NCBI GenBank assembly: GCA_964508155.1
Contig: CAZDRE010000001.1
Location: 197,174 to 261,173 of the forward strand
Direction: 5' to 3'
DNA length: 64,000 nt
Source of the DNA: an uncultured Candidatus Bathyarchaeia archaeon
GTDB taxonomy: Archaea > Thermoproteota > Bathyarchaeia > Bathyarchaeales > DTEX01
The notes beneath the pieces were generated by a model that had not been told where the DNA came from, did no database searches, and saw only the letters and a list, made by a program, of their open reading frames with translations. Below are positions 1 through 64,000 of this stretch, piece after piece. The translations under genes were made by a program, and so were the position numbers. Positions within the stretch are counted from its first letter, which is position 1. The number at the start of each line of letters is the position of its first letter.

Positions 1-2
1 CC

Positions 3-725
3 ATGGTTAAGCTCGTTGAGATGATAGGTGAGCGGAGAGGACTTGGGGATTTACTCGCCGAGGGAACGAAGAGGGCGGCCAAAAAGATAGGTAGGGGAGC
101 TGAGAAGTACGCGGTTCATGTTAAGGGGCAGGAGGTTCCGATGCATGAGCCTAGACTGAAGAGGGCTTTAGGTCTGGGATATGCCGTTTCGCCGACGGGA
201 GCGGATCATGTCCATAATCTACATGATCTTGGACTTGATACGATGAGTAGGAGCCTTCAGGAGCTCGGCTCCTTCGGCATTTTAGAGCCCATCCCACTTG
301 AGGATCTTGGACCTAGAAAGGTTAGGGCTTTAATATACGCCGTGAACTGGCGCGTTCTGGAGAACACCCTTTTACTGTGCATCTTCGTGCCTTGGAGCTA
401 CATACAGGAGGTTGAGATAGTTAGGGCCGTCACTGGCTGGAATACGACGGCTTGGGAGCTGATGAAGGTTGGAGAGCGCGTAACGACCATGGCTAGGATC
501 TTTAATGTTAGGGAGGGCTTCAAGGTGGAGGATGATTGGCTTCCAAGTAGATTCTTCACTCCGCATACTTCAGGCGCGCTCTCGAATACCGCTGTAGATC
601 CAGATAAGCTTAGAAAGGCTAGGAGCATATACTATGAGATGATGGGCTGGGATGAGCAGGGCATACCGAAGGAGATGAAGCTAGAGGAACTCGATATTGG
701 ATGGACTGCGAAACTATTGAAGTGA
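3..725 (+). CDS. aor: Aldehyde:ferredoxin oxidoreductase (AOR) family, C-terminal ~240 aa; the 5' end is cut by the window edge
   Basis: The ORF is open to the window start. The translation shows an AOR-family C-terminal domain pattern (GLGDLLAEGTKRAA, KGQEVPMHEPR, GLGYAVSPTGADH). Confidence 0.85.
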   Translation: MVKLVEMIGERRGLGDLLAEGTKRAAKKIGRGAEKYAVHVKGQEVPMHEPRLKRALGLGYAVSPTGADHVHNLHDLGLDTMSRSLQELGSFGILEPIPLEDLGPRKVRALIYAVNWRVLENTLLLCIFVPWSYIQEVEIVRAVTGWNTTAWELMKVGERVTTMARIFNVREGFKVEDDWLPSRFFTPHTSGALSNTAVDPDKLRKARSIYYEMMGWDEQGIPKEMKLEELDIGWTAKLLK

Positions 726-768
726 TGAAGACCTACAGGAAAGATCACTTGAATCGATGGGTTTTCCT

Positions 769-1662
769 TTATTCAAAGAATCCCTGTAGGAAATCTTTCA
801 GTGATCCATGATGTACAGCCTTCGCCAAGAACTCTGTTCCCTGCTGATTACCCCAGCTATAATAGATTATCGTCTCACCTCTGAATTCGCATAGGTCGAC
901 ATCGGAGTTATTGATGTTTAAGGCTTTACGGATCCTTCTACGCTGCTCGTCGCTCAAATTTGGATTCGCGATCTTCTTATCCTCTTCGGATGGAGACATG
1001 AGGGGATTGTATGGACTGCTCTCCCAATGAGTTAGGTCTCTTGAGCGTATGATGTGAGGCTCATATCTCGGGCCGGGCTTAGCCTCGAGGTAAATCATGT
1101 AGTAATAGTCGTTAAGGAAGCGAAGGGCTGGACATGCAGTGTAGCGATCTTTAGAATAGACATGATCGAGCGGGGATAGTCTCCAATTGATGAGATCCTT
1201 GGACTCGGCAAAGTATATTGTGTAACGGACGCCTACCACCTCCTTAGGTTCGCCTATCTCGATCGCCATCACATAGCCATCCTTGCCCATGCATACGGAG
1301 TTATTGTATATGCCCCATCCCGGCAGTTTCAACGCTAGCTTAGAAGACCACTCCTTGAGATCTCTTGACCAAAAGACCCTTATTTCTGACCCTCCCCACC
1401 TCTCGACTCCATAGACAAATACAACATCATCTTCCACGTATGCGCTGCCTAAGTGATAGCCCCAAGCGAAGGCCGAGATAGGCTTATCCATCTCCACATC
1501 TATAAATCGGAAATATGAGTTTCCAGTCTTATTCTGCCAGTAGTTTGGGCGGACATACTCGAAGAGGTAAAGCCTATCCTGGAATACTATAGGCGTCGTC
1601 TCAACCATGTCACAGTCAACGGCGCCCAACTTTTTAATTGATGGCTTGGATCTTCCAGACAA
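769..1662 (-). CDS. Beta-propeller glycoside-hydrolase-like protein (GH43/GH32-clan-like); function uncertain
   Basis: Intact 297-aa ORF with repeated W/Y-rich blade-like segments. It lies divergent to a GH127-like gene. No catalytic motif could be assigned with certainty. Confidence 0.35.
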   Translation of the reverse strand: MSGRSKPSIKKLGAVDCDMVETTPIVFQDRLYLFEYVRPNYWQNKTGNSYFRFIDVEMDKPISAFAWGYHLGSAYVEDDVVFVYGVERWGGSEIRVFWSRDLKEWSSKLALKLPGWGIYNNSVCMGKDGYVMAIEIGEPKEVVGVRYTIYFAESKDLINWRLSPLDHVYSKDRYTACPALRFLNDYYYMIYLEAKPGPRYEPHIIRSRDLTHWESSPYNPLMSPSEEDKKIANPNLSDEQRRRIRKALNINNSDVDLCEFRGETIIYYSWGNQQGTEFLAKAVHHGSLKDFLQGFFE

Positions 1663-1747
1663 TCCGATAGTCCCATCCGAACTTCAATACTGAATCTGTG
1701 TGCATGTCATCTTAATTCCTAAGCAATAAAAATTTTAGTTCTTAACG

Positions 1748-3652
1748 ATGATCAACCAACGATATGAGATGAGACAATCTAATATTACGCTTAGAAAGAA
1801 AGCCCTTGAGCCATTACCGTTAGGCTCTATTCGACCTGAGGGATGGCTACTAAATCAACTACGCATACAGGCAGATGGCCTCAGCGGACATTTAGATGAG
1901 TTCTGGCCGGACATCAAGGATAGCGCATGGTTTGGAGGTAACGCCGATAATTGGGAGCGTGCCCCCTACTGGCTTGATGGAATAGTTCCCCTCGCATTCC
2001 TACTTGATGATCCGACATTAAAGGCTAAGGTCGAGAAATATATGGATCTTATCATTAAACGTCAAGATAAGAGTGGATGGATAGCGCCAAGCGATGACCC
2101 GGCAAACTATGATCTTTGGGCAGTATTTCTGGTCCTAAAACCATTGATCCAATATTATGATGCTACAGCCGATGAGCGCGTTCCAAGAGTTGTTAAGAGA
2201 TGTTTACGCTGGTTAGATGAGCATATCGGCAGCCATCCATTATTCAATTGGGGAAAATTCAGATGGTTTGAGTGTCTAATAAGCATTTACTGGCTTTATG
2301 AGAGAACTGGGGAGAAGTGGCTTCTGGATCTTGCCGTCAAATTAGAGGCTCAGGGCTTTGACTGGGAAGACTTCTTCGAACGTTGGCCACTAAAGGAGCC
2401 TACTCCAAAGGGAAAATGGAACTACATGGGGCATGTAGTTAATAATGCCATGGCTATTAAGGCCCCCGCACTGTGGTGGCGCCTAACAGGAGACGAGAGG
2501 GACAAGAGGATGACGTATGAGATGATCGAGAAGCTGGATAGATATCACGGCACGGTTACAGGCGTCATATATGGCGATGAATGCTTAGCCGGAAAGAATC
2601 CCTCACACGGCACCGAGTTATGCGCAATCGTTGAGTATATGTATTCACTTGAGATTTTACTCTCCATCCTCGGAGATCCGAAGTTTGGGGATCGCTTGGA
2701 GAAGATAGCCTATAATGCTCTTCCGGCGGCTTTCTCATCGGATATGTGGGCGCATCAGTATGATGAGCAGGTGAATCAAGTTGAGTGTAGCATTAGGGAG
2801 GGCAGGATCTGGACGACTAATTCCGCAGATGCGAATATTTATGGTTTAGAGCCGAATTATGGATGTTGCACAGCGAACTTCAGTCAGGGATGGCCGAAGT
2901 TCGCGGCTCATCTATGGATGCGAACGGCGGATGATGGGTTGGCAGCCGTTGCTTATGCGCCGTGCAGAGTAGCGACTACTATCAGGGGAGTGCCCGTTAG
3001 AGTCGACGTTACTACGGATTATCCCTTCCGAGAGGAGATCGACATAAGCATAGAAGTTGAGGAGACCGTGCAGTTTCCGCTTTATCTAAGAATTCCATCA
3101 TGGTGTGGAGATGCCATACTTGAGATTGATGGGGAAAGGATTGGTCCTCCCGAGGCTGGAGTGTTCTTCAAAGTGGAGAGGATATGGACCGGCAGATCGA
3201 ATATTAGATTGGTATTGCGGATGAAACCACGCATTTACCGTCGCTATCGGAATTCAATAGTCCTCGAACGCGGCCCTCTGGTATATGCATTAAAGATAGG
3301 AGAGAATTGGAGGAAGATACGTGAATACAAATCTTATCGTGGATTTCCAGTTGCTGATTGGGAGGTCTATCCTACAACCCCATGGAATTACGCTCTCGAC
3401 CTAGGCGAGAAGGATCTTGGCAGACTAAGGTTCATTGAGCATCCAATAGGCGAAAGGCCATTCTCACCTGAAGAAGCGCCCATCTCAGTTAAGGTTAAGG
3501 GTATAAGGATAGACTCTTGGAGGCTAGATAGAGGCTCAGCTGGGGAGATGCCAGAAAGCCCAGTCAGCGCGGAGGGAAAACTCGTCGACCTAACACTAGT
3601 TCCTTACGGCTGCACCCACCTCAGGATAGCTGAATTTCCAACAATAAAATAA
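1748..3652 (+). CDS. GH127 / DUF1680-family glycoside hydrolase (beta-L-arabinofuranosidase-like)
   Basis: 634 aa. It has a HGTELCA (E-x-C) motif and a later GCCTANFSQGWPKF motif (Cys-Cys), matching the Zn/Cys catalytic signature of GH127. Confidence 0.7.
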   Translation: MINQRYEMRQSNITLRKKALEPLPLGSIRPEGWLLNQLRIQADGLSGHLDEFWPDIKDSAWFGGNADNWERAPYWLDGIVPLAFLLDDPTLKAKVEKYMDLIIKRQDKSGWIAPSDDPANYDLWAVFLVLKPLIQYYDATADERVPRVVKRCLRWLDEHIGSHPLFNWGKFRWFECLISIYWLYERTGEKWLLDLAVKLEAQGFDWEDFFERWPLKEPTPKGKWNYMGHVVNNAMAIKAPALWWRLTGDERDKRMTYEMIEKLDRYHGTVTGVIYGDECLAGKNPSHGTELCAIVEYMYSLEILLSILGDPKFGDRLEKIAYNALPAAFSSDMWAHQYDEQVNQVECSIREGRIWTTNSADANIYGLEPNYGCCTANFSQGWPKFAAHLWMRTADDGLAAVAYAPCRVATTIRGVPVRVDVTTDYPFREEIDISIEVEETVQFPLYLRIPSWCGDAILEIDGERIGPPEAGVFFKVERIWTGRSNIRLVLRMKPRIYRRYRNSIVLERGPLVYALKIGENWRKIREYKSYRGFPVADWEVYPTTPWNYALDLGEKDLGRLRFIEHPIGERPFSPEEAPISVKVKGIRIDSWRLDRGSAGEMPESPVSAEGKLVDLTLVPYGCTHLRIAEFPTIK

Positions 3653-3755
3653 GGGTGGATATCTCTTCTCCTATGCAAGTGATCTTTATGAGCAGAATCG
3701 AATATCTCAAAGGCTTATAGAACGCTCATACGCATCTGAAACAGGAGATCATTAA

Positions 3756-4176
3756 ATGCCACGAGATAGCGAAGAAAACCATCCTATAAAAATTGCTGAT
3801 GGAATGAAGGTTGAAGATAAAGCCAGAGGCAAGATAGTTCTTGGAACGATCATAGGAGACCTACATGACATCGGGAAGGAGATCATAAAGTCACTGCTCA
3901 TCTCCGCTGAATTTGAAGTCTACGACTTAGGAGTAGATGTGCTTCCTGAAAGATTTGTTGAAAAAGGCAAAAGAAACAGGAGCGAAGATCATAGGCATCT
4001 CAGCACTACTCTCAAAATCAATTGCTAACACAGCGAGGGTCGTTGAAGCGTTGAGGGAAGCGGGGATCCGCGATGAGGTTAAGGTTATAGTTGGAGGCGC
4101 GGCTGCTAGGCCATGGATGGTCAAGAAATATGGCGTAGACGCTGTCGTAAACGACGGATCAGTGGGCTTGAGATAA
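3756..4176 (+). pseudogene. Stand-alone cobalamin (B12)-binding domain protein (corrinoid-protein-like), split by a 1-nt frameshift
   Basis: Two overlapping ORFs (3756-4028 and 3937-4176) together rebuild one ~140-aa B12-binding domain with DxHxxG (GDLHDIG), SxL (ISALLS) and GG (VIVGGAA) motifs. The frames join at the homopolymer gaaaaagg (3961-3967). Confidence 0.7.
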
Positions 4177-4178
4177 TA

Positions 4179-5030
4179 ATGAAGTGGGCGGAAGAGGATT
4201 GAGCGGCGTGAGAGATTCCTCGGGCTCCTCTAGCATGAGAAGCCCATTTGATCCCGCTGGATGTATGGTGCTCCCCAGCATTCGAGGTTAAGTTACGCGG
4301 GCGATTGGACGGTAAGAGGCTAGAAGGGTTATCTCAGGATTTATGGCTTGGCATAAGGTCTGTCGGTCCTGGAGTCTCGGAGGAATTCGTGCGTAGAGGC
4401 GTAGTTCATGAGCCCTTTATTCACTATGGAACAGAAGTGTGGGTCGATGAGGATACTATGGAGGATGAGCGGGGAATAAGACGGCGATTAACGGCTACGA
4501 GAACCGAGAGTTGAGTTGTATACTCACCATTGAAAAATGTCAGTGTAGATTCGCTCGATGATTATCCGTTTCCGGATTCGAATGCTCCAGGTAGGTTCAG
4601 GGTGACGAAGGATGATGCTGAGGAGTATAAGGAGAAGGGATGCTGGGTTGTAGGTCACTTCGGAATCGATACATTCTGGTGTTAGGCTTGGCATCTCAGG
4701 GGCTACAGGCAATTAGCGGTTGACCTTATATGAATCCGAGATTCGTTGAGAAGCTATTGGATTAACTGCTCGAATATTATTTGGGGATAGGAGGGAGATT
4801 GGCGGATCTCGGAGTGGATCAAGTGAATATGATGATGTTGCATGCCAAACTGGTATGATAATCTCTCTTAGATTATGGCGCAGATACATTAAGCCCTATT
4901 TTAGGAGGCTGATAGATGCCTTACGTCCGAGAGTCAAATACATCTTTTATCATCCGGTGGAGACTTGAGGGCTATTAGCCATATATGATGTGGTGAGGAA
5001 ATATGGCAGGTATCCACTATGACCGTGAAT
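4179..5030 (+). pseudogene. Decayed uroporphyrinogen-decarboxylase (URO-D) family methyltransferase (MtaA/MtbA-like)
   Basis: There is no long ORF, but fragments in all three frames align in order to the intact paralog at 42126-43187: ERRERFLGLL*HEKP, IPLDVW, VDEDTMEDERGIRRR, GRFRVT..GCWVVGHFGIDTFW, SLRLWRRYIKPYFRRLIDALR..KYIFYH, and YDVVRKYGRY at the C-terminus. It carries multiple stops and frameshifts and an internal deletion of ~90 codons. Confidence 0.65.
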
Positions 5031-5063
5031 CCCCTGTAGATCATAGCCTAAATGATGTTTAGA

Positions 5064-6308
5064 TTAAACTTTGAGACTTGTCTCGTTTGGTTTAGATTTT
5101 GAGAGTGTAGAGGCTGCGAATATGAGGCATGAGCTGAGGAGTATTATGCCTAACGATAGGAAAGAATCTGTATATCCAACCGTTACGGATAGGATTAGAC
5201 CCGTTATGACTGGACCTGACATTTGACCTATATCCATTATCATCGCTAGGAAGCCCATGGCCGCTCCGTATAGGTCTTCTCTGGCCAAGTCTCCAACGAG
5301 AGCCGGAGCGGCGGAGGTGACCATCGAATAGCTCAGCCCATAAGTTATGGATATCAATAGTAGGATGGGGAAGCATGTTGTGAATGGGATTGCTGAGAGG
5401 CTGACTGCGCCGATAAGAAGCCCAAGGATTATCGGTATTCTCCTCCCGATCCTGTCTGAGAGCCTCCCCATAAATGGGTTTATTAAGGGGATGAATACGA
5501 GCTGCGAGCCCGTTATCACGCCTATAAGTAGGGGATCAAGCATCACAACATTCTTTAAGTATCCGACTAGAAAAAACTCGAGGGCTCCATAGGAGTATCG
5601 AGTTGATGCCTCAACCAGTCCAGCGGCTAATATTCCGCGATTCGCCGCTACAACACTCCATCCATCCATCAGCCTAGGAGATCTAAATGATAGGTTCATT
5701 TTCGGCTTCTCTTTAAGCTTCTCTTCTTTCAGTAAGACGAGCGTTATGAGGAATGCTGTTATCCCGGCGACTCCCACAGCGAGGTATAAAGCTCTAAAGT
5801 TCCAGACAGTCATGTAGAGAATGAAGCCGCCGAGGAACGGAGCTACAGCCCGTCCGACAAGTGTCGCCGAAGTGAATGTTGAGATCTTCTCTCCCCTGCT
5901 CGACGGGAACATCTCAGCTATCGCCGCTCTAGCCACAGGCACGAATATTGCCGTTGCGAATCCGTGGTAGAAGCGCACGAGGATCAGTTGCCACCACGAA
6001 TCTATTAGGATGTAGAGGAAAGGGGCTGAGGCGAAGATCACGGCTGAGAAAAGTAATACTCTCCTCCTACCGAGGATATCCGAGAGTGAACCTGCAGGGA
6101 GACTTATAAGGACTCCCGGCACAGTTGAGGCAGCTGCAACGGTGCCCATAAGCGCCTCAGGCGTATTCAAGCTTTCAGCGAATGGATTGAGAACAGGATT
6201 CTTCGACATAGTTGAGCTTAATATTGCTACTGCCCCGATTATGCATAGAATAGCGAAGAATGAACCTTTAACAGCGGCTTCTCGCGCCAATCTAACCGTC
6301 AGCTCCAC
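5064..6308 (-). CDS. Major facilitator superfamily (MFS) transporter
   Basis: 414 aa with about 12 hydrophobic segments and the MFS loop motif GSLSDILGRRRVLL between TM2 and TM3. Confidence 0.8.
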   Translation of the reverse strand: MELTVRLAREAAVKGSFFAILCIIGAVAILSSTMSKNPVLNPFAESLNTPEALMGTVAAASTVPGVLISLPAGSLSDILGRRRVLLFSAVIFASAPFLYILIDSWWQLILVRFYHGFATAIFVPVARAAIAEMFPSSRGEKISTFTSATLVGRAVAPFLGGFILYMTVWNFRALYLAVGVAGITAFLITLVLLKEEKLKEKPKMNLSFRSPRLMDGWSVVAANRGILAAGLVEASTRYSYGALEFFLVGYLKNVVMLDPLLIGVITGSQLVFIPLINPFMGRLSDRIGRRIPIILGLLIGAVSLSAIPFTTCFPILLLISITYGLSYSMVTSAAPALVGDLAREDLYGAAMGFLAMIMDIGQMSGPVITGLILSVTVGYTDSFLSLGIILLSSCLIFAASTLSKSKPNETSLKV

Positions 6309-6783
6309 CTAGCATTCTATAGCTTCTCTCGCCTATATGCTTTGGGAGACCGATGTCTTCTCGAATGAATATCATTCCGCCACGCATGGAGTATCCAACT
6401 ATATCTCCGTCACGCTCATAAACTACTATCTTATCCTTATTTATGGTATTTCCAACGCCATCCTGAGCATCGCCGTGAATATAAATTGTAGGTCTATTCA
6501 TGAACGCTCCAAATCATTACCACGAGTCGGTTAAATGCGCAGTTCAGTTTAGCCTATAAGCCCGGTTCCAATGTATCTTTGACCCCTTCAGGTTGTATAG
6601 ATTGATCCTTTCATATTTGCCGCTGTAGGATTTTAGGAGAATATTGAGAATCCACCGGAGTCTTATCATCTCGGATGCCGGGCAATATGCATGTCCCGTA
6701 TAGACTCTCCCAAAATCTTTACTTTGGAGAAGGCGGCTTCGGCTGATGCGCGATTTACGGCGATCAGCATTCATATTCTGCAC
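6292..6783 (-). pseudogene. Disrupted GXGXG-motif protein (glutamate synthase domain-3 / FwdC-like)
   Basis: ORF 6292-6501 encodes IYIHGDAQDGVGNTINKDKIVVYERDGDIVGYSMRGGMIFI, which is GXGXG repeat pattern. ORF 6544-6783 resembles the N-terminal part (ERINLYNLKGSKIH). The two pieces are separated by stop codons. The C-terminus is missing and overlaps the MFS gene start. Confidence 0.45.
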
Positions 6784-6879
6784 TATTACCCCTAATCCGG
6801 TAAGATCCGGAATTAATGGAATATATTAGTAAAAAGGCATATATGGATTGATAAAGGATATAAATAAAAAATATATGGA

Positions 6880-7971
6880 ATGTTGGAGATGATGAAGAAG
6901 AAACTAGAGTATAGGAAGATACAGCGGGTTGGGAAGGGATCCTTTATTTTAACTCTCCCTAGAGAATGGGTTAAGGAGGCGGGTTTGGATAAGGGAGATC
7001 ACGTCGCGGTTATAATGCAGGATGATCAATCTCTTCTTCTTATTCCAAGGAAGATTCTTGATGAAAGGGAGAAGGAGGAAAGGGCTCAAAGGGAATTTAG
7101 GATTCACGTTGGGGCGGAGAGTGATATTGAGTCTGTATGCCGCATGATCAGATCATTGTATGTTGTCAGTGCAGATCTAATACATATCTGCTTTAAGAGT
7201 AAGGTTCCTCCGGAGTATAAAACTGCAATAAGGCATCTGAGCAAAAACCTCATGCTTGGATCCGAGATAATCCGCGAAACCGACAATGAGATCACCCTGC
7301 AGATCCTTATTGATCACCCGGATTTTCCCGTTGATCAGGCCATCAGAAGAATGGCCGTACTCGCGCTTTCAGCGAATCAAGAGGCCATTTCGGCTCTTCA
7401 AAAATGTGATAGGCACACGATCGAGATAATCTCTGAGACATGTAATGACGTTGAGAGACTTAATCTCTATGTGATACGTCAGCTAAAATATTATTTGGAG
7501 CGGAAGGATCCTGAAGCTTTGGGATTTAAGAGCCCAAAGGAATTCTTGGGTTATAGGATAATCGCGAATGAGATTAAGGAGATAGCCGATAACGCATTGA
7601 ACATCGCGAACAACATAGAGACGGTGCAGAATATGATAAAGGATCAGATGCTCCTGCTGAATCGTTCTTTAGATGAGGAGCTATATACGCAGATTTTGGA
7701 ATTTAACTCAAAGGCGCATCGGTTCTTTGAGGAGGCTCTGAACGTCCTCTTCAGAAGAGACTATGAGGGAGCTGACAGGCTGATCTCCGAGTATCAGGCG
7801 ACTACCAGATTGGAGAATGACATAGTCATCATGCTATCATCTAAGAAGCTCGACCCGAACATATCAGCGATCCTAAGGCTTATCATGAATAACTCAAGAA
7901 AGATCATTGAAGGCGGGAGAAACATAGCTGAGATCACGCTTAACCGAACTGTAGAGGAAAAAGTAGATTAG
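6880..7971 (+). CDS. AbrB/SpoVT-type DNA-binding domain fused to PhoU-like repeats (archaeal phosphate-uptake-regulator-like)
   Basis: The N-terminus RKIQRVGKGSFILTLPREWVKEAGLDKGDHV is a SpoVT/AbrB swapped-hairpin pattern. It is followed by two helical PhoU-like repeats. An AT-rich TATA-like box (gatataaataaaaa) lies ~20 nt upstream. Confidence 0.7.
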   Translation: MLEMMKKKLEYRKIQRVGKGSFILTLPREWVKEAGLDKGDHVAVIMQDDQSLLLIPRKILDEREKEERAQREFRIHVGAESDIESVCRMIRSLYVVSADLIHICFKSKVPPEYKTAIRHLSKNLMLGSEIIRETDNEITLQILIDHPDFPVDQAIRRMAVLALSANQEAISALQKCDRHTIEIISETCNDVERLNLYVIRQLKYYLERKDPEALGFKSPKEFLGYRIIANEIKEIADNALNIANNIETVQNMIKDQMLLLNRSLDEELYTQILEFNSKAHRFFEEALNVLFRRDYEGADRLISEYQATTRLENDIVIMLSSKKLDPNISAILRLIMNNSRKIIEGGRNIAEITLNRTVEEKVD

Positions 7972-7982
7972 ACGATCCTCTC

Positions 7983-10100
7983 CTAAGACTCATTTTCGCC
8001 TTTTCTACTCCTAATCTTGATCGAAACTAAGACTACAAGCAAAAAAGCCAAGATCAAGCCGGTCAAGAAGCCCCTGAGATACTCATATGCTCCTATCACT
8101 TTCACCTCCGGTATCTCCACGGCCTTAAATGTTAAATATCCAATCGAGACCCTTCCGCTCTTTTGAAGTTTAATCTTCGAGCCATTTACTATCAGAGATG
8201 ACCCGCCCACCAGACATATCCTAGCATTGTTATCCCATAATCTCGATAGATTCAGAAGTATATCAGCATCCTTTAATTCGGCTGATAGGATCCTGCATGT
8301 AGTCAGATGGATTACATGTGGAGATGAGGGCTTGCCGAATTTAATTTTGAACTCGTATCTTCCATGCTCCAGCTCGGGGAGGATCACGTAATCATCCGAG
8401 AATAGAGGGTAGGATCTATTCATGAATTCGACATTACGTATCGTCTTTCCATCTACCCTCAGGCACATGCATGACAGATATCGTAGGTATTCCTCCGGAA
8501 CATCATGTGTGTCCAGCCGAACTATTATCAAATCGGGCATATATGTGATCCTAATCTTAACTTTCTCCCATGCTTTAAATCTACGGAGAAATTCCGTGGC
8601 AGTCATCGAGGAGACATCCACTCTATTGGCATACTCGTACCTTAGAACTTTAAGGAAGACTGCTCTTCTGGTCTTATTGATTAGGCTATAGTCATGCCAT
8701 AGTAGCAGGTAGGGAGCTGAATGGCCTAAAGCATAGAAACCATCGAAGTTTTCCTTCTCGATCCTAAAGGCTTCTTTGGGCGAATACTTCATGAGGTCAA
8801 AATAGTAATAGTCTGATTTTGTGCTCCTCCAGAATATGAAGATAGAGTCGTTCTGTAAAGGCTGAATCCCAACCATGCGCAGAAATGGGTAGGCGAATGT
8901 TTGGATGGCATATTCATACCCAGCCTTCCTCATGAGCGGATAATACTCGATCGGGAACATTCCATCTGGAACCTGCAGACCGCTGATCCTAGTTAGATTT
9001 CCAGCGATATCCCTATAGCTCTGGGCGAGTTCAAACATAACTCTCTCTTTACTCGTAACGTATCTCCAAACTGGATGATGAACTGTGTGACTTGCAAATT
9101 CGACGCCCGCCTCTAACGAGGCATTAAATAGATCCCTTAGTGAGAGCCAATCGATTGTCTTCTCCAATCCACTATAATTTCCGGTTATAATGGCCCAAGA
9201 GAAAGTGAAACAATTCTTTTCGGATCTCCTTAGAAGCCATGATAGGGCATCTCCAGTTGCATCTCTATCGGCGGACCAGTCGGCGTCGATATTGAGCATC
9301 CAGATGACCCTTCCACAGGCCAAGTTCAGGCCTACTGGAGTGTGATCTCCGAAGATACACCATTGAATCGACCTAAGCATGATGCTTGTCCTCTGGAAGA
9401 GGCTGTCTGACGCTGAGAGGGTGAATAGAACCGCCCGGCCACCTCCATACCTCGATGCCACGGCCAGGATGTCTCCTACATTCGTCCGTAAGAGAACAGA
9501 TGCATTCGGCGATGAACTTAAGATTATGTAATCGTAGCTTATATCTTCCAATGGGATCCTATCTCCCACGTGATCCAATGTTATTCTATGCCTCTCCGCC
9601 AAGACAACGAAATCCTTTCCGGATCTAAAGAAGACCCTCTGCAAACCGAAAATTCTCCCGTAAAATCTTATCCAATCATCCATGTAGAACGAAAGGTTTC
9701 CTCTCCGATATGCTGGTATTCCAAAGCAAATAAATGAACCTCCGGACTTGAGCCATTCATCAAGCGCATCTAAAAAGGGCGTAGAGACATTTCTGCTGAG
9801 ATAGCGGGCATACGGGAAGATTAGGCATGAATACTTTGACAGGTCTATGTGTAAAAGATTCTGCTCATCGATTATCTCATACGGGATTCCGGCGAGTAAA
9901 AGGCAGTATTGAACCGCAAGCAAGGCATAATGGGATTCTGCAACATTAATCTGGGCATACCTTAGCGAGTAGACTATTGCAACCGGCTTAACCATGAACT
10001 CGATTGGATATGTATGAGCGGCTGACGATTCCACGTGGACGAGGCTTGAGAGTATAAGTAGGAGCATCAGAACATTCAGGAATCTTCGGGGCAGAAGCAT
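7983..10100 (-). CDS. Secreted, C-terminally membrane-anchored protein with a polysaccharide-deacetylase (NodB-like) core
   Basis: 705 aa. It has an N-terminal signal-like segment (LLPRRFLNVLMLLLILSSLV) and a C-terminal TM helix with a basic tail (LILAFLLVVLVSIKIRSRK). An internal DADWSAD ... ASHTVHHP segment resembles NodB motifs. Many N-x-S/T sequons are present. Confidence 0.5.
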   Translation of the reverse strand: MLLPRRFLNVLMLLLILSSLVHVESSAAHTYPIEFMVKPVAIVYSLRYAQINVAESHYALLAVQYCLLLAGIPYEIIDEQNLLHIDLSKYSCLIFPYARYLSRNVSTPFLDALDEWLKSGGSFICFGIPAYRRGNLSFYMDDWIRFYGRIFGLQRVFFRSGKDFVVLAERHRITLDHVGDRIPLEDISYDYIILSSSPNASVLLRTNVGDILAVASRYGGGRAVLFTLSASDSLFQRTSIMLRSIQWCIFGDHTPVGLNLACGRVIWMLNIDADWSADRDATGDALSWLLRRSEKNCFTFSWAIITGNYSGLEKTIDWLSLRDLFNASLEAGVEFASHTVHHPVWRYVTSKERVMFELAQSYRDIAGNLTRISGLQVPDGMFPIEYYPLMRKAGYEYAIQTFAYPFLRMVGIQPLQNDSIFIFWRSTKSDYYYFDLMKYSPKEAFRIEKENFDGFYALGHSAPYLLLWHDYSLINKTRRAVFLKVLRYEYANRVDVSSMTATEFLRRFKAWEKVKIRITYMPDLIIVRLDTHDVPEEYLRYLSCMCLRVDGKTIRNVEFMNRSYPLFSDDYVILPELEHGRYEFKIKFGKPSSPHVIHLTTCRILSAELKDADILLNLSRLWDNNARICLVGGSSLIVNGSKIKLQKSGRVSIGYLTFKAVEIPEVKVIGAYEYLRGFLTGLILAFLLVVLVSIKIRSRKGENES

Positions 10101-10148
10101 CTCCCAGAGGCGACCTAAGCTATGTTATGCTTTATGGCCAATCGGCTA

Positions 10149-11693
10149 TTATCCTCTCATAGGCCATCTCAAAACATGCATGATATCGGTCTTCGTTATT
10201 ATTCCAAGCAGCTTCTTAGGGTTTCTTTTGTCGACAACCAGTATCCTCCCGATTTTATGCTCGCTCATCTTTTCATAGACGTTCATTGCGGACTCGGTTG
10301 GGTACGCCGTTATCAGCCTTTTATGGGCTATCTCTTTAACTAGGGTCTCCTTGCGTCTTGAGGCTGGAACCCTAGATACATCATCGAAAGTCACTATCCC
10401 AACGAGCTCATCCCTTTCATTTAGAACTGGATAGCCCATGTGATGATGCTTGGTCATTATCGTCAGAACATCCTCAACGGTATATTCAGGCCTAACAGTT
10501 ATTATCTCCCTCGTCATTATCTGCTCAGCCCTAAGACTTGAGAGCAGACTTATCTCACGGGGCAGGAGCTCAAGCATGCGAATATATACTGGAGGAACAG
10601 GCTCTCTCCATCTCTTTCTCCTCTCTATTTCTTTAGCGGCGTATCTCTTCTTTAGGAGACCCATCTCTACGAAGTGAGCGTAGACATCCGGTCTCTCCTC
10701 TATCTTCCTAACGCGAATGACATTCGCTTTTACAGCGTCCTCAAATATTTCCTCGCCTATTTCGGTTCTTATGATGACTATCGACCAGTCCTTCAGTGGG
10801 TGGGCTCCTCCAACTGAGATGTCGGCGAGCTCGGATGTGAAGTCCTCACACATCTTACAGACGCTTAGCGTGTGCGCTTCAATTTCTGGTATGGATATTG
10901 ATATAACCCTTCCATCCTTCATAGAAACCTCATACTTCTTGTCAAGGTCGATCCTTAGGATATCACTGGCATTTACATTATATGCCTCCTTCAGGAATTT
11001 TGTGAGTTCAGGAAAGGAGAAACTCCAGAGGCATATTAGGCCTATAACTATCTTTAGGCTATTCATGATCTTATGCTCCCAGGCCTCAAGCTTTCGGATC
11101 GCCCTGACATGGCACGGCGTTCCAACAAAGGCTATCTTCGTCTTGCCGTATTCGTGAACTGCCCTTCCGAAGGCCTTAGCGACTGATGATGGAAAGTATT
11201 CGAAGTCAACTGCTGATAATAGATCGTCTGGAACGAGACTAAGTAATGGCTTAACCTTTATTGGAGTCTCCTTCTCGCTCTCTGATGTTATTGCGCCATC
11301 TATAAATCCAGTCTTGATTGCATGCATAAGTAGTGCGGTGATAACCCCTCCGCTATGACTTATCTCCCTCAATCTCTCATCGACGGCCTGTGCCAGGATT
11401 ATCTTCCGATAGTATCCTATGCTCTCAGTTATGTTCGGAGCTCCAGCGACGAATCCTAAAGTCTCTAGTAGAAGCGCTTCAGTGAATGGACATATGTCAT
11501 AGCATATTGGACAGAACTCCATGAAGTTTGTGCAGTCATGCGTATATTTGAGGCTTCTACCCTCGATCTTCAAGGCATGCACGGGACAAGCAGCTTCACA
11601 TGCACCGCAGAGATTACAAAAACCCGGCTCAATTATCATCTTCTTTAGGTCATTATATGCGATTAGATCCCTAGAAGTCTTCATGATCTCCAC
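10149..11693 (-). CDS. FrhB/FdhB-family flavo-iron-sulfur protein with an N-terminal 2x[4Fe-4S] domain and a C-terminal CBS pair
   Basis: Motifs CNLCGACEAACP and CPICYDICP, then an FrhB-like core (HSGGVITALL, KIAFVGTPCHVRAIRKLE). The last ~125 aa (10152-10526) form two CBS repeats. It starts 6 nt downstream of the hydrogenase ferredoxin gene. Confidence 0.8.
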   Translation of the reverse strand: MEIMKTSRDLIAYNDLKKMIIEPGFCNLCGACEAACPVHALKIEGRSLKYTHDCTNFMEFCPICYDICPFTEALLLETLGFVAGAPNITESIGYYRKIILAQAVDERLREISHSGGVITALLMHAIKTGFIDGAITSESEKETPIKVKPLLSLVPDDLLSAVDFEYFPSSVAKAFGRAVHEYGKTKIAFVGTPCHVRAIRKLEAWEHKIMNSLKIVIGLICLWSFSFPELTKFLKEAYNVNASDILRIDLDKKYEVSMKDGRVISISIPEIEAHTLSVCKMCEDFTSELADISVGGAHPLKDWSIVIIRTEIGEEIFEDAVKANVIRVRKIEERPDVYAHFVEMGLLKKRYAAKEIERRKRWREPVPPVYIRMLELLPREISLLSSLRAEQIMTREIITVRPEYTVEDVLTIMTKHHHMGYPVLNERDELVGIVTFDDVSRVPASRRKETLVKEIAHKRLITAYPTESAMNVYEKMSEHKIGRILVVDKRNPKKLLGIITKTDIMHVLRWPMRG

Positions 11694-11699
11694 TCAGAC

Positions 11700-12044
11700 T
11701 TAACTTTCTCTCCTATACTCATAAATCATTTTCTCACGGTCATCACCGGCATGCTCAAATTCGTCAGTCATGGTTATTGCGTTTCTTGGGCAACTCTCAG
11801 AGCATTGCCCACAGAATATGCATCTGTCAACGTAATGTTTTATCTCGGCTTTTAGGCCCTTCCCTATCATCTCGATCGCGCCGGAGGGGCATATGCGGCT
11901 ACATAGTCCGCATCCAACGCACTTTTGCATGTCCCAAACTGGACGTCCCCTGAAATCCTTGGGCACGGCTGCCTTCTCGAACGGATATTTGAGAGTGATC
12001 GGAGACTTGAAGATCTGCCTTATCGCCTCTAGTATTATGGACAA
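11700..12044 (-). CDS. 2x[4Fe-4S] ferredoxin subunit (NuoI/EchF/MbhN-like) of hydrogenase 1
   Basis: Motifs CVGCGLCSRICP and CIFCGQCSESCP. It overlaps the large-subunit gene by 10 nt. Confidence 0.85.
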   Translation of the reverse strand: MSIILEAIRQIFKSPITLKYPFEKAAVPKDFRGRPVWDMQKCVGCGLCSRICPSGAIEMIGKGLKAEIKHYVDRCIFCGQCSESCPRNAITMTDEFEHAGDDREKMIYEYRRES

Positions 12045-13204
12045 TGCTTTCTCATCCTCCGTACATTCTCTCTTAGGGTGTCGAAGTCTAGGATCTTCTT
12101 TCTTCCCGTGTTTACATCGATGAGGGCAAGCCTATCCATGCATGCGAAGCATGGGTCTATTCCAGCTAGGACTATCGGTATGTCGGCTACATGCTGTCCC
12201 ATCAGCATCTTGCATAGGGCTGGAATATTCGCTAGTGTTGGGCTTCTAACCTTATAGCGTTCAGGCCTAGCCGTTCCATTAGACCTTGCATAATGGATGA
12301 GCTCGCCTCTTGGAGCTTCAACCCTAGATACCGCCTCGTTTGGTTCTACAGCCATTGGAACCCTAACGCGTAGCATGCCTGCAGGCATGTGATCAAGGGC
12401 GTAGCGTATCATATTTATGCTCTCAAGCATCTCCTCGCACCTCACGATTATCCTAGCGAATACGTCGCATCCATCATGGATTACTACATTGAATGGTATC
12501 TCGTCGTAGGCTGCATACGGATCGTCCCTACGCACATCATTCTTTATTCCGCTTGCGCGTAGGGTTGGGCCTACAGCGCAGAGTTCAATCGCGTCTTTAG
12601 GCTTCAGAACCCCAACATCCACAGTTCTTTTTTGGATCGTCCTATCTGAACTTATGATCTTCATGTAATATTTGATCCTCTTCTCTAGAAAGTCTAGGCC
12701 ATCCTTTATCTTTGGAATCATCTCCGATGGTATGTCCCTTCTAACCCCTCCTATTGTATTCATTGCGTAGTGAACTCGATTCCCAGATATGAACTCAAGC
12801 ATGTCCATCACCGTCTCTCTGTCACGCCACAGATACATGAAGAGCGTATCGAAGCCTATCTCATGAGCGGCTATTCCAAGCCATAATGAATGGCTGTGTA
12901 TCCTTTCGAGCTCGGCTATTATCACACGTATATACTTCGCCCTTAGCGGGGCCTCGATGCCTAGAAGATCCTCTATTGCCTGCGTGTAGCATGTTGTATG
13001 GGCATCTGAGCATATTCCGCAGATACGTTCAGCCAAATAAATATTCTGAATGTATGTTCTTCTCTCGAATGCCTTCTCTATCCCCCTATGATTGTAGCCT
13101 ATTCTAGGCTTGACGTTAACGATTATGTCCCCATCAACCTCGAATGTAAAATGCTCCGGCTCCTTTAAGGCCGGATGCTGAGGGCCGAATGGAACCTTAA
13201 CTAT
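12035..13204 (-). CDS. [NiFe]-hydrogenase large subunit, group-4 type (EchE/MbhL/NuoD-like), hydrogenase 1
   Basis: L1 motif ERICGICSDAH and L2 motif DPCFACMDR, followed by a ~30-aa C-terminal extension. The conserved N-terminus (VKVPFGPQHPALKEPEHF...IGYNHRGIEK) is in frame upstream of the first canonical start (TTG at 13036). The only start-like codon there is ATA at 13204. Confidence 0.85.
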   Translation of the reverse strand: MVKVPFGPQHPALKEPEHFTFEVDGDIIVNVKPRIGYNHRGIEKAFERRTYIQNIYLAERICGICSDAHTTCYTQAIEDLLGIEAPLRAKYIRVIIAELERIHSHSLWLGIAAHEIGFDTLFMYLWRDRETVMDMLEFISGNRVHYAMNTIGGVRRDIPSEMIPKIKDGLDFLEKRIKYYMKIISSDRTIQKRTVDVGVLKPKDAIELCAVGPTLRASGIKNDVRRDDPYAAYDEIPFNVVIHDGCDVFARIIVRCEEMLESINMIRYALDHMPAGMLRVRVPMAVEPNEAVSRVEAPRGELIHYARSNGTARPERYKVRSPTLANIPALCKMLMGQHVADIPIVLAGIDPCFACMDRLALIDVNTGRKKILDFDTLRENVRRMRKHCP

Positions 13205-13710
13205 TGATCCGTAACCCGCCTTTCATCCCTCCCCGACTTGAGTATTGAGCCGCGAAGATCTTCTAGGCGGTATTCCTTTCTGAGCGGATAGATGCCCCTC
13301 GGCCAATTCTCGGGTAGAACCAGCGGGATCAAGTCTGGATGCCCAACGAAGTCTATCCCGAATAGATCATGAACTTCGCGCTCATACAATATCGCTCCTG
13401 GAATAACATCTGTTATCGTGGGGACTCTGGGATTCTCCTTTGGAACGTTGAATCTTAGGGATAATTCTATGGAGCCCTTATATGCGAAGTGATAGATAAC
13501 CTCAAAGTTCTCTTTGAGGTCTACTGCCGTTATCGTGGATAAATGCGTGAACCCCATGTCTTTCAGGTGTCTAATCGCATCCTTAAAGGCTTCGCTTCTT
13601 ACCCAAACAAAGATCCTACGTTTCCTCGGAACCTTCACATCTATTATGCCTTCTCTAAGCTGTCTCCTCAACTCAGATACTATCTCATCCTCTTCCATTA
13701 GCATCGCCAC
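13201..13710 (-). CDS. NuoC/EchD/MbhK-like (30-kDa family) subunit of hydrogenase 1
   Basis: Contains HLSTITAVD, ILYEREVHDLFGIDFVGHPD and LRKEY, the NuoC-family pattern. Confidence 0.85.
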   Translation of the reverse strand: MAMLMEEDEIVSELRRQLREGIIDVKVPRKRRIFVWVRSEAFKDAIRHLKDMGFTHLSTITAVDLKENFEVIYHFAYKGSIELSLRFNVPKENPRVPTITDVIPGAILYEREVHDLFGIDFVGHPDLIPLVLPENWPRGIYPLRKEYRLEDLRGSILKSGRDERRVTDQ

Positions 13711-14125
13711 GCTTGATCTTTTGAATGAGCTTTACCACGCCGTCGATTATAGCTTCAGGCTTAGGCGGACATCCCGGAACATAAACATCCACTGGGAGAA
13801 CCTCATCGACCCCTCCCAGGACATTATAGCAATCCTTGAATGGCGCTCCGCTGCATGCGCATGCCCCTATAGCCAGAACGTATTTTGGCTCAGGCATCTG
13901 ATCATATATCCTTACAAGCCTATCCCTAACCTGAAGTGTTACGGGACCTGTAACTGCGAGGATGTCAGCATGCCTCGGGCTTCCCTTAAGGAGGATGCCG
14001 AAACGTTCAACATCGAATCTTGGAGTGAAGGCAGCTACAACTTCTATGTCGCATCCGTTACATCCGCCGGCGTTAAAATGTATGATCCAAGGCGATCTCG
14101 TTTGAGCCCACCTAAGCAACCCCAT
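13685..14125 (-). CDS. [NiFe]-hydrogenase small subunit, group-4 type (NuoB/EchC/MbhJ-like), hydrogenase 1
   Basis: The four Cys of the proximal cluster are present (GGCNGC, GACACSG, PGCPP). Size is 146 aa. Confidence 0.9.
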   Translation of the reverse strand: MGLLRWAQTRSPWIIHFNAGGCNGCDIEVVAAFTPRFDVERFGILLKGSPRHADILAVTGPVTLQVRDRLVRIYDQMPEPKYVLAIGACACSGAPFKDCYNVLGGVDEVLPVDVYVPGCPPKPEAIIDGVVKLIQKIKRGDANGRG

Positions 14126-14209
14126 GACTATTCCTTCTTAGGAGGTATTCCTCAATCCTTTCTTCTATAAAGAGGAGAGTATGGTTTAAAGGTTTCTAGG
14201 CTCAAGGAC

Positions 14210-14956
14210 TCAGAAGCCCTTAAAATAATCGTACATCTCCAGGATCTCCCTGATCTTTTCAGAGAATACGGTCTTGGAGAATCTATTTGGGTCTCCGATG
14301 GCTTCTTCGAGCACATGATCGAATGGTATCTCCCCGAGATATTTCAGGCCGATCTCTCTTATTCGCTCTCGTATAAACGTGGATTCTCCCATCTTCATGT
14401 TCTCGATCACTCCTACTATCGGAACATTCAATTCGAGGAGTAGATCAATCAGCTTTTTAACGGTCTCAAATGCCAGCCTAGATGGCGTCACCACCAAGAG
14501 GAACCTAACCCTCTTCATGAGCTTGATTACGTCTAGGGTTGCATCGCCAATCCCCGGAGGCATATCGACTATTAAGTAGTCAAGTTGACCCCACCGAGTT
14601 ATTGCTAACAATTCTATCAGGGCATTTGATGCTTCCAATCCCCTTAGTGGCAGGGCTCTGTTGTCGGAAAAGTAGATTATGGACATGTATTTTATGCTGT
14701 GTATCTCAGGCGGGATTATGCCCTTCCACTCGGTCGGATGGGCCTCTCCCGCATTTAAGATGACATGTGTTGATGGGCTTGTGAAGTCCAGGTCTAAGAG
14801 TCCAACTTTATACTTTTTCTTCGCTAGGGCTAGGGCTATTGCGGATGCTATTAGGCTTTTGCCGACTCCTCCCTTCCCGCTTGAAACGGCGATTATATCG
14901 CTTATGTCCTTTAGTCTCTCATCTATGATGGATAATCTTGGATCCGACATCTTCAC
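14210..14956 (-). CDS. Mrp/MinD-family P-loop ATPase; probable ATPase-type HypB (Ni insertion partner of HypA)
   Basis: Deviant Walker A SGKGGVGKS. It overlaps hypA by 4 nt and precedes the hydrogenase 1 genes. No GTPase-type HypB is present in the window. Confidence 0.6.
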   Translation of the reverse strand: MKMSDPRLSIIDERLKDISDIIAVSSGKGGVGKSLIASAIALALAKKKYKVGLLDLDFTSPSTHVILNAGEAHPTEWKGIIPPEIHSIKYMSIIYFSDNRALPLRGLEASNALIELLAITRWGQLDYLIVDMPPGIGDATLDVIKLMKRVRFLLVVTPSRLAFETVKKLIDLLLELNVPIVGVIENMKMGESTFIRERIREIGLKYLGEIPFDHVLEEAIGDPNRFSKTVFSEKIREILEMYDYFKGF

Positions 14957-15354
14957 TTTACGCCCTTCAAGTCCTCAATCCAAACTCCACGTCCACCTAT
15001 AACCTCAAAGTCCGGACTGCCACATTTGGGGCATCTAATAAATGCGTGGATGACCTCCGGGATGAAGTGTATTGCCTCGGCTACATTCCCATCTATCTTC
15101 TCCTTTTCAAGGGACCATTTGAACCCGCAGTTTCTACATTTAATCTCGGCGTTAACGACCTCTATGTTGAACTTGGCATTCTTGAGGAGGCTTGAGTCTC
15201 TAAGTTGAGTTAAGGCGAACTTGAATACTTCGAGCTCTATTTGCTGGAGCTCCCCGATCTTCAATTTTACCTCCCTAATCTCCCTAAGTCCTTCACTCTC
15301 AGCTAGTCTAGAAATAGTTGAGATGACTGCTTCGGCTAAGGCCCATTCATGCAT
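14953..15354 (-). CDS. hypA: Hydrogenase nickel incorporation protein HypA
   Basis: N-terminal MHEWALAEA motif and zinc motifs CRNCG...CPKCG. The start is placed at the internal ATG at 15354 rather than at the ORF-track start at 15429. Confidence 0.9.
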   Translation of the reverse strand: MHEWALAEAVISTISRLAESEGLREIREVKLKIGELQQIELEVFKFALTQLRDSSLLKNAKFNIEVVNAEIKCRNCGFKWSLEKEKIDGNVAEAIHFIPEVIHAFIRCPKCGSPDFEVIGGRGVWIEDLKGVK

Positions 15355-15374
15355 GGGAAAGCCTAGACTACAAC

Positions 15375-15386
15375 AATATTTAAAGG
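15375..15386. promoter_or_regulatory. TATA-like box (aatatttaaagg) in the hypA / hypE divergent spacer
   Basis: It is centred ~26 nt upstream of the hypA ATG (15354), consistent with a leaderless mRNA, and ~55 nt upstream of the hypE ATG (15435). Confidence 0.4.
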
Positions 15387-15434
15387 TAATGCTGAGTGGA
15401 GATCCGTGGTGAGCTACAGCGTGGTGCATAATGG

Positions 15435-16502
15435 ATGAGGAGTAGAGATGGACATATTACTATGCTTCACGGCGCTGGCGGAACCGCCATGCACAGCCTA
15501 ATCAAGGATTATATTCTGAAGTATTTTGGGGAGGATCTCGAAGTTGATGTTCCGCTTGAGGCCTTGGATGACGCCGCGGTTATTGGCGATATTGTATTGA
15601 AGAGCGACTCGCACGCCGTTAAGCCCATATTCTTTCCGGGAGGAGATATCGGCTGCATAGCGGTTGCTGGCACCGTAAATGATATTGCGGTTTTAGGCGC
15701 TGAACCCCACGCCTTAGCGTGCGGCTTCATCCTAGAGGAGGGATTATCCCTAAGCGACTTCGAAAGGATCTTAATGAGTATGCGGCGGATGTGCCGCATG
15801 GCAGGAGTGAATATCGTTACTGGAGATACGAAGGTTGTTGAAAAGGGAAGTTTAGGGGGCTGTGTCATAAACACTTCTGGGATAGGCAGAAGGACTGATG
15901 CCCTAGAGAGAAACCTTAAGGTTGTGAGAGAGTTTAGGGGCGACTTCAAGGCGCGGTGGATTTTAGATTCGAATCTGAGGAAGGGCGATAAGATAATATT
16001 GTCAGGCACAATTGGGGATCACGGCGTAGCCGTTCTATCAGCGCAGGAAGGATTAGATTTTGGAGGAGATATAAAATCTGATGTTAAGCCTCTAAACCGG
16101 ATGATACAGGGCCTTTTAGGCGAGGTTGGCGGCGTAGTCGCAATGAAGGATCCAACTCGCGGGGGATTGGCTGATGCATTAAACGAGATCAGCGAGAAGT
16201 CCAATGTCGGCATACTTATCTATGAGGATAAGATTCCGATTAGAGATTCCGTGCGGGCTGCATGTGAGATGCTGGGCCTTGATCCCCTTGAGATAGGGAA
16301 TGAGGGTAAGGTGGTTATAGGCGTCGTTAGGGAGGCAGCGGAGGACGCCCTGGAATTTTTAAGGTCTACTGAGGAGGGGAGGGATGCTGAGATAATTGGA
16401 GAGGCAACCGATGAGTTTTCAGGCGTGGCCATGCAGACCATGATAGGCGGAAAGAGGATAATTAATAGGCCGGTTGGGGATCCAGTTCCGAGGATATGCT
16501 AA
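15435..16502 (+). CDS. hypE: Hydrogenase maturation protein HypE
   Basis: AIR-synthase-like fold pattern, N-terminal LHGAGG and the terminal PRIC motif. Confidence 0.9.
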   Translation: MRSRDGHITMLHGAGGTAMHSLIKDYILKYFGEDLEVDVPLEALDDAAVIGDIVLKSDSHAVKPIFFPGGDIGCIAVAGTVNDIAVLGAEPHALACGFILEEGLSLSDFERILMSMRRMCRMAGVNIVTGDTKVVEKGSLGGCVINTSGIGRRTDALERNLKVVREFRGDFKARWILDSNLRKGDKIILSGTIGDHGVAVLSAQEGLDFGGDIKSDVKPLNRMIQGLLGEVGGVVAMKDPTRGGLADALNEISEKSNVGILIYEDKIPIRDSVRAACEMLGLDPLEIGNEGKVVIGVVREAAEDALEFLRSTEEGRDAEIIGEATDEFSGVAMQTMIGGKRIINRPVGDPVPRIC

Positions 16503-17590
16503 TCCCCTCTGAAGCTCATGTTCTTCGCCCATATCCTGCATGTGCCCTCCATGCTCACCATGCATGGCCCCACTGGATTCTGCGGAGTGCACGCCTTCAT
16601 GAATAGTGGACATTCAGTCGGCCTTATCCTCCCAACTATTATGAGGTGACATTTGCATCCAGCCGGAATATCAACTCCACGTTCAACCCTTACGTTATAC
16701 TTCAGCCTTGAATCGTAGTTTTCATATTTGCCGCGGATCCTTAGTGCTGAATCCCTGATCATGCCGAGGCCTCTCCATCCGCCATCTACAACCTCAAAGG
16801 CGGCGCTCATCATCTTCTGAGCACGCACATTCCCCTCAGGCAGAACAGCCCGCACATACTCATTCTCCAAACGGGGCTTTCCCATTCTCAGTTGCCTGAG
16901 AATCATGTATATAGCGAATAAAACGTCTAGTGGCTCAAATCCCGCGATGACTGTTGGGATGCGATAATATTTCGGGAAGATCCTGTATGGTTTGAGCCCA
17001 ATAATAGTGCTGACGTGACCTGGCGCGATGAATCCATTCAAGTTTAGTTCTTCCATCTCGGCTAGGAGCTTCATTGCAGGCGGGATTAGCCGATGTGAGA
17101 TGAGGAAACTCATGTTTCTTGGAGGACCCTTTATGATCTCTACGGCTGTTGATGGAGCCGTAGTCTCGAATCCTATGGCGAAGAATGCGAATTGCCTGTC
17201 CGGTTCCCTCTCCGCCATCTTCACGGCGTCTGAGACGCTATAGACTACGCGTACATCCGCTCCTTCAGCCTTCGCATCTAGAAGGGACATGCTTGATCCT
17301 GGAACTCGCAGGACATCCCCGAAACATGCGATTACGACGCCATTTAATGCTAGTTGGATCGCTTCATCAATCTCTGATGCTGGGGTGATGCAGACTGGAC
17401 ATCCAGGCCCGGCGATGACCTCAACGTTAGATGGTAGTAGACTGCGTATTCCACAGTGCGTTATTGTCCACTCGTGTGTTCCGCAGACATGGCATATCTT
17501 TATCATGTCCTGATCTGATGCGAGCCTATGGATCCTCTCTACTATTCGCCTCGCTAAATCGGCATCTCTAAACTTTAAGTTTCCGATCAT
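16499..17590 (-). CDS. hypD: Hydrogenase maturation protein HypD
   Basis: Motifs CHVCGTHEW, GPGCPVCITP and GFETTAPS. Confidence 0.9.
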   Translation of the reverse strand: MIGNLKFRDADLARRIVERIHRLASDQDMIKICHVCGTHEWTITHCGIRSLLPSNVEVIAGPGCPVCITPASEIDEAIQLALNGVVIACFGDVLRVPGSSMSLLDAKAEGADVRVVYSVSDAVKMAEREPDRQFAFFAIGFETTAPSTAVEIIKGPPRNMSFLISHRLIPPAMKLLAEMEELNLNGFIAPGHVSTIIGLKPYRIFPKYYRIPTVIAGFEPLDVLFAIYMILRQLRMGKPRLENEYVRAVLPEGNVRAQKMMSAAFEVVDGGWRGLGMIRDSALRIRGKYENYDSRLKYNVRVERGVDIPAGCKCHLIIVGRIRPTECPLFMKACTPQNPVGPCMVSMEGTCRIWAKNMSFRGD

Positions 17591-17829
17591 TAGGCATCAG
17601 CACGCTGAGCCTCATCTGCCTCTAGGATCTCATTCCATAATCGAATCGTCTCCTCAGCCTGCTCTCTACTTAGGACTTGAATTGCATAGCCAGCGTGAAC
17701 CAGAACGTATTCTCCAACCTTAACGTCCACCAGCGTTACGTCTATCTCCTTTATGATTCCCCCTCCGAAGTCCACTTTAGCCCTATTCTCATGGATGCAT
17801 AGGACCTTAGCCGGAACAGCCAGACACAT
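17590..17829 (-). CDS. hypC: Hydrogenase maturation chaperone HypC
   Basis: N-terminal MCLAVPAKV. The start is set at the ATG giving Met-Cys. The stop overlaps the hypD start. Confidence 0.9.
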   Translation of the reverse strand: MCLAVPAKVLCIHENRAKVDFGGGIIKEIDVTLVDVKVGEYVLVHAGYAIQVLSREQAEETIRLWNEILEADEAQRADA

Positions 17830-17867
17830 GATCATCCAAGCATAAATGAATTGGAGAAATAAATCAG

Positions 17868-20156
17868 TTATGTTTGGTTTGAGTAAGCCGCTATGGCTGC
17901 CTGGCCGAGGGATAATCCGCCATCACCCGGTGGGATCGAGTTATGAACTAGGAATTTTAATCCTGAGTCTTCGATGATCCTCCGCATGATCGTGGTTAGG
18001 ATCTGGTTGCATGCCACTCCGCCTGAAAATCCTACTGTCTTAACGTTCTCTTCCATGGCTTTCTCTATGGCTAATTCTGCGAGTCCCCTAGCGAGATATG
18101 AATGCAGCGAGTATGCGAGATCAGCCTTTGAGTATCTGCTTCTATTCTCGAAGATCTCAATTAGGGGTTCGGTTGTATCTAGGATGTCATTTGCTATATT
18201 GGGTTTAAGTTTGAGGATGTCTCTGCCGCTGATCGCTAGGGACTCCAGCTTCATGGCCGGCTCCCCCTCATAGGTGCGTTCGTAGCATACATCTAGAATC
18301 GCCGCTGCGGCGTCTAGGATCCTCCCGCAGCTCGTCGTCCTTATGCCTCTTCCCCGCTTAATCTGTTTGAGGATAACCTCTATTTCCCTCTCGCCGTGTG
18401 GGAATGACTTCCTATGCTGTAGGAGCCATTCTTCAACGTCAACCCTTCCATGTAATATTCCGGCTGCCATTCTCAGCGGGTAGCGTGCGGCTAGATCCCC
18501 GCCTGTCAGCGGCTGCCGTTCTAGATGTGCTAGACGCTTGAAATCTACGCTCTCCCGCGTGCAGAGGAGTATCTCGCCTCCCCAAGCTTCACCGTCCAGT
18601 CCATATCCGTATCCGTCGCATGCTATGCCTATGATCTCGTCTGTGCCATGCTCAGCCATTAAAGCCGCGATGTGCGCGTGGTGATGCTGAATTTGGATCA
18701 TCTGCCAATCATTCTCCTCTGAGAGCTCCTCTGCAAGGCTTGTCGTTACGAATTTCGGATGGAGATCACATGCTATAACCTTGACCTTCCCATTCGTCAA
18801 GTGGATTAGATGCCTTATGGAGCTCTTGAGGAAGGCTCTAGTCTCAACGTTCTCTACATCGCCTATATGCTGGGTCAGAAAGGCCTTCCTCCCAATTAGG
18901 ATGCAGCCAGTATTATTTAGCTCTCCGCCTAAGCCAACAGCGCAGCGTTTAGCTGCATGCCGCAACATTATCGGAGCCGGCGCATAGCCGCGTGAACGCC
19001 TCAGAAAGACTGTGCTTTCACCGTGGACGCGTATGACTGAATCGTCACATCTCTGGGCGATCCGTCTATTATGGAAGAGTATGTAGTCGGCTACGTCACC
19101 GAGCCTCTTCAGGGCTTCCTCATCATCCTTCACTATAGGCTGATTCGGGGGGTTAGCGCTCGTCATCACGAATGCGGGATCATCGGTCTTATCGAAGAGC
19201 ATGTAATGCAGGCCTGTATATGGGAGCATAACCCCAACATTGTGTAGGCTAGGCGCAATCAGATCTGAAAGGTAATAATTCTCGGATTTTTTCAGGAGGA
19301 CTATGGGGCGTGCATGGGATGTTAGAAGTTCACGCTCCCACCGGTTTATTTCAGCGAATGACCTAACTGCATCTAGACTTCGAGCCATGATCGCGAATGG
19401 CTTCTGCCTCCTATGCTTTGCCCTCCTAAGCCTGAGAAGCGGCTCATCCATCAGTGTTGAGGCGGCTAGGTGGAAGCCTCCGTAACCCTTAATCGCGACG
19501 ATATAACCCTCAGATACGAGCTGGCCAGCCATACGGATTGGGTCATTACACTCTATCCGCTCGCCTCTATTATCCGTGAGATAAACTTTTGGACCGCACT
19601 TTGGGCATGCGATGGTCTGAGCGTGGAATCGCCTATTTAATGGGTCAGCATACTCATTCATGCAGAATTGGCACATGGGGAAGTCCCGCATTGTAGTGTT
19701 CTCTCTATCGTAGGGTAGGCTCTCAATCACCGTGTATCTTGGGCCGCAGTTCGTGCATGTAATGAAGAAGTAATCGTATCTTGGATCCTTGGGATCTCTC
19801 AGTTCCCTTAGGCAATCATCGCAGATCGCAATGTCTGGAGGTATTATTGAGCCTGAAAGCTCAGCTTCCCTCGAACTCTTTTGGATAGTGAATTCCTTGA
19901 ATCTATATTTTCCCTTTAGATGTGAAGTTTTTATCTCGTGGATTACGGCGAGCGGAGGCTTCTTCGCTCTTAATTCCCTTAGGAAATCATCGATCTTCTC
20001 CTTGTCTCCTTCAAGCAGTATCTCTACTCCAGCGTCCCCCCTATTTCTGACGTAGCCATTCAAGCCCTTCCCGACTGCTAGGCGGTATATGAATGGACGG
20101 AAGCCTACCCCCTGAACTATTCCCGTAACTCTAACCTTCAAGCGTGCCATTACCAT
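17868..20156 (-). CDS. hypF: Carbamoyltransferase HypF
   Basis: Acylphosphatase domain (VTGIVQGVGFRPFIYRLA), two CxxC-X18-CxxC zinc fingers, and YrdC-like and Kae1-like domains. Size is 762 aa. Confidence 0.95.
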   Translation of the reverse strand: MVMARLKVRVTGIVQGVGFRPFIYRLAVGKGLNGYVRNRGDAGVEILLEGDKEKIDDFLRELRAKKPPLAVIHEIKTSHLKGKYRFKEFTIQKSSREAELSGSIIPPDIAICDDCLRELRDPKDPRYDYFFITCTNCGPRYTVIESLPYDRENTTMRDFPMCQFCMNEYADPLNRRFHAQTIACPKCGPKVYLTDNRGERIECNDPIRMAGQLVSEGYIVAIKGYGGFHLAASTLMDEPLLRLRRAKHRRQKPFAIMARSLDAVRSFAEINRWERELLTSHARPIVLLKKSENYYLSDLIAPSLHNVGVMLPYTGLHYMLFDKTDDPAFVMTSANPPNQPIVKDDEEALKRLGDVADYILFHNRRIAQRCDDSVIRVHGESTVFLRRSRGYAPAPIMLRHAAKRCAVGLGGELNNTGCILIGRKAFLTQHIGDVENVETRAFLKSSIRHLIHLTNGKVKVIACDLHPKFVTTSLAEELSEENDWQMIQIQHHHAHIAALMAEHGTDEIIGIACDGYGYGLDGEAWGGEILLCTRESVDFKRLAHLERQPLTGGDLAARYPLRMAAGILHGRVDVEEWLLQHRKSFPHGEREIEVILKQIKRGRGIRTTSCGRILDAAAAILDVCYERTYEGEPAMKLESLAISGRDILKLKPNIANDILDTTEPLIEIFENRSRYSKADLAYSLHSYLARGLAELAIEKAMEENVKTVGFSGGVACNQILTTIMRRIIEDSGLKFLVHNSIPPGDGGLSLGQAAIAAYSNQT

Positions 20157-20294
20157 TCCCTATCGGCATCATTAAACTATGGGATCGTATTAAGCCGCGA
20201 TTAGTTAGGTGTATTCATCTACATAAAAGATCCTCAGTTTTAACGGCGTTAAAGATATATCCTCCGCATCAAACCAAGATCTGAGGGGAAGAGT

Positions 20295-20714
20295 ATGAAG
20301 CCTCCCTGCATAGTAGTCGTGAATTATCTCCTACCTGCAATTAGGATTCTTATCGCTAAGGAGCTGATTGAGAAGCATGGCTTAAACAGGATTGAAGCGG
20401 CTAAGAGGATGGGATTAACTCCAGCCGCTATCACACAATACTTTAAGAGAGCCAGGGGAGAGCCGGCACTTAAAATAATCAAGATACCAGATGAGGCGAC
20501 GAAGATGATATCTGAGATGGCGGAGGAGATCGCGGAGGATAGGGCATCAGCATATGATATAATAAAGAGGATATGTAAGATCTGCTGGATGATGAGATCT
20601 AAGGGTCTCCTCTGCGAGGCTCATAGGGAGATACTTCCAGCCCTAAGGGAGGACGAGATATGCGAGAGGGAGTTTCGCCTTCCACTCAAATACTGCTTAG
20701 AGAGAACCAGCTAG
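20295..20714 (+). CDS. HTH transcriptional regulator (XRE/COG2522-like) with a C-terminal Cys/His cluster
   Basis: LPAIRILIAKELIEKHGLNRIEAAKRMGLTPAAITQYFKRARG is an HTH pattern. The C-terminus carries CKICW...CEAH. It lies divergent to hypF. Confidence 0.55.
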   Translation: MKPPCIVVVNYLLPAIRILIAKELIEKHGLNRIEAAKRMGLTPAAITQYFKRARGEPALKIIKIPDEATKMISEMAEEIAEDRASAYDIIKRICKICWMMRSKGLLCEAHREILPALREDEICEREFRLPLKYCLERTS

Positions 20715-20752
20715 AATAATTAATCCCTAAAAGTTCGGGAGGTGGTAACATA

Positions 20753-20908
20753 TGGCTCAAAAGAGATTCCTGACATGTCCTAGATGCAACTTCAATTTTG
20801 AGGTGAGCTATGCTAGAGTATTCGCTTGCTCAGGATGTCCATCATCTGTATTCTGCAAATACGTGAAGTGTCCGAAGTGCGGCTATGAATTCCAGATTCG
20901 AAGATGAC
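20753..20908 (+). CDS. Small zinc-ribbon protein (51 aa), absent from the ORF track
   Basis: The ATG is preceded by gggaggtgg 5 nt upstream. Translation: MAQKRFLTCPRCNFNFEVSYARVFACSGCPSSVFCKYVKCPKCGYEFQIRR, with three CxxC pairs. Confidence 0.45.
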
Positions 20909-20919
20909 AACGTTAGATA

Positions 20920-21150
20920 TTACTCCTTAACTTTGAGGTTTTCGTTCAGCTCCTTCAGCAGCTCATCTAAATCAGCATTGTATGCTCTTGCAACCTCGCC
21001 TATCCTCAGCCTGCTCAATTCAAGCCTGGCAAATGGGCATACTGGGCAGTAGATACCATGCTTAACTAATATCCTACCCGCCCCTGGATCCCTCAGTATC
21101 TCCTTTAATGTCGTGTTCTCCGTGATCTTTCTTTTCGACAATGTATTCAC
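20920..21150 (-). CDS. DUF1858-like small redox/disulfide domain protein
   Basis: 76 aa. TLKEILRDPGAGRILVKHGIYCPVCPFARLE...ARAYNADLDELLKELN matches the ScdA N-terminal / DUF1858 pattern. Confidence 0.45.
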   Translation of the reverse strand: MNTLSKRKITENTTLKEILRDPGAGRILVKHGIYCPVCPFARLELSRLRIGEVARAYNADLDELLKELNENLKVKE

Positions 21151-21191
21151 GTGCTAAATCTATAATTGCCGCACTTAAATATTTAACGCTG

Positions 21192-21677
21192 TTAAATGTC
21201 CTCATCTGAGAGTATCTCAAGAAGCATCCTCGCGATCCTCCTTGCTGATCTTTGAACCTCAAAGCTCATCTCCTCCCCAAATCCGATCCTCCGCGGCTGT
21301 ATAGCCAGGAGCATGACCCTCGCGCCCAAAGTCTTCTCGATGACCTCCGCTAAAACTGAGAGTGGAACGTTATGGGTTGATAGAGGGATGCCCGAAATCA
21401 TTTCTGGCTTTATAAGCCTAGCCTCGCCTGGGTAGCCTCCGAAGTGCGCAGCGTCCATCATCAAGACGTGGGATGGACTGAACTTTCTTATCTCGCCTAT
21501 GAAGTTCTCCGGAACTGACTGGCAATCTATTATCTTAACTTTGTCTGGGACTTTACCCTTGAGCAACCTGACTATCTCTACTCCTACTCCATCGTCTCCC
21601 CTCATGGGGTTTCCTATGCCGAGTATTACCAGTCTCCCATAGTTCTTCAGCCAATCTGAAAGGCATCTCATTAACAT
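21192..21677 (-). CDS. Hydrogenase maturation endopeptidase (HycI/HybD family)
   Basis: LVILGIGNPMRGDDGVGVEIV motif, with an HNV/His near the C-terminal third. Both large subunits carry cleavable C-terminal extensions. Confidence 0.85.
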   Translation of the reverse strand: MLMRCLSDWLKNYGRLVILGIGNPMRGDDGVGVEIVRLLKGKVPDKVKIIDCQSVPENFIGEIRKFSPSHVLMMDAAHFGGYPGEARLIKPEMISGIPLSTHNVPLSVLAEVIEKTLGARVMLLAIQPRRIGFGEEMSFEVQRSARRIARMLLEILSDEDI

Positions 21678-21701
21678 AAGAGCCGCTTCCGAACTGAAGT
21701 T

Positions 21702-22298
21702 TTAGAGGAATCTTCCCTTATAGAATGTTGTGGCTGGGCATCCTATACATTTCCCAGATGGGTAGCATAATTCTTCGCTGCATATCTTTCCGCAGGGGGA
21801 TCTACTTCCCCTCTTATACCACATTTTTATTGGAACAACGAGATCCTTCGCCGTTGCTATGACCACATTGAACTCAACATCCGTGACGTTTGGATTCTTC
21901 CTTATGTGGTAGTTTATGCAGGACTCAATCGCTGAGAGCCTCTCACCTATGAAGAATAGACATAAATTGTGCCTGCCAGAGGTGACCAGTCCGTTAATAA
22001 ACATTGGGCAGTTCTCAAAGAAGCCCAAAACCTTCCATGGATCCCTCGCTGTCATATCTATCTTCGCTATGTATAAATCCGTCTCCTTCAGGTTCATTCC
22101 GACAACATGCTCTATGACCCCGGCGTCCTCTAATCTCTTTATCCTAGCATAAACCGCCGGCTGGGATATTCCAAGCCTCCGAGCGATCTCGCTCTGAGAG
22201 ATCCTCGGTTCCTCCATCAGATATGATATTATTCTCTTATCAATCTCATCTATCTCGGCGCCTCTCAATGCCTTCACCAGCCTACACTTAAGTGCCAA
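21702..22298 (-). CDS. Lrp/AsnC-family transcriptional regulator with a Cys-rich C-terminal extension
   Basis: HTH segment DKRIISYLMEEPRISQSEIARRLGISQPAVYARIKRLEDAGVI, then a RAM-like domain, then the tail CGKICSEELCYPSGKCIGCP. It lies divergent to the hydrogenase 2 operon. Confidence 0.75.
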   Translation of the reverse strand: MALKCRLVKALRGAEIDEIDKRIISYLMEEPRISQSEIARRLGISQPAVYARIKRLEDAGVIEHVVGMNLKETDLYIAKIDMTARDPWKVLGFFENCPMFINGLVTSGRHNLCLFFIGERLSAIESCINYHIRKNPNVTDVEFNVVIATAKDLVVPIKMWYKRGSRSPCGKICSEELCYPSGKCIGCPATTFYKGRFL

Positions 22299-22339
22299 GC
22301 CGCTTATGCACTATCAGATCATACATTATCATCCATAAA

Positions 22340-22430
22340 AATTTTTCCACAAAAAACTATTAATTATAGATAATTTTTCCGAAAGCACAAAAGATATATA
22401 GGAAAAAATGCGTTTCTTTTTTATAATTCT
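22340..22430. promoter_or_regulatory. Divergent promoter region with three copies of an AATTTTTCC motif and TATA-like boxes
   Basis: AATTTTTCC occurs at 22340-22348 and 22372-22380 (direct) and inverted as GGAAAAAAT at 22401-22409. The second and third copies flank aaagatatata. The box ttttttataa at 22417-22426 lies ~29 nt upstream of the ATG at 22451. Confidence 0.35.
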
Positions 22431-22450
22431 CAAGTGGAGTTAGGCAGATC

Positions 22451-22924
22451 ATGCTGACGAGAACAAAGAGCAACCAAAGGGTTCTACTATTTGATCCTGC
22501 AAGGTGCACTGGATGCAGGTACTGCGAGATCGCATGTTCATTCTATCATTTTGGGACGTTAGGCTTTGAAGGGGCAAATCTGCATGTGATATTTGATGAG
22601 GAGAGAGACGAGTTTGAGGCTATATATTGTCAGCACTGCGATGAGCCCATATGCATGGCTGCATGCCCAAACAGTGCTATAACAAAGGATGAGGAGACGG
22701 GATGGGTTAGGATAAACCCAACCATATGCATAGGATGTAAAACTTGCAGTATAGTCTGCCCTCTCTCCGCTCCATGGTTCAACGAGAAATTCCATGTTTC
22801 AATGAAATGCGACTTCTGCGGTGGAGATCCACAATGCGCCAAGTTCTGCTCTCCGCAGGCAATAAGGGTGACGACGCGTGAGGAGGCCTTAAGACTCAAT
22901 AAGAGGAGATATTTGGAGGTTTAG
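22451..22924 (+). CDS. Multi-cluster [4Fe-4S] ferredoxin subunit (HycB/DmsB-like) of hydrogenase 2
   Basis: Motifs CTGCRYCEIAC, CQHCDEPICMAACP, CIGCKTCSIVCP and CDFCGG..CAKFC. Confidence 0.85.
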   Translation: MLTRTKSNQRVLLFDPARCTGCRYCEIACSFYHFGTLGFEGANLHVIFDEERDEFEAIYCQHCDEPICMAACPNSAITKDEETGWVRINPTICIGCKTCSIVCPLSAPWFNEKFHVSMKCDFCGGDPQCAKFCSPQAIRVTTREEALRLNKRRYLEV

Positions 22925-22928
22925 GTTC

Positions 22929-23597
22929 ATGCGCATTGAGGAGGAGATCGCCGATTATATGCGTAAGGAGCTGAATAACGCTCTTATAGGCGTAGATATA
23001 CCACGTGAAAGGAGAGTCCTACTGATTATTAAGCCAGAAGCCCTAAGGAGAGCCGTTAATGCCCTAAAGAATAATTATTCAAACCTCAGATTCATAACTA
23101 TCACGGTTGTGGATAATGGATTAGACTTCGAGTTCCTACACCACTTTAATATAGGCGGCGTAATCGCAACTCTGAAAAGTTTAAGGGCGAAGGAGGAGAA
23201 TATTCTCGAGTCTATCGCTGATCTAATTCCAGCGGCGACCTTCATAGAGCGGGAGATCGCGGATCTATTCGGCATAAAGATACTTGATCATGAAGCTAAG
23301 AATCTGATATTGACGAGAGACTGGCCGGAAGATAAGCGTCCACTGAGGAAGCCGCTTATGGGGCCTCTTCCAAAGCAGGCTAGGCCCGTAGCCGAGGCTT
23401 TGATATCAACTGGCTGCGTCGCTCCAATCTCGAGGATGATGGAGAGAAAACGGGAGTCGGCTGGGCTTTCTAAAACGCCTGCCTTCACTTTCACGGAAGA
23501 TGAGGATCTACGTGAATTTCACGAAATATTGAGGGACACCAGCCTATCAGAGAGTGTAGGCTTCGATTGGAAGAGAAAAAAGTTGAGATATAGGTGA
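22929..23597 (+). CDS. NuoC/EchD-like subunit of hydrogenase 2 with a ~80-aa C-terminal extension
   Basis: FITITVVD, ATFIEREIADLFGIKILDHE and LRKPL match the NuoC-family pattern. The tail has no recognisable motif. Confidence 0.8.
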   Translation: MRIEEEIADYMRKELNNALIGVDIPRERRVLLIIKPEALRRAVNALKNNYSNLRFITITVVDNGLDFEFLHHFNIGGVIATLKSLRAKEENILESIADLIPAATFIEREIADLFGIKILDHEAKNLILTRDWPEDKRPLRKPLMGPLPKQARPVAEALISTGCVAPISRMMERKRESAGLSKTPAFTFTEDEDLREFHEILRDTSLSESVGFDWKRKKLRYR

Positions 23598-23603
23598 AGT
23601 TGC

Positions 23604-24479
23604 ATGGGCAGATATGCTCTTTTTCTCGGATGTCAAATTCCGATGCGCATTCCAAGCGTTGAGATCGCATCGAGAAACATATTTGAAAAGTTAGGCCTGG
23701 AAATATCTGATCTTAAGGGTTACTCATGCTGCCCCGAGCCCGTTATATCCCGGCTATTAGATGAGAAGGCTTGGCTTACAGTCTCAGCGCGAAACATTAC
23801 GCTGGCGGAGGAGTTAGGTCTCGACATAGCAACGCTATGTAATGGATGTTATGAAACTCTACTCGAGGCGAATGTCATTCTCAAGCGTGACCGAGAAATG
23901 AGGGAGCAGGTGAATAGCATCCTTAGGAGATATGGAAGGGAGTATAGAGGAGTAGTCGACGTTAAGCACATAGTCGAGGTTCTATATGAGGATGCCGGGT
24001 TAGAGAAGATTAGGGAGCATGTTGTTAAGCCTCTGAAGATCCGCGTTGCTCTACATTACGGTTGCCATTTATATCGGGAGCCGAATGGCGGGGATATTAT
24101 GCGTAAGCCAGATATGATGAGGAGGCTGGCGGAGGCCGCTGGTGCCACAGTAGTGAATTATGGGCTTGAACGTTTATGCTGCGGATATCCAAGCATGCAG
24201 GTAGATGAGGAATTCTCACTCAATCAGAGGCTGCTTCCGAAGTTGAGGAGGATAAAGGATGCTGGAGCAGACGCTGTAATCCTAACATGCCCAGCATGTA
24301 ACATACAATTTGAGACTGGGCAGGTGCTTCTTAGAGCACGTGGCATACGCTTTGATATTCCATGCCTGAACCTAATGGAGCTCCTAGCATTATCTTTTGG
24401 AGTTCCATACGAGAAGCTGCATCTCGAAGTTCATAGGAGCCCCGTTCTACAGTTCGCTAAAAGATTGGAGGGGAATTAA
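23604..24479 (+). CDS. HdrB-like protein with two complete CCG domains
   Basis: First motif C-X31-CC-X35-CNGC and second motif C-X37-CC-X35-CPAC, counted directly in the translation. The gene sits between the NuoC-like and large-subunit genes, with gaps of 6 and 3 nt. Confidence 0.85.
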   Translation: MGRYALFLGCQIPMRIPSVEIASRNIFEKLGLEISDLKGYSCCPEPVISRLLDEKAWLTVSARNITLAEELGLDIATLCNGCYETLLEANVILKRDREMREQVNSILRRYGREYRGVVDVKHIVEVLYEDAGLEKIREHVVKPLKIRVALHYGCHLYREPNGGDIMRKPDMMRRLAEAAGATVVNYGLERLCCGYPSMQVDEEFSLNQRLLPKLRRIKDAGADAVILTCPACNIQFETGQVLLRARGIRFDIPCLNLMELLALSFGVPYEKLHLEVHRSPVLQFAKRLEGN

Positions 24480-24482
24480 GCC

Positions 24483-25610
24483 TTGCCCGAAACCGTTCAT
24501 ATTGGACCATACCGTCCGCAGATGGTAGAGCCTGAAAGATTCGAGCTTCTAGTAGAGAATGGCCGGATAACCGATGTTAATATCGAGTTGGGTTATGTTC
24601 ACAGGGGGATAGAACGGCTCTTCACTCAGAAGACCTACATGCAGAACTTGGCGCTTGCCGAGCGAATCTGCGGGATATGCTCCGGGGTGCATACGCTCTG
24701 TTACGCGCAGACTGTTGAGGCGATAATGAACGTGGATGTCCCGGAGAGAGCCGAGTATCTGCGTTGCATATACATGGAGCTTGAGCGGCTGCACAGTCAC
24801 TATTTATGGTTTGGAGTATTGGCTCACAGCCTACATGAGCATGAAGCCTTCCTGAAGATAATGACTGAGAGGGAGCAGATTCAGGACCTACTTGAATACC
24901 TAACTGGGAATAGGATAAACTATTTGATTAATACGATAGGCGGCGTCAGGAGAGATATAACTTCGAGGAAGGCTGAGAAGATTCGTAAGGTCCTAAGAAG
25001 CCTTAGGAAGCTCTCAGATTATCTGCTCTCACTTCTAGATGAGGATGGAGCATTCACAGAGAAGATTAAGGGCATAGGGGTCTTGCCGAGGGAGAAGGCG
25101 TTAAGTCTGGGAGCAGTCGGCCCTACACTGCGTGGATCCGGAGTGGAAAGCGATGTGCGTAGGGATGATCCATACGCTGCCTATGACAGGTTAGACTTCA
25201 ATGTGATAACTGAGGATGAGGGTGATGTGTGGGCTAGAACCTCTGTTAGAGCGAAGGAGACATTGGAGAGCATAAGCATAATTGAGCAGGCCCTTGATGA
25301 ACTTCCTGGGGGCGAAATAGCGGTTAAGCCCGGTGAGCCTCTGGAGAGGGAGGAGATTGGGAGGGCTGAAGCTCCACGCGGAGAACTCGTCTATTACATT
25401 AGATCGGATGGGACGAATATACCTGCGAGGGTGAAGGTGAGAACCCCATCCTTCGCTAATAACTTTGCATTAACAGAGATGCTTCGCGGCGATAGACTTC
25501 AGGATGCAAGGGTGATAATTGAGAGTATAGATCCATGCTTCGCATGCACGGATCGCGTTACAGTTGTAGATGCGAAGACTGGTAGGAGACGGTTGGTGGA
25601 GTTGATCTAG
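24483..25610 (+). CDS. [NiFe]-hydrogenase large subunit, group-4 type, hydrogenase 2
   Basis: L1 motif ERICGICSGVH and L2 motif DPCFACTDR, plus a 20-aa C-terminal extension. TTG start. It shares blocks with the hydrogenase 1 large subunit (DVRRDDPYAAYD, EAPRGEL). Confidence 0.9.
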   Translation: MPETVHIGPYRPQMVEPERFELLVENGRITDVNIELGYVHRGIERLFTQKTYMQNLALAERICGICSGVHTLCYAQTVEAIMNVDVPERAEYLRCIYMELERLHSHYLWFGVLAHSLHEHEAFLKIMTEREQIQDLLEYLTGNRINYLINTIGGVRRDITSRKAEKIRKVLRSLRKLSDYLLSLLDEDGAFTEKIKGIGVLPREKALSLGAVGPTLRGSGVESDVRRDDPYAAYDRLDFNVITEDEGDVWARTSVRAKETLESISIIEQALDELPGGEIAVKPGEPLEREEIGRAEAPRGELVYYIRSDGTNIPARVKVRTPSFANNFALTEMLRGDRLQDARVIIESIDPCFACTDRVTVVDAKTGRRRLVELI

Positions 25611-26543
25611 ATGGGTGATGGGAAGATCTCAATTTATAGGTTCATGTCCGCTGGCTGTAACGGCTGCGACGTGCAGATACTCGAGTGTCTAGTTCCAAGA
25701 TACGGGCTTGAGGATCTTGGAGTGGAGATTGTATCAACGCCTGATAAGGCAAATGTCCTCGCGGTAACCGGGGGAATAAATGTTAAGGGATTAGAGGAGC
25801 TGAAAAACGCCTATGAAAGGCTTAGGCCGCCTAAGATCGTCATTGCAGTCGGAAACTGCGCCGTAACTAAGGGGATATTCAGCGACGGCTACCCAATGGT
25901 AGGCCCACCCGACCGGATAATCCCGGTGAACCTTTATATTCCTGGATGCCCGCCCAGGCCTCAGGCCATAGTCTCAGCCATAGCGAAGATTTTAGGCACT
26001 AGCATCGAGAGGAGGGAGGATTATTGGTGTACGCCTGAGGGTTTCAGGGGGAAGCATGAGTTTGACGGGGATAAGTGTATTGGATGCGGTGCATGCGCTC
26101 AGATATGCAGCTCCCAGGCCATAGAGGTGCATGATGAGGATGGAAGGCGAATGATAAGAGTTAACTATGGGAGATGCACCTTCTGCGCCTTCTGCCAGGA
26201 TGAATGCCCAACAGAGGCGATAAGGCTTACAGGGGAATATCACTTATCAACTGTGGATCGGGAGGATGCATATGTCGAGAATGAGGTTGAGATGCTTAGG
26301 TGCCGCATATGCGGATCATATTATGCGCCTGTAAGGCAGGTTGACTGGGCAATAAAGAGGGCAGTTACGGAATCGGATATAAGGGATGAGCTAGTCGGAG
26401 AATTAAGGAGGGCCACTGAAGTATGCCCAGACTGCAGAATGAAGATAGATAATATTAGGAGGGCAAAGAGGATACTGGTGCAGCTCTCTTTGAGGGGGTC
26501 GGGAATAGCCGCAGGCTGTGACGCTTCCAAGCTAGAGGGTTAG
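25611..26543 (+). CDS. Fusion of the group-4 small subunit (NuoB-like) with a 2x[4Fe-4S] (NuoI-like) domain and a C-terminal CxxC...CxxC tail
   Basis: Residues 1-130 carry GCNGC, GNC and PGCPP. Residues 150-205 carry CIGCGACAQIC and CTFCAFCQDECP. Residues 231-275 carry CRICG-X37-CPDC. Confidence 0.85.
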   Translation: MGDGKISIYRFMSAGCNGCDVQILECLVPRYGLEDLGVEIVSTPDKANVLAVTGGINVKGLEELKNAYERLRPPKIVIAVGNCAVTKGIFSDGYPMVGPPDRIIPVNLYIPGCPPRPQAIVSAIAKILGTSIERREDYWCTPEGFRGKHEFDGDKCIGCGACAQICSSQAIEVHDEDGRRMIRVNYGRCTFCAFCQDECPTEAIRLTGEYHLSTVDREDAYVENEVEMLRCRICGSYYAPVRQVDWAIKRAVTESDIRDELVGELRRATEVCPDCRMKIDNIRRAKRILVQLSLRGSGIAAGCDASKLEG

Positions 26544-26548
26544 TCATC

Positions 26549-27706
26549 TCAGATGTAATTCAGCCCATGTATTGGCGTCGGCAATGGTAAAGCAACCGAT
26601 ATGAATTCTGGATGTGGCTCCATCCTAACCACTGGCTGCGGCGGCCCTCTGAGTTTCTCCGGCGATCCAAAGAATAGGAGGGTAAGGGCTCTTGGGTCCA
26701 GAGGGCTTACCATCTCGCCGTTTAGGTATAATCTTATCCTTCCATCTGTTAGGCTTGAGATTAATTCTTCTGATCTCTCTTTTCCGATCCTCTCCTCTAG
26801 GTATGGCTTTACCTTCCTGAGGAAGCTTTGTGGATTTATGATTGAGAATACCGCTTGAGCCTTTGAGGGCGGCCTCTCCAGGCCGATTCTCTCTAGGAGA
26901 TGTAGCATATTTATGTCCTGATGTGGAACAGCCAGCCTAATCACGTTTACATTTAATATCTCATAAAGGATTCTTAGCGCATGTAAAATTGCGTTTCTGG
27001 ATCCTGCATACTCGTATATCTCAAGTGTGCTTGGATCCCTTATCGACTTGACGGCCACGTATGCTATCGGCTCATCACCGGCCAAGACAATGTAGGTCTT
27101 TATCTTAACTCGTCCCACCGATATTTCGCGTCCTGCTAGGAGGCTGAAATCTTCTAGGCTACGCTTGTATCTGACGGGTTCCAGATGGTAGATTCTGACC
27201 AGATCCTTTAGTAGGCTCTTATCGTAACCTATTAGGTCTATGTCCTCCGAGTCTAAGTTTAGTTCTCCACGCCTCAGATCGTATATGTAGATTCTGCCCG
27301 CCTCTACGCATCCAAGCCTTTTATATAGGCCTCTTGAACCCGAAATGAGGACGAAGTCGACATTGTCCCTCCGCATCTTTGAGAGCGCATCCTTGACTAG
27401 GGCTGAGGCATATCCTCTATTCCTGTAGTCTGGATGTGTGCAGACGCTTCCCAACATTCCAACCTTAAACCAGCAGCCGCAGATGAGCAGATTTCCCTCC
27501 CATATACCAGCGTGGGAGACGGGCTTCCCGTCGCATATGATCACCCGGAGATTCTCAAGGTTGTCCTCGTTGAAGATATGTGGAAATCTGTTCTTCATCA
27601 GCGGGGGCAGATTATGCCTTAGCATGAAGACCGAGTTTACCAGATGGACTATATCGTCCAGCTCTTCAGGTTTAGCTGCCCTAGGACCCTCTAACATAAA
27701 CCTCAC
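26549..27706 (-). CDS. GNAT-family N-acetyltransferase (Eis-like, with a C-terminal SCP2-like region)
   Basis: Acetyl-CoA binding pattern VCTHPDYRNRGYASALV. Size is 385 aa. Confidence 0.65.
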   Translation of the reverse strand: MRFMLEGPRAAKPEELDDIVHLVNSVFMLRHNLPPLMKNRFPHIFNEDNLENLRVIICDGKPVSHAGIWEGNLLICGCWFKVGMLGSVCTHPDYRNRGYASALVKDALSKMRRDNVDFVLISGSRGLYKRLGCVEAGRIYIYDLRRGELNLDSEDIDLIGYDKSLLKDLVRIYHLEPVRYKRSLEDFSLLAGREISVGRVKIKTYIVLAGDEPIAYVAVKSIRDPSTLEIYEYAGSRNAILHALRILYEILNVNVIRLAVPHQDINMLHLLERIGLERPPSKAQAVFSIINPQSFLRKVKPYLEERIGKERSEELISSLTDGRIRLYLNGEMVSPLDPRALTLLFFGSPEKLRGPPQPVVRMEPHPEFISVALPLPTPIHGLNYI

Positions 27707-27838
27707 GTCAAAGGGGGATTTAGGTTATTGAGAGCATAAAATTATTGATCAAGAGGGCTGCTCTGCCTTTTTGATCAAGGAGCATGCTCCCACGCGAAAA
27801 ATCTTTTCTTTTATGGCCGAGTTAGTAGTTTTGGTGGT

Positions 27839-28054
27839 TTGATGATTCGGTGCGGCTCAATAGCGAGGAAGGCGACCCTTGCGATAGTAGAGGCTGGAAA
27901 CTTGAGGCTCGTGGCTGTTATGAGCCACAGCATCGACAAAGCTAGAAGCCTCGCTGAGAATTATGGCGCCTCCAGATATTATAATGATCGGAATCTAATT
28001 CCTCAAGAGAAGGATGTTAATGCAGTCTTTATTGATGGAAGTGAAGTTAAGTGA
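27839..28054 (+). pseudogene. N-terminal fragment (~70 aa) of a Gfo/Idh/MocA-family oxidoreductase
   Basis: CGSIARKATLAIVEAGNLRLVAVMSHSIDKARSLAENYGASRYYND...VNAVFI is the Rossmann N-terminal pattern. The ORF stops after 71 aa where the PiT gene begins. Confidence 0.4.
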
Positions 28055-28986
28055 TCTTTGAGATCCTTCTCTTGGCTCTTGGCTTTGTGATCTGCATGAT
28101 CCTCGGGGCGAATAATGCCTCTGCATGCTTCGGAGCTAATGTAGGCGCAAGGTTCTTCAGGTACTCCGTGATCGCTGGCTCCGCCGTTTTAGGGGTGTTC
28201 TTGGGAGTGCTTCTTGAGGGTGCGAAGCTATCAAGGGCGATACATCATGGAGTGCTGGCTGAAGGCAATATTGGGGTCGTATGGATAATCATAGTTGTCG
28301 CCTTAGCTGTGATGGTTATAGCCACCGTATTCCATGTGCCCCTATCATTATCGGAGAGTATGATCGGCTCCGCCATTGGCGCTGGATTAGGGTTTGGGGC
28401 TATCATAAACTGGAGATTCACATTGACGGTGTTTGCTTCTTGGGTGATAAATCCGTTCTTTGCGGCTTTTCTCGCGATCGCCGTATATAGGCTGATAATG
28501 CATCTATCCTCATCCGTTAAGAATGTTATGATGCTCAGCAACCTTTACGGTAGAATCTCGCTTCTCCTATCCTTCTATGTGGCTTATGTTTTAGGCGCGA
28601 ACACTGTGGGCCTCCTAAATGGTATGTATGCGCCCATCATCGGAGCAGAGCAGATCACTCCATTAATCTTTGGTTCTGGAACTGCAATCGGCATATACTT
28701 CTTGAGCCGCGGGATAACCGAGTCTGTGGGTAGGAGGATAGTTGGCTTAAGCCCCACGGCGGCCTTCGTTGCGCAGCTAAGCGGAGCATTAACGGTGCAT
28801 CTCTTCACGCAGTTCGGGCTTCCCGTATCGATCACACAAGCCCTGATAGGCGGGATTTTTGGGGCAGGCCTCTCAAAGAGGATACGCCTGATAAATAAGC
28901 GCATGATAAGGAGGATCATCGCTGGATGGTGCCTTGCGCCGGCGATCGGAGCACTAATATCCTACACAATCACGCTCCTAATATAA
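28051..28986 (+). CDS. Inorganic phosphate transporter, PiT (PHO4) family
   Basis: GANNASACFGANVG signature repeated as GANTVGLLNG. The protein is polytopic, 311 aa. Confidence 0.8.
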   Translation: MIFEILLLALGFVICMILGANNASACFGANVGARFFRYSVIAGSAVLGVFLGVLLEGAKLSRAIHHGVLAEGNIGVVWIIIVVALAVMVIATVFHVPLSLSESMIGSAIGAGLGFGAIINWRFTLTVFASWVINPFFAAFLAIAVYRLIMHLSSSVKNVMMLSNLYGRISLLLSFYVAYVLGANTVGLLNGMYAPIIGAEQITPLIFGSGTAIGIYFLSRGITESVGRRIVGLSPTAAFVAQLSGALTVHLFTQFGLPVSITQALIGGIFGAGLSKRIRLINKRMIRRIIAGWCLAPAIGALISYTITLLI

Positions 28987-29105
28987 CGCCTAAAACATAT
29001 TCCCACGCTGGCGCATATCAAAATTCCTGTTGCTCATAACCCTGAATTATTTATTTATGCGTATGCTAATAGAAGAGTTCAAGCACTGCCCAAGGTAGAT
29101 CTCGG

Positions 29106-30356
29106 ATGGCTTTGATCTCTGATGTTAAGAGCGAGTTCCCCATGCTCAGAACTCCAATCTCGCTTATAATAGACGATTGGACATTTGGGTATCTAGGCAC
29201 CGAAAGGGATATTCCCCTCGACTTAGAGTTCAAAAGGGCGTCTGACTTCCTTCTTGACATGATAGGAATGGGGAGGGATGGCGTTAGGGGAAAATTAAGC
29301 CTTGTGCCATACTTGACCAAGCCCAGAGGAAATGGGAAGTATGAGATCTTGGGATGCATAAGCAGGGGCTTAAAGGGAATACCGAGAGAGAAGATCCAAT
29401 GGATGCTCAGGCTCATCAGGGATGAAGCCTCAAGATACTTTGACATAACACCTGAGATTCTAACACATCAATTAGTATTGGACATTGAGACTGGAAGGCT
29501 GATGGATGAGACTGAGTGGGAGTGGTCTCAAAGACAGAGCCTCGAAAGCCTAACGAGGTATATCGCCCATGCCCTAAGCGTCCTACGTGAGGCTGGAATA
29601 ATAGCAAATGGGGTTACGTCGCCATGCAACTTCGGAGTTGAGGTTGAAGGATTATATGCGAAAGCCGTTCTTGAAGCTGAGAAGACCATAAACAATATTG
29701 GATTAACATGGTATTTCCTCCACGTAGAGCCAAATAAGAGGGTTCCATTCGTGAATCCAAGGCTCATGTATCTAGACGAGGATGCTGGGGAGGCGGTTGT
29801 AAGCGTTGTGAGCTGCTCGGGGGATTGCCTTGCACGCTCTAGGGTCGAGGAGGCAGACGGGGACATCCATAAGATAGCGGATTCCTGGATAAGCAGTGAT
29901 GGAAAGAGTGGGAGGCTCATAGACCTCTACAATGATGGGGCATACCTCATCTTTCATACACACTGGCATAACACCCACAGGATAGATGATGATACGGGAT
30001 TTAGAGCCTTGAAGGAGACGATACATAGGATAAAGAGGAATCTCGGCGATAATGTTGTATGGATGAGATGCAGCGAGATAGCCAGATACTTCGCCGCTTC
30101 AAAGACCTTCAAGCCTGAATTGCATGAAAGCCCAGAAGGAGCTGAGCTGAGGCTCAACTCTCCATTCAACTGCTCAAACTTCACATTCAGCATGAAAACC
30201 TCAAAGGAGATAAGACGCATAAAAATCAACGATATTCCAATAAAGAGAACAACGGAAAGACTAAAACCAAACTCCTGGATGATAAGGAAGGACAGAATCT
30301 ACGTATGCACAAACATAAAGAGGCAGACAAAAATCAAGATAACACCCTCCAACTAA
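29106..30356 (+). CDS. Hypothetical protein (416 aa)
   Basis: Long intact ORF with no motif that I can assign. Confidence 0.5.
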   Translation: MALISDVKSEFPMLRTPISLIIDDWTFGYLGTERDIPLDLEFKRASDFLLDMIGMGRDGVRGKLSLVPYLTKPRGNGKYEILGCISRGLKGIPREKIQWMLRLIRDEASRYFDITPEILTHQLVLDIETGRLMDETEWEWSQRQSLESLTRYIAHALSVLREAGIIANGVTSPCNFGVEVEGLYAKAVLEAEKTINNIGLTWYFLHVEPNKRVPFVNPRLMYLDEDAGEAVVSVVSCSGDCLARSRVEEADGDIHKIADSWISSDGKSGRLIDLYNDGAYLIFHTHWHNTHRIDDDTGFRALKETIHRIKRNLGDNVVWMRCSEIARYFAASKTFKPELHESPEGAELRLNSPFNCSNFTFSMKTSKEIRRIKINDIPIKRTTERLKPNSWMIRKDRIYVCTNIKRQTKIKITPSN

Positions 30357-30436
30357 AATGATAAATGAGCAAAATGCACATTCACGTCAAAAAAATGCTC
30401 ATCGACGAACAAAAACTAACATCACTTACATACCAA

Positions 30437-30442
30437 TTTTTT
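30437..30442 (+). terminator. Oligo-T tract (T6) downstream of the 29106-30356 gene; matching A-runs give T5-T7 tracts on the minus strand
   Basis: The tracts sit in a 147-nt spacer between convergent genes. Plus-strand tttttt is at 30437-30442. Plus-strand A-runs at 30455-30459 and 30389-30395 read as T-runs for the minus-strand gene. Archaeal termination commonly uses oligo-T. Confidence 0.3.
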
Positions 30443-30503
30443 ACACGCAGCGACAAAAACGGATTTAATAGGAGCCTTAAATTTGAAGATGCTCAGCACT
30501 CAT

Positions 30504-30890
30504 TTATTTTAGATGCTTCTCGAGATCCCTGATATCCCTTATGATGACATCTGAGTGAGCTATTATCCAAGGGCTTGGATCCTTAATCTTGCAGATCGTA
30601 ATGGTCTTTTTGCCCTTAAGCTTCGCATAGAAGAGCTCCATGCATGTCCCGGCTGATAGTCGGGGCATATACGCGACCAGAATATCACAACGCTCTATAT
30701 CCTCAAGATCCCTCTTAATGAAATCGAAGGATGAAACCTCAGTTTTGCCCTTCCTATAAATGACTCTCTCACGAAGCCATGGATCAATGGGCTCAAATCC
30801 ACAGCGCAAACAGATACTCCTAATAGCCTCCCTATATGACTGATTAGACTCCATCCCCTGTATAGGCCCGGAAATAAACACCCTCTTCAA
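30504..30890 (-). CDS. Nucleoside 2-deoxyribosyltransferase-like fold protein
   Basis: N-terminal VFISGPI, D-x-x-x-x-CD and a GTCMELFYA pattern typical of the family. Confidence 0.45.
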   Translation of the reverse strand: MKRVFISGPIQGMESNQSYREAIRSICLRCGFEPIDPWLRERVIYRKGKTEVSSFDFIKRDLEDIERCDILVAYMPRLSAGTCMELFYAKLKGKKTITICKIKDPSPWIIAHSDVIIRDIRDLEKHLK

Positions 30891-30935
30891 TCAAATCAGC
30901 CCAGAAAGTGAGGGGGTGAATAATTCAGTCATCGA

Positions 30936-32831
30936 TCAGCCCAGAAGCCCCTCAGACTTCAGCCTCTTAAGGGCTCTATGCACCTGGGCGGCGCCGATTA
31001 TGAAGCTGGCATTATTGCGCACCCAATACTCATTCGTGAGGTATGCGTATGTCCAGCCCCAAACATCCATGTCTATCAGCGGATAATCAACTGGCAGCCT
31101 ATCCGAAACAATGAAGTTCGCCGTCCTTAAGTCGCCTATATCGAATCTCTCACCATTCCCGCCGACGATTCCATTGAGGATTCCTCCAGGCACAACTCCA
31201 TCCTCATGTCCCTCAATGAAGCAGTATCTGTGATGATAGCAGCCTGGACCCCTACCGACACCAGCCATTAAGGATACATCCCTAGGATTGAAGCCCAGAA
31301 GCCACTGGATCTGATGCTCAGCCATCCTCAGGAACCTCGGCTCATTGAATAGCATGCTTGCAGTGGCCAGGCCCCAAGCGTATGACCCAAAGAACTTACT
31401 TGTGGGATACCTGCCCAGATTCCTCGGATTTCCCTTCTCATCCAACGTTCCAACCTGACCGAAGGGCGATAGATCCGTCAATGAAGCAACAAAATCTATC
31501 CACCGCCTAAACGCATTTAGAGCCCTTCTCTTAAGATCAGCGTTTACATCGAGATCCGCGAACTCATAGAGGCCGATTACATGATAGTCGCAGAACAGAT
31601 ACTTGGATGAGCGGTTTCTGTCAATGTAGAAGTATCCCCTCTCATCCTGAAGGGGCAATAGTTCCTCCACGCATTTCTCAGCCGTTCTCAAGTATTCCCT
31701 ATCCTCCAACGCCCTGTAGAGTTCAATGCTCAGCATTAATAGCGAGGATTGAAAGTTGAGGTATCTCTTGAGATCAGACTCTGAAGGCTTAGAGTTCATT
31801 ATGTAATCATAAACTTCCCTTGCTATACCGATGTATCTATCTGAGACTTGCCTATCATACTTGGAGATGTTCCTTCCAAGCTTAGCAAGTGACATTGCCA
31901 CTCCAGCCCTAAAGGTGTGGCTTGGAGGATAATAATCCAGCGACTGCTCTAGGGTGACTATCCTTGGAGGATCCTTCTCAGGCGAGCCGAGCCACACGCA
32001 TACATTCTCAAGTGGCGGAAACTCATCTGAGAGAGTGAAGTTCCTCGTTGATGTGAATACTTGAAGGAAAGTCCCCAGCCTCTTATAGTATACTTTGCTG
32101 AAGTATTCGCCCTCCCACAGAGCCTCCTCTAAGACCTCATGCGCCTCCCTCTCACGCCCAAACTCCAATAGAACCTCAGCGAGGACATTTAAGGCCCAGA
32201 CTCCATAGGCTCCTGTTCCAATCCACTTTCCATAATCCCCAGCGTCATGCCATCCTCCAGTAGCATCCAGCCTAGTCCCATCATCGAGTATAATCGCATC
32301 CTCCGTATGGCAGGCCTTATGCCAACCGGGAACTTCAGTTCCACACCGCTGATAATAGAACCACTTGGCTGCCTTCAAGGCCAGATCCAAATATAGATCC
32401 TTCTTTATCCTGAAGACGTAGGATACAGCAACCTCATAGGACTTGGGAACCTTAACCTCTATCCAGTAGAGGCCTTCCTTCCTGAAGTCTGTGAAGTCAA
32501 GCTTATAGTTGTTTCCGCCCCAAATGTGGAATCCCCACTTCTTGAAGTTTCCCCTGTAAACTACGGATGGAACTGCAGGCGGCTGCTTATTCGTAGTCAC
32601 ATCGATTATCTCGAAGTGACCAGAAAGATCCACATTGTTAGCCCACAAAACAGCCTCCTTTATACCGTCAACATCATATCCGGCATGGCAGACTATTGGC
32701 TTAATGAACTTCTGGGCTATTATCTGCCCCTCAGCCGGCGGAGACCAGCTCTCAAGCTCCTGCCTAACCCTTCTAATCGTCCTAGCCTGAGAAAGATCAA
32801 AGAAGAGCTCCTTCCTCAAATCGATCACCAA
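30936..32831 (-). CDS. Glycoside hydrolase family 9 (endoglucanase-like) with an N-terminal Ig-like domain
   Basis: DATGGWHDAGDYGKW (the GH9 DAGD motif) and a C-terminal TNEYWVRNNA (catalytic Glu region). Confidence 0.8.
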   Translation of the reverse strand: MVIDLRKELFFDLSQARTIRRVRQELESWSPPAEGQIIAQKFIKPIVCHAGYDVDGIKEAVLWANNVDLSGHFEIIDVTTNKQPPAVPSVVYRGNFKKWGFHIWGGNNYKLDFTDFRKEGLYWIEVKVPKSYEVAVSYVFRIKKDLYLDLALKAAKWFYYQRCGTEVPGWHKACHTEDAIILDDGTRLDATGGWHDAGDYGKWIGTGAYGVWALNVLAEVLLEFGREREAHEVLEEALWEGEYFSKVYYKRLGTFLQVFTSTRNFTLSDEFPPLENVCVWLGSPEKDPPRIVTLEQSLDYYPPSHTFRAGVAMSLAKLGRNISKYDRQVSDRYIGIAREVYDYIMNSKPSESDLKRYLNFQSSLLMLSIELYRALEDREYLRTAEKCVEELLPLQDERGYFYIDRNRSSKYLFCDYHVIGLYEFADLDVNADLKRRALNAFRRWIDFVASLTDLSPFGQVGTLDEKGNPRNLGRYPTSKFFGSYAWGLATASMLFNEPRFLRMAEHQIQWLLGFNPRDVSLMAGVGRGPGCYHHRYCFIEGHEDGVVPGGILNGIVGGNGERFDIGDLRTANFIVSDRLPVDYPLIDMDVWGWTYAYLTNEYWVRNNASFIIGAAQVHRALKRLKSEGLLG

Positions 32832-32904
32832 CGATAAACTATGTGGAACAGCATCCTTTTAACATTTTGAGAGATACTCGCTGCTTGGCTGCGGCTCTTA
32901 TCCA

Positions 32905-33561
32905 TCAATTCTGCTGCGAGATCTTCCTCCTGAGGATCTTAGTCACAACGGTTCCGCTTGGTATGAGTATCTCCTCTCCACCAGCATCCAAGACGAGATG
33001 CATAAGTCTAATCTCCTTGACAACCCCGGTTTGACCAGCAACAGTTATAGTATCGCCATAGGAGAATGGCCTTGTAATCAGCAGGAAGACTCCCGCTATC
33101 ACGTGGGTCATGGTGGTTTGAAAGGCGAAGCCAACTATCATTCCGCCGAAGGAGCCAATGGTTAATGCAGCGGCTGGACTCACATTAAATACTGATCCAA
33201 CAAGCCCAAGCAGCACCGCTATTCCTGAGATCCTCGCTAAACTCTTTATCGTAGCCGCTGCGTTCCTATCCGCCACTCTAAGGGCGTAAATGTATATGAC
33301 CGTGCATATCGAGTTGAGGGCTAGATATCCAAAGATGAAGATCAAGGCTGCACGGACATATATGAGAAGAGGCCTCATAAGCACGATCGATCCTTTGTAT
33401 GGCTGTAGGAAACTCGGAATCTCAGTGAATGGAGCTTCGCCGAAAATGTAATTCACGATGGAAAGTGAGAGTATAAGGGTTGTCAAGTAGAGGATAATCT
33501 TGTAGCCTCCACGGCGGATACTCCTTAATCTCTCTTTAACCTCAGCTATGTCTGGATGCAT
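32905..33561 (-). CDS. Small-conductance mechanosensitive channel (MscS family)
   Basis: Three N-terminal TM helices, then FSYGDTITVAGQTGVVKEIRLMHLVL, the beta-domain pattern. Confidence 0.75.
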   Translation of the reverse strand: MHPDIAEVKERLRSIRRGGYKIILYLTTLILSLSIVNYIFGEAPFTEIPSFLQPYKGSIVLMRPLLIYVRAALIFIFGYLALNSICTVIYIYALRVADRNAAATIKSLARISGIAVLLGLVGSVFNVSPAAALTIGSFGGMIVGFAFQTTMTHVIAGVFLLITRPFSYGDTITVAGQTGVVKEIRLMHLVLDAGGEEILIPSGTVVTKILRRKISQQN

Positions 33562-33644
33562 ACATTACACCGACAAGTAGGTTAAATACGCAGTAAATAA
33601 CGTTTATGATTCAGTAGTGCACTGCAACGTGCAAACTTAACATT

Positions 33645-34076
33645 CTAAGCCATGAAGAATGCGTATCTGAGGATCTTTCGAACCTCACTCTCAACGTATC
33701 CCTCGAGGTTCCGAGCGATATCCAAGGCTGAGATGACGCCGTATAGGATGCCCTTTCTAACAACGGCAAGCCTTCTGATCTTATGCTCATCCATTATCTT
33801 AGCCGCGGCTATGAGATCGGCGTCTGGATCAACCTCTATCAGCGGAGTTGACATTATCTCCTTAGCCCTCACCTTCTTCGGATTCAGACCCTCAGCCGCA
33901 ACCTTATATGTTATATCCCTTTCAGTCACCATGCCGACCGGCCTACACTCACGAAGAACTATCGCGCATCCCTTACCCTTCTCCCTCATCTTAGCCGCTG
34001 CCTCAGCAACCGAGACATTCTCGTCTACAGTAACTATCTCCTCATCCATAGCCTCTGATACCTTCAAAATTCCCAC
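33645..34076 (-). CDS. CBS-pair domain protein
   Basis: Two CBS repeats (VGMVTERDI, RLAVV..GILYGVISALDI). Confidence 0.85.
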   Translation of the reverse strand: MGILKVSEAMDEEIVTVDENVSVAEAAAKMREKGKGCAIVLRECRPVGMVTERDITYKVAAEGLNPKKVRAKEIMSTPLIEVDPDADLIAAAKIMDEHKIRRLAVVRKGILYGVISALDIARNLEGYVESEVRKILRYAFFMA

Positions 34077-34144
34077 CGCAACAGATAATATCTAAATATT
34101 CTTGTAGGCGAAAGGATATTTAAATGGCTTTATACATTCCGATA

Positions 34145-34849
34145 CTACTCATCCAGAGACTTCAGAACATCGAATATCTCCGTGAGGGAGTCTATCACAT
34201 AATCCGCTACGCTTCCGGCTTCCCTTGGCCTCTCGGCGAACGAGTCTCCTCTCCTAATCCTAACGGTTATGAATCCAGCCTTGTTGGCGTATAATATGCC
34301 CCTATTGGGTTTACTACTCACATAAATTGCCTCTTCAGCCTTAACATTCAATCTTCTAGCTGCCTCGATGAACTGCTCAACCGTGAACTCCTCTGATCCC
34401 AGATCCTCCGATATCAGAACTGAATGGAAGATGTGATCAACGCCCAACTGTATGAGCTTCTGCCATTCCTTAACTGATCTGCCTTCAGCGATCACACCAA
34501 TCTTATATCCCAAGTCACGCAGCTTAATGAGCGTCGGAATGGTATCGGCGTATGGCTTCAGATAGGCCTCGCTTGTCTCACGGTAAGCCACAACCCCAGC
34601 AGCTATCACCCTTGGATTCCATCTCAGGCCTAATCGCTCAAGCAACCTATCGAAGTGCTTAGTGTAGTGGACGCCGTAATCCCTAACGATCTCCTCCAGC
34701 ACCTTATATCCAGCCTCAAGATCTATCGGAAGCCCAGCCTCATTCATAGCCCTAATCGCATTCAAACGCGCCATCCTCATCTGCAGGGAAGCATCGTAGA
34801 GCGTATCCTCAATATCGAATGTTACAGCCCTCACCTTACCCATCCTCAC
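34145..34849 (-). CDS. HAD-superfamily hydrolase
   Basis: Motif I is present as VTFDIEDTL. It overlaps the upstream SIS gene by 4 nt. Confidence 0.7.
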   Translation of the reverse strand: MRMGKVRAVTFDIEDTLYDASLQMRMARLNAIRAMNEAGLPIDLEAGYKVLEEIVRDYGVHYTKHFDRLLERLGLRWNPRVIAAGVVAYRETSEAYLKPYADTIPTLIKLRDLGYKIGVIAEGRSVKEWQKLIQLGVDHIFHSVLISEDLGSEEFTVEQFIEAARRLNVKAEEAIYVSSKPNRGILYANKAGFITVRIRRGDSFAERPREAGSVADYVIDSLTEIFDVLKSLDE

Positions 34850-35928
34850 CTCACCACCTTCCTGAGCTTCTCAGGTCTATCAGGATTAAAGCCCCTAAAT
34901 ACAGAGGAGTAATAGGCGAATACCTGAAGCGGGAGGACATAGAGTAGCGGAGAGAATATCCACGGCATGCCAGATGAAACGGTGAAAATCTCATCCACTT
35001 CACTGGATAATCGCGTAACTCTAGGCGTCTCCTCGGATATAAGCATCGTAAACGCACCAAAACCCTTCAAGCTCCTATTCAACTCAACTATCGACTCAAT
35101 CTCATTTGGAGTCGCCATCATTATCACGAGGGTATCCTCATTTACGAGCCTCAACGGCCCGTGCAGAAACTCCCTCGTAGCGAATCCCTCAGAGAAAACA
35201 TTACAAGTCTCCTTCAGCTTTAATGCCCCCTCCAACGCCGTTGCGAAATTCGATCCGCTTCCAAGCAGGAAGATAACATTTAAATCCTTAAATCTCCCAG
35301 AAGCCTCCTTAACCTTAGAGATTAAAGATTTCAATGTGTATTCCGCCGCTTGAGGAGCCATATAAAGGCGCTCCCTAAAATCTGAAAGTTCATCATTCCC
35401 CGCTCTTCTCATGGCGAGCTCCAACGAGAACATGAATAGGCTCATTAACTGCGTAACATAAGTCTTCGTCGCCGGAACGGCATTCTCCCTTCCAGATCTC
35501 GGGAAGATCCTGAAGTCAGCCTTCTCCGCTAAGCTGCTGCCCGGAGTATTAGTAACCGCAAGTATAGGGATATCCCTCTTAGAAGCCGCGTCAGCAGCCT
35601 CTAAAATATCTGAGCTCTCACCGGACTGGGATATCGCGATCAATAATGTCCGCCTCGAGACCCTCCTTGGAACCCAACGGTCAAACTCCGAAGCGGGCAA
35701 TGCCGACGCCATGAGACCCGACAGATTAGATAATGCATACTGGCTTGCAAGCCCAGCGTGATAGCTCGTTCCGCTCCCCGTTATATAAATCATCTCATAA
35801 TTCTCGGCGACTACCTCATTTGCCACGCTCCTTATTCTATCTTGCTCTAGATCTATCGTCCTCCTTAACGCCTCAGGCTCCTCAAGGATCTCCCTGAGCA
35901 TGTAATGCTCATAAATGTTCGATGACAT
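34846..35928 (-). CDS. Double-SIS-domain sugar-phosphate isomerase/deaminase (GlmS isomerase-domain-like; GlmD-type candidate)
   Basis: YITGSGTSYHAG and LISQSGESSD in the first SIS domain, GSGSNFATALEGALKLKE in the second. No glutaminase domain is present. Confidence 0.7.
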   Translation of the reverse strand: MSSNIYEHYMLREILEEPEALRRTIDLEQDRIRSVANEVVAENYEMIYITGSGTSYHAGLASQYALSNLSGLMASALPASEFDRWVPRRVSRRTLLIAISQSGESSDILEAADAASKRDIPILAVTNTPGSSLAEKADFRIFPRSGRENAVPATKTYVTQLMSLFMFSLELAMRRAGNDELSDFRERLYMAPQAAEYTLKSLISKVKEASGRFKDLNVIFLLGSGSNFATALEGALKLKETCNVFSEGFATREFLHGPLRLVNEDTLVIMMATPNEIESIVELNRSLKGFGAFTMLISEETPRVTRLSSEVDEIFTVSSGMPWIFSPLLYVLPLQVFAYYSSVFRGFNPDRPEKLRKVVR

Positions 35929-35943
35929 TCCTACAATTGATAT

Positions 35944-36504
35944 TCACTCATAGTAGATAAGGCCTTCCTCTTCGAGTCTTCTATGTAGCTTCTCAACGGC
36001 GACGTAGACGTCCTCCTCCCTTTTAGCACCTGTGCATACGAGTTTTCCACTTGCAAACAGGAGAATAACGACTTTCGGGTCGTCCATGCGGTATATTAAG
36101 CCGGGAAACTGTTCAGGCTCATACATCGTCTTTCCAAGAGTGAATGCTGCCTGCTCAAGATCGATTATTCCGGATAGATTTGCAGAGGCAACTATATTCT
36201 GAATCTTAAGATCCGGCTTACCGACTATAACTATTCCACTCCTCTTTAGTTCATCGATGACCTTCATTACCGCCCCGCGAGCCTCCCTCTCAGACTTGGC
36301 ACCCGTGCAAACCATCTTCCCAGAATTGAAGATCAACGTTGCGGTCTTAGGCTTCTTCAGCCTGAAGACCAAGCCGGGAAACTGCTCCGGACGATACTCA
36401 ACCCCAGGGTAGCTCTTAACTACAGCCTTCAGATCTATCCTTTGATTTAGGGAAGCTGACGCAACTACATTCTCTATTCTAATCTGCGCTTTAACCTTTG
36501 GCAT
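35944..36504 (-). CDS. tbp: TATA-box binding protein
   Basis: Two direct repeats: ENVVASASL...YRPEQFPGLVFRL...LIFNSGKMVCTGAKS and QNIVASANL...YEPEQFPGLIYRM...LLFASGKLVCTGAK. Confidence 0.95.
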   Translation of the reverse strand: MPKVKAQIRIENVVASASLNQRIDLKAVVKSYPGVEYRPEQFPGLVFRLKKPKTATLIFNSGKMVCTGAKSEREARGAVMKVIDELKRSGIVIVGKPDLKIQNIVASANLSGIIDLEQAAFTLGKTMYEPEQFPGLIYRMDDPKVVILLFASGKLVCTGAKREEDVYVAVEKLHRRLEEEGLIYYE

Positions 36505-36602
36505 TCGATTCGCCTCTTAACAGAATTGGACAGCAGGACTTTACCTTCCTTATAAAGGATTGAAGCGGCACAATTTATATTTAATGGTCAAATACAAATT
36601 CG

Positions 36603-37199
36603 TCATTCATCTTCGCTTCGATAATCCATCAGCTGCAGATATAATAGTGCCGCAATATCCACTGCAATTAGTATCATCCTTAGGGTGACTGCGAACCCTC
36701 CGATCTGCAGTTTTATCTCATCAAGCCCCCTGAAGACATATCCGAGCTTGGGAATAACGAAGATCACTTTCCCGATTATGTAATCCTCTGGAATTACCCA
36801 ACCGAAGAGCCTGTAATCATTGTAGTAATTGTTGTCTCCCTTCGTTATGAAATACCACTTCCCATCCCTCTGGAACTTCTCTATGGCCCTGTGAACAATT
36901 GGCATGCCCTCAGGGTTATCCGGATTCTTAAAGACTATTATGTCTCCATCTTTGGGGCTGGCATGGATATCCTCGGCTTTCAGTCCTCCGCATATTATGA
37001 GTAGATCTCCCACCTTCAACGTCGGCTCCATACTTCCAGATATGGGCGTATGGAGAGGGACATTCGTATGAAGGACGAGGGAGAGGACCCATTGGAGAGC
37101 TAAGCTTCCAATGAGTGCAAGCAGAATTAGCATGACGAATATGAATAATCCACTCTCTAAGGCCTTCTCCCTTCCCGAGCTTATCTCCTTATTAGACAA
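36603..37199 (-). CDS. Signal peptidase I, archaeal/eukaryal type (S26B)
   Basis: N-terminal TM helix, then PISGSMEPTLKVGDLL (catalytic Ser box) and a HRAI (His box). Confidence 0.8.
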   Translation of the reverse strand: MSNKEISSGREKALESGLFIFVMLILLALIGSLALQWVLSLVLHTNVPLHTPISGSMEPTLKVGDLLIICGGLKAEDIHASPKDGDIIVFKNPDNPEGMPIVHRAIEKFQRDGKWYFITKGDNNYYNDYRLFGWVIPEDYIIGKVIFVIPKLGYVFRGLDEIKLQIGGFAVTLRMILIAVDIAALLYLQLMDYRSEDE

Positions 37200-37275
37200 A
37201 GCCCGTGTTCTCCGCTTTTTCAGAAGATCACACCATCATCAAACATATATTTTACTTTTCCAGAATCCCATGCGC

Positions 37276-38049
37276 TTACTTCAACGCTTTCCTCGCAACA
37301 GTTATATATCCCGTATGGCCCGTCATCAATGTCTCAGGTCGAGTTCTGCCCCTCTCTATCTGCATGCCCCTAAACATGGACTCGAAGGTTTCTATGCCCG
37401 CAAATCCATTCTGCCTCAGAGCCTCAACGGTCTTTACGGCTTGGTCCACAGTTGGACTGAATGATATGAAGGTTCCGCTTCCCCTAAGGGCCTCGTAGGC
37501 ATGCGGAACTACAAGCCAGGGAGTCGCCATGTCTAGGATGACGGCGTCGACATCCCTCTCCTCTATCCCCTCCGTTAAATCTCTATTCTTTAATTCGACA
37601 TAATCGATCACGCCTATTCTCCTAAGGTTTTCAGCTGCCAACTCCAAGAATTTCCTTCTGATCTCATAGCTATAAACCTTTCCTGACGGCCTCACATAAT
37701 TCGCCAAGGCCGCCGTCAAAGCTCCAGCGCCTGTTCCTCCCTCTACAACTCGGCTTCCAGGCCCGATCCCGCTGAAGAATACTATTAGGGATATATCCTT
37801 TGGGTATATTATCTGCGTTCTCCTTGAGATCTTAAATATGTAATCCCTTATTGTGGGCTTGAACGCTACGAATTCGACTCCCTTGTTGCTGAGTATTCGA
37901 GCGCCAAATTCTCTGCCTATCAGCCCAGTCAGGTCTATGAAGCCCTTATGCGTGTGAACCCTCTTTTCTCTTTCTATCCTAACGAGGTAGCTTCTCCTTT
38001 TATCGAGATATAAAAGCACATCATCCCCTTCTCGGATGATATTTCCCAA
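37276..38049 (-). CDS. trmI: tRNA (adenine-N1)-methyltransferase TrmI/Gcd14 family
   Basis: RRTQIIYPKDISLI and the SAM motif VVEGGTGAGALT. Confidence 0.8.
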   Translation of the reverse strand: MGNIIREGDDVLLYLDKRRSYLVRIEREKRVHTHKGFIDLTGLIGREFGARILSNKGVEFVAFKPTIRDYIFKISRRTQIIYPKDISLIVFFSGIGPGSRVVEGGTGAGALTAALANYVRPSGKVYSYEIRRKFLELAAENLRRIGVIDYVELKNRDLTEGIEERDVDAVILDMATPWLVVPHAYEALRGSGTFISFSPTVDQAVKTVEALRQNGFAGIETFESMFRGMQIERGRTRPETLMTGHTGYITVARKALK

Positions 38050-38079
38050 GATTGATCACTGACCTCTTTTAGTGTATTA

Positions 38080-39393
38080 TTAAATCCGATATCTTTTATC
38101 CTTTTCAGGCGTTATTATTTCGCCTCTTATATCCCTCATGAATCTGCGGAAGAGCTCTGAATGAACTCCGTGAATCGGGAATACAACCTTCGGATCGATC
38201 GTCATGATCGATTCTCTAAGATGCAAAGGCGTGATATGCCCAGAGACGTGAATGTGAAATTGTGGAAGGCCGTAGTGCTCAAGCCAGTTTATCAGCCTAT
38301 TATAGTCCATCTCCATCTCCTCATTGAATGGCTCAGAAGCGGATAATATATAGCAGCTTCCGGCATCGGGTCTTATCTCCGTGAGTTCGGTCAGATCATA
38401 AAAGGAGCAGACAAGGATGATCTCGCTTTGCCTTCCCGATATCTCATGGGAGTCTATCGTCTCGGCCGAATCCATAATCTCCTTCTCCCAATCATAATAT
38501 CTCTTCTTCTCCCTCCTGAAGATTAGGAGCTCATCGACCTTCGGAACATTCAAGTGCGGATCTCCGCTTAGCTGATTCAGAAGATGAGCTTGCTTAGGCG
38601 TGACGACGAGGCTTCTCTCATTCTTCTCGGCGGCCTCATAGAAAGATCTGAGCCTGTCAATGTCAGCCCATGAGAAGTTTGCCATCACAAGTCCAGATGC
38701 TCTACTGACCACATTGTTGATCTTCTCCATAACCTCCCGCTCAGATGATATCTCAACTGAAGCCATATTCGTGCTCTCGCAGATGAGAGCTTCCGGATGG
38801 CTCTCTGAGGATCTGCTTATGAAGTCCTCCGTTAAATCAGGCCTTGAACCGTGCCTCCTGAAGTCTCCCGTGTAGATGATCGTCCCGGAGGTTGTGTGGA
38901 TTATAAAGCCATAGGATCCTGGAACCGAATGGTCCACGTGAATCGGCTCAACCTCGATGCTTCCAATCCTCACCTTATCTCCAGTTCTGAAGGTATTGAA
39001 TCTTAACCCTTCAATATTGAATTCTAGGCTAGGGAGGTGAACTTCGCTGTAGGTCCTTAATATGGTTGCCGTTGTCTCGCCGCAGTAGATCGGTATCTCC
39101 CTTTTGAGGAAGGATATGTATGCCGAGTGGTCGAGATGCGAGTGTGAAAGGAAGACAGCATCAATTGCTGGTTCATCACGCTCGAACTTGTATGCTCCCT
39201 TAATTCTGGGTAAGATCCCAAATTCTAAGAGATCATTCTCATCTTTGGGTGAGAGGAATGGAATCGAGTAATACTGGTATCTCAGAGTAAATGACATGCC
39301 GAAGTCGAGGAGTATCCTTGAATCCTCATCTTCTATGAGGATCTTATTTCCACCTACCTCATCGACTCCTCCGTAGAAGGTTATGCTCGTCAT
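38080..39393 (-). CDS. Metallo-beta-lactamase / beta-CASP ribonuclease (archaeal RNase J-like)
   Basis: MTSITFYGGVDEVGGNKILIED and HSHLDHSAY (HxHxDH). The start is set at the ATG at 39393. The ORF-track start at 39474 would overlap the upstream gene by 34 nt. Confidence 0.65.
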   Translation of the reverse strand: MTSITFYGGVDEVGGNKILIEDEDSRILLDFGMSFTLRYQYYSIPFLSPKDENDLLEFGILPRIKGAYKFERDEPAIDAVFLSHSHLDHSAYISFLKREIPIYCGETTATILRTYSEVHLPSLEFNIEGLRFNTFRTGDKVRIGSIEVEPIHVDHSVPGSYGFIIHTTSGTIIYTGDFRRHGSRPDLTEDFISRSSESHPEALICESTNMASVEISSEREVMEKINNVVSRASGLVMANFSWADIDRLRSFYEAAEKNERSLVVTPKQAHLLNQLSGDPHLNVPKVDELLIFRREKKRYYDWEKEIMDSAETIDSHEISGRQSEIILVCSFYDLTELTEIRPDAGSCYILSASEPFNEEMEMDYNRLINWLEHYGLPQFHIHVSGHITPLHLRESIMTIDPKVVFPIHGVHSELFRRFMRDIRGEIITPEKDKRYRI

Positions 39394-39440
39394 CTCATAC
39401 CAAGAATGATTAAGGTTCATTATGGATAAAAATGGATTGC

Positions 39441-41144
39441 TCAGCCCAATTCCGCCTTGATCTTCCTGACGCATGTATTCGCTATTACGTAGATTATGTG
39501 GGGCGGAGTGAAGAAGCTAAAGGCCCTAATGTATCTTGGCGATCTAACACGCTTAACATTCTCGACTCTCCCCCCGCCCCTTAAGTATCCATCTATGAAG
39601 CTCTCGGTGATCCTTCTTGGAACTTTAAGTGGAGATAGGGAGGCGTAGTGCCCTGAATAGTAGAGGAACTCTGCTATGTCCCATGCTTGATCACCGCCTC
39701 TCTCAGCCTGCTCTAGATCGAGAAAGAATATCCTTCCGTCCTCGGCTAACTTGATATTTTCGGGCTTGCAGTCTCCAAGCGAGACGTTTAAACCGTGGAT
39801 CTTGGCTATCTCTTCTCCAACCATGCTGATTATGGAGTAAAGCTGATCCTCATCGCCACCTGACGAGCATATCTTCTTTATTATCCGCGTTAAACTCTCA
39901 CCCTCAATATATTCCTGAATCAGTATACCCTCAGATGGGCTTATATGCAGAATTCTCGGTACGGCTATCCCATTGCTTGAGAGGAGCTTATTTATGGAGT
40001 ATTCTCTCTCAAGCCTAGTCTTCCCCAAAACCGCGAACTCCTTTGACCCGAGGGTCCATAATGCTATTGGAAGCCACTTTAGATTATACCAGCTCTTAAA
40101 GACTTTTGCGACTTTCCGTTTAGGCTTTCCCTCCTTCATAACCGTTATGAGATAAACGGAGTTTAACACTCCTCCCAGCCTCTCAATTCTAACAGTTGAA
40201 CTCTTCCCTGCGAATAGGGAATCCATAAAGCTGCTGATTCTCCTCTTTTCCGATAGGGATACCAGCCCCGAGGACGTCGGAATGAAGAGGAAACTCTTTG
40301 TATCTTCAATTTCGGATAGAAATCTTCCCTCAGTAATTGATTGACTTGCAAATGCAATATAATCTTCTAGGAGGGAACTCATCATCTTAGGGAAGAACTC
40401 AATTCCATGCCTAAGTATGGCGTCTCTGACATTTCTGAGGAGACTTGGGATTCGTATCCTCCAGCCCTTGAGAGACTCAATATAGCGTTCACTTATCTTG
40501 ACGTATCCATTCGAGATGGAGATCACATGATCCCTCTCTAGTCTCTTAAGGGCCTTTAGGAACCCAGGCATGATCAATTCTTGAATTTTCCTGCTGATTA
40601 ATCCGCGTTTAGGATCTAAGAGCCTGCATATGTTAGGCGGATACAGCGAGAGCTTCCGGGCTATAGTTTCCCACATGAAGTATTCGGGCTTGATCAGTAT
40701 CTCCCTGGAGAGCTCCGGATACTCGAGGATAAGATTATCTATGATCTCGCTTATCATCCTCATTTTAAGCTTGATCTCGTAGTGTCTGATTAGAGCCTCA
40801 TTGATCAATGGCTCATACGGAAAGAGCAGGCTCTCGGTTAGTAATCCTCCAAGCCAGTCGCTCTCGACATCCATCTCAAACGTCCTATGGTCGGCTACTA
40901 GAATGGAGACTATTCCATCATTGAGAGGTTCCCGTCCATAAGACAACTTACGGGACGTAGACTTGAGTATTACAGTTACGTCTATCCTGCCCTTTGTTCC
41001 ATTCATCCCTACGAATACTGGCTGGGCGAAGGCCGCCAGTATCTCGTCAGAGAATCTCCGCACACACAGATTCTGAATTGATGCCTTCAAGTTTTGCTCT
41101 ATGAGGTTGCGGCTCATACGCTCATATTTCCCGAAGCCCCTCAC
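39441..41144 (-). CDS. Protein-kinase-like (Bud32/RIO/LPS-kinase-type) domain fused to a ~330-aa uncharacterised N-terminal domain
   Basis: The C-terminal part has LIQEYIEGESL, HGLNVSLGDCKPENIKL (catalytic loop) and FFLDLEQA. The N-terminal two thirds have no recognisable motif. Confidence 0.5.
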   Translation of the reverse strand: MRGFGKYERMSRNLIEQNLKASIQNLCVRRFSDEILAAFAQPVFVGMNGTKGRIDVTVILKSTSRKLSYGREPLNDGIVSILVADHRTFEMDVESDWLGGLLTESLLFPYEPLINEALIRHYEIKLKMRMISEIIDNLILEYPELSREILIKPEYFMWETIARKLSLYPPNICRLLDPKRGLISRKIQELIMPGFLKALKRLERDHVISISNGYVKISERYIESLKGWRIRIPSLLRNVRDAILRHGIEFFPKMMSSLLEDYIAFASQSITEGRFLSEIEDTKSFLFIPTSSGLVSLSEKRRISSFMDSLFAGKSSTVRIERLGGVLNSVYLITVMKEGKPKRKVAKVFKSWYNLKWLPIALWTLGSKEFAVLGKTRLEREYSINKLLSSNGIAVPRILHISPSEGILIQEYIEGESLTRIIKKICSSGGDEDQLYSIISMVGEEIAKIHGLNVSLGDCKPENIKLAEDGRIFFLDLEQAERGGDQAWDIAEFLYYSGHYASLSPLKVPRRITESFIDGYLRGGGRVENVKRVRSPRYIRAFSFFTPPHIIYVIANTCVRKIKAELG

Positions 41145-41204
41145 TAATCATTAAAAGGGCAGCTTCCCCTATATTTCGTTTAGTTCTACAGTTTCATTTT
41201 GGAA

Positions 41205-42053
41205 ATGCCGAGGATGAAGGAATACTTCATTAGTGCGATCAGAACGGAGTATTGGATGCCCAATTCGAATTACTTGGATATTATAGTCTCGGCTCTCAGG
41301 GGCAAATTGAACGATGGAGACATAATCGTAATCTCTGAGAAGGCGTTGTCTATCGCTAAGGGGCTGATAGTTGATGAGAAAAGCGTGAAGGCTGGATTCT
41401 TGGCTATGTTCTTAGCACGCTTCTGGACGAGGATAATATGGGGATGCTTCTTGGGGAGATTATGCCGCCTGAGGGAGAAGAACATTCAGAGATTAAGAAG
41501 GTATCCATGTGAGGAAGGAAGCAGACATAAGCAGGTGGCATTGAGATACGCGGGATTCTTGGAGGCTCTACTTTGGGGTTCTGAGGGCGGAATTGACGGT
41601 AGCAACTTGCCATACGCCTATGTATGTCTCCCACTGGATGACCCGCAGAGAGATGCTGATAAGATTAGGCTTTATATACGGAGCAGGCTCGGAAAGAGAG
41701 TTGCGGTTATGATCGTGGATACCGACAAGACATACTCATTCAGAAACTTTCACTTTACACATCGCCCAGTCTCCTTTGATGGAATACATAGGCTTCCAGC
41801 GGCGGCGTATATCCTTGGGAGGGCGCTGAGACTGAAGCATAGATCAACCCCCATTGCCATCTCTGGGATAAGATTAGATGTTGAGTCAGCCTTGAACATA
41901 GCTGATGCGGCGAATAGGGCTAGGGGCTTTGGGGCGGGACGGACGGTTTGGGACATGGCTGATAGGTTCGGCGTTGACGTAACGGGTGTTACATGGGAGA
42001 TGTTGAGAAAAATCAACCATAAACCAATCGTGATCGTTAGGGTTCGACGTTGA
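41205..42053 (+). CDS. CofE-like (F420-0:gamma-glutamyl ligase family) protein
   Basis: GDIIVISEKALSIAKG, GGIDGSNLP and VAVMIVDTDKTY resemble the CofE family pattern. An alternative TTG start lies at 41199. Confidence 0.5.
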   Translation: MPRMKEYFISAIRTEYWMPNSNYLDIIVSALRGKLNDGDIIVISEKALSIAKGLIVDEKSVKAGFLAMFLARFWTRIIWGCFLGRLCRLREKNIQRLRRYPCEEGSRHKQVALRYAGFLEALLWGSEGGIDGSNLPYAYVCLPLDDPQRDADKIRLYIRSRLGKRVAVMIVDTDKTYSFRNFHFTHRPVSFDGIHRLPAAAYILGRALRLKHRSTPIAISGIRLDVESALNIADAANRARGFGAGRTVWDMADRFGVDVTGVTWEMLRKINHKPIVIVRVRR

Positions 42054-42125
42054 AGCCTTATGTCAGCCCGATAAAGATATAACATTTTCCGGATGCATTA
42101 ATGAGTGAGGCTCGGAGTGATCTGC

Positions 42126-43187
42126 ATGGAGCCTCGTGAGAGAGTTAAGATGGCCCTTGAGCACCGTGAGGCGGATAGGATCCCAATACATGATAGTCCG
42201 TGGCAGGCGACCGTTGATAGGTGGAGGGCTGAGGGACTTCCATCTGGGGTTTCACCGGCGGATTATTTCGGCTATGAAATATGCGGATTCGGAGCTGATA
42301 CTTCCCCTCAGTTTCCAGTTGAGATCATATCAGAAGACGAGGAATACATCGTGGAGAGGACGAGCTTCGGCGGCATTAGAAAGAATCATCGCGATTACTC
42401 CACGACTCCAATGATAATTGATTATCCATGTAAGAGTAGGGAGGACTGGGAGAGGATAAAGCCGAGGTTAAAGCCCAGCGATTATAGAGTTGATTGGGTC
42501 ACAGGCCTCAGGGAGTTTCATAGACAATACAGTCGGGGACGATTCGTAACTTACTGGGCTGCTGTTGGATTCGATAAGATTCAATCCTACGTTGCCACTC
42601 CCCGCCTCTTGAAGGCTATTATAGCCGAGCCGGATTGGGTCATAGACATGTATTGGACCGATGCAAAGCTCGTGATGGAGATGTGCGATAGGATGATCAG
42701 GGCGGGATTCAAATTTGACGGCGCCTTTCTTGCGTGTGATCTTGGATATAGGAAGGGCCTATTCTTCTCTCCGAGGCACTTTGAGGAGCAGCTACATCCA
42801 GTCTTTAAGGAGCTATGCAGGTTCTTCCATAGTAGAGGCATGTATGTGATCCTTCATAGCTGCGGGAGAGTTAAGGATCTGATTCCATACTTCATTGAGG
42901 AGGGAATAGATTGTCTACAGCCATTAGAGGTTAAGGCTGGAATGGACCTGATAGAATTAAAGGAGGAGTATGGCGATAAAATAGCCTTAATGGGCGGAAT
43001 AGACGTTAGGCTAATGGCGCTGGATGATCCAAAGCCGATAGAGGAGGAGATTAAGAGGAAGATAACTGCCGCTAAGGAGGGAGGCGGATACATATACCAT
43101 TCGGATCACTCTGTTCCCAAGAACGTCAGCTTCAAGCAATACAAGAGGGTTATAGAGCTCGTCAAGAAGTATGGTAGATACGATTAG
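42126..43187 (+). CDS. URO-D family protein (methylcobamide methyltransferase MtaA/MtbA-like)
   Basis: MEPRERVKMALEHREADRIPI at the N-terminus and VILHSCGRV..GIDCLQPLE in the core. This is the intact paralog of the pseudogene at 4179-5030. An alternative GTG start lies at 42105. Confidence 0.7.
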   Translation: MEPRERVKMALEHREADRIPIHDSPWQATVDRWRAEGLPSGVSPADYFGYEICGFGADTSPQFPVEIISEDEEYIVERTSFGGIRKNHRDYSTTPMIIDYPCKSREDWERIKPRLKPSDYRVDWVTGLREFHRQYSRGRFVTYWAAVGFDKIQSYVATPRLLKAIIAEPDWVIDMYWTDAKLVMEMCDRMIRAGFKFDGAFLACDLGYRKGLFFSPRHFEEQLHPVFKELCRFFHSRGMYVILHSCGRVKDLIPYFIEEGIDCLQPLEVKAGMDLIELKEEYGDKIALMGGIDVRLMALDDPKPIEEEIKRKITAAKEGGGYIYHSDHSVPKNVSFKQYKRVIELVKKYGRYD

Positions 43188-43272
43188 TACGCGATTATTA
43201 CTTGGCTTTACGGCTGATCACTTAGGGAACCCTTAATTTCACGAATGCAATTTAGATCTGTGGGGATGTATC

Positions 43273-44478
43273 TTGAGTGGACAAGACGAGCCGTTCACCC
43301 TGAAGACCTTCCTAGTGATCTCTTTGATCATTTATCTCAGCTCGATCTCCATACTGGCATTTAACCTTAGGGAGTTGCAGGATACCATACAAAAGGAGAG
43401 CATACGGATTAGGGAGTTAAGCGATCAAATATCGCAGATCCGTAGTGAAATCTCAAATTTGAAGATGCAAAACATCTCTGTTCAGCCAACCTACTCATTC
43501 AGCGAAGTATATGATATGGTTAAGGACTCGATCGTTGTTATCCGCGGGAAAGTCTTGAGGCAGACTATCTTCGGAAGCGAATATGAGGAGGTTCAAGGTT
43601 CAGGCTTCATATACTCTTACGATGGAAATCTAATAGTCATAACTAATAATCACGTCGTCGAGAGGGCCTCGGATATAACTATCTCGCTTCTAAGCGGAGA
43701 GACATACCCAGCCCATGTCATCGGAAGAGACCCATACAGCGACCTAGCCATACTATCAACGGATGCACCGGCATCTAAGCTTAAACCGCTTAGAATAGCC
43801 AGCTCATCCACCCTTAAGATCGGTCAGCCCGTAATAGCGATTGGAAGCCCCTTTGGACTTGCAGGCTCAATAACGACCGGTGTTATAAGTCAGCTCGGCA
43901 GATCCATAAGTGAGTCTGCAACTGGAGGATACCCGATCGCAGATGTGATCCAGATAAGCACGCCCATAAATCCAGGAAACTCCGGAGGACCTCTACTTAA
44001 TCTACGCGGTGAAGTCGTCGGCGTCACGACGGCCATAATTGCGGGGGCTCAAGGAGTTGGATTTGCGATCCCCTCAGATACCATCCTTAGGGAGCTGCCC
44101 TATCTGATTAGGGGGGAGAGCTATCCGCATCCATGGCTTGGGATAAGAGGAGTCGACATGAACTATGACATTGCAAAGATAATGAATGTGAATGTCACGT
44201 ACGGATTGCTTATTGTTGAGGTCATACCTGAAAGCCCAGCTGAGAAAGCGGGGTTGAGAGGCGGAAATAGAACAGTAATCGTTGATAACCTACGTATAAA
44301 GGTTGGCGGTGACATAATAGTTATGATCAATGGAACTAGGATTAGGAATGGAGATGACCTGTCAACGTATCTCGAGAGGAATACCAGGCCTGGAGATAAG
44401 ATCCAGATTGCTGTTATAAGGGCTGGGAGGCTGGTGAATGCGACTTTGGAGCTTGGAGTCCGCCCGCCTCCAGGCTAA
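43273..44478 (+). CDS. HtrA/DegP-family serine protease with an N-terminal membrane anchor and a PDZ domain
   Basis: Catalytic triad context TNNHVV, DLAIL and GNSGGPLLN. The C-terminal PDZ-like region includes GLLIVEVIPESPAEKAGL. Confidence 0.85.
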   Translation: MSGQDEPFTLKTFLVISLIIYLSSISILAFNLRELQDTIQKESIRIRELSDQISQIRSEISNLKMQNISVQPTYSFSEVYDMVKDSIVVIRGKVLRQTIFGSEYEEVQGSGFIYSYDGNLIVITNNHVVERASDITISLLSGETYPAHVIGRDPYSDLAILSTDAPASKLKPLRIASSSTLKIGQPVIAIGSPFGLAGSITTGVISQLGRSISESATGGYPIADVIQISTPINPGNSGGPLLNLRGEVVGVTTAIIAGAQGVGFAIPSDTILRELPYLIRGESYPHPWLGIRGVDMNYDIAKIMNVNVTYGLLIVEVIPESPAEKAGLRGGNRTVIVDNLRIKVGGDIIVMINGTRIRNGDDLSTYLERNTRPGDKIQIAVIRAGRLVNATLELGVRPPPG

Positions 44479-45503
44479 TCGATACTCTTTAGGCATTCAT
44501 TCAATTCCCTAAGGAACTCCATGAACTTTTCTTTTGGGACCCTCGCCCCGGCTGCCATTGGATGTCCGCCTCCGCTTCCGCCGAGAGGCGGAGTTATCCT
44601 CCTCAATATTCTGTTTAGGTCTATCTTTTGGCTGCTTGCTCTTAGGCTCATATCTATCATGTCCCTTCTCTCCTCCCCAGCCAATCCAACCATTGCGCCC
44701 GTTAATCCCCTAATGTAGGTTGCGGTCTTCCCATGTGAGAAGGGAAAGTTGAGTATGTATGCTATATTCCCGAATAGTTTCGCCCTGTCACGTAGCTCCC
44801 TAATCGCTATCTCCTCCAGATGCGTATTCTGAATTGCTAGCTCCACGAGCATCCTATCGAAGCTCGGAGGGATTTTATTCGCCAAATTATATACTATGCT
44901 ACGTTTAAGATCATAGTTTCTCTTCTGGCCCTCGATCCCCTGAACCAGCAGACCGCTCTCGAAGTATAATGTCCTCTTATCCCATCTCTCCAGTAACCGT
45001 TTGATCAACGGTGTATCATCAAGATAGTCTCCAATAGCGCCCATGATCGCCGTCCGGGCGTGAAGCGGGTCTATCCGGGACTGAAAGAACCTGTAGGTCA
45101 GCTCTGAGGCTGAGGAATCAAGGCTGTGAACGACAACTCCGGGTATCTCATCTTCAGATAGGCCTTCTGGTAGTGGATGATGATCGATGTATATTAGTTC
45201 GCTCGTCTCAGCTATCTTGCAGAATGCCTTTAAGAGCCCGTTCAGATGACTCTCTGAGAGAGCAATATCGCATATTATGATTCTGTCAGCATCTTCAGCC
45301 TCATGTAGATCTCCCTCTAAGCCGTATGGATGCGTGAAGAATACATTGGCATCTGGGTATGCCGCTAAGGCTATGGCTCCAGCACATAAGCCATCAACAT
45401 CGCCGTGAGTGAAGATCCATGAACCCAAAACTTGAACCTCCACTTTAACGCCATAATATAGTAGCGATAGAAGATTAACATTTTTCATTATGGAGTGTCT
45501 CAA
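44475..45503 (-). CDS. DHH-family phosphoesterase (NrnA/RecJ-like)
   Basis: HGDVDGLCAG, IDHHP and GGGHPMAAGA motifs. Confidence 0.8.
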   Translation of the reverse strand: MRHSIMKNVNLLSLLYYGVKVEVQVLGSWIFTHGDVDGLCAGAIALAAYPDANVFFTHPYGLEGDLHEAEDADRIIICDIALSESHLNGLLKAFCKIAETSELIYIDHHPLPEGLSEDEIPGVVVHSLDSSASELTYRFFQSRIDPLHARTAIMGAIGDYLDDTPLIKRLLERWDKRTLYFESGLLVQGIEGQKRNYDLKRSIVYNLANKIPPSFDRMLVELAIQNTHLEEIAIRELRDRAKLFGNIAYILNFPFSHGKTATYIRGLTGAMVGLAGEERRDMIDMSLRASSQKIDLNRILRRITPPLGGSGGGHPMAAGARVPKEKFMEFLRELNECLKSID

Positions 45504-45612
45504 ATGGAATTGGATGCAGCCGCTAACTATTCGGCCCTAAACGATTGAAGAAGAATATTCGCGGCGTTTATTATGCTGTTGGGATAACAGCCACGTTTAA
45601 TCCTCGCCTTGG

Positions 45613-46464
45613 CTACTCCCTGGGAAATAGAGGTTTAAGGTTATCCGCTGATCTGAGTAGCTCCTCTATCTCATCCCTGGAGAGTTCACGGTACCTCTCG
45701 GCGGCGTCTATCACCATCGGGATAAGCCGCGTATCCGCCGGTGTCGTCACAGTCGTCACTCCCTCTGAGAGTGCGAACCAGAGGCAAAGATCTATCTCCC
45801 TCTGAGTATCAAAGGGTTCATACCACGTCTTGTATGGTCGCTTCTCAGTCAGCCATGGCTGCTTAGCGAAGACCTTCATGGCTATGGTTCCGACATCCCT
45901 CTCCTTGGCAAGCCTCAATACCTGTTCATAATCGTTCTCTGGGCATCTATGCCTCTTCAGAACAAAATTCAGCGGGAAGAGAACAGTCTCAAAGTCGAAT
46001 CTACTTAGAGCCTCAATTATTGCTGGAGGTCTGTGACTTGTAATCCCTATATGCCCTATAAGCCCCTCATCCCTAGCCTCAAGCATAGCTTCAAGAGCCC
46101 CGCCAGGCCCAAAGGCCACCTCAATGTCCTCGGGCTTATCTAAGGCGTGAAATTGGTATAGGTCTATGTAGTCTACTCCAAGCCTATCTAGGGAGCGGCG
46201 GAGCTCCTCAGCGACCTCCTCCCTTCTCCTCTTTAGGGTCTTACATGCAAGGAAGATCTCATCCCTATACTCCTTAAGTATCGGTTTAAGCCTAAGCTCA
46301 GCATCCCCATATGAGGGGGCTACATCAAAGTGGTTCACGCCATGCTCAAGAACGAACCTAACGACTCTATCGGCATCCCTCTGAGAAACACCAATAAGAG
46401 CGGCACAACCAAAAGTAACTATACTACTCATGTGCCCCGTCTTACCTAATCTCCTCCTCTCCAT
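45613..46464 (-). CDS. Aldo/keto reductase
   Basis: MERRRLGKTG at the N-terminus, FDVAPSYGD and HIGITSH. A TATA-like aataaataaata lies just upstream of the alternative ATG at 46488, which favours the 46464 start. Confidence 0.85.
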   Translation of the reverse strand: MERRRLGKTGHMSSIVTFGCAALIGVSQRDADRVVRFVLEHGVNHFDVAPSYGDAELRLKPILKEYRDEIFLACKTLKRRREEVAEELRRSLDRLGVDYIDLYQFHALDKPEDIEVAFGPGGALEAMLEARDEGLIGHIGITSHRPPAIIEALSRFDFETVLFPLNFVLKRHRCPENDYEQVLRLAKERDVGTIAMKVFAKQPWLTEKRPYKTWYEPFDTQREIDLCLWFALSEGVTTVTTPADTRLIPMVIDAAERYRELSRDEIEELLRSADNLKPLFPRE

Positions 46465-46632
46465 ACCCGGAAATATAGTAGGGCTCATTATTTATTTATT
46501 CCAGCCTTCGAAGCTGTAAGAAAAATCGCTAAAGGATCAGATATAGCCAAAACGCTAAGACCAATACCAACCAGAAACCCGCCAATAGGGTGTTGATGTC
46601 AGCATCCCAACATGCAGAAAAATCTTTAAAAA

Positions 46633-46718
46633 CCCTCAATCCTCCCTACGAGACCACAATATACTCGCACCAGTTCTTCCACAAGCTTTTAAGGTACTTT
46701 CAATTCTCTTTATGAGAC
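46633..46718 (-). repeat. Two CRISPR-like 22-nt repeats separated by 42 nt (possible relic mini-array)
   Basis: ccctcaatcctccctacgagac (46633-46654) and ctttcaattctctttatgagac (46697-46718) match at 16 of 22 positions, and all 6 differences are C/T. The reverse complement of the second copy ends in ATTGAAAG. Confidence 0.35.
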
Positions 46719-46780
46719 TCCCGAGCTCTTTCCTCGTTTCTTACATACTGAATAGGCCCAATTTATGCTTATTAAATGCT

Positions 46781-46817
46781 CAAGCACATCCGTTTACCAT
46801 AACCTCGGACGTGCTTG
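46781..46817 (-). terminator. Stem-loop (12-bp stem with 1 mismatch, 13-nt loop) 39 nt downstream of the 74-aa gene / cdc48 unit
   Basis: caagcacatccg ... cggacgtgcttg. Its function (terminator, RNA element or leader structure) is not established. Confidence 0.25.
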
Positions 46818-46855
46818 ATCAGCTTGGGAATATTTAAGGATCTCAGAAGTATTTG

Positions 46856-47080
46856 TTATTTTTCTTTTAGTTCAATTAGTCTTTTTCCCCTTGTTAATGA
46901 TGAGACATGGATTAATCCTGATATCTCCATGGCCATTAGGTTCTTGTTTAGGTCGTCCATTCCTATATCCTTATAGAAGACCCTTAGGGTTTCTAGTAGC
47001 TCCGTATCCGTCATTGATCCCTTCTCTCTGAGGATCTCTATTATCGTCAGATAGACAGGATGGACCTTCCAAGTGCTCAT
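46856..47080 (-). CDS. Small winged-helix-like protein (74 aa), function unknown
   Basis: Intact ORF 16 nt downstream of cdc48. It has the helical LTIIEILREKGSMTDTELLETL pattern. Confidence 0.4.
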   Translation of the reverse strand: MSTWKVHPVYLTIIEILREKGSMTDTELLETLRVFYKDIGMDDLNKNLMAMEISGLIHVSSLTRGKRLIELKEK

Positions 47081-47096
47081 TCCGCTTCGTACCCTT

Positions 47097-49277
47097 CTAT
47101 GCTATTAAAGGAGTTGGCTTCTGAGCCTTTCTAGCCTGCTTCATGAAGTTCCTATACCACTTGTCCATATCTGGCGTTATACTCGGCCCGATCTTCTCGA
47201 GTGCCTCCTCGAAATCTGCGAGCGTAACGGTCTTTGAGTTTATGTCCCTTCTCAGCGCTATTAATGCTGCTTCACGACAGACAGACTCTATATCGGCTCC
47301 AGAATATCCCTTAGTTAGGCCTGCGAGCTTCCTTAGATCGACATCCTCATCCAAGGGCATGTTCTTCGTGTGTATCTTGAAGATCTGATATCTGGCTTCC
47401 TCATCGGGCTCTGAAACATAGATCATCCTATCGATCCTGCCCGGCCTGAGGATCGCTGGATCCAATATGTCAGGCCTATTTGTAGCCGCCAATATCACAA
47501 CCTCCTGTAGGGTCTCTATTCCGTCTATTTCGGTTAGGAGCTGACTGATAACCCTCTCGGTCACCCCGCTATCCGCGTATCCTGCTCCTCTCCTCGGAAC
47601 CAACGCGTCGATCTCGTCGAAGAAGATTATCGCTGGGGCAGACATCCTAGCCTTTCTGAAGACCTCCCTGATGGCCCTCTCGGACTCTCCAACCCACTTT
47701 GAGAAGACCTCTGGACCCTTAATTGATATGAAGTTTGCCTCGCTCTCAGTTGCGACTGCCCTTGCAAGAAGAGTCTTACCACAGCCTGGAGGGCCGAAGA
47801 GTAAAACTCCCTTAGGAGGCTTTATTCCCATCCTCTTAAAGACCTCTGGATGCTTAAGAGGCCACTCAACGCATTCCCTAAGCTCCTGCTTAACCTCCTC
47901 TAGATCTCCAATATCACTCCAGTGGACTGTGGGAACCTCAACTGCAACCTCCCTCATTGCCGTGGGAGTTATCTCCCTATATGCATTCAGGAAGTCCTCC
48001 ATCTTGACCTCCATTTTCTCCAAGACGCTGGGTGGGATCCTCTCCTGTTCAAGATCGATCTCGGGCAGATATCTTCTCAGGGCCTTCATGGCCGTTTCGC
48101 GGCATAGAGCGGCCAAGTCGGCCCCTGTATATCCATGGGTTATCTCGGCTAGCTTCTTTAAGTCAACGTCCTTCGCCAGTGGCATTCCCCTCGTATGGAT
48201 CTGCAGGATCTCATATCGACCCTGCTTATCCGGAATTCCAATCTCGATCTCACGGTCGAATCTTCCAGGCCTTCTAAGGGCAGGGTCAAGGGCGTTCGGT
48301 CTGTTAGTGGCTCCTATAACGATCACATTTCCCCTACTCGTCAATCCGTCAAGCAACGCTAAGAGCTGAGCTACAACTCTCCTCTCAACCTCTCCTGTTA
48401 CCTCCTCGCGTTTAGGCGCTATCGCATCCAACTCGTCGATGAAGATTATCGCCGGGGCATTCTTCTCAGCCTGCTGGAAGATCTCACGTAGCCTAGCTTC
48501 AGACTCGCCGTAAAATTTGCTCATTATCTCAGGCCCATTTATCGAGAAGAAGTTCGCATCTGACTCGTTAGCGACTGCCCTTGCAAGAAGAGTCTTACCA
48601 CAGCCTGGAGGGCCGTGTAGGAGAACGCCCTTAGGCGGGTCTATCCCAAGCCTCTGGAAGATCTCGGGATGCCTCATTGGGAGCTCTACCATCTCTCTGA
48701 GTCTCTGTATCTCCTCCTTCAAGCCGCCTATATCCTCATAGGTCGTTCTTGGAACGCCCCTCGCCTCAGGAGCAGGCTCAGAGAGTATCTGAAGCTTCGT
48801 ATCGTATGTTAATCTGACTACGCCCCGAGGCCTAGTCTTCATCACCGTAAACTGAACTGGATGCCCAAGCATCATGACTAGGGTTGTATCTCCCTCAACG
48901 AACGTCCTCTCCATTAGCCTATTCTTAACGAAGTTCGTGAAGTCCTCATCTACATTTAGACGCATATCTATTGGAGCCAATACTATGCTTATCGCATCCC
49001 TAACCTCAGCCCGACGAACAGTTACATACTCATTTATTGAGACGCCAGCATTCTTACGTGTGAAGCCGTCAATCCTAATTATTCCCTTACCCTGATCCTC
49101 CGAGTATGCTGGCCACGCAATCGCAGATGTCCTCTTCTTCCCAATTATCTCAATTACATCCCCAGCTGAGACTTGAAGTCTCTCCATAGTCTGCTGATCT
49201 ATCCTCGCTATTCCTCTGGCTACATCCCTTTGTTTTGCGTCACCTACTCTAAGCTGAACCTCAGTCAATTGTATCAC
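47097..49277 (-). CDS. cdc48: CDC48/VCP-type AAA+ ATPase (two AAA domains)
   Basis: N-domain ([18 protein letters not shown]) and two Walker A sites [15 protein letters not shown]. Size is 726 aa. Confidence 0.95.
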
Positions 49278-49347
49278 CGCATATTAATGGCTTATCCGAT
49301 TATCAAACAATGAAAGGAGCAAAAAACTATATAAACGTAGTGAACGG

Positions 49348-49617
49348 CTATAACCGTCTAACTGTTAAGGTTTGTATGTTACTTATCTCCTCAATCCCGT
49401 TTAGGGCTTCTTCAACCTCATCTACTCCTCCAGCCCTATCCTCGGGAACCAAGATGTGGGCTATTATTGCTACCAATCCGAAGGCAACGGGCTCCTCCTC
49501 AAATTTATATACTGATGCATAGTCTGGAAGGGCTTTCTGGATCTTACCTTTTAAGCCTTCCAGGTCGATGTTGATATCTGAAGGAAATATCTTCAATGAG
49601 ATTAGAACCTTAGCCAA
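49348..49617 (-). CDS. Translation elongation factor aEF-1beta
   Basis: KVLISLKIFPSD..EEPVAFGLVAI pattern. The start is set at the TTG at 49617, which is preceded by ggaggaagaggc. The ORF-track GTG at 49647 would add 10 aa. Confidence 0.8.
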   Translation of the reverse strand: MAKVLISLKIFPSDINIDLEGLKGKIQKALPDYASVYKFEEEPVAFGLVAIIAHILVPEDRAGGVDEVEEALNGIEEISNIQTLTVRRL

Positions 49618-49739
49618 GCCTCTTCCTCCATCCGCTTTATGTTGCACTAATGAAGAATTAGGAATATTTTAAGGTTATGTTCATCCAACCAAGATAGTTT
49701 TTAATATGTGGAGAAGAAATAAATCTGGAGGTGACCCAG

Positions 49740-50627
49740 ATGGAGATTAAAGGCGTTATACCTCCGCTAATTACGCCATTTGATAAGAACGGAGAAGTAT
49801 ACGAGGAGGGGTTGAGGAGACTTCTGGACTTTCAGGTGGAAAAGGGCTCTCATGGAGTCTTCCTATGCGGCACTTATGGTTTAGGCCCAATAATGACGAT
49901 TGAGCAGCGTAAAAGGGTATTGGAGATCGCAGTTGATCAGGTTGGGGGTAAGATGGCCATCATAGCGCATGTCGGGGCGACCAGCACAAATGAGGTTATT
50001 GAGCTTGCAAAGCACGCTGAGGATAATGGAGCTGACGCGGTAGCCGCTGTTCCCCCATACTATTACAGGCATGATGATGAAACGGTCGTTGAGCATTATA
50101 GGCAGCTTGTTAACTCCGTGAACTTGCCAGTCTATGCATACAATAATCCGAAGACCTCGGGATTCACGATAACCCCATCAGTGCTGGTTAAATTGGCCGA
50201 TGTTGGAGTTAAGGGCTTGAAGGACAGCGGATTCAACCTGGTCGAGTTCTCCCACTTCGTATTGGAGGTAGGCTCAAGGGACTTCAACTTGATAATAGGA
50301 ACAGAGGCTCTTCTACTTCCGGCTGTCATGTTGGGGGCAAACGGATGCGTCTCAGGACTTGCAAATGCATTCCCAGAGGTCGTGGTTGACCTCTATAATG
50401 CAGCGGTGAACAAGAATTATGATGAGGCCGTAAAGTTGCAGCTTAAGGTCAATGAGGCCAGAAGGATACTTCACATAGCGAAGTCCACGGCCGCTGCATG
50501 CTATGCGATGCTTCAGGAGCGCGGAGTAGAAGTTGGAGTTCCAAGGCGGCCTGTGCTTCCAGTTACAGAGGAAGAAAAGAAGAGAATGAAGGATGAGTTT
50601 GTTAGGTTGGGGTTACTCAGCGAGTAG
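49740..50627 (+). CDS. DapA/KDG(P)-aldolase family class I aldolase
   Basis: GVIPPLITPF, GVFLCGTYG and YNNP motifs. GGAGGTGA lies 7 nt upstream of the ATG at 49740. A KDG-kinase-like gene follows. Confidence 0.7.
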   Translation: MEIKGVIPPLITPFDKNGEVYEEGLRRLLDFQVEKGSHGVFLCGTYGLGPIMTIEQRKRVLEIAVDQVGGKMAIIAHVGATSTNEVIELAKHAEDNGADAVAAVPPYYYRHDDETVVEHYRQLVNSVNLPVYAYNNPKTSGFTITPSVLVKLADVGVKGLKDSGFNLVEFSHFVLEVGSRDFNLIIGTEALLLPAVMLGANGCVSGLANAFPEVVVDLYNAAVNKNYDEAVKLQLKVNEARRILHIAKSTAAACYAMLQERGVEVGVPRRPVLPVTEEEKKRMKDEFVRLGLLSE

Positions 50628-50639
50628 GGTTTAGCGGAT

Positions 50640-51626
50640 ATGCAGGGGAAAGCCAAACTCAACTCAGAGAGAAGAAGGGTGGAGGCCGTAACTATAGGCG
50701 AGACCATGATCATGTTCGCACCTCCACCCTTCCAGCTAATAGAGAACTCAAATACATTCATCGCTATGCTCGGAGGCGCTGAAACTAACGTCTCGATTGG
50801 GCTTGAGAGACTTGGGATGCATTCAGGATGGATCAGCAAGCTAGTCGATAATGCTCTTGGAAGGAAGATCCTAAACGCGATGCGGAGCTACGGCGTGGAC
50901 GTTTCCCGCGTAATCCTAACTGATAAGGGACGTGTCGGATTATTCTTTGTAGAGTTCGGGGCTGATCCAAGACCGTTAAAGACAATTTATGACAGAGCTG
51001 GATCAGCATTCACGACGCTTAGGTCTGAGGAGATCGATTGGGAGTATATCGGCCAAGCTGAGATATTGCATCAAACAGGGATCACGCCTGCGCTGAGTGA
51101 ATGCTGCAGGGAACTCACGATCAAGGCTGCTGAAAAGGCGAGGGAGATGGGAGTTAAGACCTCATTCGACGTTAATTACCGCTCTTTACTTTGGAGCCCG
51201 GATGAGGCGAGGAGGTGCCTAGACAAGATCCTACCTAACATCGATATTCTAATATCGACCTGGAGAGACGCGAATATCCTCTTAAATGATGATCTACCTC
51301 CAGAGGAGGCAGCATTGAGACTTAAGAAGGAGTATGGAAGCGAGGTTGTTGTCATCACGCTTGGAGATAAGGGCAGCATAGCGAGGACAACTAGGATATT
51401 CCGTGGGAGGCCACATCCAGTTAGGGAGGTGAATCCTCTCGGAGCTGGAGATGCATTCGCAGCCGGATTCATATATGGCTATTTAAGGAGAGACGTTCAG
51501 ACGGGATTGGAGTATGGAAGCGCGATGGCCGCGCTTAAGATTACATTACCAGTGAATATTCCGGTTATAGAGAGGCAGGATGTAGAGAGGTTAATTCGCG
51601 GCGAAAAGATAAAGATTAACAGGTAA
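50640..51626 (+). CDS. PfkB-family sugar kinase (2-keto-3-deoxygluconate kinase-like)
   Basis: GGAETNVSIGL near the N-terminus and PLGAGDAFAAGF near the C-terminus. Confidence 0.7.
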   Translation: MQGKAKLNSERRRVEAVTIGETMIMFAPPPFQLIENSNTFIAMLGGAETNVSIGLERLGMHSGWISKLVDNALGRKILNAMRSYGVDVSRVILTDKGRVGLFFVEFGADPRPLKTIYDRAGSAFTTLRSEEIDWEYIGQAEILHQTGITPALSECCRELTIKAAEKAREMGVKTSFDVNYRSLLWSPDEARRCLDKILPNIDILISTWRDANILLNDDLPPEEAALRLKKEYGSEVVVITLGDKGSIARTTRIFRGRPHPVREVNPLGAGDAFAAGFIYGYLRRDVQTGLEYGSAMAALKITLPVNIPVIERQDVERLIRGEKIKINR

Positions 51627-51673
51627 GCACTCACCTGTATTATGTGAGGAATTTTTGAGTTATCAATTTCAAG

Positions 51674-52885
51674 ATGGGAGCAGTATTCTTGAGTTTGGAG
51701 AATCAACAGGTCATAGTTGTTGGGGCAGGGCCTTCTGGGCTTCTCTCAGCGAGGGAAGCCTCCAAGAGCGGAGCGGAAGTTCTAGTCCTAGAGGAGCACC
51801 CTGAGGTGGGGATTCCCTGTCACTGCGCTGGCCTACTAAGCCTAAATGGGCTGGAAAGATTGAAGATTCCAATCGATTATTCTTATGTGCAGAATATGGT
51901 TAGAGGCGCGATCTTCTATTCTCCATCCGGCTTATCCCTAAAGGTAGAGAGGGATAGGCCTGTGGCATGCGTCGTTGATCGATCTCTATTCGATAAATTC
52001 TTAGCCTCTCAGGCAGAGAAGGCCGGAGCCGAGATAAGACTCAACTGTAAAGTTTATGGTATAAGCGTGGATAGGCTTGGGGTCCATGTATGTTCCAAGC
52101 CAGACAGGCTCGTGGCTGAGATCCTTATCGATGCGGAGGGCATACCATCTAGACTAGTTAAGGCCGCTGGTTTAGAGCCTCCAAACGGCGCATGTCTTCT
52201 TCCAGCATTACAGTTTGATCTCAGCGGGGTAAGCGTTGACCCGGAATATGTTGAGGTGCATCTCGGAAGGCAGGTTGCCCCGGGATTCTTTGCATGGCTA
52301 ATCCCTCTCAGCAGTGACTCCGTGAGGGTTGGATTGGGCTGTAAGGGGGCGAATCCGAGAATGCTACTCAACCGCTTCATTCAGAGGCGATTTAAAGATG
52401 GGGAGTACGAGGTTCTTGCTGTTCGCTCTGGAACGATAGTGACTTCAGGTCCGATAAGAAGGACATTCGCGGATCGTCTGCTTATAGTTGGGGATGCCGC
52501 TGGGCAGGTTAAGCCTACAACCGGCGGAGGAGTTATTCTCGGAGGGATCTGCGGAGTGACCGCTGGTAGGGTCGCTGCTGAAGCCGTTAGGCTCGGCAGA
52601 TTCAACAGCGGATTCCTAGCCTCATACGAGAGGATCTGGAGGGGCATGCTTGGCAGGGAATTCAGGTATATGCTCTGGGCTAGAAGGATACTGAATGCAT
52701 TATCCGACAGGATGATCGACAAATTATTCGAGTTCATAAAGAGGGAGGACCTCTGCAGAGTCATATCCGATCTTGGAGACATGGATTTTCAGAGCCGCGT
52801 GCTCTCAGAGCTCATACATCACGGGGGGATATTCAAGATGCTACTGCACCTCTTAGGCTTAAGGGAGCCGCAGATTAATGGATAA
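51674..52885 (+). CDS. Geranylgeranyl reductase family FAD-dependent oxidoreductase
   Basis: [12 protein letters not shown] dinucleotide motif, CHCAG, and [17 protein letters not shown]. Confidence 0.8.
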
Positions 52886-52962
52886 GCATAAATATGCGAC
52901 CCTCACTATTTTCTGGAGATCATCTCCGGGTGAGCGGGTTGAGTGAAGCCAGACGGGTCAGC

Positions 52963-53124
52963 ATGCCGAAATGCACATCATGCAATAGGATAATCCCGCC
53001 CGGAACCGATGCAACGAAGTTTCCATGCCCAAACTGCGGGCAGATAATAATTTGGCGATGCGAAAAATGCAGGCAGTTCGGCAGGCAATATAAATGTCCA
53101 AACTGCGGATTTGAAGGTCCATAA
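52963..53124 (+). CDS. Zinc-ribbon protein (DUF1610-like)
   Basis: MPKCTSCN...CPNCG...CEKC...CPNCG gives four CxxC pairs. The start is set at the internal ATG. Confidence 0.55.
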
Positions 53125-53172
53125 GCTTTTCGCTTTTAGATTATTGCGATCAAATGGAGAAGGAGTATTGGT

Positions 53173-53835
53173 ATGGATTTAATTGGCTTAATAATCACTA
53201 CTATTGCTGTCTCAGTCTCGGGAGTGATGTCGCCGGGTCCCTTAACGGCCTCGGCGGTTATGATTGGGGCTAGGGGATCCGGGAGGGGAGGCCTTATTAT
53301 AGCTCTTGGCCATACAATATTTGAGTTTCCCTACATTCTGGTTATTGCTATGCTTTACTCATCAATCACAGTCTTGCTTAGTAGCGTGATTGTAAACTTC
53401 GCCTTGACCGCCGCTATTTCAGCCTTCATCTTCTTCTTTTCATATCTAACGATAAGGGACGGGATTAGTGTGCTGAGATTGAAGACAGAATTTAAGGGCG
53501 GGAGAGGAGACTATGCATACAATCCATTACTGATAGGATTACTCCTAACGGGGCTCAATCCATACTTCCTGCTCTGGTGGCTCTCCGTTGGGATGCCTCT
53601 GATCAGGATGTCAATGAGCATGGGCCTTCAAGTCCTGCTGATCATGTATGTAGCGCATGTGTGGATGGATTATTTCTGGCTTGCCCTAATGAGCTTAGCC
53701 GGCGAAGGCAGTGTGAGGATACTGAGATCCAGGGGATATGGGGCGCTACTAGTAGCGCTTGGCATAATATTGATACTCTTCGGATTGGATATATGCCTCA
53801 AAACATTCCTGAATCTTAGGCTTCTACCAATATAG
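53173..53835 (+). CDS. LysE/RhtB-type exporter family membrane protein
   Basis: N-terminal SPGPLTA motif and about 6 TM segments. Confidence 0.6.
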   Translation: MDLIGLIITTIAVSVSGVMSPGPLTASAVMIGARGSGRGGLIIALGHTIFEFPYILVIAMLYSSITVLLSSVIVNFALTAAISAFIFFFSYLTIRDGISVLRLKTEFKGGRGDYAYNPLLIGLLLTGLNPYFLLWWLSVGMPLIRMSMSMGLQVLLIMYVAHVWMDYFWLALMSLAGEGSVRILRSRGYGALLVALGIILILFGLDICLKTFLNLRLLPI

Positions 53836-53908
53836 ACTTGAGGATAACTCCTCAGCGTTGAGGCGGAAAATAGATAAGTTGAGAATTAAATTATTCTTTT
53901 GGGGATGA

Positions 53909-54556
53909 TTGATGGGCATTATCGTGAAGTGGCTTGGGCATGCGAGTTTTCAGATAAGAGCTGACGGAAGGAACATTTACATTGATCCCTACGAGGGCGA
54001 GTATGCCGAGAAGGCAGACCTAATACTAGTTACGCATTCACACTATGACCACTTCGACACTTCGAAGATAAAGAGGATAAGCATGGGGGACACAGTGATC
54101 ATCTGCCCGCCTGAATGCGCCTCAAAGATCAGTGGAAACGTGAGAGCCTTAAGGCCGGGCGAGAAGACCGAGGTTAACGGCATAACCGTTGAGGCAGTTC
54201 ACGCATATAATTATAAGCGGTTTAGATCTCCAGGCGTTCCATTCCATCCTAAGGGCTTCGGAAATGGATATGTCATCACGATAGGCGATAAGAGGATCTA
54301 TCATGCCGGCGATACAGACTTCATTCCTGAAATGAGGGAACTGAAGGATATCTCGTTGGCTCTTCTCCCAAGCGGGGGGACATACACGATGGATAATGAG
54401 GAGGCGGCTGAGGCGGCCATAGCGATAAATCCTGAGGTTGCAATTCCAATGCACAGATGGGACACTGACCCAGAGGAGTTCAGGAGGAAGGTTGAGGGAT
54501 CCTCCAATGTGAAGGTAGTTATTCTAGAGCCGAATGAGGAATACGTCTTAGAGTAG
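53909..54556 (+). CDS. Metallo-beta-lactamase fold hydrolase (UPF0173-like)
   Basis: KWLGHASFQI and LVTHSHYDH motifs. Confidence 0.75.
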   Translation: MMGIIVKWLGHASFQIRADGRNIYIDPYEGEYAEKADLILVTHSHYDHFDTSKIKRISMGDTVIICPPECASKISGNVRALRPGEKTEVNGITVEAVHAYNYKRFRSPGVPFHPKGFGNGYVITIGDKRIYHAGDTDFIPEMRELKDISLALLPSGGTYTMDNEEAAEAAIAINPEVAIPMHRWDTDPEEFRRKVEGSSNVKVVILEPNEEYVLE

Positions 54557-54569
54557 GCAGGTCTGAATG

Positions 54570-55109
54570 CTACTCTATTGAGCCGCCGCATAACTCCATT
54601 ATTTCCCTATGCAGATCCATTATCCGTTTTATTGACGGATGATCCTCTCCGAGCTTTCTCTTGAACTCCTCTATCGTCTTCTCGATTGGAACAACTTTAT
54701 CTCCATCTATCAGCTTATCGGCGTATGTCACGATCTTCTCCTCTAATGTCTCTGGAAGATAATTCTCAACTGGCCATCCTAGCTCAGCTGCCTCCTCCGC
54801 TGTTAAGCCTCCTCCAATATGCCTCTTAATTATCCTTATGACAGCTTCTGGAAGTCCAAGCTCTTCCGCTATTTTAGCCCCGACTATAGGATGGTGAACG
54901 CTGTGGGTTTTTGAGCGGCCCAAATCATGGAGAAGAGCGCCTATCCGTATGAGTTCAATATCTATTGGAACTCCCCTCTCTCGGCACTTCAACGCTATTT
55001 TCACAGCGATCTCGGCTACTGCCCTGCAGTGCCTTATGACGTTAGGTGAACATCCGCTTTCACGGAGGATCCTTATGGCCTCCTCCGGCGTTGGGATCCC
55101 TCCCTTCAC
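54570..55109 (-). CDS. HD/HDIG-domain phosphohydrolase
   Basis: LLHDLGR and HPIVGAKIAEELG motifs. It overlaps tfe by 4 nt. Confidence 0.75.
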   Translation of the reverse strand: MKGGIPTPEEAIRILRESGCSPNVIRHCRAVAEIAVKIALKCRERGVPIDIELIRIGALLHDLGRSKTHSVHHPIVGAKIAEELGLPEAVIRIIKRHIGGGLTAEEAAELGWPVENYLPETLEEKIVTYADKLIDGDKVVPIEKTIEEFKRKLGEDHPSIKRIMDLHREIMELCGGSIE

Positions 55110-55612
55110 TGCAACTCAGCCCTTAACTGTTCGATCTTCCTCGACAGAAACTCGATTATCTTGCTATTATCATAATACATGAGCGGCTTATCACATTCGG
55201 GACATCTAAATATATACTCGGTTGCCTCCTCGAAGGGTATGCGTCTATGCCCCGGAGTTCCACAATAGTAGAATTCATGGGACTTTTCGTATCTCAATCT
55301 CTCCTCGAGTTTCTCAAGGATCTTCTTCTTTTGATTTATTAGGAAGCCCTCGATCTGATCTGGCTGAAGCCTCCAGTGGAAGATGAACCATCCTGTCTTC
55401 TCATCCCTCGTCCTTCTAAGCCCAACAATGGAATGATTATAAAGCCTATACAGGATCTTTCGGACAGTATTCAATTTTATCTTCGTCTTTGCAACGATCT
55501 CCTCGTCTGTTATCTCATCAACGTTCTCTAGGATCTTGACGATGCTAACCGCTTCCTCCCCGCCGAGTATCCTCGCAACCTTATATAGAACTTCACGGTT
55601 CGATAGGGCCAT
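55106..55612 (-). CDS. tfe: Transcription factor E (TFIIE-alpha homolog)
   Basis: Winged-helix N-terminus (TDEEIVAKTKIKLNTVRKILYRLYNHSIV) and a zinc ribbon (YYCG...FRCPEC). Confidence 0.85.
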   Translation of the reverse strand: MALSNREVLYKVARILGGEEAVSIVKILENVDEITDEEIVAKTKIKLNTVRKILYRLYNHSIVGLRRTRDEKTGWFIFHWRLQPDQIEGFLINQKKKILEKLEERLRYEKSHEFYYCGTPGHRRIPFEEATEYIFRCPECDKPLMYYDNSKIIEFLSRKIEQLRAELQ

Positions 55613-55681
55613 TAAATCACCATCTACATCACAGCATACTAATTTAATAGCATCTGCAAACTTAAATTGTTCGTTATAATT

Positions 55682-56227
55682 TTACTTATCGTTTAGCCTC
55701 AAAACCTTCTTTCCCCTCTCCTGAGGAACTATTCGAAGCTTCGCATCGTCGAAGGAGATTGAAAGCTCCTCCCCTTCAAATAATTCATGTAGAAAGAGTG
55801 CTAGGGCGCTTATCTCGGAGTGGGGTTGAGACGTTACCGAGACGTTATAGTCAGCCATCTCATAGACTCTGCCGGGAACCTTAGCTCCGCCGACGACTAT
55901 TAGGAGAGGCTCCTTTAGGCTTCTTATCTGATCAATCACCTGCATTAATGGAAGCCCATACATCGTTAGGTGAATCACCTTCCCTCCCGTCCTCTTCCAC
56001 TCCGTTATCTTTTTCGCCCAGTTCTGAACATAGGAGACCTTGAAGCCTCCGCCCCATGACCTACTGACCTTCTCTATGCTCATTTGAACCTTCTCGTCCT
56101 CCTCGCCAGAGTAGAAGCCTCCCGCGGCGCCTAATGCCCTAGCGGCGAGGAAGAGGTGGGTTGTTACCCTCTTATCCCTTTTAGGCCTATGATTCAATCT
56201 GAGGATATAGACCTTCCGCGGCTTCAT
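55682..56227 (-). CDS. tRNA (cytidine56-2'-O)-methyltransferase aTrm56 (SPOUT)
   Basis: ILRLNHRPKRDKRVTTHLFLAARALGA at the N-terminus and a HLTMYG motif. Confidence 0.8.
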   Translation of the reverse strand: MKPRKVYILRLNHRPKRDKRVTTHLFLAARALGAAGGFYSGEEDEKVQMSIEKVSRSWGGGFKVSYVQNWAKKITEWKRTGGKVIHLTMYGLPLMQVIDQIRSLKEPLLIVVGGAKVPGRVYEMADYNVSVTSQPHSEISALALFLHELFEGEELSISFDDAKLRIVPQERGKKVLRLNDK

Positions 56228-57431
56228 ACTTGAATGCCCCGCCTAACTCTTCAACTCTATGCTTTACCTTCTCGGCGACCGTCGGCTCAGCGTAAAATGA
56301 GACTTTAATATCCGAGTTTCCATACGAGACCTCGAGCACCTTTGCATGATTGTATATCCATGATAGGAGCGAGAGTGAATCTCCATTTATGGGTATTACT
56401 GCAAGGGACTTCACATGCCTTAACATGCGACTTGCAATCTTAACCTTCAATTCGTCAATGTTCATTCTATGTAGGGCTGAGACTGGAACTAGATCGAAAG
56501 AGTAACCTCCTAGACAGGCGATCTTAGACTGTAATTCCTCATCCGAGAGGAGATCGATCTTGTTCAGGACGGCTATGATCGGCATTCCAGAAGCACCTAT
56601 CTCCCTCAATGTATTTAGGCAGCACTCAAGCTTCCTCCTTATCTCATCTTCAGGCTCGCTTATATCCACGACGAGGAGGATGAGATCTGCGAATATCGTC
56701 TCCTCCAGCGTCGAGCGGAAGGCCTCTACAAGTGTTATGGGAAGCCTATCGATGAAGCCGACCGTATCCGTGAGCAGAACTGGAACGCCGAGTAGGTTCA
56801 TCATCCTTGTAGTCGTGGAGAGAGTTGTGAATAGCCCCTCGTCTATCGGCACATCTTCTCCTGTAAGCGTCTTGAAGAGCGTGCTCTTACCGGAATTCGT
56901 GTATCCAGCAAGGGAGATCGTTGGAAAGCCGAGCTTTCTCCTCCTATGTCTATGCAGCTCCCTAGTTCTTCTAACCCTCCTAAGCTTTTCTTGGATGCTG
57001 TGAACATGCCTCTTAACGGTCTCATAGTATACGTCAACCTCGTATTTTCCGAGTCCGAGGAAGCCGGGCTGCTCGCCCATCTTCGCGAGTCTAACCTTCT
57101 CCCTTGCATGCGCAAGTTCATAGCGCCAGCGAGCCAGCTCTATCTGGAGCTTAGCCTCCCTCGTCGAGGCCCTCCTATCGAATATCTCCAAGATGAGCTG
57201 GAATCTATCTATCACCTCAACTCCAGTCAGCCTTGCGAGATTGTAGATCTGCGTAACATTAAGTTCCTCCCCGAAGATTATCTTCTCGGCTCCAAGCTCA
57301 GACACCATCCTTGCCAGTTCCTCAGCCTTCCCCCTGCCTATGCGATAGCGTGAATGGGGATGAGTAGCCTGCTCCAGAAACCCTACAACCTCATATCCCG
57401 CTGCCTCAGCTAGGCTTCTAAGCTCCTCCAA
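56187..57431 (-). CDS. hflX: GTPase HflX
   Basis: HflX N-domain, then G1 GYTNSGKST and G3 DTVGF. The open frame continues upstream to 57503 and encodes a family-like AIIVER segment with no canonical start codon. Confidence 0.9.
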   Translation of the reverse strand: MEELRSLAEAAGYEVVGFLEQATHPHSRYRIGRGKAEELARMVSELGAEKIIFGEELNVTQIYNLARLTGVEVIDRFQLILEIFDRRASTREAKLQIELARWRYELAHAREKVRLAKMGEQPGFLGLGKYEVDVYYETVKRHVHSIQEKLRRVRRTRELHRHRRRKLGFPTISLAGYTNSGKSTLFKTLTGEDVPIDEGLFTTLSTTTRMMNLLGVPVLLTDTVGFIDRLPITLVEAFRSTLEETIFADLILLVVDISEPEDEIRRKLECCLNTLREIGASGMPIIAVLNKIDLLSDEELQSKIACLGGYSFDLVPVSALHRMNIDELKVKIASRMLRHVKSLAVIPINGDSLSLLSWIYNHAKVLEVSYGNSDIKVSFYAEPTVAEKVKHRVEELGGAFKYEAAEGLYPQIES

Positions 57432-57459
57432 TCTGGATTTCTCGAAGCGTCCGCGCCTC

Positions 57460-57987
57460 TCAACTATTATTGCCTTCGTTCCGAAGCTTCCTCCTAGAAT
57501 CCTTCAGATGAACTATTTCCCCAAGAGTTACCTCCCTGCGCACCCTAGAAAGGTTTGATGGAACCTCAGGCACCGTGAAGGGGACGAGCAGTTTGATCCC
57601 GAGTGCATGCTCGATCTTCCTTGCAAGCCTCTCATCCGGCATTATCTTCTCCCCCTCAAGCTTCTTAATGACCGAGGCCTTCTCGTTGATCCGTCTGCCC
57701 AAGTCCTCCTGGCTTAAACCCAGACTTTGCCTCGCCCTTCTAATGATCGACCCGTAATTCTCGATCACGGTGATCTCCTCTGGAATCACATCCTTCCATT
57801 TCATGCCTGTTCTTCTAGGTCTGATTTGACGTGTAAGTTTAGGAGTAAACCTCATAGTCTCCTCTTCAGGCTTCCATTCGGCTGAGCCGAGCCTTGCACA
57901 CTTAGCGCAGACCGTGAGCTTCGCTCCCTCAATTATCACGTGGTATGGCTTGCCCTTTATATCGCAGCCGCAGACATCACATTGCAA
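57460..57987 (-). CDS. Archaeal multiprotein bridging factor 1 (MBF1)
   Basis: N-terminal zinc ribbon (CDVCG...CAKC) and a C-terminal cro/C1 HTH (LGLSQEDLGRRINEKASVIKKLE). Confidence 0.85.
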   Translation of the reverse strand: MQCDVCGCDIKGKPYHVIIEGAKLTVCAKCARLGSAEWKPEEETMRFTPKLTRQIRPRRTGMKWKDVIPEEITVIENYGSIIRRARQSLGLSQEDLGRRINEKASVIKKLEGEKIMPDERLARKIEHALGIKLLVPFTVPEVPSNLSRVRREVTLGEIVHLKDSRRKLRNEGNNS

Positions 57988-58112
57988 CTTTACAGCACCA
58001 TCAAAGTATAATATGGTTTCTCCATGAAATTAAGTGTGACTGTTTCCGTTTGAATGAAGCATATTTAAATGCTCAGGAGCATCAAGGCTTAAGAATCTAT
58101 GGTGACTTCAAA

Positions 58113-58625
58113 TTGTCCGTGGATCAGGCGAGAAAGAGGAGGCTCCTTGAGATCATCAGAAAGACTGCCGATTACCAGTTTGGATTGGGAGCTGGCGAGA
58201 TCCTTTTTCCGGAAGATGTGGATCTCGTGATCTCTAAGAAGACCGGGCGCGTCAGGCAGATACTGCTGAATGGAATTCTCATAGCGACATTAAATCCCAG
58301 ATCTGGACTTCTAAATTTAACGATTGAGGGCGCTGAGAGGCTATGCTCAAATGGAGAGGTTAGGGTAAGATGGGTTAAGGTTAGGGATGATGCTGCACAT
58401 TTCATCGAGGAGGGGAAAGATGTATTTGCGAGGCATGTAATCGACGCTGACAGGACTATCCGCCCATTCGAGGAGGTAGTCATTCTGAATTCGCACGGCG
58501 AGATCATAGCCGTTGGAAGAGCTCTGCTTTCGGGATCCGAGATGCTCGAGTTCAAGAGGGGAGTTGCCGTTAGGGTTCGTAGGGGAAGGATGGAGAAGAC
58601 TAAAAAAGGGAAAAGTAAAGAATAG
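58113..58625 (+). CDS. PUA-domain protein (tRNA/rRNA-modification associated)
   Basis: The C-terminal region VVILNSHGEIIAVGRALLSGSEM..KRGVAVRVRRG is a PUA pattern. The start is set at the TTG at 58113 (GTG at 58119 is also possible), downstream of the TATA-like atatttaaat at 58063-58072. Confidence 0.55.
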   Translation: MSVDQARKRRLLEIIRKTADYQFGLGAGEILFPEDVDLVISKKTGRVRQILLNGILIATLNPRSGLLNLTIEGAERLCSNGEVRVRWVKVRDDAAHFIEEGKDVFARHVIDADRTIRPFEEVVILNSHGEIIAVGRALLSGSEMLEFKRGVAVRVRRGRMEKTKKGKSKE

Positions 58626-58678
58626 CTCCATGGAGGTGGATTCTTCTGAGGAGGATAAGCCCGAGAGAAGCTAGGAGG

Positions 58679-58990
58679 ATGATGAGGCGTTTAGGCCTAA
58701 ACATGAATCCACTTGATGTTGACGAAGTCATATTGAAGACTAAAGATAAAGAGATAATCATTCAGAATCCTGAGGTTGCCGTTCTTGAGGTTCAGGGACA
58801 AAGGATATTCCAGATTGTAGGTGGGGAAGTCTCTGAGAGGAAGAAGTTAGTCATCCCGGATGAGGATGTTCATTTGGTCGCCCAACAGGCTGGCGTAAGC
58901 CTTGATCGTGCAAGAGCCGCTCTAGAGCAGACGAACGGTGATCTCGCGCAGGCGATATTGCTCCTCAGCCAGGAAGGCTCAGCCCGCTAA
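58679..58990 (+). CDS. nac: Nascent polypeptide-associated complex protein (archaeal NAC, with UBA domain)
   Basis: NAC beta-barrel pattern (VILKTKDKEIIIQNPEVAVLEVQGQRIFQIVG) and a C-terminal UBA domain (VSLDRARAALEQTNGDLAQAILLL). Confidence 0.85.
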   Translation: MMRRLGLNMNPLDVDEVILKTKDKEIIIQNPEVAVLEVQGQRIFQIVGGEVSERKKLVIPDEDVHLVAQQAGVSLDRARAALEQTNGDLAQAILLLSQEGSAR

Positions 58991-59262
58991 GACCCGATCA
59001 TCCCACTTTCATCCTTCGGCATTTCAGCCCTAACAAGCCTAACAGTGCAGTATTCATCATTTTCGCTCTGATATATACAGAGTATCCATGAGCCTCTCTT
59101 TACGCACTTACCCATAAAGAACAGAATTTATACACCCCGCAATCATAGTCGATCTGGCGGAGATCGTTGCTGTTTAAAATCTCTTGTGAACCCTCAGTCC
59201 ATCAGCATGAAAGAACATTGGAGGCTGAGGCAAAATTTTTGAGGAAAGAGGGGTGGCGGGGT

Positions 59263-59865
59263 CTATAGCAGTATTGGCTCTCCCTCAGGCTCCTTTTTCT
59301 TCTTCAAAGTAACCTCTAGAACTCCATTCTTGTATGATGCCTTAGCGCTCTTATTGTCAACCCTACATGGCAACTCAACCTTCTTGTAGTATTTCCTCTC
59401 CGGAGTATCAACTGAAATCGTCAATGTATCCTCTGTCCCATAGAGCTTAATATCCTTCTTCTCGACTCCCGGAAGCTCGGCGATAACCTTAACCTCATTA
59501 TTTGTCTCCATCACATCAACGAGCGGCTCCCTCTCCTCTCTGATATTTATCCTTGGACCCCCGAGTTTCATCTCAGGTTTTACGTTGCCGAACTCTCTGA
59601 TCTCAGGCTTCCCATCCGGGCCTATTGTAACGCTGTATCCGTAGATGAATGGGCCCCACTCACGTATCTTTGAGCCGTCAGGCAATGTCCTCTCACGTAT
59701 GAGATTCTTTGGTGTGATCCTTGCGAACTCCTCGAACTCCCTCCGCATCATCTCCTCCATCTCCCTGAATATTCTATCGATATCATCGAATATTCCCCCT
59801 CTAAAGAATGGGAATCTCCTCCTAAACCATCTGTCCCACTCATCCGTCAATTTACTCACCTCCAC
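59263..59865 (-). CDS. Small heat-shock protein (Hsp20/alpha-crystallin) with a long N-terminal arm
   Basis: The alpha-crystallin domain is VDVMETNNEVKVIAELPGVEKKDIKL...ASYKNGVLEVTLKK. Confidence 0.9.
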   Translation of the reverse strand: MEVSKLTDEWDRWFRRRFPFFRGGIFDDIDRIFREMEEMMRREFEEFARITPKNLIRERTLPDGSKIREWGPFIYGYSVTIGPDGKPEIREFGNVKPEMKLGGPRINIREEREPLVDVMETNNEVKVIAELPGVEKKDIKLYGTEDTLTISVDTPERKYYKKVELPCRVDNKSAKASYKNGVLEVTLKKKKEPEGEPILL

Positions 59866-60281
59866 TAAATTTCTTCAATCGCATCGAGTATTTGCCTCAT
59901 GGCGAGACCCATCAGCATGAAGGCTCTTCGTCCGAACTCTGAGCACCTATACTTTCCCCTCCCGATCTTCTCCAAGAAACCGCATTCACTAAGTCTCCCA
60001 AGATTCTCCCATACTATCTTCGGATTTAGGTTGAGGCTCTGCATCAGCTCGGCGAACCTCAGCGAGGAATCCTCCTTCATCATGAACCTCCACATCATCT
60101 TCATGCATGTCTCATTGGATAGGGCGTTGAAGATCCTCGAGAACTTCTGGAATTCCTCCTCGATCATGTTCATCTCGCTCTTCAGGTTCTCCCTTGACCA
60201 TTCGGCTACTGATATTGGAATCTCAAGGAGCACCTCCTCGTCCTTTATGAGCCTTATCTTTAATCCCATGGGTCTCGCCAC
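59865..60281 (-). CDS. Winged-HTH (ArsR-like) regulator co-transcribed with hsp20
   Basis: LRFAELMQSLNLNPKIVWENLGRLSECGFLEKIGRGKY. The last base of its stop codon is the first base of the hsp20 start codon (59865). It has a GTG start at 60281, with an ATG at 60269. Confidence 0.65.
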   Translation of the reverse strand: MARPMGLKIRLIKDEEVLLEIPISVAEWSRENLKSEMNMIEEEFQKFSRIFNALSNETCMKMMWRFMMKEDSSLRFAELMQSLNLNPKIVWENLGRLSECGFLEKIGRGKYRCSEFGRRAFMLMGLAMRQILDAIEEI

Positions 60282-60284
60282 ATT

Positions 60285-60330
60285 TTTATTACTGATTGGT
60301 AATATTTAAATATTACCAATCAGTAATAAA
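60285..60330. promoter_or_regulatory. Perfect 46-bp palindrome centred on a TATA-like core, immediately upstream of the wHTH-hsp20 operon
   Basis: tttattactgattggtaatattt | aaatattaccaatcagtaataaa was verified base by base. Each arm contains ATTAC-N6-GTAAT. The centre aatatttaaatatt lies 26 nt from the GTG at 60281. Confidence 0.6.
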
Positions 60331-60364
60331 TGATCCGAAAAAATAAGCCTGGAGGCGAATGCCC

Positions 60365-60859
60365 TTAACGGAATTCTATCTTTTCGGGCAGATTTTCATA
60401 TCTGGCCTTTCTATATCTCTCCAGTAGCCTGACGATCTTAAGGTTGTATTCAAGGAACTTCTGGAAGTTTAAATGTCCAGTTACGGGATCGATCACTCCA
60501 TGCCTGACGGCAACGACTCTTCTGTACGTATTCATCTCGCTCTTATCCGGTGGGATCAGGTATATGAAGATGCTTCTCTGCTTTGCGGGATCAGATTCCC
60601 CGCCGACCCGGGCTATGATTGTGCCATTATATGTTATTCTCGGGGTGAAAATGCCGCTTTCAACGCGGTATCCTTCCCTTATAGCCTCAGCTCGTAGAAT
60701 GCCATAGTCCACGTCATCCGCGAACTGGATTCTAATGATGTCTGAGCTGATCCTCTCAACCCGCTCCACGCCGGGTGGAAGCCTAGTTGAGGATCTCTTA
60801 TCGGAGAGAACTTCTGAGATCGCATCGAGCATCGTGTATCTTCTTCGGTCCATCATCAA
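60365..60859 (-). CDS. Hypothetical protein (164 aa), tightly coupled to the LigD-PE gene
   Basis: Intact ORF that starts 1 nt after the upstream stop. I recognise no motif in it. Confidence 0.5.
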   Translation of the reverse strand: MMMDRRRYTMLDAISEVLSDKRSSTRLPPGVERVERISSDIIRIQFADDVDYGILRAEAIREGYRVESGIFTPRITYNGTIIARVGGESDPAKQRSIFIYLIPPDKSEMNTYRRVVAVRHGVIDPVTGHLNFQKFLEYNLKIVRLLERYRKARYENLPEKIEFR

Positions 60860-60860
60860 T

Positions 60861-61244
60861 TCACTGTTTCGTCTTGAAGAAAAGCCAGTTCTTCTCCCCT
60901 TTAAACCTTATTAGGCAGTATTTACCTTTTAACCGTTTCCCATGAATCTCAATGACTATCTTTTCTGGGGTTCGCTCTATCAGCCTGTATGTTCCCTTAT
61001 CCCAGATCTCAACTACGCCCGCTCCATACTGCCCCTCCGGGATTACACCCTCAAAATTCGCATATTCTATCGGGTGATCCTCAACTTGAACTGCAAGTCT
61101 TCTTATACCGCTCTTTGTAGGGGGCTCCTTTGGGACGGCCCAGCTCTTCAAAACCCCATCCATCTCTAAGCGTAGATCCCAATGCAGATGGGATGCTTGA
61201 TGCCTCTGGATCACATAGATTCTCTCTTCATCCTCACTCATCAC
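60861..61244 (-). CDS. Stand-alone DNA ligase D 3'-phosphoesterase (PE) domain protein
   Basis: YVIQRHQASHLHWDLRLE, LKSWAVPK, VEDHPIEYANFEGVIPEGQYGAG and KGKY..IRF are PE-domain signature blocks. Confidence 0.85.
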   Translation of the reverse strand: MMSEDEERIYVIQRHQASHLHWDLRLEMDGVLKSWAVPKEPPTKSGIRRLAVQVEDHPIEYANFEGVIPEGQYGAGVVEIWDKGTYRLIERTPEKIVIEIHGKRLKGKYCLIRFKGEKNWLFFKTKQ

Positions 61245-61370
61245 TAGCCCCTCAAAGATGATTTTAGCAGATTCTCTCCAATAAGTTTTTCAGATCCGCA
61301 TCTATACCTGACGCTTATTAAGGAAAAGATAAAGATTAATCGTTTAGGATCTGCTGGGAGCCGTGATCAT

Positions 61371-62543
61371 TTGAGGTTTGAGGTTGCCGAGAGAGTTAAG
61401 AATCTTCCACCATACATATTCGCCGAACTCGAGAAGATCATAAATGAGAAGAAACGCCAAGGGGTAGATCTAATCTCCCTGAGCATAGGAGACCCAGACC
61501 TGCCGCCGCCGAAATTCGTTTTAGAAGCGTTGGCCGAAGAGAGTTTAAACCCGAATAATCACAATTACTCCTTCAGCCAGGGAGAGCCGGAATTCAAGGA
61601 GGCCATTGCAGAATGGTATAGGGGCAGATTCAACGTTGACCTAGACCCGAAGAGTGAGATTATAGCATTGATAGGATCGAAGGAGGGACTCGCTAATATT
61701 GCGAGAGCATTCGTCAATCCTGGAGATAAAGTTTTGGTTCCAAACCCCGCATATCCAGTATATGCTAATGGGGCTACGATACTGAGCGGGGGCATACCAG
61801 TAGATATGCCCCTGCTGGAGGAGAATGACTTTAAGCCTGACATCGAATCCCTCGAGAGGATGGATCTTAAAGGCGTAAAGATGATGTTTCTGAATTATCC
61901 GAATAATCCAACTGGAAGCGTGATGGATAGGGATTATCTCGAGGAGATCGTCGAGTTCGCACATAGGCATAACATAATAGTATGCTATGACAATGCATAC
62001 TCGGAGATCACATTTGATGGTTATAAGGCTCCGAGCATACTTGAGGTTGAAGGCGGAAAGGACGTATCAGTTGAGTTCCACTCATGCTCAAAGACCTTCA
62101 GTATGACTGGTGATAGGATAGGATTCGCCGTTGGAAACGAGAAGATAATAAGTGGACTCTTGAGGATTAAGACCCAAATCGATTCTGGACCTCCACGTTA
62201 CACTCAGATGGTAGCCGCTAAGGCATTGAGGAGCTACGTGAATGGAGAACCACCAGAATACGTTAAGAGGATAACGGAGATATACAGGGAGAGAAGGGAC
62301 GAGCTAATCCGGGGACTAGAGCGTTTAGGACTCAAATGCAGAAAGCCGCTTGCAACGTTCTATGTGTGGGTTAAATGCGGAGGAGACTCGATGAGCTTTT
62401 GCCGGAGACTCTTGGATGTTGGGGTTGTCGCAACTCCGGGAATAGGATTCGGAGAGTATGGCGAGGGGTACGTCCGCTTCTCGGTAACCCAGCCGGTCGA
62501 GAGGATCAAGGAGGCCTGTGATAGAATGGAGAAGATCCTTTAA
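61371..62543 (+). CDS. Class I/II pyridoxal-phosphate aminotransferase (LL-diaminopimelate aminotransferase-like)
   Basis: LPPYIFAELEK, LSIGDPDLPPP, NYPNNPTG and SCSKTFSMTGDRIG (PLP lysine context). TTG start. Confidence 0.75.
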   Translation: MRFEVAERVKNLPPYIFAELEKIINEKKRQGVDLISLSIGDPDLPPPKFVLEALAEESLNPNNHNYSFSQGEPEFKEAIAEWYRGRFNVDLDPKSEIIALIGSKEGLANIARAFVNPGDKVLVPNPAYPVYANGATILSGGIPVDMPLLEENDFKPDIESLERMDLKGVKMMFLNYPNNPTGSVMDRDYLEEIVEFAHRHNIIVCYDNAYSEITFDGYKAPSILEVEGGKDVSVEFHSCSKTFSMTGDRIGFAVGNEKIISGLLRIKTQIDSGPPRYTQMVAAKALRSYVNGEPPEYVKRITEIYRERRDELIRGLERLGLKCRKPLATFYVWVKCGGDSMSFCRRLLDVGVVATPGIGFGEYGEGYVRFSVTQPVERIKEACDRMEKIL

Positions 62544-62607
62544 GCCTTCAACATCAAAAAGAATATAAGTTATTGCGGATTCGTTTCTCTCTCGGGAAGG
62601 GACGCTT

Positions 62608-63999
62608 TTGAAGTATGATGTCATAATCGTTGGAGCCGGACCTGCTGGGATATTCTCAGCCCTAGAATTGTCCAGCAAGACTGATCTCAGCATATTAATG
62701 CTTGAGAAGGGGGCGAATATTAATGAGCGTAAGTGCCCGGCCAGCAGGGGAATTGGATGTCTCAACTGCAATCCATGCAATTTACTCTCGGGTTGGGGTG
62801 GAGCCGGCGCATTCAGCGATGGGAAATTAACGCTCTCAACGCAAGTCGGCGGATGGCTTGACGAATACATTGGGGAGGAAAGGCTCTCGAAACTTCTTGA
62901 TTACGTAGATTGGATATACGTGAGATATTCCGGGCAGACGAAGGTTTATGGATATGACGAGGATGAGGTTGAGAAGATTGAGAGGGAAGCGGCATTAGCG
63001 GGGCTTAAACTGATCAGGCAGAGGATCAGGCATTTGGGCACTGAGAAATGTAGGGAGACACTGCAGAGAATGCAGAAGGACATTAACGATCACGTTGAGA
63101 TTAAGACGCGGACTGAGGTTAAGAATCTCCTAGTGAAGGATGGCAGGGCAGTTGGGGTTGAGACTGTCGATGGAGAGAGGTTCATGGGGAAATATGTGAT
63201 AGTAGCTCCTGGAAGAGTCGGGGCTGAATGGCTTAAAATGCAGGCTCAAACATTAGGCTTAAAGACGCTGAATAATCCGGTGGACGTAGGGGTTAGAGTT
63301 GAGACATTAGCATCGGTCATGGAGAGATTAACCGACGTCCTATACGAGCCTAAATTCATATATTATTCACGGGCATTTGACGATAAAGTTAGAACCTTCT
63401 GTGTAGCCCCGTACGGCGAAGTGATAACCGAATCTTACGGCGGAGTCCTAAGCGTTAATGGGCAGAGCTACGCCAACAGAAAGACCGAGAATACTAACTT
63501 CGCGATCCTCGTTAGCACTTCATTTACATACCCGTTTAGGGAGCCTATAGCCTACGGGGAATACATAGCTAGGCTCGCGAATCTCCTAAGCGGCTCAGTC
63601 ATAATTCAGAGACTTGGAGACTTGCTACTGGGCAGAAGATCAACTGAGGAGAGGATTAAGAGGAGCATTGTGAATCCGACGTTAAAGACGGCGACTCCGG
63701 GGGATCTAAGCTTCGTCCTGCCATATCGGTATTTAACGGATATCAGAGAGATGCTTCAAGCTTTGGATAAGGTTGCACCTGGCATCTACAGCAAGCATAC
63801 CCTCCTATACGGTGTTGAAGTGAAATTCTACTCTTCAAGGCTGGAGCTCAATGAGAACTTGGAGACGAAAGTGAAGAATCTGTTTACGATAGGGGATGGA
63901 GCTGGAGTAACTAGGGGCCTAATACAGGCAAGCGTGAGCGGGGTAATAGTGTCTAGGGAGATAATGAGGAGGGAGCCTCAGAGCGTATTGAAGAGTTAG
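62608..63999 (+). CDS. FAD-dependent oxidoreductase (COG2509-like NAD(FAD)-utilizing dehydrogenase)
   Basis: YDVIIVGAGPAGIFSA dinucleotide motif and a C-terminal GDGAGVTRG. Confidence 0.7.
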   Translation: MKYDVIIVGAGPAGIFSALELSSKTDLSILMLEKGANINERKCPASRGIGCLNCNPCNLLSGWGGAGAFSDGKLTLSTQVGGWLDEYIGEERLSKLLDYVDWIYVRYSGQTKVYGYDEDEVEKIEREAALAGLKLIRQRIRHLGTEKCRETLQRMQKDINDHVEIKTRTEVKNLLVKDGRAVGVETVDGERFMGKYVIVAPGRVGAEWLKMQAQTLGLKTLNNPVDVGVRVETLASVMERLTDVLYEPKFIYYSRAFDDKVRTFCVAPYGEVITESYGGVLSVNGQSYANRKTENTNFAILVSTSFTYPFREPIAYGEYIARLANLLSGSVIIQRLGDLLLGRRSTEERIKRSIVNPTLKTATPGDLSFVLPYRYLTDIREMLQALDKVAPGIYSKHTLLYGVEVKFYSSRLELNENLETKVKNLFTIGDGAGVTRGLIQASVSGVIVSREIMRREPQSVLKS

Positions 64000-64000
64000 G

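Follow-up and report, generated by a model that had tools for sequence, protein, structure and literature searches.

Positions 3805-5022 of the analysed window very probably hold a pair of dead genes left over from an accessory two-gene corrinoid/UroD cassette of Bathyarchaeia. The window is a 64,000 nucleotide stretch of DNA from an uncultured Candidatus Bathyarchaeia archaeon. No functional protein is obtainable from either cassette gene in the window. Comparison with intact orthologues shows several independent disabling lesions, which mark both as pseudogenes. They are genuine but ordinary pseudogenes, the result of ordinary gene loss that is not very recent. An earlier note on this DNA had described the recent loss of a corrinoid protein and an MtaA-like, UroD-type methyltransferase, with one orphan paralogue surviving. 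The decayed pair and its loss are real and not an artefact, whereas "recent", "MtaA-like" and "orphan survivor" are overstated or lack support. The features were as follows.

1748-3652, plus strand: GH127 beta-L-arabinofuranosidase-like gene, intact, directly upstream of the remnants (PF07944, PF20736)
3519-3532, plus strand: direct repeat, left copy, GGAGGCT(A)GATAGA, within the 3' end of the GH127 gene (end-point of the deletion in sister contig L098)
3653-3804, plus strand: spacer from the GH127 stop to the first corrinoid-homologous base (blastn; cap-domain HMM, -0.5 bits)
3805-4202, plus strand: corrinoid-protein gene remnant, equivalent to codons 81-212, Rossmann B12-binding domain only (PF02310)
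3961-3967, plus strand: +1 frameshift by insertion of a single base, orthologues GAGAAA-GC, window GAAAAAGGC (orthologue alignment and frameshift-aware alignment)
4155-4158, plus strand: second frameshift, 1-nt deletion (-1), GACG-GATCAG against GACGCTGTCAAG (frameshift-aware alignment)
4199-5022, plus strand: methyltransferase pseudogene of the UroD superfamily, orthologous to the 365-aa UroD#2 of bathyarchaeial corrinoid cassettes (tblastn, profile HMM)
4904-4916, plus strand: direct repeat, right copy, GGAGGCTGATAGA, within the methyltransferase pseudogene (comparison with L098)
4971-4978, plus strand: junction of an internal deletion, ~263 nt (~88 codons) lost at GCTAT/GCCAT microhomology (codons ..RAI / ..LAI) (blastn)
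5064-6308, minus strand: MFS transporter gene, intact, directly downstream, used as neutral-rate yardstick (PF07690, E 5e-52)
42126-43187, plus strand: distant UroD-family gene (PF01208), intact, outside the decayed module (identity, synteny)

Corrinoid protein remnant

Blastn homology to the orthologous cassettes begins at 3805, which is codon 81 of the corrinoid gene of locus L012. The full-length orthologues of 207-240 aa contain an N-terminal four-helix cap (B12-binding_2, PF02607) and codons 1-80 are missing from the window copy. A profile HMM of 47 orthologous caps found no cap remnant upstream (-0.5 bits) or elsewhere in the window. A degraded cap proposed at 3667-3784 by extension of a frameshift-aware alignment was rejected as spurious, the same HMM giving no signal there.

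Matches to the corrinoid profile HMM in the window were confined to 3756-4025 and 3937-4173. The joined frames matched PF02310 with an E value of 2.7e-23 (Pfam). The motifs DxHxxG (3858-3875), SxL (4000-4008) and GG (4093-4098) are spread over two frames and agree with the B12-binding domain gene originally described. The remnant is 77-81% identical to bathyarchaeial PF02607+PF02310 corrinoid proteins of 212-221 aa, and its nucleotide identity is 72-74% (blastn against L012, L010, L006, L009 and L002).

The gene had been read as split by one extra base. That base is present at 3961-3967, where the simplest reading is an additional G at 3966/3967 (compared to 6-7 orthologues), but there is also a second frameshift at ~4156 and codons 1-80 are gone. 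The +1 and -1 frameshifts compensate, so that the tail is back in the original frame. Once restored the C-terminus reads ...GLEIIMKWAEED* and ends at the original stop, TGA 4200-4202. Because the restored tail runs to this stop, ATG 4179 falls inside the corrinoid tail and encodes an internal Met.

A fortuitous ATG at 3756, within the spacer, opens a 90-aa ORF. A small cap-less B12-binding protein with a new role could in principle still be made from 3756-4202 by programmed frameshifting. The Rossmann part contains zero nonsense codons, its DxHxxG, SxL and GG motifs are kept and the two frameshifts offset each other. This is nevertheless exceedingly improbable. Some 63 codons between the shifts, SxL and GG included, are out of frame with ATG 3756 and no recoding signal is evident. 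The full-length homologues found all have the cap, and most of the small number of entries lacking it (123-155 aa) come from short contigs or are marked as partial. Segment 3756-4202 is deleted in its entirety in the sister lineage, which argues against a function.

Methyltransferase remnant

The methyltransferase start codon has changed from ATG to TTG (4199-4201) and overlaps the corrinoid stop, as in the intact relatives. The earlier placement of the start at ATG 4179, two nt past a corrinoid stop, was therefore not upheld. There is no in-frame start codon in the sequence between 4183 and the TAG at 4231. Five small frameshifting deletions were located at ~4205 (1 nt, codon 3), ~4246, ~4725, ~4829 and ~4954. 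The nonsense codons are TAG 4231-4233, TGA 4512-4514, TAG 4683-4685 and TAA 4763-4765, and the original stop is TGA 5020-5022. Readthrough by pyrrolysine or an alternative code was ruled out, since all three types of stop codon are present and no recoding explains them.

The ~263-nt deletion removed residues ~263-345, which lie within the C-terminal half of the barrel. By blastn, window 4205-4975 corresponds to L012 9706-10483 and window 4978-5015 to L012 10749-10786. The description of a UroD-type gene full of stops and frameshifts with a deletion of ~90 codons is thus correct (~88 codons are missing). Both a complete (beta/alpha)8 barrel and an open reading frame are absent.

The similarity to the URO-D family is significant and collinear. 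The reconstructed methyltransferase matched PF01208 with an E value of 2.3e-7 and intact 365-aa orthologues with an E value of 1e-119 at 60-71% identity. In tblastn searches UroD#2 of L006, L009 and L002 matched pieces of the window in three frames, with summed E values of 1e-74 to 3e-82. The UroD profile HMM matched each methyltransferase fragment (E 1e-41 to 1.6e-3).

Authenticity of the lesions

At least 13 lesions were counted, three large deletions among them, and these cannot be homopolymer errors. The first corrinoid frameshift does sit in a short homopolymer context (GAAAAAGG), as would be expected if the organism had undamaged genes and sequencing or assembly errors had produced the frameshifts and stops. 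Such an explanation would have to account for seven small indels, four substitutions that created nonsense codons of three kinds, a lost 80-codon 5' end and the 263-nt deletion. The flanking GH127 and MFS genes have uninterrupted ORFs of full length that match Pfam domains strongly. The Logan contig SRR15988953_203642, from a separate assembly, is 100% identical across window 3461-5186 and reproduces every lesion, making an assembly artefact unlikely; it may share the sample series of the MAG, so this excludes assembler error and not all sequencing error. The 263-nt deletion was also seen in a different metagenome, JGI 3300010332. Error as the source of the lesions has almost no probability left and is effectively refuted.

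Flanking genes, sister contig and age of the loss

The best 80 matches of the GH127 gene among GTDB species representatives were bacterial except for one "archaeon" record (55%), the top matches having 60-65% identity. A contig scan for synteny via GH127 returned almost only bacterial GH127 genes and no syntenic archaeal locus. Synteny via the MFS gene was discarded as the MFS genes next to intact two-gene loci are not orthologues of the one in the window. Promoter, terminator and repeat scans of 1500-6400 found nothing above chance, and the GC profile showed no distinct island.

Sister contig L098 has 94% nucleotide identity to the window. The ~263-nt deletion junction is common to both. The 1-nt deletion at 4954 is present in the window and absent in L098. 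Window 3533-4903 (1.37 kb) is missing from L098, deleted between the direct repeats (13/14 nt). Here L098 2025-2087 corresponds to window 3532-3470 and L098 597-2038 to window 6349-4904, with an overlap of 14 nt.

Between the window and L098 the MFS gene has 97% amino acid identity with a dS of 0.15, a dN of 0.019 and an omega of 0.13. The cassette remnant evolves at the neutral rate: its divergence over 150 aligned nt, from one sister contig, was 0.133 (JC 0.147), compared to the MFS dS of 0.15. As the ~263-nt deletion is shared at this MFS dS, inactivation predates the split from the sister lineage and the loss is older than the word "recent" had implied. Four nonsense codons in ~250 codons correspond to roughly 0.1 neutral substitutions per site. 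The window branch had a small nonsynonymous excess of about 0.02-0.03 (dN/dS against intact orthologues). Synonymous sites between the window and the distant intact orthologues are saturated (pS 0.74-0.84), so these orthologues cannot directly show relaxed selection.

Intact cassettes

In the databases searched intact cassettes were found almost only in Bathyarchaeia. Orthologues of both remnants, with about 70-80% amino acid identity, are intact in other Bathyarchaeia. The corrinoid gene and UroD#2 keep one gene order throughout the relatives examined, either as a pair or with a further gene, UroD#1, between them. The neighbourhood of the cassette differs in every genome, one copy is flanked by IS elements and decayed UroD fragments adjoin the cassette in some genomes. 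In the loci examined the cassette adjoined neither a pterin-binding or MtrH-type MT2 nor a RACE/Ram activase. It is possible, and proposed here tentatively, that the intact cassette, with or without UroD#1, is an uncharacterised zinc-cysteine-free methyl-transfer module and a mobile accessory unit, for which the window and L098 form a datable loss series.

The two-gene form is intact in L100, L101 and L103 (metagenome scan), where the L103 copy spans 4357-6089, and the window junction is collinear with them. The ancestor of the lineage could instead have had three genes (corrinoid, UroD#1, UroD#2) and lost UroD#1 by recombination during decay. The proposed recombination site is the similar 5' ends of the tandem UroD#1 and UroD#2, which are alike over the first ~25 nt, and window 4198-4244 aligns to both. 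The three-gene form occurs in six distinct intact loci, the L012 copy spanning 8001-10796, and the loci with the highest pairwise identity to the remnant, L012 (74%) and L010 (71%), are of this form. The first five intact loci were all of this form. The idea was demoted to an unlikely one because the two-gene loci share the window junction, with the same type of overlap of corrinoid stop and methyltransferase start. The Cys of DVWCSPAF is shared by the window with L100, L101 and L103 only, and no UroD#1 remnant was found in the window by profile HMM. The NJ tree did not resolve the placement of the window remnant. A two-gene cassette is retained here as the ancestor of the window copy.

The UroD-family gene at 42126-43187

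This intact gene had been taken for a paralogue of the methyltransferase and the orphan survivor of one module. Both are PF01208 members, are collinear and end in KYGRY. The block-by-block alignment between them holds only at the superfamily level. tblastn of the 42126 protein against the window did not find 4179-5030, and BLASTP of the reconstruction against the 42126 protein gave a misregistered piece with an E value of 6e-4. The shared ending is present in both genes but is a superfamily-wide motif not specific to them, CdmB (PDB 9rui) ending in KHGKY. Intact orthologues of the remnant are only 25% identical to the 42126 protein, and the cassette UroD genes 25-28%. An H-x-C motif is preserved in the 42126 gene at the site that reads H-S-D in the cassette enzymes, and the gene belongs to its own 49-member cluster at 90% identity. 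Its housekeeping neighbourhood (kinase-like / F420-ligase-like / UroD / HtrA / DHH / CDC48) is conserved, and the same neighbourhood occurs in other Bathyarchaeia without a corrinoid partner. Descent of the two from one module is very unlikely, and the 42126 gene does not qualify as an intact paralogue or a surviving part of it.

Relationship to known methyltransferase systems

The AlphaFold model of orthologue P0001 had a pLDDT of 80 and aligned to UroD and MtaA structures with TM scores of about 0.6-0.66 (Foldseek). Foldseek on this model confirmed the UroD fold and did not separate MT1-like from MT2-like enzymes; CdmB was not among the matches. The best match of the orthologue-family profile to the sequence of a solved structure was CdmB (E 1.5e-6), compared to 3e-5 for MtaA.

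The cassette enzymes have the PF01208 fold in common with the MtaA/MtbA methylcobamide:CoM methyltransferases (MT2; 4ay7; TM 0.61-0.65). The zinc ligands of the M. mazei MtaA, His-x-Cys ... Cys, are reportedly H240, C242 and C319 according to the paper on structure 4ay7. In the alignment to 4ay7 yHsDg of UroD#2 stands opposite LHICG and tsnn opposite PGCG, so that UroD#2 has H-S-D ... S-N-N for the H-x-C ... C of MtaA and both zinc-ligand cysteines are absent. The window copy retains only the His of the metal site, and UroD#1 reads H-S-D...A-H-G. P0001 scored 70.8, 63.4 and 55.3 bits against NCBIfam MtaA/CmuA cut-offs of 244, 235 and 400. With scores far below these cut-offs and both cysteines missing, "MtaA-like" is not supported as a description of the methyltransferase.

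The UroD-superfamily MT1 enzymes include the O-demethylases MtvB, OdmB, VdmB and MtoB and the chloromethane dehalogenase CdmB (PMC13222342). In these systems, as in the cassette, the cognate corrinoid gene adjoins the gene of a UroD-fold TIM-barrel methyltransferase. CdmB and a Moorella enzyme are reported to be without zinc (PMC13222342). The cassette enzyme lacks the MtaA-type zinc cysteines and, like CdmB, has a KYGKY-type C-terminus, the similarity to CdmB being limited to the C-terminal half (residues 166-362). Unlike the MT1 systems the cassette has, in the loci examined, no adjoining activase or MT2 of the pterin-binding or MtrH kind, and the window copy is a pseudogene.

The mlp clusters (Kountz & Balskus, PMC10418091) combine several MtaA-like UroD proteins, a corrinoid protein and a RACE activase. 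The type 1 mlp cluster consists of Mlp2 and Mlp3 orthologues, the corrinoid protein and the RACE activase (PMC10418091). The cassette resembles them by gene content, with one or two UroD methyltransferases beside a corrinoid gene and no H4folate/H4MPT methyltransferase gene, and both are found in anaerobes. It differs in that no RACE/Ram activase lies beside the bathyarchaeial cassette. Bathyarchaeia also have the MtgB/MtgC/MtgA system for lignin methoxyl groups (Yu et al. 2023, PMC10989822), which shares with the cassette the archaeal class and the broad family of its corrinoid protein. MtgB is described as a protein of ~300 aa that is not homologous to any known MT1 enzyme (PMC10989822) and is therefore not the 365-aa UroD-type enzyme of the cassette. 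"Bacterial-type" MT1 clusters were found in 31 of 297 bathyarchaeial MAGs (PMC10989822).

Proposed course of decay and significance

The ancestral cassette would have encoded a methyltransferase-cognate corrinoid protein of the TIGR02370 / MtaC-MtbC-MttC-MtgC type (cap and Rossmann domains) and an overlapping 365-aa TIM-barrel methyltransferase. By analogy with the known enzymes UroD#2 may have catalysed methyl transfer between a small-molecule substrate and a Co(I)/CH3-Co(III) corrinoid. Both the first 80 corrinoid codons and the promoter would have been lost, and the arrival of the bacterial-like GH127 gene upstream is a possible, circumstantial cause of this 5' truncation. Neutral drift would then have brought the frameshifts, the start-codon change, the nonsense codons and the ~263-nt deletion. 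Decay is probably ongoing by microhomology-mediated deletion, the sister lineage having lost nearly the whole remnant.

A dead gene pair in a MAG matters little in itself. The 90-aa and 79-aa "B12-binding" ORFs have been entered in public collections as individual proteins. As they are fragments they should not be counted as methylotrophy potential when the metabolism of Bathyarchaeia is reconstructed. By its context the UroD gene at 42126 is unrelated to corrinoid cassettes and should not be scored as MtaA. The window and L098 provide a clean small example of the erasure of an archaeal accessory gene, in the sequence of inactivation, neutral drift biased to small deletions and kilobase deletions between direct repeats of 11-14 nt. 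If UroD#1 were acceptor-side and UroD#2 substrate-side the three-gene form would be a self-contained relay using UroD-type enzymes only. The locus points to a corrinoid/UroD cassette family in Bathyarchaeia that is a candidate for biochemical characterisation.

Identity and lesions of the gene pair

Three-frame reading of 3700-5100 gave two short ORFs, 3756-4028 and 3937-4176, with pieces of a UroD-family protein 3' of them spread over three frames. Joined, the two ORFs encoded a B12-binding Rossmann domain (PF02310, E 2.7e-23) with 77-81% identity to corrinoid proteins of 212-221 aa. These relatives carry an N-terminal PF02607 cap which is missing from the window copy. The methyltransferase, reconstructed by hand, matched PF01208 (E 2.3e-7) and intact Bathyarchaeia proteins of 365-369 aa (E 1e-119 to 5e-97, 59-71% identity). 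The strength of the family and orthologue matches of both remnants argues that the decayed corrinoid/UroD-type pair described in the earlier note is real and far beyond chance. Nearly all homologues carry a Bathyarchaeia label, and TBP, TFE and CDC48 are also encoded in the window.

The lesions were mapped by comparison with orthologous cassettes.

Features of the pseudogene pair and its upstream neighbor
1748-3652, intact GH127 (beta-L-arabinofuranosidase-like) gene, upstream, directly on the truncated corrinoid 5' end
3805, first homologous nucleotide of the corrinoid gene (codon 81)
3858-3875, DLHDIG motif
3961-3967, corrinoid frameshift, one extra base
4000-4008, SAL motif
4093-4098, GG motif
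~4156, corrinoid frameshift, one base missing
4199-4201, former methyltransferase start ATG, now TTG, overlapping the corrinoid stop
4200-4202, original corrinoid stop TGA; restored tail GLEIIMKWAEED
Codon 3 of the methyltransferase, 1-nt deletion
~4246, 4725, 4829 and 4954, frameshifting deletions in the methyltransferase
4231 (TAG), 4512 (TGA), 4683 (TAG) and 4763 (TAA), methyltransferase nonsense codons
4971-4978, junction of an internal deletion of ~263 nt (residues ~263-345 gone)
5020-5022, original methyltransferase stop

The extra base at 3961-3967 and the loss of about 90 methyltransferase codons, both reported earlier, were borne out by this map. The methyltransferase start had been placed at ATG 4179, which is an internal Met of the corrinoid tail (IIMKW; IIKMW in the two-gene contig L103). 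Nothing matched the 152-nt stretch that separates the GH127 stop from 3805. Without exception the small indels of the methyltransferase were deletions. Recoding was excluded as the nonsense codons were of three kinds.

Intact cassettes

In contigs with intact orthologues the corrinoid protein gene was always first, and a UroD-family gene then overlapped or abutted its stop.

Forms of the cassette in the compared contigs
Three-gene form (corrinoid protein, UroD#1 of 349-356 aa, UroD#2 of 365-368 aa): L002-L005, L006/L007, L008/L009, L010, L012, L102; loci L012 8001-10796, L006 649-3450, L009 6301-9101
Two-gene form (corrinoid protein, UroD#2): L100 2-1518, L101 1811-3566, L103 4357-6086

The window pseudogene had 61-75% identity to UroD#2 compared to ~37% to UroD#1 and, judged by these values, UroD#2 is its orthologue. 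The window junction agreed base for base with the two-gene form (L103 ...GAGAAATGAACTGGCGTGAA, window ...GAGGATTGAGC-GGCGTGAG), and the Cys of DVWCSPAF was common to the window and the two-gene loci only. On the strength of these two features the pseudogene pair is read as what is left of a two-gene cassette, the form which the earlier note had assumed. A three-gene ancestor which has since lost UroD#1 is a minor alternative. Over their first ~25 nt UroD#1 and UroD#2 resemble each other so closely that the two forms could be interconverted by unequal recombination, giving a route between them.

The surroundings of the two-gene and three-gene cassettes differed in every relative, with IS elements in L002, radical-SAM genes in L006 and L009, MFS transporters in L103 and UroD fragments in L002 and L012. 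This marks the cassette as an accessory unit, gained and lost often. The L002 cassette has several transposase genes of IS elements (DDE_Tnp_1, IS240) around it (387-5773, 9348-12416), and in L006/L007 a B12-binding radical-SAM gene and a PqqD-like ORF lie 3' of it (L006 3620-5410). A third UroD-type gene was full length at L006 5600-6670. Fragments of such a gene adjoin intact cassettes as short ORFs (L002 6016-6315; L012 6749-7222, minus strand), so decay of UroD-family genes is recurrent in this neighborhood across Bathyarchaeia.

The gene at 42126-43187

This gene encodes a UroD-family member (PF01208, E 1.4e-17), which had been taken for a surviving intact paralog, alignable block by block to 4179-5030. 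Using its protein as query, tblastn did not detect 4179-5030, and BLASTP against the reconstruction reached no better than E 6e-4, over a segment that was out of register. Identity to the intact cassette enzymes was 25-28%. The protein falls in its own 49-member cluster (90% identity) and reads H-S-C where the cassette enzymes read H-S-D. The KYGRY tail is indeed shared but it is superfamily-wide, the C-terminus of CdmB being KHGKY. Its neighbors are F420-ligase-like on one side and an HtrA protease gene on the other, and the wider block also includes CDC48, a kinase-like gene and a DHH phosphoesterase. The block is kept in other Bathyarchaeia, where no corrinoid gene was found near it. The gene is not a survivor of this module. 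The pair at 41199-43187, F420-ligase-like (PF01996) and UroD-family with an MtaA-like H-x-C motif, is conserved in other Bathyarchaeia (L094-L097); its best solved-structure match was HemE, at only E 0.01.

Sister contig, age and assembly support

The MFS gene adjoining the pseudogene pair has a 97%-identical homologue on the sister contig L098, a JGI contig of 2.4 kb (Ga0116200_10040807). L098 retains window 4904-6349 at 94% nucleotide identity. It then jumps from 4904 to 3532 over the 13/14-nt direct repeat GGAGGCT(A)GATAGA, so that just 63 nt remain from the 3' region of GH127, and again from 3470 to 1927 over AAGnAnAGCGC. GH127 itself is thus wrecked in L098 (2025-2391, equal to window 1612-1927 plus 3470-3532), its interior (window 1928-3469) deleted between short repeats. 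In what is left of the 5' part, 1 nt is missing after codon 3, shifting the frame, and a GAG codon has become TAG. The whole neighborhood is under erosion.

The junction of the 263-nt deletion is common to L098 and the window while the 1-nt deletion at 4954 is absent from L098. Inactivation is therefore older than the separation of these lineages, both of which have gone on acquiring lesions. The loss, earlier called recent, predates ~6% nucleotide divergence and is recent only in a relative sense. Divergence of the remnant and spacer was 0.133 (JC 0.147) over 150 alignable nt, compared to dS 0.15 for the intact MFS gene (dN 0.019, omega 0.13). The remnant is thus evolving neutrally.

A Logan contig from run SRR15988953 was 100% identical to window 3461-5186, so every lesion was reproduced by a second assembler. 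The same organism was also present in run SRR15988951. The corrinoid gene fragments are held in public collections (NCBI, Logan) as separate proteins of 90 aa (P0070) and 79 aa (P0074), through which "B12-binding" genes can be overcounted. The source of P0074 and of the 42126 protein is a 298-kb NCBI contig.

Likely role and surroundings

The corrinoid protein is MtbC-/MtgC-like and scored 178 bits against TIGR02370, the methyltransferase-cognate corrinoid family (cut-off 215). The UroD#2 profile matched CdmB (E 1.5e-6) and, more weakly, MtaA (3e-5), while the best match of UroD#1 was MtaA (1.9e-10). CdmB is the chloromethane:corrinoid MT1 of Acetobacterium, grouped in the UroD superfamily with the O-demethylases MtvB, OdmB, VdmB and MtoB (PMC13222342). 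Where the MtaA zinc site is H-x-C ... C, UroD#1 reads H-S-D ... A-H-G and UroD#2 reads H-S-D ... S-N-N. An AlphaFold model of the intact UroD#2 orthologue P0001 (pLDDT 80) gave a UroD/MtaA barrel (TM 0.6-0.66). All scores were far below the NCBIfam MtaA/CmuA cut-offs and do not support the earlier label "MtaA-like". The ancestral enzyme is most safely described as a putative corrinoid-dependent UroD-superfamily methyltransferase, more MT1-like than MtaA-like. Analogous systems are already known: bacterial-type O-demethylase clusters, reported from some Bathyarchaeia (PMC10989822), and mlp clusters in anaerobes (PMC10418091).

A Pfam sweep of ~58 ORFs and six-frame profile sweeps of the 64-kb window found no second corrinoid protein and no MtrH, MttB/MtaB-type MT1, pterin-binding methyltransferase or activase. 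Long ORFs at 7983-10100 (minus, 705 aa), 29106-30356 (plus, 416 aa) and 769-1662 (minus, 297 aa) had no Pfam match at E 1e-4. The window also has subunit genes of a group-4 [NiFe]-hydrogenase-like kind in two sets, with the 49-kDa and 30-kDa homologues occurring twice. The first large-subunit ORF is the shorter (333 aa vs 375 aa). With these sets are hypA, a Mrp/ParA-type ATPase gene, hypE, hypD, hypF and a HycI protease gene. Together these genes occupy 12035-13710 (minus), 22451-26543 (plus), 14210-20156 and 21192-21677.

The best 80 GTDB species-representative matches of GH127 were bacterial (KSB1, Aminicenantes, Anaerolineae) except for one record labelled only "archaeon" (55%), and none was labelled Bathyarchaeia. 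Top matches had 60-65% amino acid identity. GH127 is a candidate horizontal acquisition, and its arrival may plausibly have taken away the promoter and 5' end of the cassette.

The pseudogene pair at 3805-5022 is genuine and its limits are well defined; it is older, and its decay further advanced, than first thought. Its biology is ordinary. It has modest value in cautioning annotators and in showing, on a small scale, how an archaeal gene is erased by deletions.

Follow-up and report, generated by a model that had tools for sequence, protein, structure and literature searches.

The window, a 64-kb stretch of DNA from an uncultured Candidatus Bathyarchaeia archaeon, carries on its minus strand five consecutive genes coding, in this order, for a NuoB-like small subunit, a NuoC-like subunit, a [NiFe] large subunit, a NuoI-like ferredoxin and a 514-aa FrhB-CBS protein. 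These genes and their surroundings are as follows.

7983-10100, minus strand: next gene, 705 aa, with an N-terminal hydrophobic stretch and one C-terminal helix
10149-11693, minus strand: FpoF/FrhB-like subunit fused to a CBS pair, 514 aa (Pfam)
10170-10535, minus strand: CBS pair of the 514-aa protein (about residues 387-508)
10689-11423, minus strand: FrhB core of the 514-aa protein (about residues 91-335)
11484-11642, minus strand: ferredoxin domain of the 514-aa protein (about residues 18-70)
11700-12044, minus strand: NuoI-like 2x[4Fe-4S] ferredoxin subunit, 114 aa (Pfam Fer4 families)
12035-13222, minus strand: [NiFe] large subunit, NuoD/FpoD-like, about 390 aa (Pfam Complex1_49kDa, E 5e-74, and NiFeSe_Hases)
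13201-13710, minus strand: NuoC-like (30-kDa) scaffold subunit, 169 aa (Pfam Complex1_30kDa, E 3.7e-35)
13685-14125, minus strand: NuoB-like hydrogenase small subunit, 146 aa (Pfam Oxidored_q6, E 7e-33)
14166-14171, minus strand: candidate TATA-like TTTATA, possibly the operon's own promoter (sequence inspection)
14210-14956, minus strand: Mrp/NBP35-type P-loop ATPase in the HypB position (Pfam ParA/NUBPL, E 1e-53)
14953-15429, minus strand: HypA (translation)
15435-16502, plus strand: HypE (translation)
16499-17590, minus strand: HypD (translation)
17590-17835, minus strand: HypC (translation)
17868-20156, minus strand: HypF (translation)
21192-21677, minus strand: HycI-type maturation endopeptidase (Pfam HycI, E 9e-15)

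Pfam profile matches for all five products bear out the gene order and families put forward in an earlier sequence-only reading, and the tight packing noted there was measured as overlaps of 26 nt (small subunit and NuoC) and 10 nt (large subunit and NuoI), with a gap of 6 nt between NuoI and FrhB-CBS. By inspection, TTTATA lies about 43 nt 5' of the small-subunit ATG. With regard to NCBIfam subfamily models, the small subunit exceeds the NuoB cut-off (175 bits), and the NuoI-like subunit falls slightly under that of NuoI (100 bits). The latter harbours two CxxCxxCxxxCP motifs, a pattern that fits two [4Fe-4S], and Cys 22, 25, 89/91 and 119 of the small subunit could, from their positions, ligate one proximal [4Fe-4S]. 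Both CxxC motifs of the large subunit, ERICGICSDAH (L1) and DPCFACMDR (L2), were found again on a motif check, and the protein ends in a C-terminal tail of 31 residues for HycI-type processing. These motifs and the complete adjoining hyp/HycI maturation set establish the proposed group-4-type [NiFe] hydrogenase module.

Queries with the window hyp genes (14953-20156) recover syntenic ORFs from L006, L009 and L010, three loci where the Mrp/NBP35-type ATPase occupies an equal position. Precomputed Pfam assignments of the L006 copies are HupF_HypC, HypD, AIRS (HypE-type) and HypA, and a HycI-type endopeptidase likewise borders the cluster in L009 and L010. The window holds another group-4-type operon (22451-26543), which is of the HdrB-associated kind and devoid of a membrane subunit.

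The 514-aa protein is matched by Pfam Fer4, FrhB_FdhB_N (E 3e-11), FrhB_FdhB_C (E 7e-37) and two CBS domains (E 2.5e-27), in agreement with the architecture first read from its translation, and a long linker helix separates the FrhB core from the CBS pair. Its Cys 26/29/32/36, 54/61/64/68 and 194/221/279/282 form a pattern fitting three [4Fe-4S]. Sequence matches in the PDB were 8RIU_B (E 1.6e-44), FrhB (9R51_B and 3ZFS_C), 8RJA_E and Fsr; Foldseek with an AF2 model (pLDDT 75) placed 8riu_B, FrhB, 8rja_E and CBS pairs with AMP/ATP/SAM ligands at the top. Among solved structures, it is most closely related to the F420-reducing ACDS zeta and FwdI modules, in which a ferredoxin domain is likewise combined with an FrhB part; FrhB and Fsr come next. 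Assignment of the last gene to the FrhB flavoprotein family, with a fused CBS pair, is upheld, its closest solved relatives being F420-dependent enzymes. As the closest of these are F420-reducing plug-in modules, the similarity suggests an F420-linked, adenylate-gated energy-converting hydrogenase. The protein nevertheless scores under the NCBIfam cut-offs for FrhB (170 vs 331) and FpoF (111 vs 475), and some FrhB-family members do without F420: HCAR does not use it, and BciB is not known to. An NCBIfam search of the 64-kb window for F420-biosynthesis genes gave a single candidate, far under the CofE cut-off.

Bathyarchaeia possess an 11-subunit Fpo-like [NiFe] hydrogenase of group 4g, Hfo, which has been described as lacking an FpoF/FpoO module, FrhB being treated as an orphan (Loh, Herve and Brune 2021, PMC7886697). 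Of the 60 species-level genomes with an FrhB-CBS gene, nearly all from Bathyarchaeia, 41 have Hfo genes no more than 1.7 kb away from it, the gene following NuoN, preceding NuoA or following NuoI. Among the 41 is the cultivated Bathyarchaeum tardum (L029), whose genome is complete. Every large subunit that was inspected keeps both CxxC motifs. The family is large and conserved, the best 120 of 814 matches being nearly all full-length with 50-96% identity; the fusion and its association with hydrogenase genes, at first considered unusual, are therefore not so. The synteny holds across the class.

The window layout, with B-C-D-I-FrhB/CBS embedded in the hyp cluster, is also seen in L006/L007, L009 and L010, three further lineages sharing hyp synteny with the window. 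It is monophyletic, nested in, or sister to, a clade with the layout A-B-C-D-H-I-FrhB/CBS, and has a single origin within membrane-encoding operons. Window-type and A-B-C-D-H-I-FrhB/CBS operons differ by only 1-3 fixed amino acids per subunit, and the window large subunit is 82-86% identical to NuoD of the latter. The membrane-less reading is countered by the nearest related operons, which have NuoA and NuoH together with a divergent J-J2-K-L-M unit, and in many relatives peripheral and membrane modules are encoded as separate units.

Within the window itself, no TM-like segment stands out in any of the five products, Pfam detected no Nuo-type membrane subunit among the larger ORFs, and BLAST of the 64 kb against NuoA/H/J/K/L/M references returned none. 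The remark that no polytopic membrane subunit follows the operon is thus correct; the 705-aa product of the next gene has a weak deacetylase match (E 0.002). Candidate partner loci are L105 and L173, where [K-J2-J] diverges from [A-H] with nothing else; their NuoH sequences form a clade in 50/50 bootstraps, which falls within the same core clade in 49/50. The presumed partner of the window's own sub-lineage, an L105/P0140-type NuoA-NuoH locus, was seen on unbinned contigs only. In a sister genome, MAG AUK082, the membrane module lies elsewhere: the membrane-less operon (MCD6089736, MCD6089738 and MCD6089739) is on a contig of 30,415 nt, and NuoJ2, J, A and H are consecutive (MCD6089556-MCD6089559) on a separate contig of 19,344 nt, the two loci being linked through this one MAG and accession proximity, with binning errors possible.

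Because of the Hfo synteny, the nested layout clade, the few fixed differences and the sister-genome membrane genes, we favour, with some confidence, the view that the five genes together encode the complete peripheral (cytoplasmic) arm of an Hfo that has been split but is still membrane-bound. FrhB-CBS would, as part of this same fairly probable reading, represent its twelfth subunit, conserved class-wide and so far overlooked.

The five products could also form a soluble group-4-derived [NiFe] hydrogenase that works in the cytoplasm and transfers electrons from H2 to F420 or a different two-electron carrier, or back; such an enzyme would be a CBS-regulated functional analogue of Frh, existing as the sole form or as a free pool beside membrane-bound complexes. 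We find this unlikely. It agrees with the absence of TM helices from the five products and of Nuo-type membrane genes from the 64 kb, with the second membrane-less operon of the window, and with Drh of Methanocellales, a published group 4 relative lacking an antiporter subunit (10.1101/2022.04.06.487207). Moreover, NuoA and NuoH are cleanly missing in four independent contigs, and such removal also fits selection for a free enzyme. However, hardly any fixed change separates the peripheral subunits from those of membrane-associated operons, and at the same phylogenetic position there are NuoA-NuoH and J-J2-K loci that are intact, conserved and free of peripheral genes; such NuoA-NuoH/J genes share a MAG with the sister operon and would be functionless without B, C, D and I. 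The cytosolic Ech-like core initially envisaged is probably wrong, given the few fixed differences from the peripheral subunits of NuoA/NuoH operons and the membrane genes elsewhere in the sister genome.

It is more doubtful still that FrhB-CBS functions outside the hydrogenase, either co-located with another partner or as a general ferredoxin-linked flavoprotein, which might be an Fd:F420 or Fd:NAD(P) oxidoreductase (cf. reports on free FpoF). The scores under the FrhB and FpoF equivalog cut-offs would be in line with this, as would the gaps of 154-168 nt after NuoI in L006 and L010, the at least seven genomes where the gene has an Mrp-like ATPase and aconitase as neighbours and Hfo genes are lacking within 10 kb, and the suggestion of HdrABC as the partner of the orphan FrhB (Loh et al. 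2021, PMC7886697). Yet the gene stands beside Hfo genes in most genomes despite three different operon positions, follows NuoI by only 6-22 nt in the window and several related operons, and upon splitting has stayed with hydrogenase modules, with peripheral genes here and with membrane genes in L013. Furthermore, its N-terminal ferredoxin domain is the docking device of the ACDS zeta and FwdI modules.

As listed, the large-subunit ORF begins at TTG 13036 (333 aa), and homology and the open frame run on upstream to 13222, with no ATG, GTG or TTG in 13222-13037 and an in-frame TGA at 13225. That this missing start codon, with GCG where homologues carry ATG, reflects a decaying operon without active hydrogenase is very improbable, as the identical junction occurs in L009, an independent genome against which the 62 codons preceding the TTG differ by 10 synonymous and 0 nonsynonymous substitutions, and the five genes all remain intact and colinear. 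The large-subunit residues GYGSIVKVPFGPQHP... are the stretch bearing on this point. Divergence of the operon from L009 is mostly synonymous, which argues that the five genes are functional.

With regard to the history of the split Hfo, the ancestral arrangement would have been A-B-C-D-H-I-FrhB/CBS beside a divergent J-J2-K-L-M unit; in the window's lineage, B-C-D-I-FrhB/CBS would have moved into the hyp maturation cluster, leaving the membrane module (NuoA-NuoH and J-J2-K-L-M) at another locus. The peripheral arm, presumably assembled onto the membrane arm in the window's organism, would comprise the NuoB-like small subunit, the NuoC-like scaffold, the NuoD-like [NiFe] catalytic subunit, the NuoI-like ferredoxin and FrhB-CBS, docked via its N-terminal 2x[4Fe-4S] domain. 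Electrons might pass, in either direction, between F420(H2), the putative substrate, and H2 via FAD, three [4Fe-4S] of the FrhB-like subunit, two of NuoI, one of NuoB and the [NiFe] site. Turnover would be coupled to ion translocation through NuoH and antiporter-like subunits, and a ligand of the CBS pair, possibly adenosyl, may tune electron entry or exit. If true, Hfo would carry a conserved F420-type flavoprotein subunit, described in the literature as absent, with a nucleotide-sensing CBS pair fused to it.

Like Hfo, the window operon has NuoB/C/D/I-type peripheral subunits, a NuoD homologue with intact L1 and L2 and a Bathyarchaeial origin, and its nearest relatives carry NuoA/H/J/K/L/M. 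It encodes, however, only four of the eleven subunits, inside a hyp cluster with the membrane genes presumably elsewhere, and, unlike Hfo as published, the cluster of most genomes includes an FpoF-like gene with a CBS pair. Fpo and Fqo (Methanosarcina, Archaeoglobus) combine a complex-I-like core with FpoF/FqoF, an FrhB-family subunit with 2x[4Fe-4S], [4Fe-4S] and flavin. As in these complexes, the FrhB-family subunit would pass electrons to the NuoI-type subunit, and the NCBIfam FpoF, FpoD, FpoC and FpoI models match the window proteins, all under the Fpo cut-offs. In contrast, FpoD lacks the [NiFe] cysteines, methanophenazine being reduced, and FpoF lacks the CBS pair; given the intact [NiFe] site of the window operon, protons/H2 would replace the quinone-like acceptor. 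FrhABG (group 3a) would match in its H2 and F420 chemistry and FrhB-type subunit, but in the window both the large and the small subunit belong to the group 4/NuoD-NuoB type (the frhA model gives 76 bits vs a 392 cut-off), and FrhB has neither the N-terminal ferredoxin domain nor the CBS pair.

ACDS zeta and FwdI of Ca. Ethanoperedens, for which F420 reduction was shown experimentally (PDB 8RIU, 8RJA; Lemaire et al. 2024), are the best sequence and fold matches of FrhB-CBS (23-29% identity). They likewise consist of an N-terminal two-cluster ferredoxin domain, which anchors and wires the module, and an FrhB-type [4Fe-4S]/FAD domain; their host enzymes, however, are CODH and formylmethanofuran dehydrogenase, and they have no CBS pair. 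The notion that group 4 enzymes do not pair with FrhB proteins has been overtaken by Methanonezhaarchaeia (2025), where a group 4 hydrogenase cluster is flanked by an FrhB homologue with proposed F420H2 oxidation, and the pairing is therefore not new in kind, although that complex belongs to a different class and complex type, with a CBS fusion unmentioned. Finally, Ehd, Ehe, Drh and Ehg (Culexarchaeia preprint, 10.1101/2022.04.06.487207) resemble the window operon in joining a group 4 catalytic core to an exchangeable electron-acceptor module, which in their case is HdrBC, with disulfide chemistry, rather than an FrhB flavoprotein.

Five closely spaced genes on the minus strand, running from 14125 to 10149, form the operon, and Pfam assigns all of them as the sequence-only reading had done, in gene order as well as in domain content.

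Genes of the operon in order, with their Pfam matches
First gene, minus strand: small subunit, NuoB-like (Oxidored_q6, E 7e-33)
Second gene, minus strand: NuoC-like subunit (Complex1_30kDa, E 4e-35)
Third gene, minus strand: large subunit, NuoD-like (Complex1_49kDa, E 5e-74, and NiFeSe_Hases)
Fourth gene, minus strand: NuoI-like ferredoxin with two clusters (Pfam)
Fifth gene, 11693-10149, minus strand: 514-aa protein, hereafter FrhB-CBS (Fer4, FrhB_FdhB_N, FrhB_FdhB_C and two CBS domains)

The large subunit carries the nickel-iron ligand motifs L1 (RICGICSDAH) and L2 (DPCFACMDR), both with their CxxC, as had been read before, and extends by a C-terminal tail of 31 residues behind L2. Pfam and NCBIfam matches, along with cysteine motifs, identify the small, NuoC-like and NuoI-like subunits as being of the group 4 type, and from the cysteine pattern the small subunit is predicted to bind one cluster, NuoI two and the FrhB-like protein three. 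No convincing membrane helix was found in any of the five products, and neither NuoH/HycD-type nor antiporter-like NuoL/M-type genes were detected in the operon or within the 64-kb window, which bears out the earlier remark that no polytopic membrane subunit accompanies it. The operon thus combines the large subunit, the small/NuoC/NuoI set and the maturation genes of a group 4 [NiFe] hydrogenase, without co-encoded membrane subunits. A scan for sigma-70 promoters and terminators returned counts at shuffle level, such a scan being uninformative for an archaeon.

Directly upstream lie genes for an Mrp-type ATPase, HypA, HypE, HypD, HypC, HypF and the HycI protease; these adjacent genes, together with the large-subunit tail, are the features of dedicated maturation. 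The P-loop ATPase of the Mrp/NBP35 type (14210-14956, minus strand) stands where HypB would be expected, with HypA on one side and the small subunit on the other, and is found at the same position in three comparison loci (L006, L009 and L010). The HypB of Thermococcus is likewise of the Mrp/MinD type.

With regard to the large subunit, the listed reading frame starts at a TTG (13036), but the homologous open frame extends to 13222, and no ATG, GTG or TTG start is present in this conserved 5' part. Where homologues have ATG, both the window and L009 have GCG (13219-13217), so that the start problem is common to the two, and the closest ATG, at 13226, lies in another frame, off by one base. Over the 62 codons upstream of TTG 13036, the window and L009 differ by 10 synonymous and 0 nonsynonymous changes, which means that these codons are translated. 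The gene may use a non-canonical start, undergo a +1 shift at GGG-T, or be read through from NuoC.

The profile searches support the description of the last protein as FrhB-like with a CBS pair: it contains both domains of the FrhB/FpoF family (PF04422, E 3e-11; PF04432, E 7e-37), with cluster cysteines at positions 194, 221, 279 and 282, and tandem CBS domains in two stretches (Pfam CBS, E 2.5e-27). Its fold matches FrhB, Fsr and the zeta subunit of ACDS.

Characterised relatives of FrhB-CBS
8RIU chain B, zeta subunit of CODH/ACDS from Ca. Ethanoperedens: sequence, E 1.6e-44; fold (Foldseek), E 8e-23
FrhB 9R51_B and 3ZFS_C: sequence, E 2.6e-42 and E 2.3e-40
8RJA chain E, FwdI from Ca. Ethanoperedens: sequence, E 3.9e-31
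Fsr 7NPA_A: sequence, E 3e-29
HCAR 5DQR_A, which does not use F420: sequence, E 1.3e-10

The zeta and FwdI subunits of Ca. Ethanoperedens have been shown to be add-on F420 reductases, in which an N-terminal two-cluster ferredoxin domain anchors and wires an FrhB-type [4Fe-4S]/FAD domain to the host enzyme (Lemaire et al., 2024). FrhB-CBS has the same organisation, with an extra long helix and a Bateman module. By analogy with these closest characterised relatives, we infer that it binds FAD and uses F420 as substrate. It falls short of both relevant equivalog cut-offs of NCBIfam (TIGR03289 frhB, 170 bits against 331.5; NF040616 FpoF, 111 against 475) and, judged by these sequence models, is a subfamily of its own, equivalent to neither FrhB nor FpoF. 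The AlphaFold2 model is of only moderate confidence over the ferredoxin domain and the loops of residues 138-169; its CBS part (pLDDT about 90) superposes on CBS pairs that bind AMP, ATP or SAM, with an rmsd of 1.4-2.2 Å, and contains two GhhT/SxxD-like motifs (GIVTFDD and GIITKTD) that can be read from the sequence.

F420 biosynthesis genes have been reported in Bathy-6 genomes (Loh, Herve and Brune, 2021, PMC7886697). The window holds a gene of the F420_ligase family (PF01996; 41199-42053, plus strand), followed by a homologue of URO-D/MtaA-like methyltransferases (the pair spanning 41199-43187, plus strand); it was rejected as evidence for F420 biosynthesis, scoring 51 bits against a CofE cut-off of 181. 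A stand-alone CBS-pair protein of 143 residues (33645-34076, minus strand) shares about 30% identity with the CBS part of FrhB-CBS.

Among the best 120 of 814 matches, full-length relatives of FrhB-CBS share 50-96% identity with it, and those with a named source are labelled Bathyarchaeota. A scan of one genome per species, with flanks annotated by BLAST against labelled subunits, recovered the fusion in 60 genomes, nearly all of them carrying the label Bathyarchaeia or Bathyarchaeota. Complex-I-like hydrogenase genes lie within 1.7 kb of it in 41 of these 60 genomes, one being the complete sequence of Bathyarchaeum tardum (L029), a cultivated species, and FrhB-CBS follows NuoN, precedes NuoA or follows NuoI. 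The combination of a group 4 core with such a fusion, which the sequence-only reading had taken for unusual, is therefore common in this class. Both CxxC motifs are kept in every large subunit inspected, and the linked complexes are thus hydrogenases rather than Fpo or Nuo. Three gene layouts recur among them.

Gene layouts associated with FrhB-CBS (Nuo-type subunit letters)
Layout A: A-B-CD-H-I-J-K-L-M-N-FrhB/CBS; L001, L003 and many others
Layout A': A-B-C-D-H-I-FrhB/CBS and a divergent J-J2-K-L-M unit; L002, L005, L008, L011, L012, L087, L089 and L091
Layout B: hyp genes, Mrp, then B-C-D-I-FrhB/CBS, without a membrane gene; the window, L006/L007, L009 (MAG B71_G16, 94% identity) and L010 (MAG AUK082)

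At least seven genomes (L023, L027, L036, L045 and others, about 10001-13600 in each) have no Hfo gene within 10 kb of FrhB-CBS. At several of these loci, the gene lies between an Mrp-like ATPase and an aconitase, with dihydroxy-acid dehydratase, adenosine kinase and PAP2 as further neighbours; a dedicated partnership with aconitase or Mrp was rejected, since the neighbours are unrelated housekeeping genes. Relatives of the FrhB part without a CBS pair (52% identity) occur in L058 and L061 (about 10001-11062), next to a rearranged Hfo cluster and after a convergent L-M unit, and in L075 (Hecatellales) a 369-aa FrhB lacking CBS is encoded divergently from a full cluster, HycI included.

The core had been proposed to be Ech-like. 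Ech, of group 4e, consists of six subunits (EchABCDEF), two of them in the membrane, and has ferredoxin for its partner; no EchA/B-type genes were found, and the operon subunits reach their highest scores with Nuo/Fpo models and group with the Hfo type. Hfo is the 11-subunit, Fpo-like [NiFe] hydrogenase of subgroup 4g named by Loh, Herve and Brune (2021, PMC7886697), and of the eleven subunits found in one cluster (A-B-C-D-H-I-J-K-L-M-N) the operon encodes only B, C, D and I. By neighbour-joining and by identity, its large subunit nonetheless groups with Hfo, the layout-B proteins being 82-86% identical to those of the A' operons, and that of the window 53-55% identical to the one-cluster type, including B. 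tardum.

As for the missing membrane genes, an assembly artefact was rejected, because layout B and its hyp synteny recur in the independent loci L006/L007, L009 and L010. Neighbour-joining of NuoD and FrhB-CBS unites the four layout-B loci in one clade, nested in or sister to A', and close relatives carry the full subunit set, either as a single unit or as two neighbouring ones. When metagenomes were scanned with NuoH, the peripheral and membrane modules of relatives proved often to be separate units, divergent, convergent or unlinked. The mirror image of layout B exists in L013 (PIYA01000063.1, 825-7921), where NuoM-L-K-J2-J is divergent from NuoA-NuoH-FrhB/CBS and no B, C, D or I gene is present, indicating that FrhB-CBS can stay with the membrane module after the operon is split. 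The same scan, rather than the contexts of the closest NuoH homologues looked up (P0131, P0132, P0135 and P0137, all in full operons), uncovered two loci, L105 and L173, whose only subunit genes are K-J2-J and, divergent from them, A-H; a conserved NifX-like gene comes next. Their NuoH proteins, 74% identical to an A' NuoH, form a clade (50/50 bootstraps) nested in the A' core (49/50), which is the position of layout B in the other trees.

The two halves could be joined within one genome by exact-sequence look-ups. MAG AUK082 has its layout-B operon (MCD6089736, NuoB; MCD6089738, large subunit; MCD6089739, NuoI) on a 30,415-nt contig, that of L010, and encodes J2, NuoJ, NuoA and NuoH consecutively (MCD6089556-MCD6089559) on a contig of 19,344 nt; this NuoH is 98% identical to that of L173. 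The NuoH RLG94391 falls outside the likely accession block of MAG B71_G16 and provides no link to the window's own species. The NuoA-NuoH genes matching the window's sub-lineage (L105/P0140 type) have turned up only on unbinned contigs and are its presumed split-complex partner.

The most economical reading is hence a split but still membrane-bound Hfo, because the membrane genes could serve no purpose in the absence of B, C, D and I, and at that point of the tree no such set other than layout B was seen. The cytosolic, membrane-less enzyme of the sequence-only reading does not fit the presence of NuoA/NuoH and J-J2-K-L-M in the A' relatives, nor that of J2-J-A-H elsewhere in the sister MAG AUK082. 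A free soluble form of the peripheral arm is nevertheless conceivable. The subunits were also examined for marks that the release of a membrane interface might leave in sequence, with no signal either way: layouts B and A' are separated by only 1-3 fixed amino-acid differences per subunit, and the arm has thus not visibly changed since NuoA/NuoH left its operon.

For the split, membrane-bound Hfo, we can propose the following mechanism. F420 or F420H2 would exchange a hydride with the FAD of the FrhB core, and electrons would pass through the three clusters of the FrhB subunit, the two of NuoI and the one of NuoB to the [NiFe] site, where H2 would be made or consumed. Ion movement would be coupled through NuoH/A/J/K and the antiporter-like L/M subunits, and the CBS pair might adjust the enzyme to the adenylate state. 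The potential of F420 is about -340 to -360 mV, and that of H+/H2 is -414 mV at 1 bar and less negative at low H2. Reduction of F420 by H2 is mildly exergonic at high H2, whereas H2 formation from F420H2 requires very low H2 or an ion gradient to drive it; electrons might therefore flow in either direction. Tentatively, and as something we consider possible rather than probable, Hfo across Bathyarchaeia might be an F420-coupled, ion-translocating hydrogenase with an adenylate sensor, interconverting H2 and F420H2 at the membrane instead of being plainly ferredoxin-dependent, and the arm in the window's lineage might also act as a free soluble H2:F420 enzyme. If true, such a coupling site would be without described precedent among characterised group 4 hydrogenases, and the enzyme would supply the missing F420H2 source for the archaeal Wood-Ljungdahl pathway in a very abundant sediment group.

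Elsewhere in the window, GH127-like and GH9-like glycoside hydrolases (1748-3652 and 30936-32831) and, at its edge, a truncated aldehyde:ferredoxin oxidoreductase (3-725) hint at carbohydrate use and ferredoxin-linked fermentation. The window also carries a second group-4-type operon with an HdrBC-linked core (22451-26543, plus strand) and no membrane helices. It encodes an HdrC-like ferredoxin (157 aa), a NuoC-like protein (222 aa), an HdrB-like CCG protein (291 aa), a large subunit (375 aa; 47% identical to that of the first operon) and a small-subunit/NuoI fusion (310 aa), with a HycI protease and an AsnC-type regulator just upstream (21192-22298). It resembles published HdrB-associated hydrogenases of the Ehd/Drh type.

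For Bathyarchaeia, which count among the most abundant archaea of anoxic sediments, an FpoF-like-CBS gene that accompanies the complex in the majority of genomes, among them that of the sole cultivated representative, offers a concrete and testable hypothesis of energy conservation, namely an F420-linked energy-converting hydrogenase under nucleotide control. Furthermore, seemingly membrane-less operons can encode just half of a complex whose genes have been split, which affects the classing of enzymes as soluble or membrane-bound from MAG fragments. In the searchable literature, we found no mention of the CBS fusion, of the adjacency of FrhB-CBS to Hfo, of a class-wide link between an FpoF-like subunit and Hfo in Bathyarchaeia, or of the split gene layout. 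Such a class-wide link is contrary to published statements: Loh et al. (PMC7886697) described FpoF and FpoO as absent, treated FrhB as an orphan and left the F420H2 source for methylene-H4MPT reductase unexplained, and Qi et al. (2021) reported the same absence for Bathyarchaeial fpo-like clusters, and a 2024 study of Bathy-6 listed an FpoF encoded at a locus of its own. For cultivated Methanonezhaarchaeia, a 2025 paper describes a membrane-bound group 4 hydrogenase flanked by frhB, for which F420H2 oxidation was proposed. With this complex, the idea of a partnership of group 4 with FrhB is already published, and the HdrB-linked group 4 enzymes Ehd, Ehe, Drh and Ehg follow the same modular logic.

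Follow-up and report, generated by a model that had tools for sequence, protein, structure and literature searches.

Two [NiFe] hydrogenase operons placed close together in an archaeal genome raise the question of whether one was copied from the other within a mobile island, or whether units of separate ancestry have been brought together. Such a locus is found at positions 10149-26543 of a 64-kb stretch of DNA (the window, meaning the whole stretch analysed) from an uncultured sediment archaeon of the Bathyarchaeia. It comprises two group-4 [NiFe] hydrogenase operons (modules 1 and 2), neither of which has a membrane-subunit gene, and between them hypA, the gene for a Mrp-type HypB, hypE, hypD, hypC, hypF and hycI together with small HTH and Cys-rich genes.

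Layout of the locus

Gene identities were assigned by Pfam and NCBIfam profile searches together with PDB matches. All genes that an earlier sequence-only reading of this DNA had named were found where it had placed them. Our analysis also bears out its description of a compact cluster with a complete Hyp set and an endopeptidase between two group-4 modules, and of different electron-exit subunits, FrhB-CBS in module 1 and HdrB in module 2. The modules had further been called soluble; this holds at the gene level, with a membrane subunit absent from either operon, while solubility itself we infer. Top matches for both large subunits are from Bathyarchaeia, and the window is 92.98% identical in nucleotides, over 17.2 kb, to the Guaymas MAG B71_G16 (L002).

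Module 1 and its relation to Hfo

Module 1 contains five genes.

10149..11693, minus strand: FpoF-like subunit (FrhB-CBS), 514 aa, with an N-terminal 2x[4Fe-4S] ferredoxin domain, FrhB_N/FrhB_C and a C-terminal CBS pair (Pfam)
11700..12044, minus strand: NuoI-like 2x[4Fe-4S] subunit, 114 aa (Pfam; NCBIfam NuoI)
12035..13204, minus strand: large (catalytic) subunit, group-4 [NiFe], Hfo clade (Large1; motifs, homology, tree)
13201..13710, minus strand: NuoC/30-kDa subunit, 169 aa (Pfam; NCBIfam)
13685..14125, minus strand: NuoB-like small subunit, 146 aa, with proximal [4Fe-4S] Cys motifs (Pfam; NCBIfam NuoB family above cutoff)

Large1 carries intact L1 (CGICSDAH) and L2 (DPCFACMDR) motifs and a 31-aa C-terminal extension. 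Since the start of nuoI overlaps the large-subunit stop, no nuoH lies between them. A hydropathy scan of the ten subunits of both modules (19-residue window, mean Kyte-Doolittle threshold 1.6) revealed no multi-helix membrane protein and only two marginal single windows, residues 209-227 of FrhB-CBS (1.71) and 344-362 of Large1 (1.62). Module 1 looks like a complex-I-type membrane-bound hydrogenase minus every membrane-subunit gene.

Large1 orthologs at 76-83% identity are encoded in clusters of the order nuoA-B-C-D-H-I, from which an arm nuoJ-K-L-(M)-N diverges. This nuoABCDHI + JKLMN architecture is that of the published Hfo, an 11-subunit Fpo-like group-4g [NiFe] hydrogenase of Bathyarchaeia (Loh, Herve and Brune 2021, PMC7886697). 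NuoB, C, D and I of module 1 are 59-83% identical to the proteins of such loci, and the L1 and L2 motifs are shared. In a neighbour-joining (NJ) tree of large subunits, which contains no HydDB reference sequences and has unsupported deep nodes, Large1 and the membrane-less P0127 fall inside a clade with the Hfo-layout, membrane-type loci (100% bootstrap). In comparison to Hfo, the module 1 operon is without all seven membrane subunits, is fused behind hypA-mrp and ends with the FrhB-CBS gene; Hfo as published is described as having no F420-binding module (PMC7886697). New here is that module 1 is nested in the Hfo clade and has only NuoB, C, D and I left, together with the FpoF-like FrhB-CBS. 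We propose that its hydrogenase would descend from the Bathyarchaeia Hfo, with nuoA, H, J, K, L, M and N having been lost.

Among 69 informative metagenome loci, the gene after the large subunit is nuoH in 61 and nuoI in 8, and the gene upstream of nuoB is nuoA in 50 and mrp in 7. Genomes carrying the membrane-less operon include QMXE01 (B71_G16) and PIYA01 (M8_bin163). The frhB-CBS gene directly follows nuoI in all five informative close membrane-less loci and in 9 of 38 membrane-type loci, including the nearest ones to module 1.

Columns that discriminate membrane-less from membrane-type loci number 0 in NuoB, 3 in NuoI and 2 in NuoD. The peripheral-arm proteins thus appear almost unchanged between the two classes and these columns give no sign of a remodelled NuoH interface, which fits either recent loss or continued docking. 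In the latter case module 1 could still serve as the peripheral arm of an Hfo that is membrane-bound and translocates ions, with nuoA/H/J/K/L/M/N encoded elsewhere in the genome. Beside this near lack of class-specific change, such a split is favoured by the membrane genes of membrane-type loci, which already form separate, divergently oriented blocks, and by the extent of the genome inspected (64 kb), beyond which products could be encoded for the NuoBCDI arm to dock on. However, the usual place of nuoH is between nuoD and nuoI, which overlap here, and nuoH would therefore need to have moved on its own. The nuoA-less, nuoH-less layout is moreover fixed in two sub-lineages (~96% and ~84% identity) on at least 8 independent contigs, and tblastn with queries from a related locus found no homolog of NuoA, H, J, K, L, M or N in the whole window. 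We consider a split operon unlikely, though still a serious contender, and prefer loss of the membrane genes.

Start codon of the large-subunit gene

The gene for Large1 is without a canonical start, and its N-terminus was set by homology at an ATA codon (13204-13202). All five members of a lineage with 95-97% identity have GCG in place of the nuoD ATG, and gene callers give a shortened large subunit of 333 aa (P0150, P0151). These features would suit a decaying remnant that yields no active hydrogenase after loss of its membrane arm and of the nuoD start codon. Codon differences between the window and L002 speak otherwise. Large1 shows 45 synonymous and 12 nonsynonymous differences, of which 10 synonymous and no nonsynonymous ones fall in the 61 codons that precede the first in-frame TTG and 35 and 12, respectively, in the codons after them; judged by these counts, the N-terminal codons are under purifying selection despite the lost ATG. 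In addition, every [NiFe] and Fe-S motif is intact, the nuoD ATG is normal in the sister membrane-less lineage (L087, L095, L097, L098), and the nickel-insertion genes hypA and mrp lie directly upstream of the operon on the same strand. Decay is therefore a highly improbable explanation.

Proposed electron path of module 1

As a descendant of Hfo, module 1 would work in the cytoplasm, with electrons moving along a chain formed by the [NiFe] site, the NuoB cluster, both NuoI clusters, and the ferredoxin domain and flavin of FrhB. It would bring H2 and F420 (or another FrhB substrate) into equilibrium and pump no ions, the catalytic direction being a prediction, and its activity would be adjusted by the CBS pair to the adenosine-nucleotide status. 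FrhB-CBS shares the domain layout of FpoF, including the N-terminal ferredoxin domain; its FrhB_N/FrhB_C region is a flavin/F420-type domain and its PDB matches are FrhB-family chains.

The substrate of FrhB cannot be read from sequence. With the same architecture, FrhB-CBS might use another carrier (ferredoxin, rubredoxin or NAD(P)), and module 1 would therefore not be an F420-linked hydrogenase. Its NCBIfam scores are far under the FrhB and FpoF equivalog cutoffs (188 vs 269 and 111 vs 475), and FrhB-family proteins use several substrates, a Thermococcus FrhAGB enzyme being reported to reduce rubredoxin (PMC13333549). F420 is favoured instead by a CofE-type F420 ligase gene in the window (41199-42053), by the report that Bathyarchaeia encode F420 biosynthesis yet have no known F420H2 source (PMC7886697), and by the F420-linked interpretation of frhB-flanked group-4 hydrogenases of Methanonezhaarchaeia (PMC12700198). 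A carrier other than F420 is conceivable but seems the less probable choice, at about one chance in four.

Like Ehi of Methanonezhaarchaeia (PMC12700198), Fpo/FpoF and Frh, module 1 pairs a hydrogenase or complex-I-like core, here of group 4, with an FrhB/FpoF-family flavoprotein and shares the proposed link between H2 and F420. Ehi and Fpo are membrane-bound, whereas the group-4 core of module 1 is without membrane genes; Frh has a group-3a catalytic dimer; and the CBS pair on FrhB distinguishes module 1 from all of them.

Module 2, an HdrB-containing hydrogenase

22451..22924, plus strand: HycB-like ferredoxin, Fer4_11, whose 16 Cys would suffice for four [4Fe-4S] clusters (PF13247; Cys count)
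22929..23597, plus strand: NuoC-like subunit with a C-terminal extension, 222 aa (Pfam; alignment with module 1 NuoC)
23604..24479, plus strand: HdrB-like subunit with two CCG domains (Pfam)
24483..25610, plus strand: large (catalytic) subunit, group-4 [NiFe], 375 aa, TTG start (Large2; Pfam, motifs, tree)
25611..26543, plus strand: NuoB-like small subunit fused to a NuoI/HycF-like 2x[4Fe-4S] domain, 310 aa, 19 Cys (Pfam; NCBIfam)

Large2 has the L1 motif CGICSGVH and the L2 motif DPCFACTDR. The HdrB-like subunit scores 282 bits against TIGR03288, below the 345-bit cutoff, and 258 bits against the methanogen HdrB 8rvu_b. The five genes recur in the same operon arrangement, without a membrane subunit, in L084/L085 at 77% identity and in L089 at 58%, and GcvH and HdrA/MvhD genes occur near the operon in relatives.

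HdrB-linked group-4 hydrogenases have been described (PMC9723716). New here is also module 2 itself, a hydrogenase of the Ehd/Drh kind whose five-gene, HdrB-containing operon is conserved. As in Ehd, Ehe, Ehg, Drh of Methanocella and an 'Ehd-like' clade with bathyarchaeial members (PMC9723716, PMC6046458), hdrB lies inside the operon, and as in Drh there is no antiporter subunit. Module 2 differs from the HdrB-interacting group-4 hydrogenases in having a HycB-like polyferredoxin instead of HdrC, in the fusion of its small subunit to NuoI/HycF, and in that none of its three lineages has a membrane subunit. Its likeness to the published Ehd-like clade is one of operon content.

Maturation genes and candidate regulators

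14210..14956, minus strand: Mrp/MinD-type (Mrp/NUBPL) ATPase, archaeal HypB substitute (PDB 3vx3)
14953..15429, minus strand: HypA nickel metallochaperone (Pfam; NF003008, 173 bits against a 125-bit cutoff)
15435..16502, plus strand: HypE (AIRS/AIRS_C domains)
16499..17590, minus strand: HypD (PF01924, 472 bits)
17590..17835, minus strand: HypC (PF01455)
17868..20156, minus strand: HypF carbamoyltransferase (full HypF domain set)
20295..20714, plus strand: 139-aa XRE-like (HTH_3) protein whose tail is rich in Cys and His, a candidate regulator (PF01381, 24.7 bits, slightly over the cutoff)
20752..20907, plus strand: 51-aa protein containing 7 Cys, perhaps a zinc ribbon (zinc-ribbon Pfam match below cutoff)
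20920..21150, minus strand: DUF1858/TIGR03980-like protein with a CPVC motif, 76 aa (below curated cutoffs: Pfam 21.6 < 32.2, NCBIfam 39.4 < 44.95)
21192..21677, minus strand: HycI-type maturation endopeptidase, the sole one in the cluster (TIGR00142, 124.8 bits against a 119.1-bit cutoff)
21702..22298, minus strand: HTH regulator of the AsnC/Lrp type, its C-terminus rich in Cys and its gene divergent from module 2 (Pfam)

The true start of hypA is probably an internal ATG at ~15354, which gives the 133-aa gene call of L001. The Mrp ATPase gene stands between hypA and module 1, all on one strand; its product has no Cys, and its best PDB match is the Mrp/MinD-type HypB of T. kodakarensis (3vx3, 237 bits), with Fe-S carrier proteins reaching at most 116 bits. 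As in the Hyp system of Thermococcus kodakarensis (PDB 3vx3, 5aun), hypA adjoins a Mrp/MinD ATPase without Fe-S-carrier cysteines, with hypC, D, E, F and a HycI-type protease also encoded; here, in contrast, a hydrogenase operon comes immediately after hypA-mrp in the same orientation. The core hypF-C-D is conserved in 80 of 80 genome loci, and hypE adjoins hypD in most Bathyarchaeia loci. The C-terminal extensions of Large1 and Large2 begin alike.

The small genes are narrowly distributed, the HTH_3 protein being found only in L001, L002 and L003 and the 51-aa and DUF1858/TIGR03980-like proteins only in L001 and L002. In L084/L085 an ortholog of the AsnC/Lrp regulator (65% identity) occupies the equivalent divergent position and keeps the motif CGKxCx4CYPSxKCxGCP.

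Relationship of the two modules and mobility of the cluster

The sequence-only reading had proposed that a single soluble module was duplicated, that the copies captured different exit subunits, and that the result is a self-contained, possibly mobile island. The identical blocks on which it relied (DVRRDDPYAAYD, EAPRGEL, DPCFAC) are confirmed by pairwise alignment of the large subunits, whose DNA shares a 59-nt stretch of 73% similarity over the DPCFAC region. Compact packing and a slight deviation in synonymous codon usage between cluster and rest of the window (0.0545, with a mean of 0.041 for random partitions, p ~0.013) also point in that direction. However, the modules are only 47% (large), 37% (small) and 38% (NuoC) identical, with different gene orders and fusions, and each large subunit has orthologs 58-97% identical across Bathyarchaeia, each with its own conserved operon design; the two modules are therefore not a recent duplication. 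Furthermore, 18 of the first 70 cluster representatives, including Asgard and Clostridia/Moorella clusters, outscore Large2 against Large1, and the bootstrapped NJ tree, although its deep nodes are unresolved, places Large1 and Large2 in separate clades (99-100% support) that are not sisters. On these grounds a recent duplication within the lineage is not supported.

With regard to mobility, GC is flat (0.44-0.50), GC3 is nearly equal (0.523 vs 0.538), no tRNA or flanking repeats were found at the cluster, and the flanking genes scanned are ordinary metabolic genes with no integrase among them; nothing therefore indicates mobility. In relatives the gene set is scattered. The full compact layout is confined to the closest relatives, about 70 other Bathyarchaeia loci keep hypF-C-D(-E) only, and on a 1.4-Mb contig of one relative the two modules lie 587 kb apart. 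The sequence-only reading had itself named modules of distant clades and a gene set scattered in close relatives as outcomes that would speak against it, and the results largely agree with both. A duplicated module on a horizontally acquired island is accordingly very hard to sustain. The cluster is real and non-mobile, with two anciently distinct [NiFe] hydrogenases beside a full maturation kit.

A proposed lineage-specific gathering of three units

We therefore favour, with a probability of roughly 0.6, an account in which three units have become clustered, module 1 comes from Hfo minus its membrane genes and module 2 is of the Ehd/Drh kind. The interval would be a lineage-specific gathering, in a Guaymas-type Bathyarchaeon, of ancestrally separate units, neither duplicated nor a mobile island. 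The first would be the co-oriented, tightly packed run hypA, mrp(hypB), nuoB, nuoC, nuoD, nuoI and frhB-CBS. The second would be the maturation set hypFCD, hypE and hycI, which would serve both enzymes. The third would be the Cys-rich AsnC-type candidate regulator divergent from the conserved five-gene operon of module 2, whose product would act, by its inferred mechanism, as a non-pumping H2:disulfide oxidoreductase.

Gene content and maturation of the hydrogenase cluster

Two group-4 [NiFe] hydrogenase operons, modules 1 and 2, flank a block of maturation genes in the window. The ORF listing together with Pfam/NCBIfam scans recovered every gene of the sequence-only reading where it had been placed.

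Features of the hydrogenase cluster (window positions)
14125 to 10149, minus strand: module 1, with NuoB-like small subunit, NuoC, NuoD-type large subunit (Large1), NuoI and FrhB-CBS (514 aa; ferredoxin domain, FrhB_N/C domains and two CBS domains)
Between the modules: hypA, Mrp/MinD ATPase, hypE, hypD, hypC, hypF, an HTH_3 protein, a 51-aa 7-Cys protein, a CPVC protein resembling DUF1858/TIGR03980 (below cutoffs), hycI and an AsnC-type HTH protein whose tail is Cys-rich
22451-26543, plus strand: module 2, with HycB-like ferredoxin (16 Cys), NuoC-like protein, HdrB, NuoD-type large subunit (Large2) and a NuoB+NuoI/HycF fusion

The Mrp/MinD ATPase scores 237 bits to the Mrp-type HypB of T. kodakarensis (3vx3) and at most 116 bits to Fe-S carriers, and contains no Cys; it was therefore assigned as the archaeal HypB substitute. 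The [NiFe] maturation set is thus complete within the cluster (HypA, Mrp-type HypB substitute, HypC, HypD, HypE, HypF and a HycI-type protease). Both large subunits carry C-terminal extensions that are alike at their beginning, which would fit processing by one HycI.

Both catalytic cores belong to group 4

Large1 and Large2 both match PF00346 and PF00374. Group-4 large subunits were defined as those of the NuoD/Complex1_49kDa type with the motifs L1, C[GS][ILV]C[AGNS]xxH, and L2, [DE][PL]Cx[AGST]Cx[DE][RL]; these motifs are intact in Large1 (CGICSDAH/DPCFACMDR) and Large2 (CGICSGVH/DPCFACTDR). The other group-4 core subunits, namely a NuoB-like small subunit with a single proximal cluster, a NuoC-like and a NuoI-like protein, are also present. 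The top PDB matches of the large subunits are MbhL (6cfw_L) and HycE (7z0s_E), and with these as the nearest solved relatives both cores were assigned to group 4. Assignment of module 1 to Frh (group 3a), in which FrhB accompanies an FrhA/FrhG catalytic dimer of group 3, was rejected, since it scores 76 against a cutoff of 392 for FrhA and 35 against 245 for FrhG; its core is of group 4 although an FrhB-like subunit is present.

Module 1 is related to Hfo and is encoded without a membrane arm in the window

Group-4 hydrogenases are regarded as membrane-bound, energy-converting kin of complex I. A hydropathy scan of the ten module subunits revealed no multi-helix membrane protein and just two marginal single windows, in FrhB-CBS (209-227) and Large1 (344-362). 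Homologs of NuoA, H, J, K, L, M and N were absent from the 64-kb window in tblastn searches with queries from a related locus; the window therefore holds neither a NuoH-like anchor nor a NuoL/M/N- or Mrp-type antiporter beside either core, the features by which membrane-bound energy-converting enzymes were defined. A 705-aa ORF (orf705; 7983-10100, minus strand) is co-oriented with frhB-CBS and lies 48 nt behind it. It encodes a C-terminal transmembrane anchor in addition to a signal peptide and keeps 90% identity in the related locus L002. It has no match in Pfam or NCBIfam and was excluded from module 1 because it is not conserved behind frhB-CBS in L087, another related locus.

In L082, L086 and L088, orthologs of Large1 are encoded in nuoA-B-C-D-H-I clusters accompanied by a divergent nuoJ-K-L-(M)-N arm, the 11-subunit Fpo-like layout published as Hfo, group 4g (PMC7886697). 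In a neighbour-joining (NJ) tree (104 sequences, 369 columns, 100 bootstraps), Large1 falls in a Bathyarchaeia clade with 100% support, together with the large subunits P0196, P0131 and P0154, which come from loci of the 11-gene layout. While Hfo comprises NuoABCDHIJKLMN in Fpo-like order, module 1 has B, C, D and I alone; its nuoD overlaps nuoI, and mrp stands before nuoB.

A metagenome scan with Large1 as query yielded 80 loci, 69 of them informative for the gene after the large subunit. This gene is nuoH in 61/69 (membrane-type loci) and nuoI in 8/69 (membrane-less loci), and nuoB is preceded by nuoA in 50 loci and by mrp in 7. Two sub-lineages, approximately 96% and 84% identical to the window, have become fixed for the membrane-less form, which is nested among membrane-type relatives in the NJ tree; one single loss of the membrane genes would be the simplest reading of this pattern. 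At the metagenome loci L152 and L163 (large subunits 66-67% identical to Large1), nuoI also directly follows the large subunit; here another lineage may have lost or rearranged nuoH independently. L152 has no frhB-CBS after nuoI, and the L163 locus ends too early to tell.

The membrane arm of module 1 may instead be encoded elsewhere in the genome, of which our view is limited to the 64-kb window. Such a split operon is in line with the near identity of NuoB, NuoD and NuoI in the membrane-less and membrane-type classes, where class-specific columns are nearly absent; comparison of the NuoH-contact surfaces therefore cannot separate a soluble enzyme from a split operon.

FrhB-CBS follows nuoI in 5/5 informative close membrane-less loci and in 9/38 membrane-type loci, for the most part the ones closest to the window. 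From this position it appears to be a partner of an Hfo sub-clade and the equivalent of FpoF. In the original description of Hfo the F420 module was reported absent and the source of F420H2 was called unclear (PMC7886697); frhB-flanked membrane-bound group-4 hydrogenases, read as F420-linked, have since been described in Methanonezhaarchaeia (PMC12700198). The window also contains a gene for a CofE-type F420-0:gamma-glutamyl ligase (41199-42053, plus strand; PF01996, 72 bits), indicating that the host makes F420, which bears on the substrate of FrhB-CBS. Other acceptors can reportedly be used by FrhB proteins (PMC13333549).

The Large1 gene lacks a canonical start codon

The true N-terminus of Large1 is encoded without ATG, GTG or TTG (13197-13226, minus strand, at the nuoC/large-subunit junction). 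In all five members of the lineage sharing 95-97% identity the ancestral ATG is changed to GCG and the overlapping nuoC stop is lost; nuoC now ends at a TAG overlapping an ATA (ATAG). Immediately behind a GGAGGG motif at this junction, an out-of-frame ATG starts an ORF of 9 codons. Between the window and L002, the 61 codons that precede the first in-frame TTG show 10 synonymous and 0 nonsynonymous differences and are therefore translated. A nuoC-nuoD frameshift fusion was set aside, as inspection by eye found no slippery heptamer in the overlap.

Taken together, it is possible to hypothesize that a complex-I-like, ion-translocating Hfo has been reduced to a truly soluble group-4 enzyme consisting of NuoB, NuoC, NuoD, NuoI and an FpoF-like FrhB-CBS. 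In this enzyme Bathyarchaeia would have their missing F420-reducing hydrogenase, and in FrhB-CBS the membrane-bound Hfo of neighbouring lineages would have an overlooked F420 module. Synthesis of the catalytic subunit would, in one sub-lineage, proceed without a canonical start, via AUA re-initiation or frameshifting. We regard this joint reading as tentative, with a probability of about 0.35.

Module 2 resembles HdrB-linked group-4 hydrogenases

In module 2, hdrB sits between nuoC and nuoD, a position kept in the related loci L084 and L089, and encodes two CCG domains. The protein is close to methanogen HdrB (258 bits to 8rvu_b). The same five-gene operon, again lacking a membrane gene, is found in L084/L085 (77% identity in the large subunit), where an AsnC-type regulator gene is divergently oriented to it, and in L089 (58%), where just a 78-aa AsnC_trans_reg gene lies upstream.

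HdrB-interacting group-4 hydrogenases have already been described as Ehd, Ehe, Ehg, Drh and an Ehd-like clade (PMC9723716, PMC6046458), and Bathyarchaeia sequences have been placed in the last of these (PMC9723716). As in Ehd, Ehe, Ehg and Drh, hdrB lies inside the hydrogenase gene cluster in module 2. However, Ehd, Ehe and Ehg have HdrC and an ion-antiporter subunit, both of which are missing from the operons of module 2, L084 and L089. Drh is also without an antiporter (PMC9723716, PMC6046458), and by composition module 2 is nearest to it. Module 2 would act as a non-pumping H2:disulfide oxidoreductase, in which electrons are predicted to pass from the [NiFe] site to the NuoB cluster, the NuoI/HycF clusters, the HycB-like clusters and finally HdrB.

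Genes for GcvH, an HdrA-like protein and FlpD/MvhD adjoin the module-2-type operon in L084/L085 and L089, and in L084 so do those for TusA, DsrE and DsrH. These operons are flanked by TusA, a sulfur-transport protein and DsrE/DsrH on one side and by GcvH, HdrA-like and FlpD (MvhD) on the other (L084, 4611-6941 and 14349-21128; L089, 1060-4787 and 10375-17146). By analogy, the resemblance to the sHdr-LbpA neighbourhoods of sulfur oxidisers hints at protein-bound sulfur or a lipoyl disulfide as the substrate of HdrB.

In the AsnC-type HTH regulator encoded divergently to module 2 (21702-22298, minus strand), no RAM/AsnC ligand domain is detectable. Its Cys set, including the C-terminal motif CGKxCx4CYPSxKCxGCP, is conserved in comparison with L084 (7190-7765, minus strand), and it may exert metal- or redox-sensing control of the HdrB hydrogenase. 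The regulator gene of L002 has a stop codon close to its annotated start.

Relationship between the two modules

The proposal that the two modules derive from a duplication is not supported. They share 47% identity in the large subunit, 37% in the small subunit and 38% in NuoC, and differ in gene order and fusions. All top matches of both large subunits are from Bathyarchaeia; orthologs among the matches listed are 74-96% identical to Large1 and 76-95% to Large2, the latter range reaching down to 58% in the representative library. Of the first 70 representatives (clustered at 50%), 18 exceed Large2 in their score to Large1, among them one cluster from Asgard and one from Clostridia/Moorella ('formate hydrogenlyase subunit 5'); just two exceed Large1 in their score to Large2. 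Names among the cluster members of the large-subunit neighbours include Bathyarchaeota, Asgard and Moorella. In the NJ tree, Large2 lies in a clade of its own with 99-100% support and is not a sister of Large1, deep nodes being unsupported. The paralog identities, the nearer orthologs and the separate clades therefore place the split at least as early as the diversification of these Bathyarchaeia, and these sequence comparisons do not establish it as a duplication at all.

A third bathyarchaeal type of group-4 large subunit, P0245/P0391 (RLG96984.1, Bathyarchaeota; 560 aa), comes from outside the window and is 55% identical to Large1. Its NuoD-like part starts near residue 176, so that it is probably a NuoC-NuoD fusion. 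In the NJ tree it forms the nearest outgroup of the Hfo clade (52% bootstrap).

Genomic context of the cluster

The suggestion that the cluster is a mobile island finds no support in its composition or surroundings. GC is flat across the window (GC3 0.523 in the cluster and 0.538 in the rest), a tRNA scan of the window found 0 tRNAs and a repeat scan detected no repeats flanking the cluster. The features sought as marks of an island were deviating composition, a border at a tRNA or attachment site, direct repeats on both sides, and genes for an integrase or transposase. The flanking genes covered by the Pfam scan are ordinary metabolic ones (AOR, GH127, MFS, PhoU, GNAT, PHO4, GH9, TBP, CDC48 and similar neighbours), with no integrase among them. 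GH127 (1748-3652, plus strand), GH9 (30936-32831, minus strand) and aldehyde:ferredoxin oxidoreductase (3-725, plus strand) would fit a polymer-degrading, fermentative host lifestyle. The synonymous codon distance between the cluster and other window genes is 0.0545, whereas random partitions give 0.041 +/- 0.006 (p about 0.013); this weak shift is not diagnostic of mobility and could reflect expression level. The raw codon-frequency distance, which had looked significant, was set aside because it is confounded by amino-acid composition.

The window is collinear with QMXE01000019 (locus L002; MAG B71_G16, Guaymas), with 92.98% identity over 17.2 kb. Among 80 Bathyarchaeia genome loci found with HypF, L002 is the only one with the full layout, and about 70 retain hypF-C-D(-E) alone. 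The arrangement hypFCDEA-mrp-nuoBCD is common to L049 and L087 (the latter found via its large subunit, not HypF), and L010 and L014 contain module 2 and hycI approximately 7 kb from hypF. The 1.4-Mb contig Ga0315547_1000001 has module 2 at about 0.59 Mb and a cluster of the module 1 type at about 1.18 Mb. Only the closest relatives share the small genes of the HTH3, Zn-ribbon and DUF1858 types. The cluster consists of parts of known kinds, placed side by side in a lineage-specific manner.

Implications

Bathyarchaeia are among the most abundant archaea of sediments. As judged from gene content, a membrane-arm-less Hfo derivative with an FrhB-CBS subunit goes beyond the searchable literature. 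If true, a peripheral arm with an FpoF-like subunit would be able to work, and be selected, alone, offering a small soluble model for the transition between complex I and hydrogenases. The HdrB module would, likewise from its gene content, be another case of predicted direct coupling of H2 to disulfides outside methanogens. A soluble Hfo derivative would also suggest where Bathyarchaeia obtain or dispose of F420H2, a question left open by the description of Hfo (PMC7886697).
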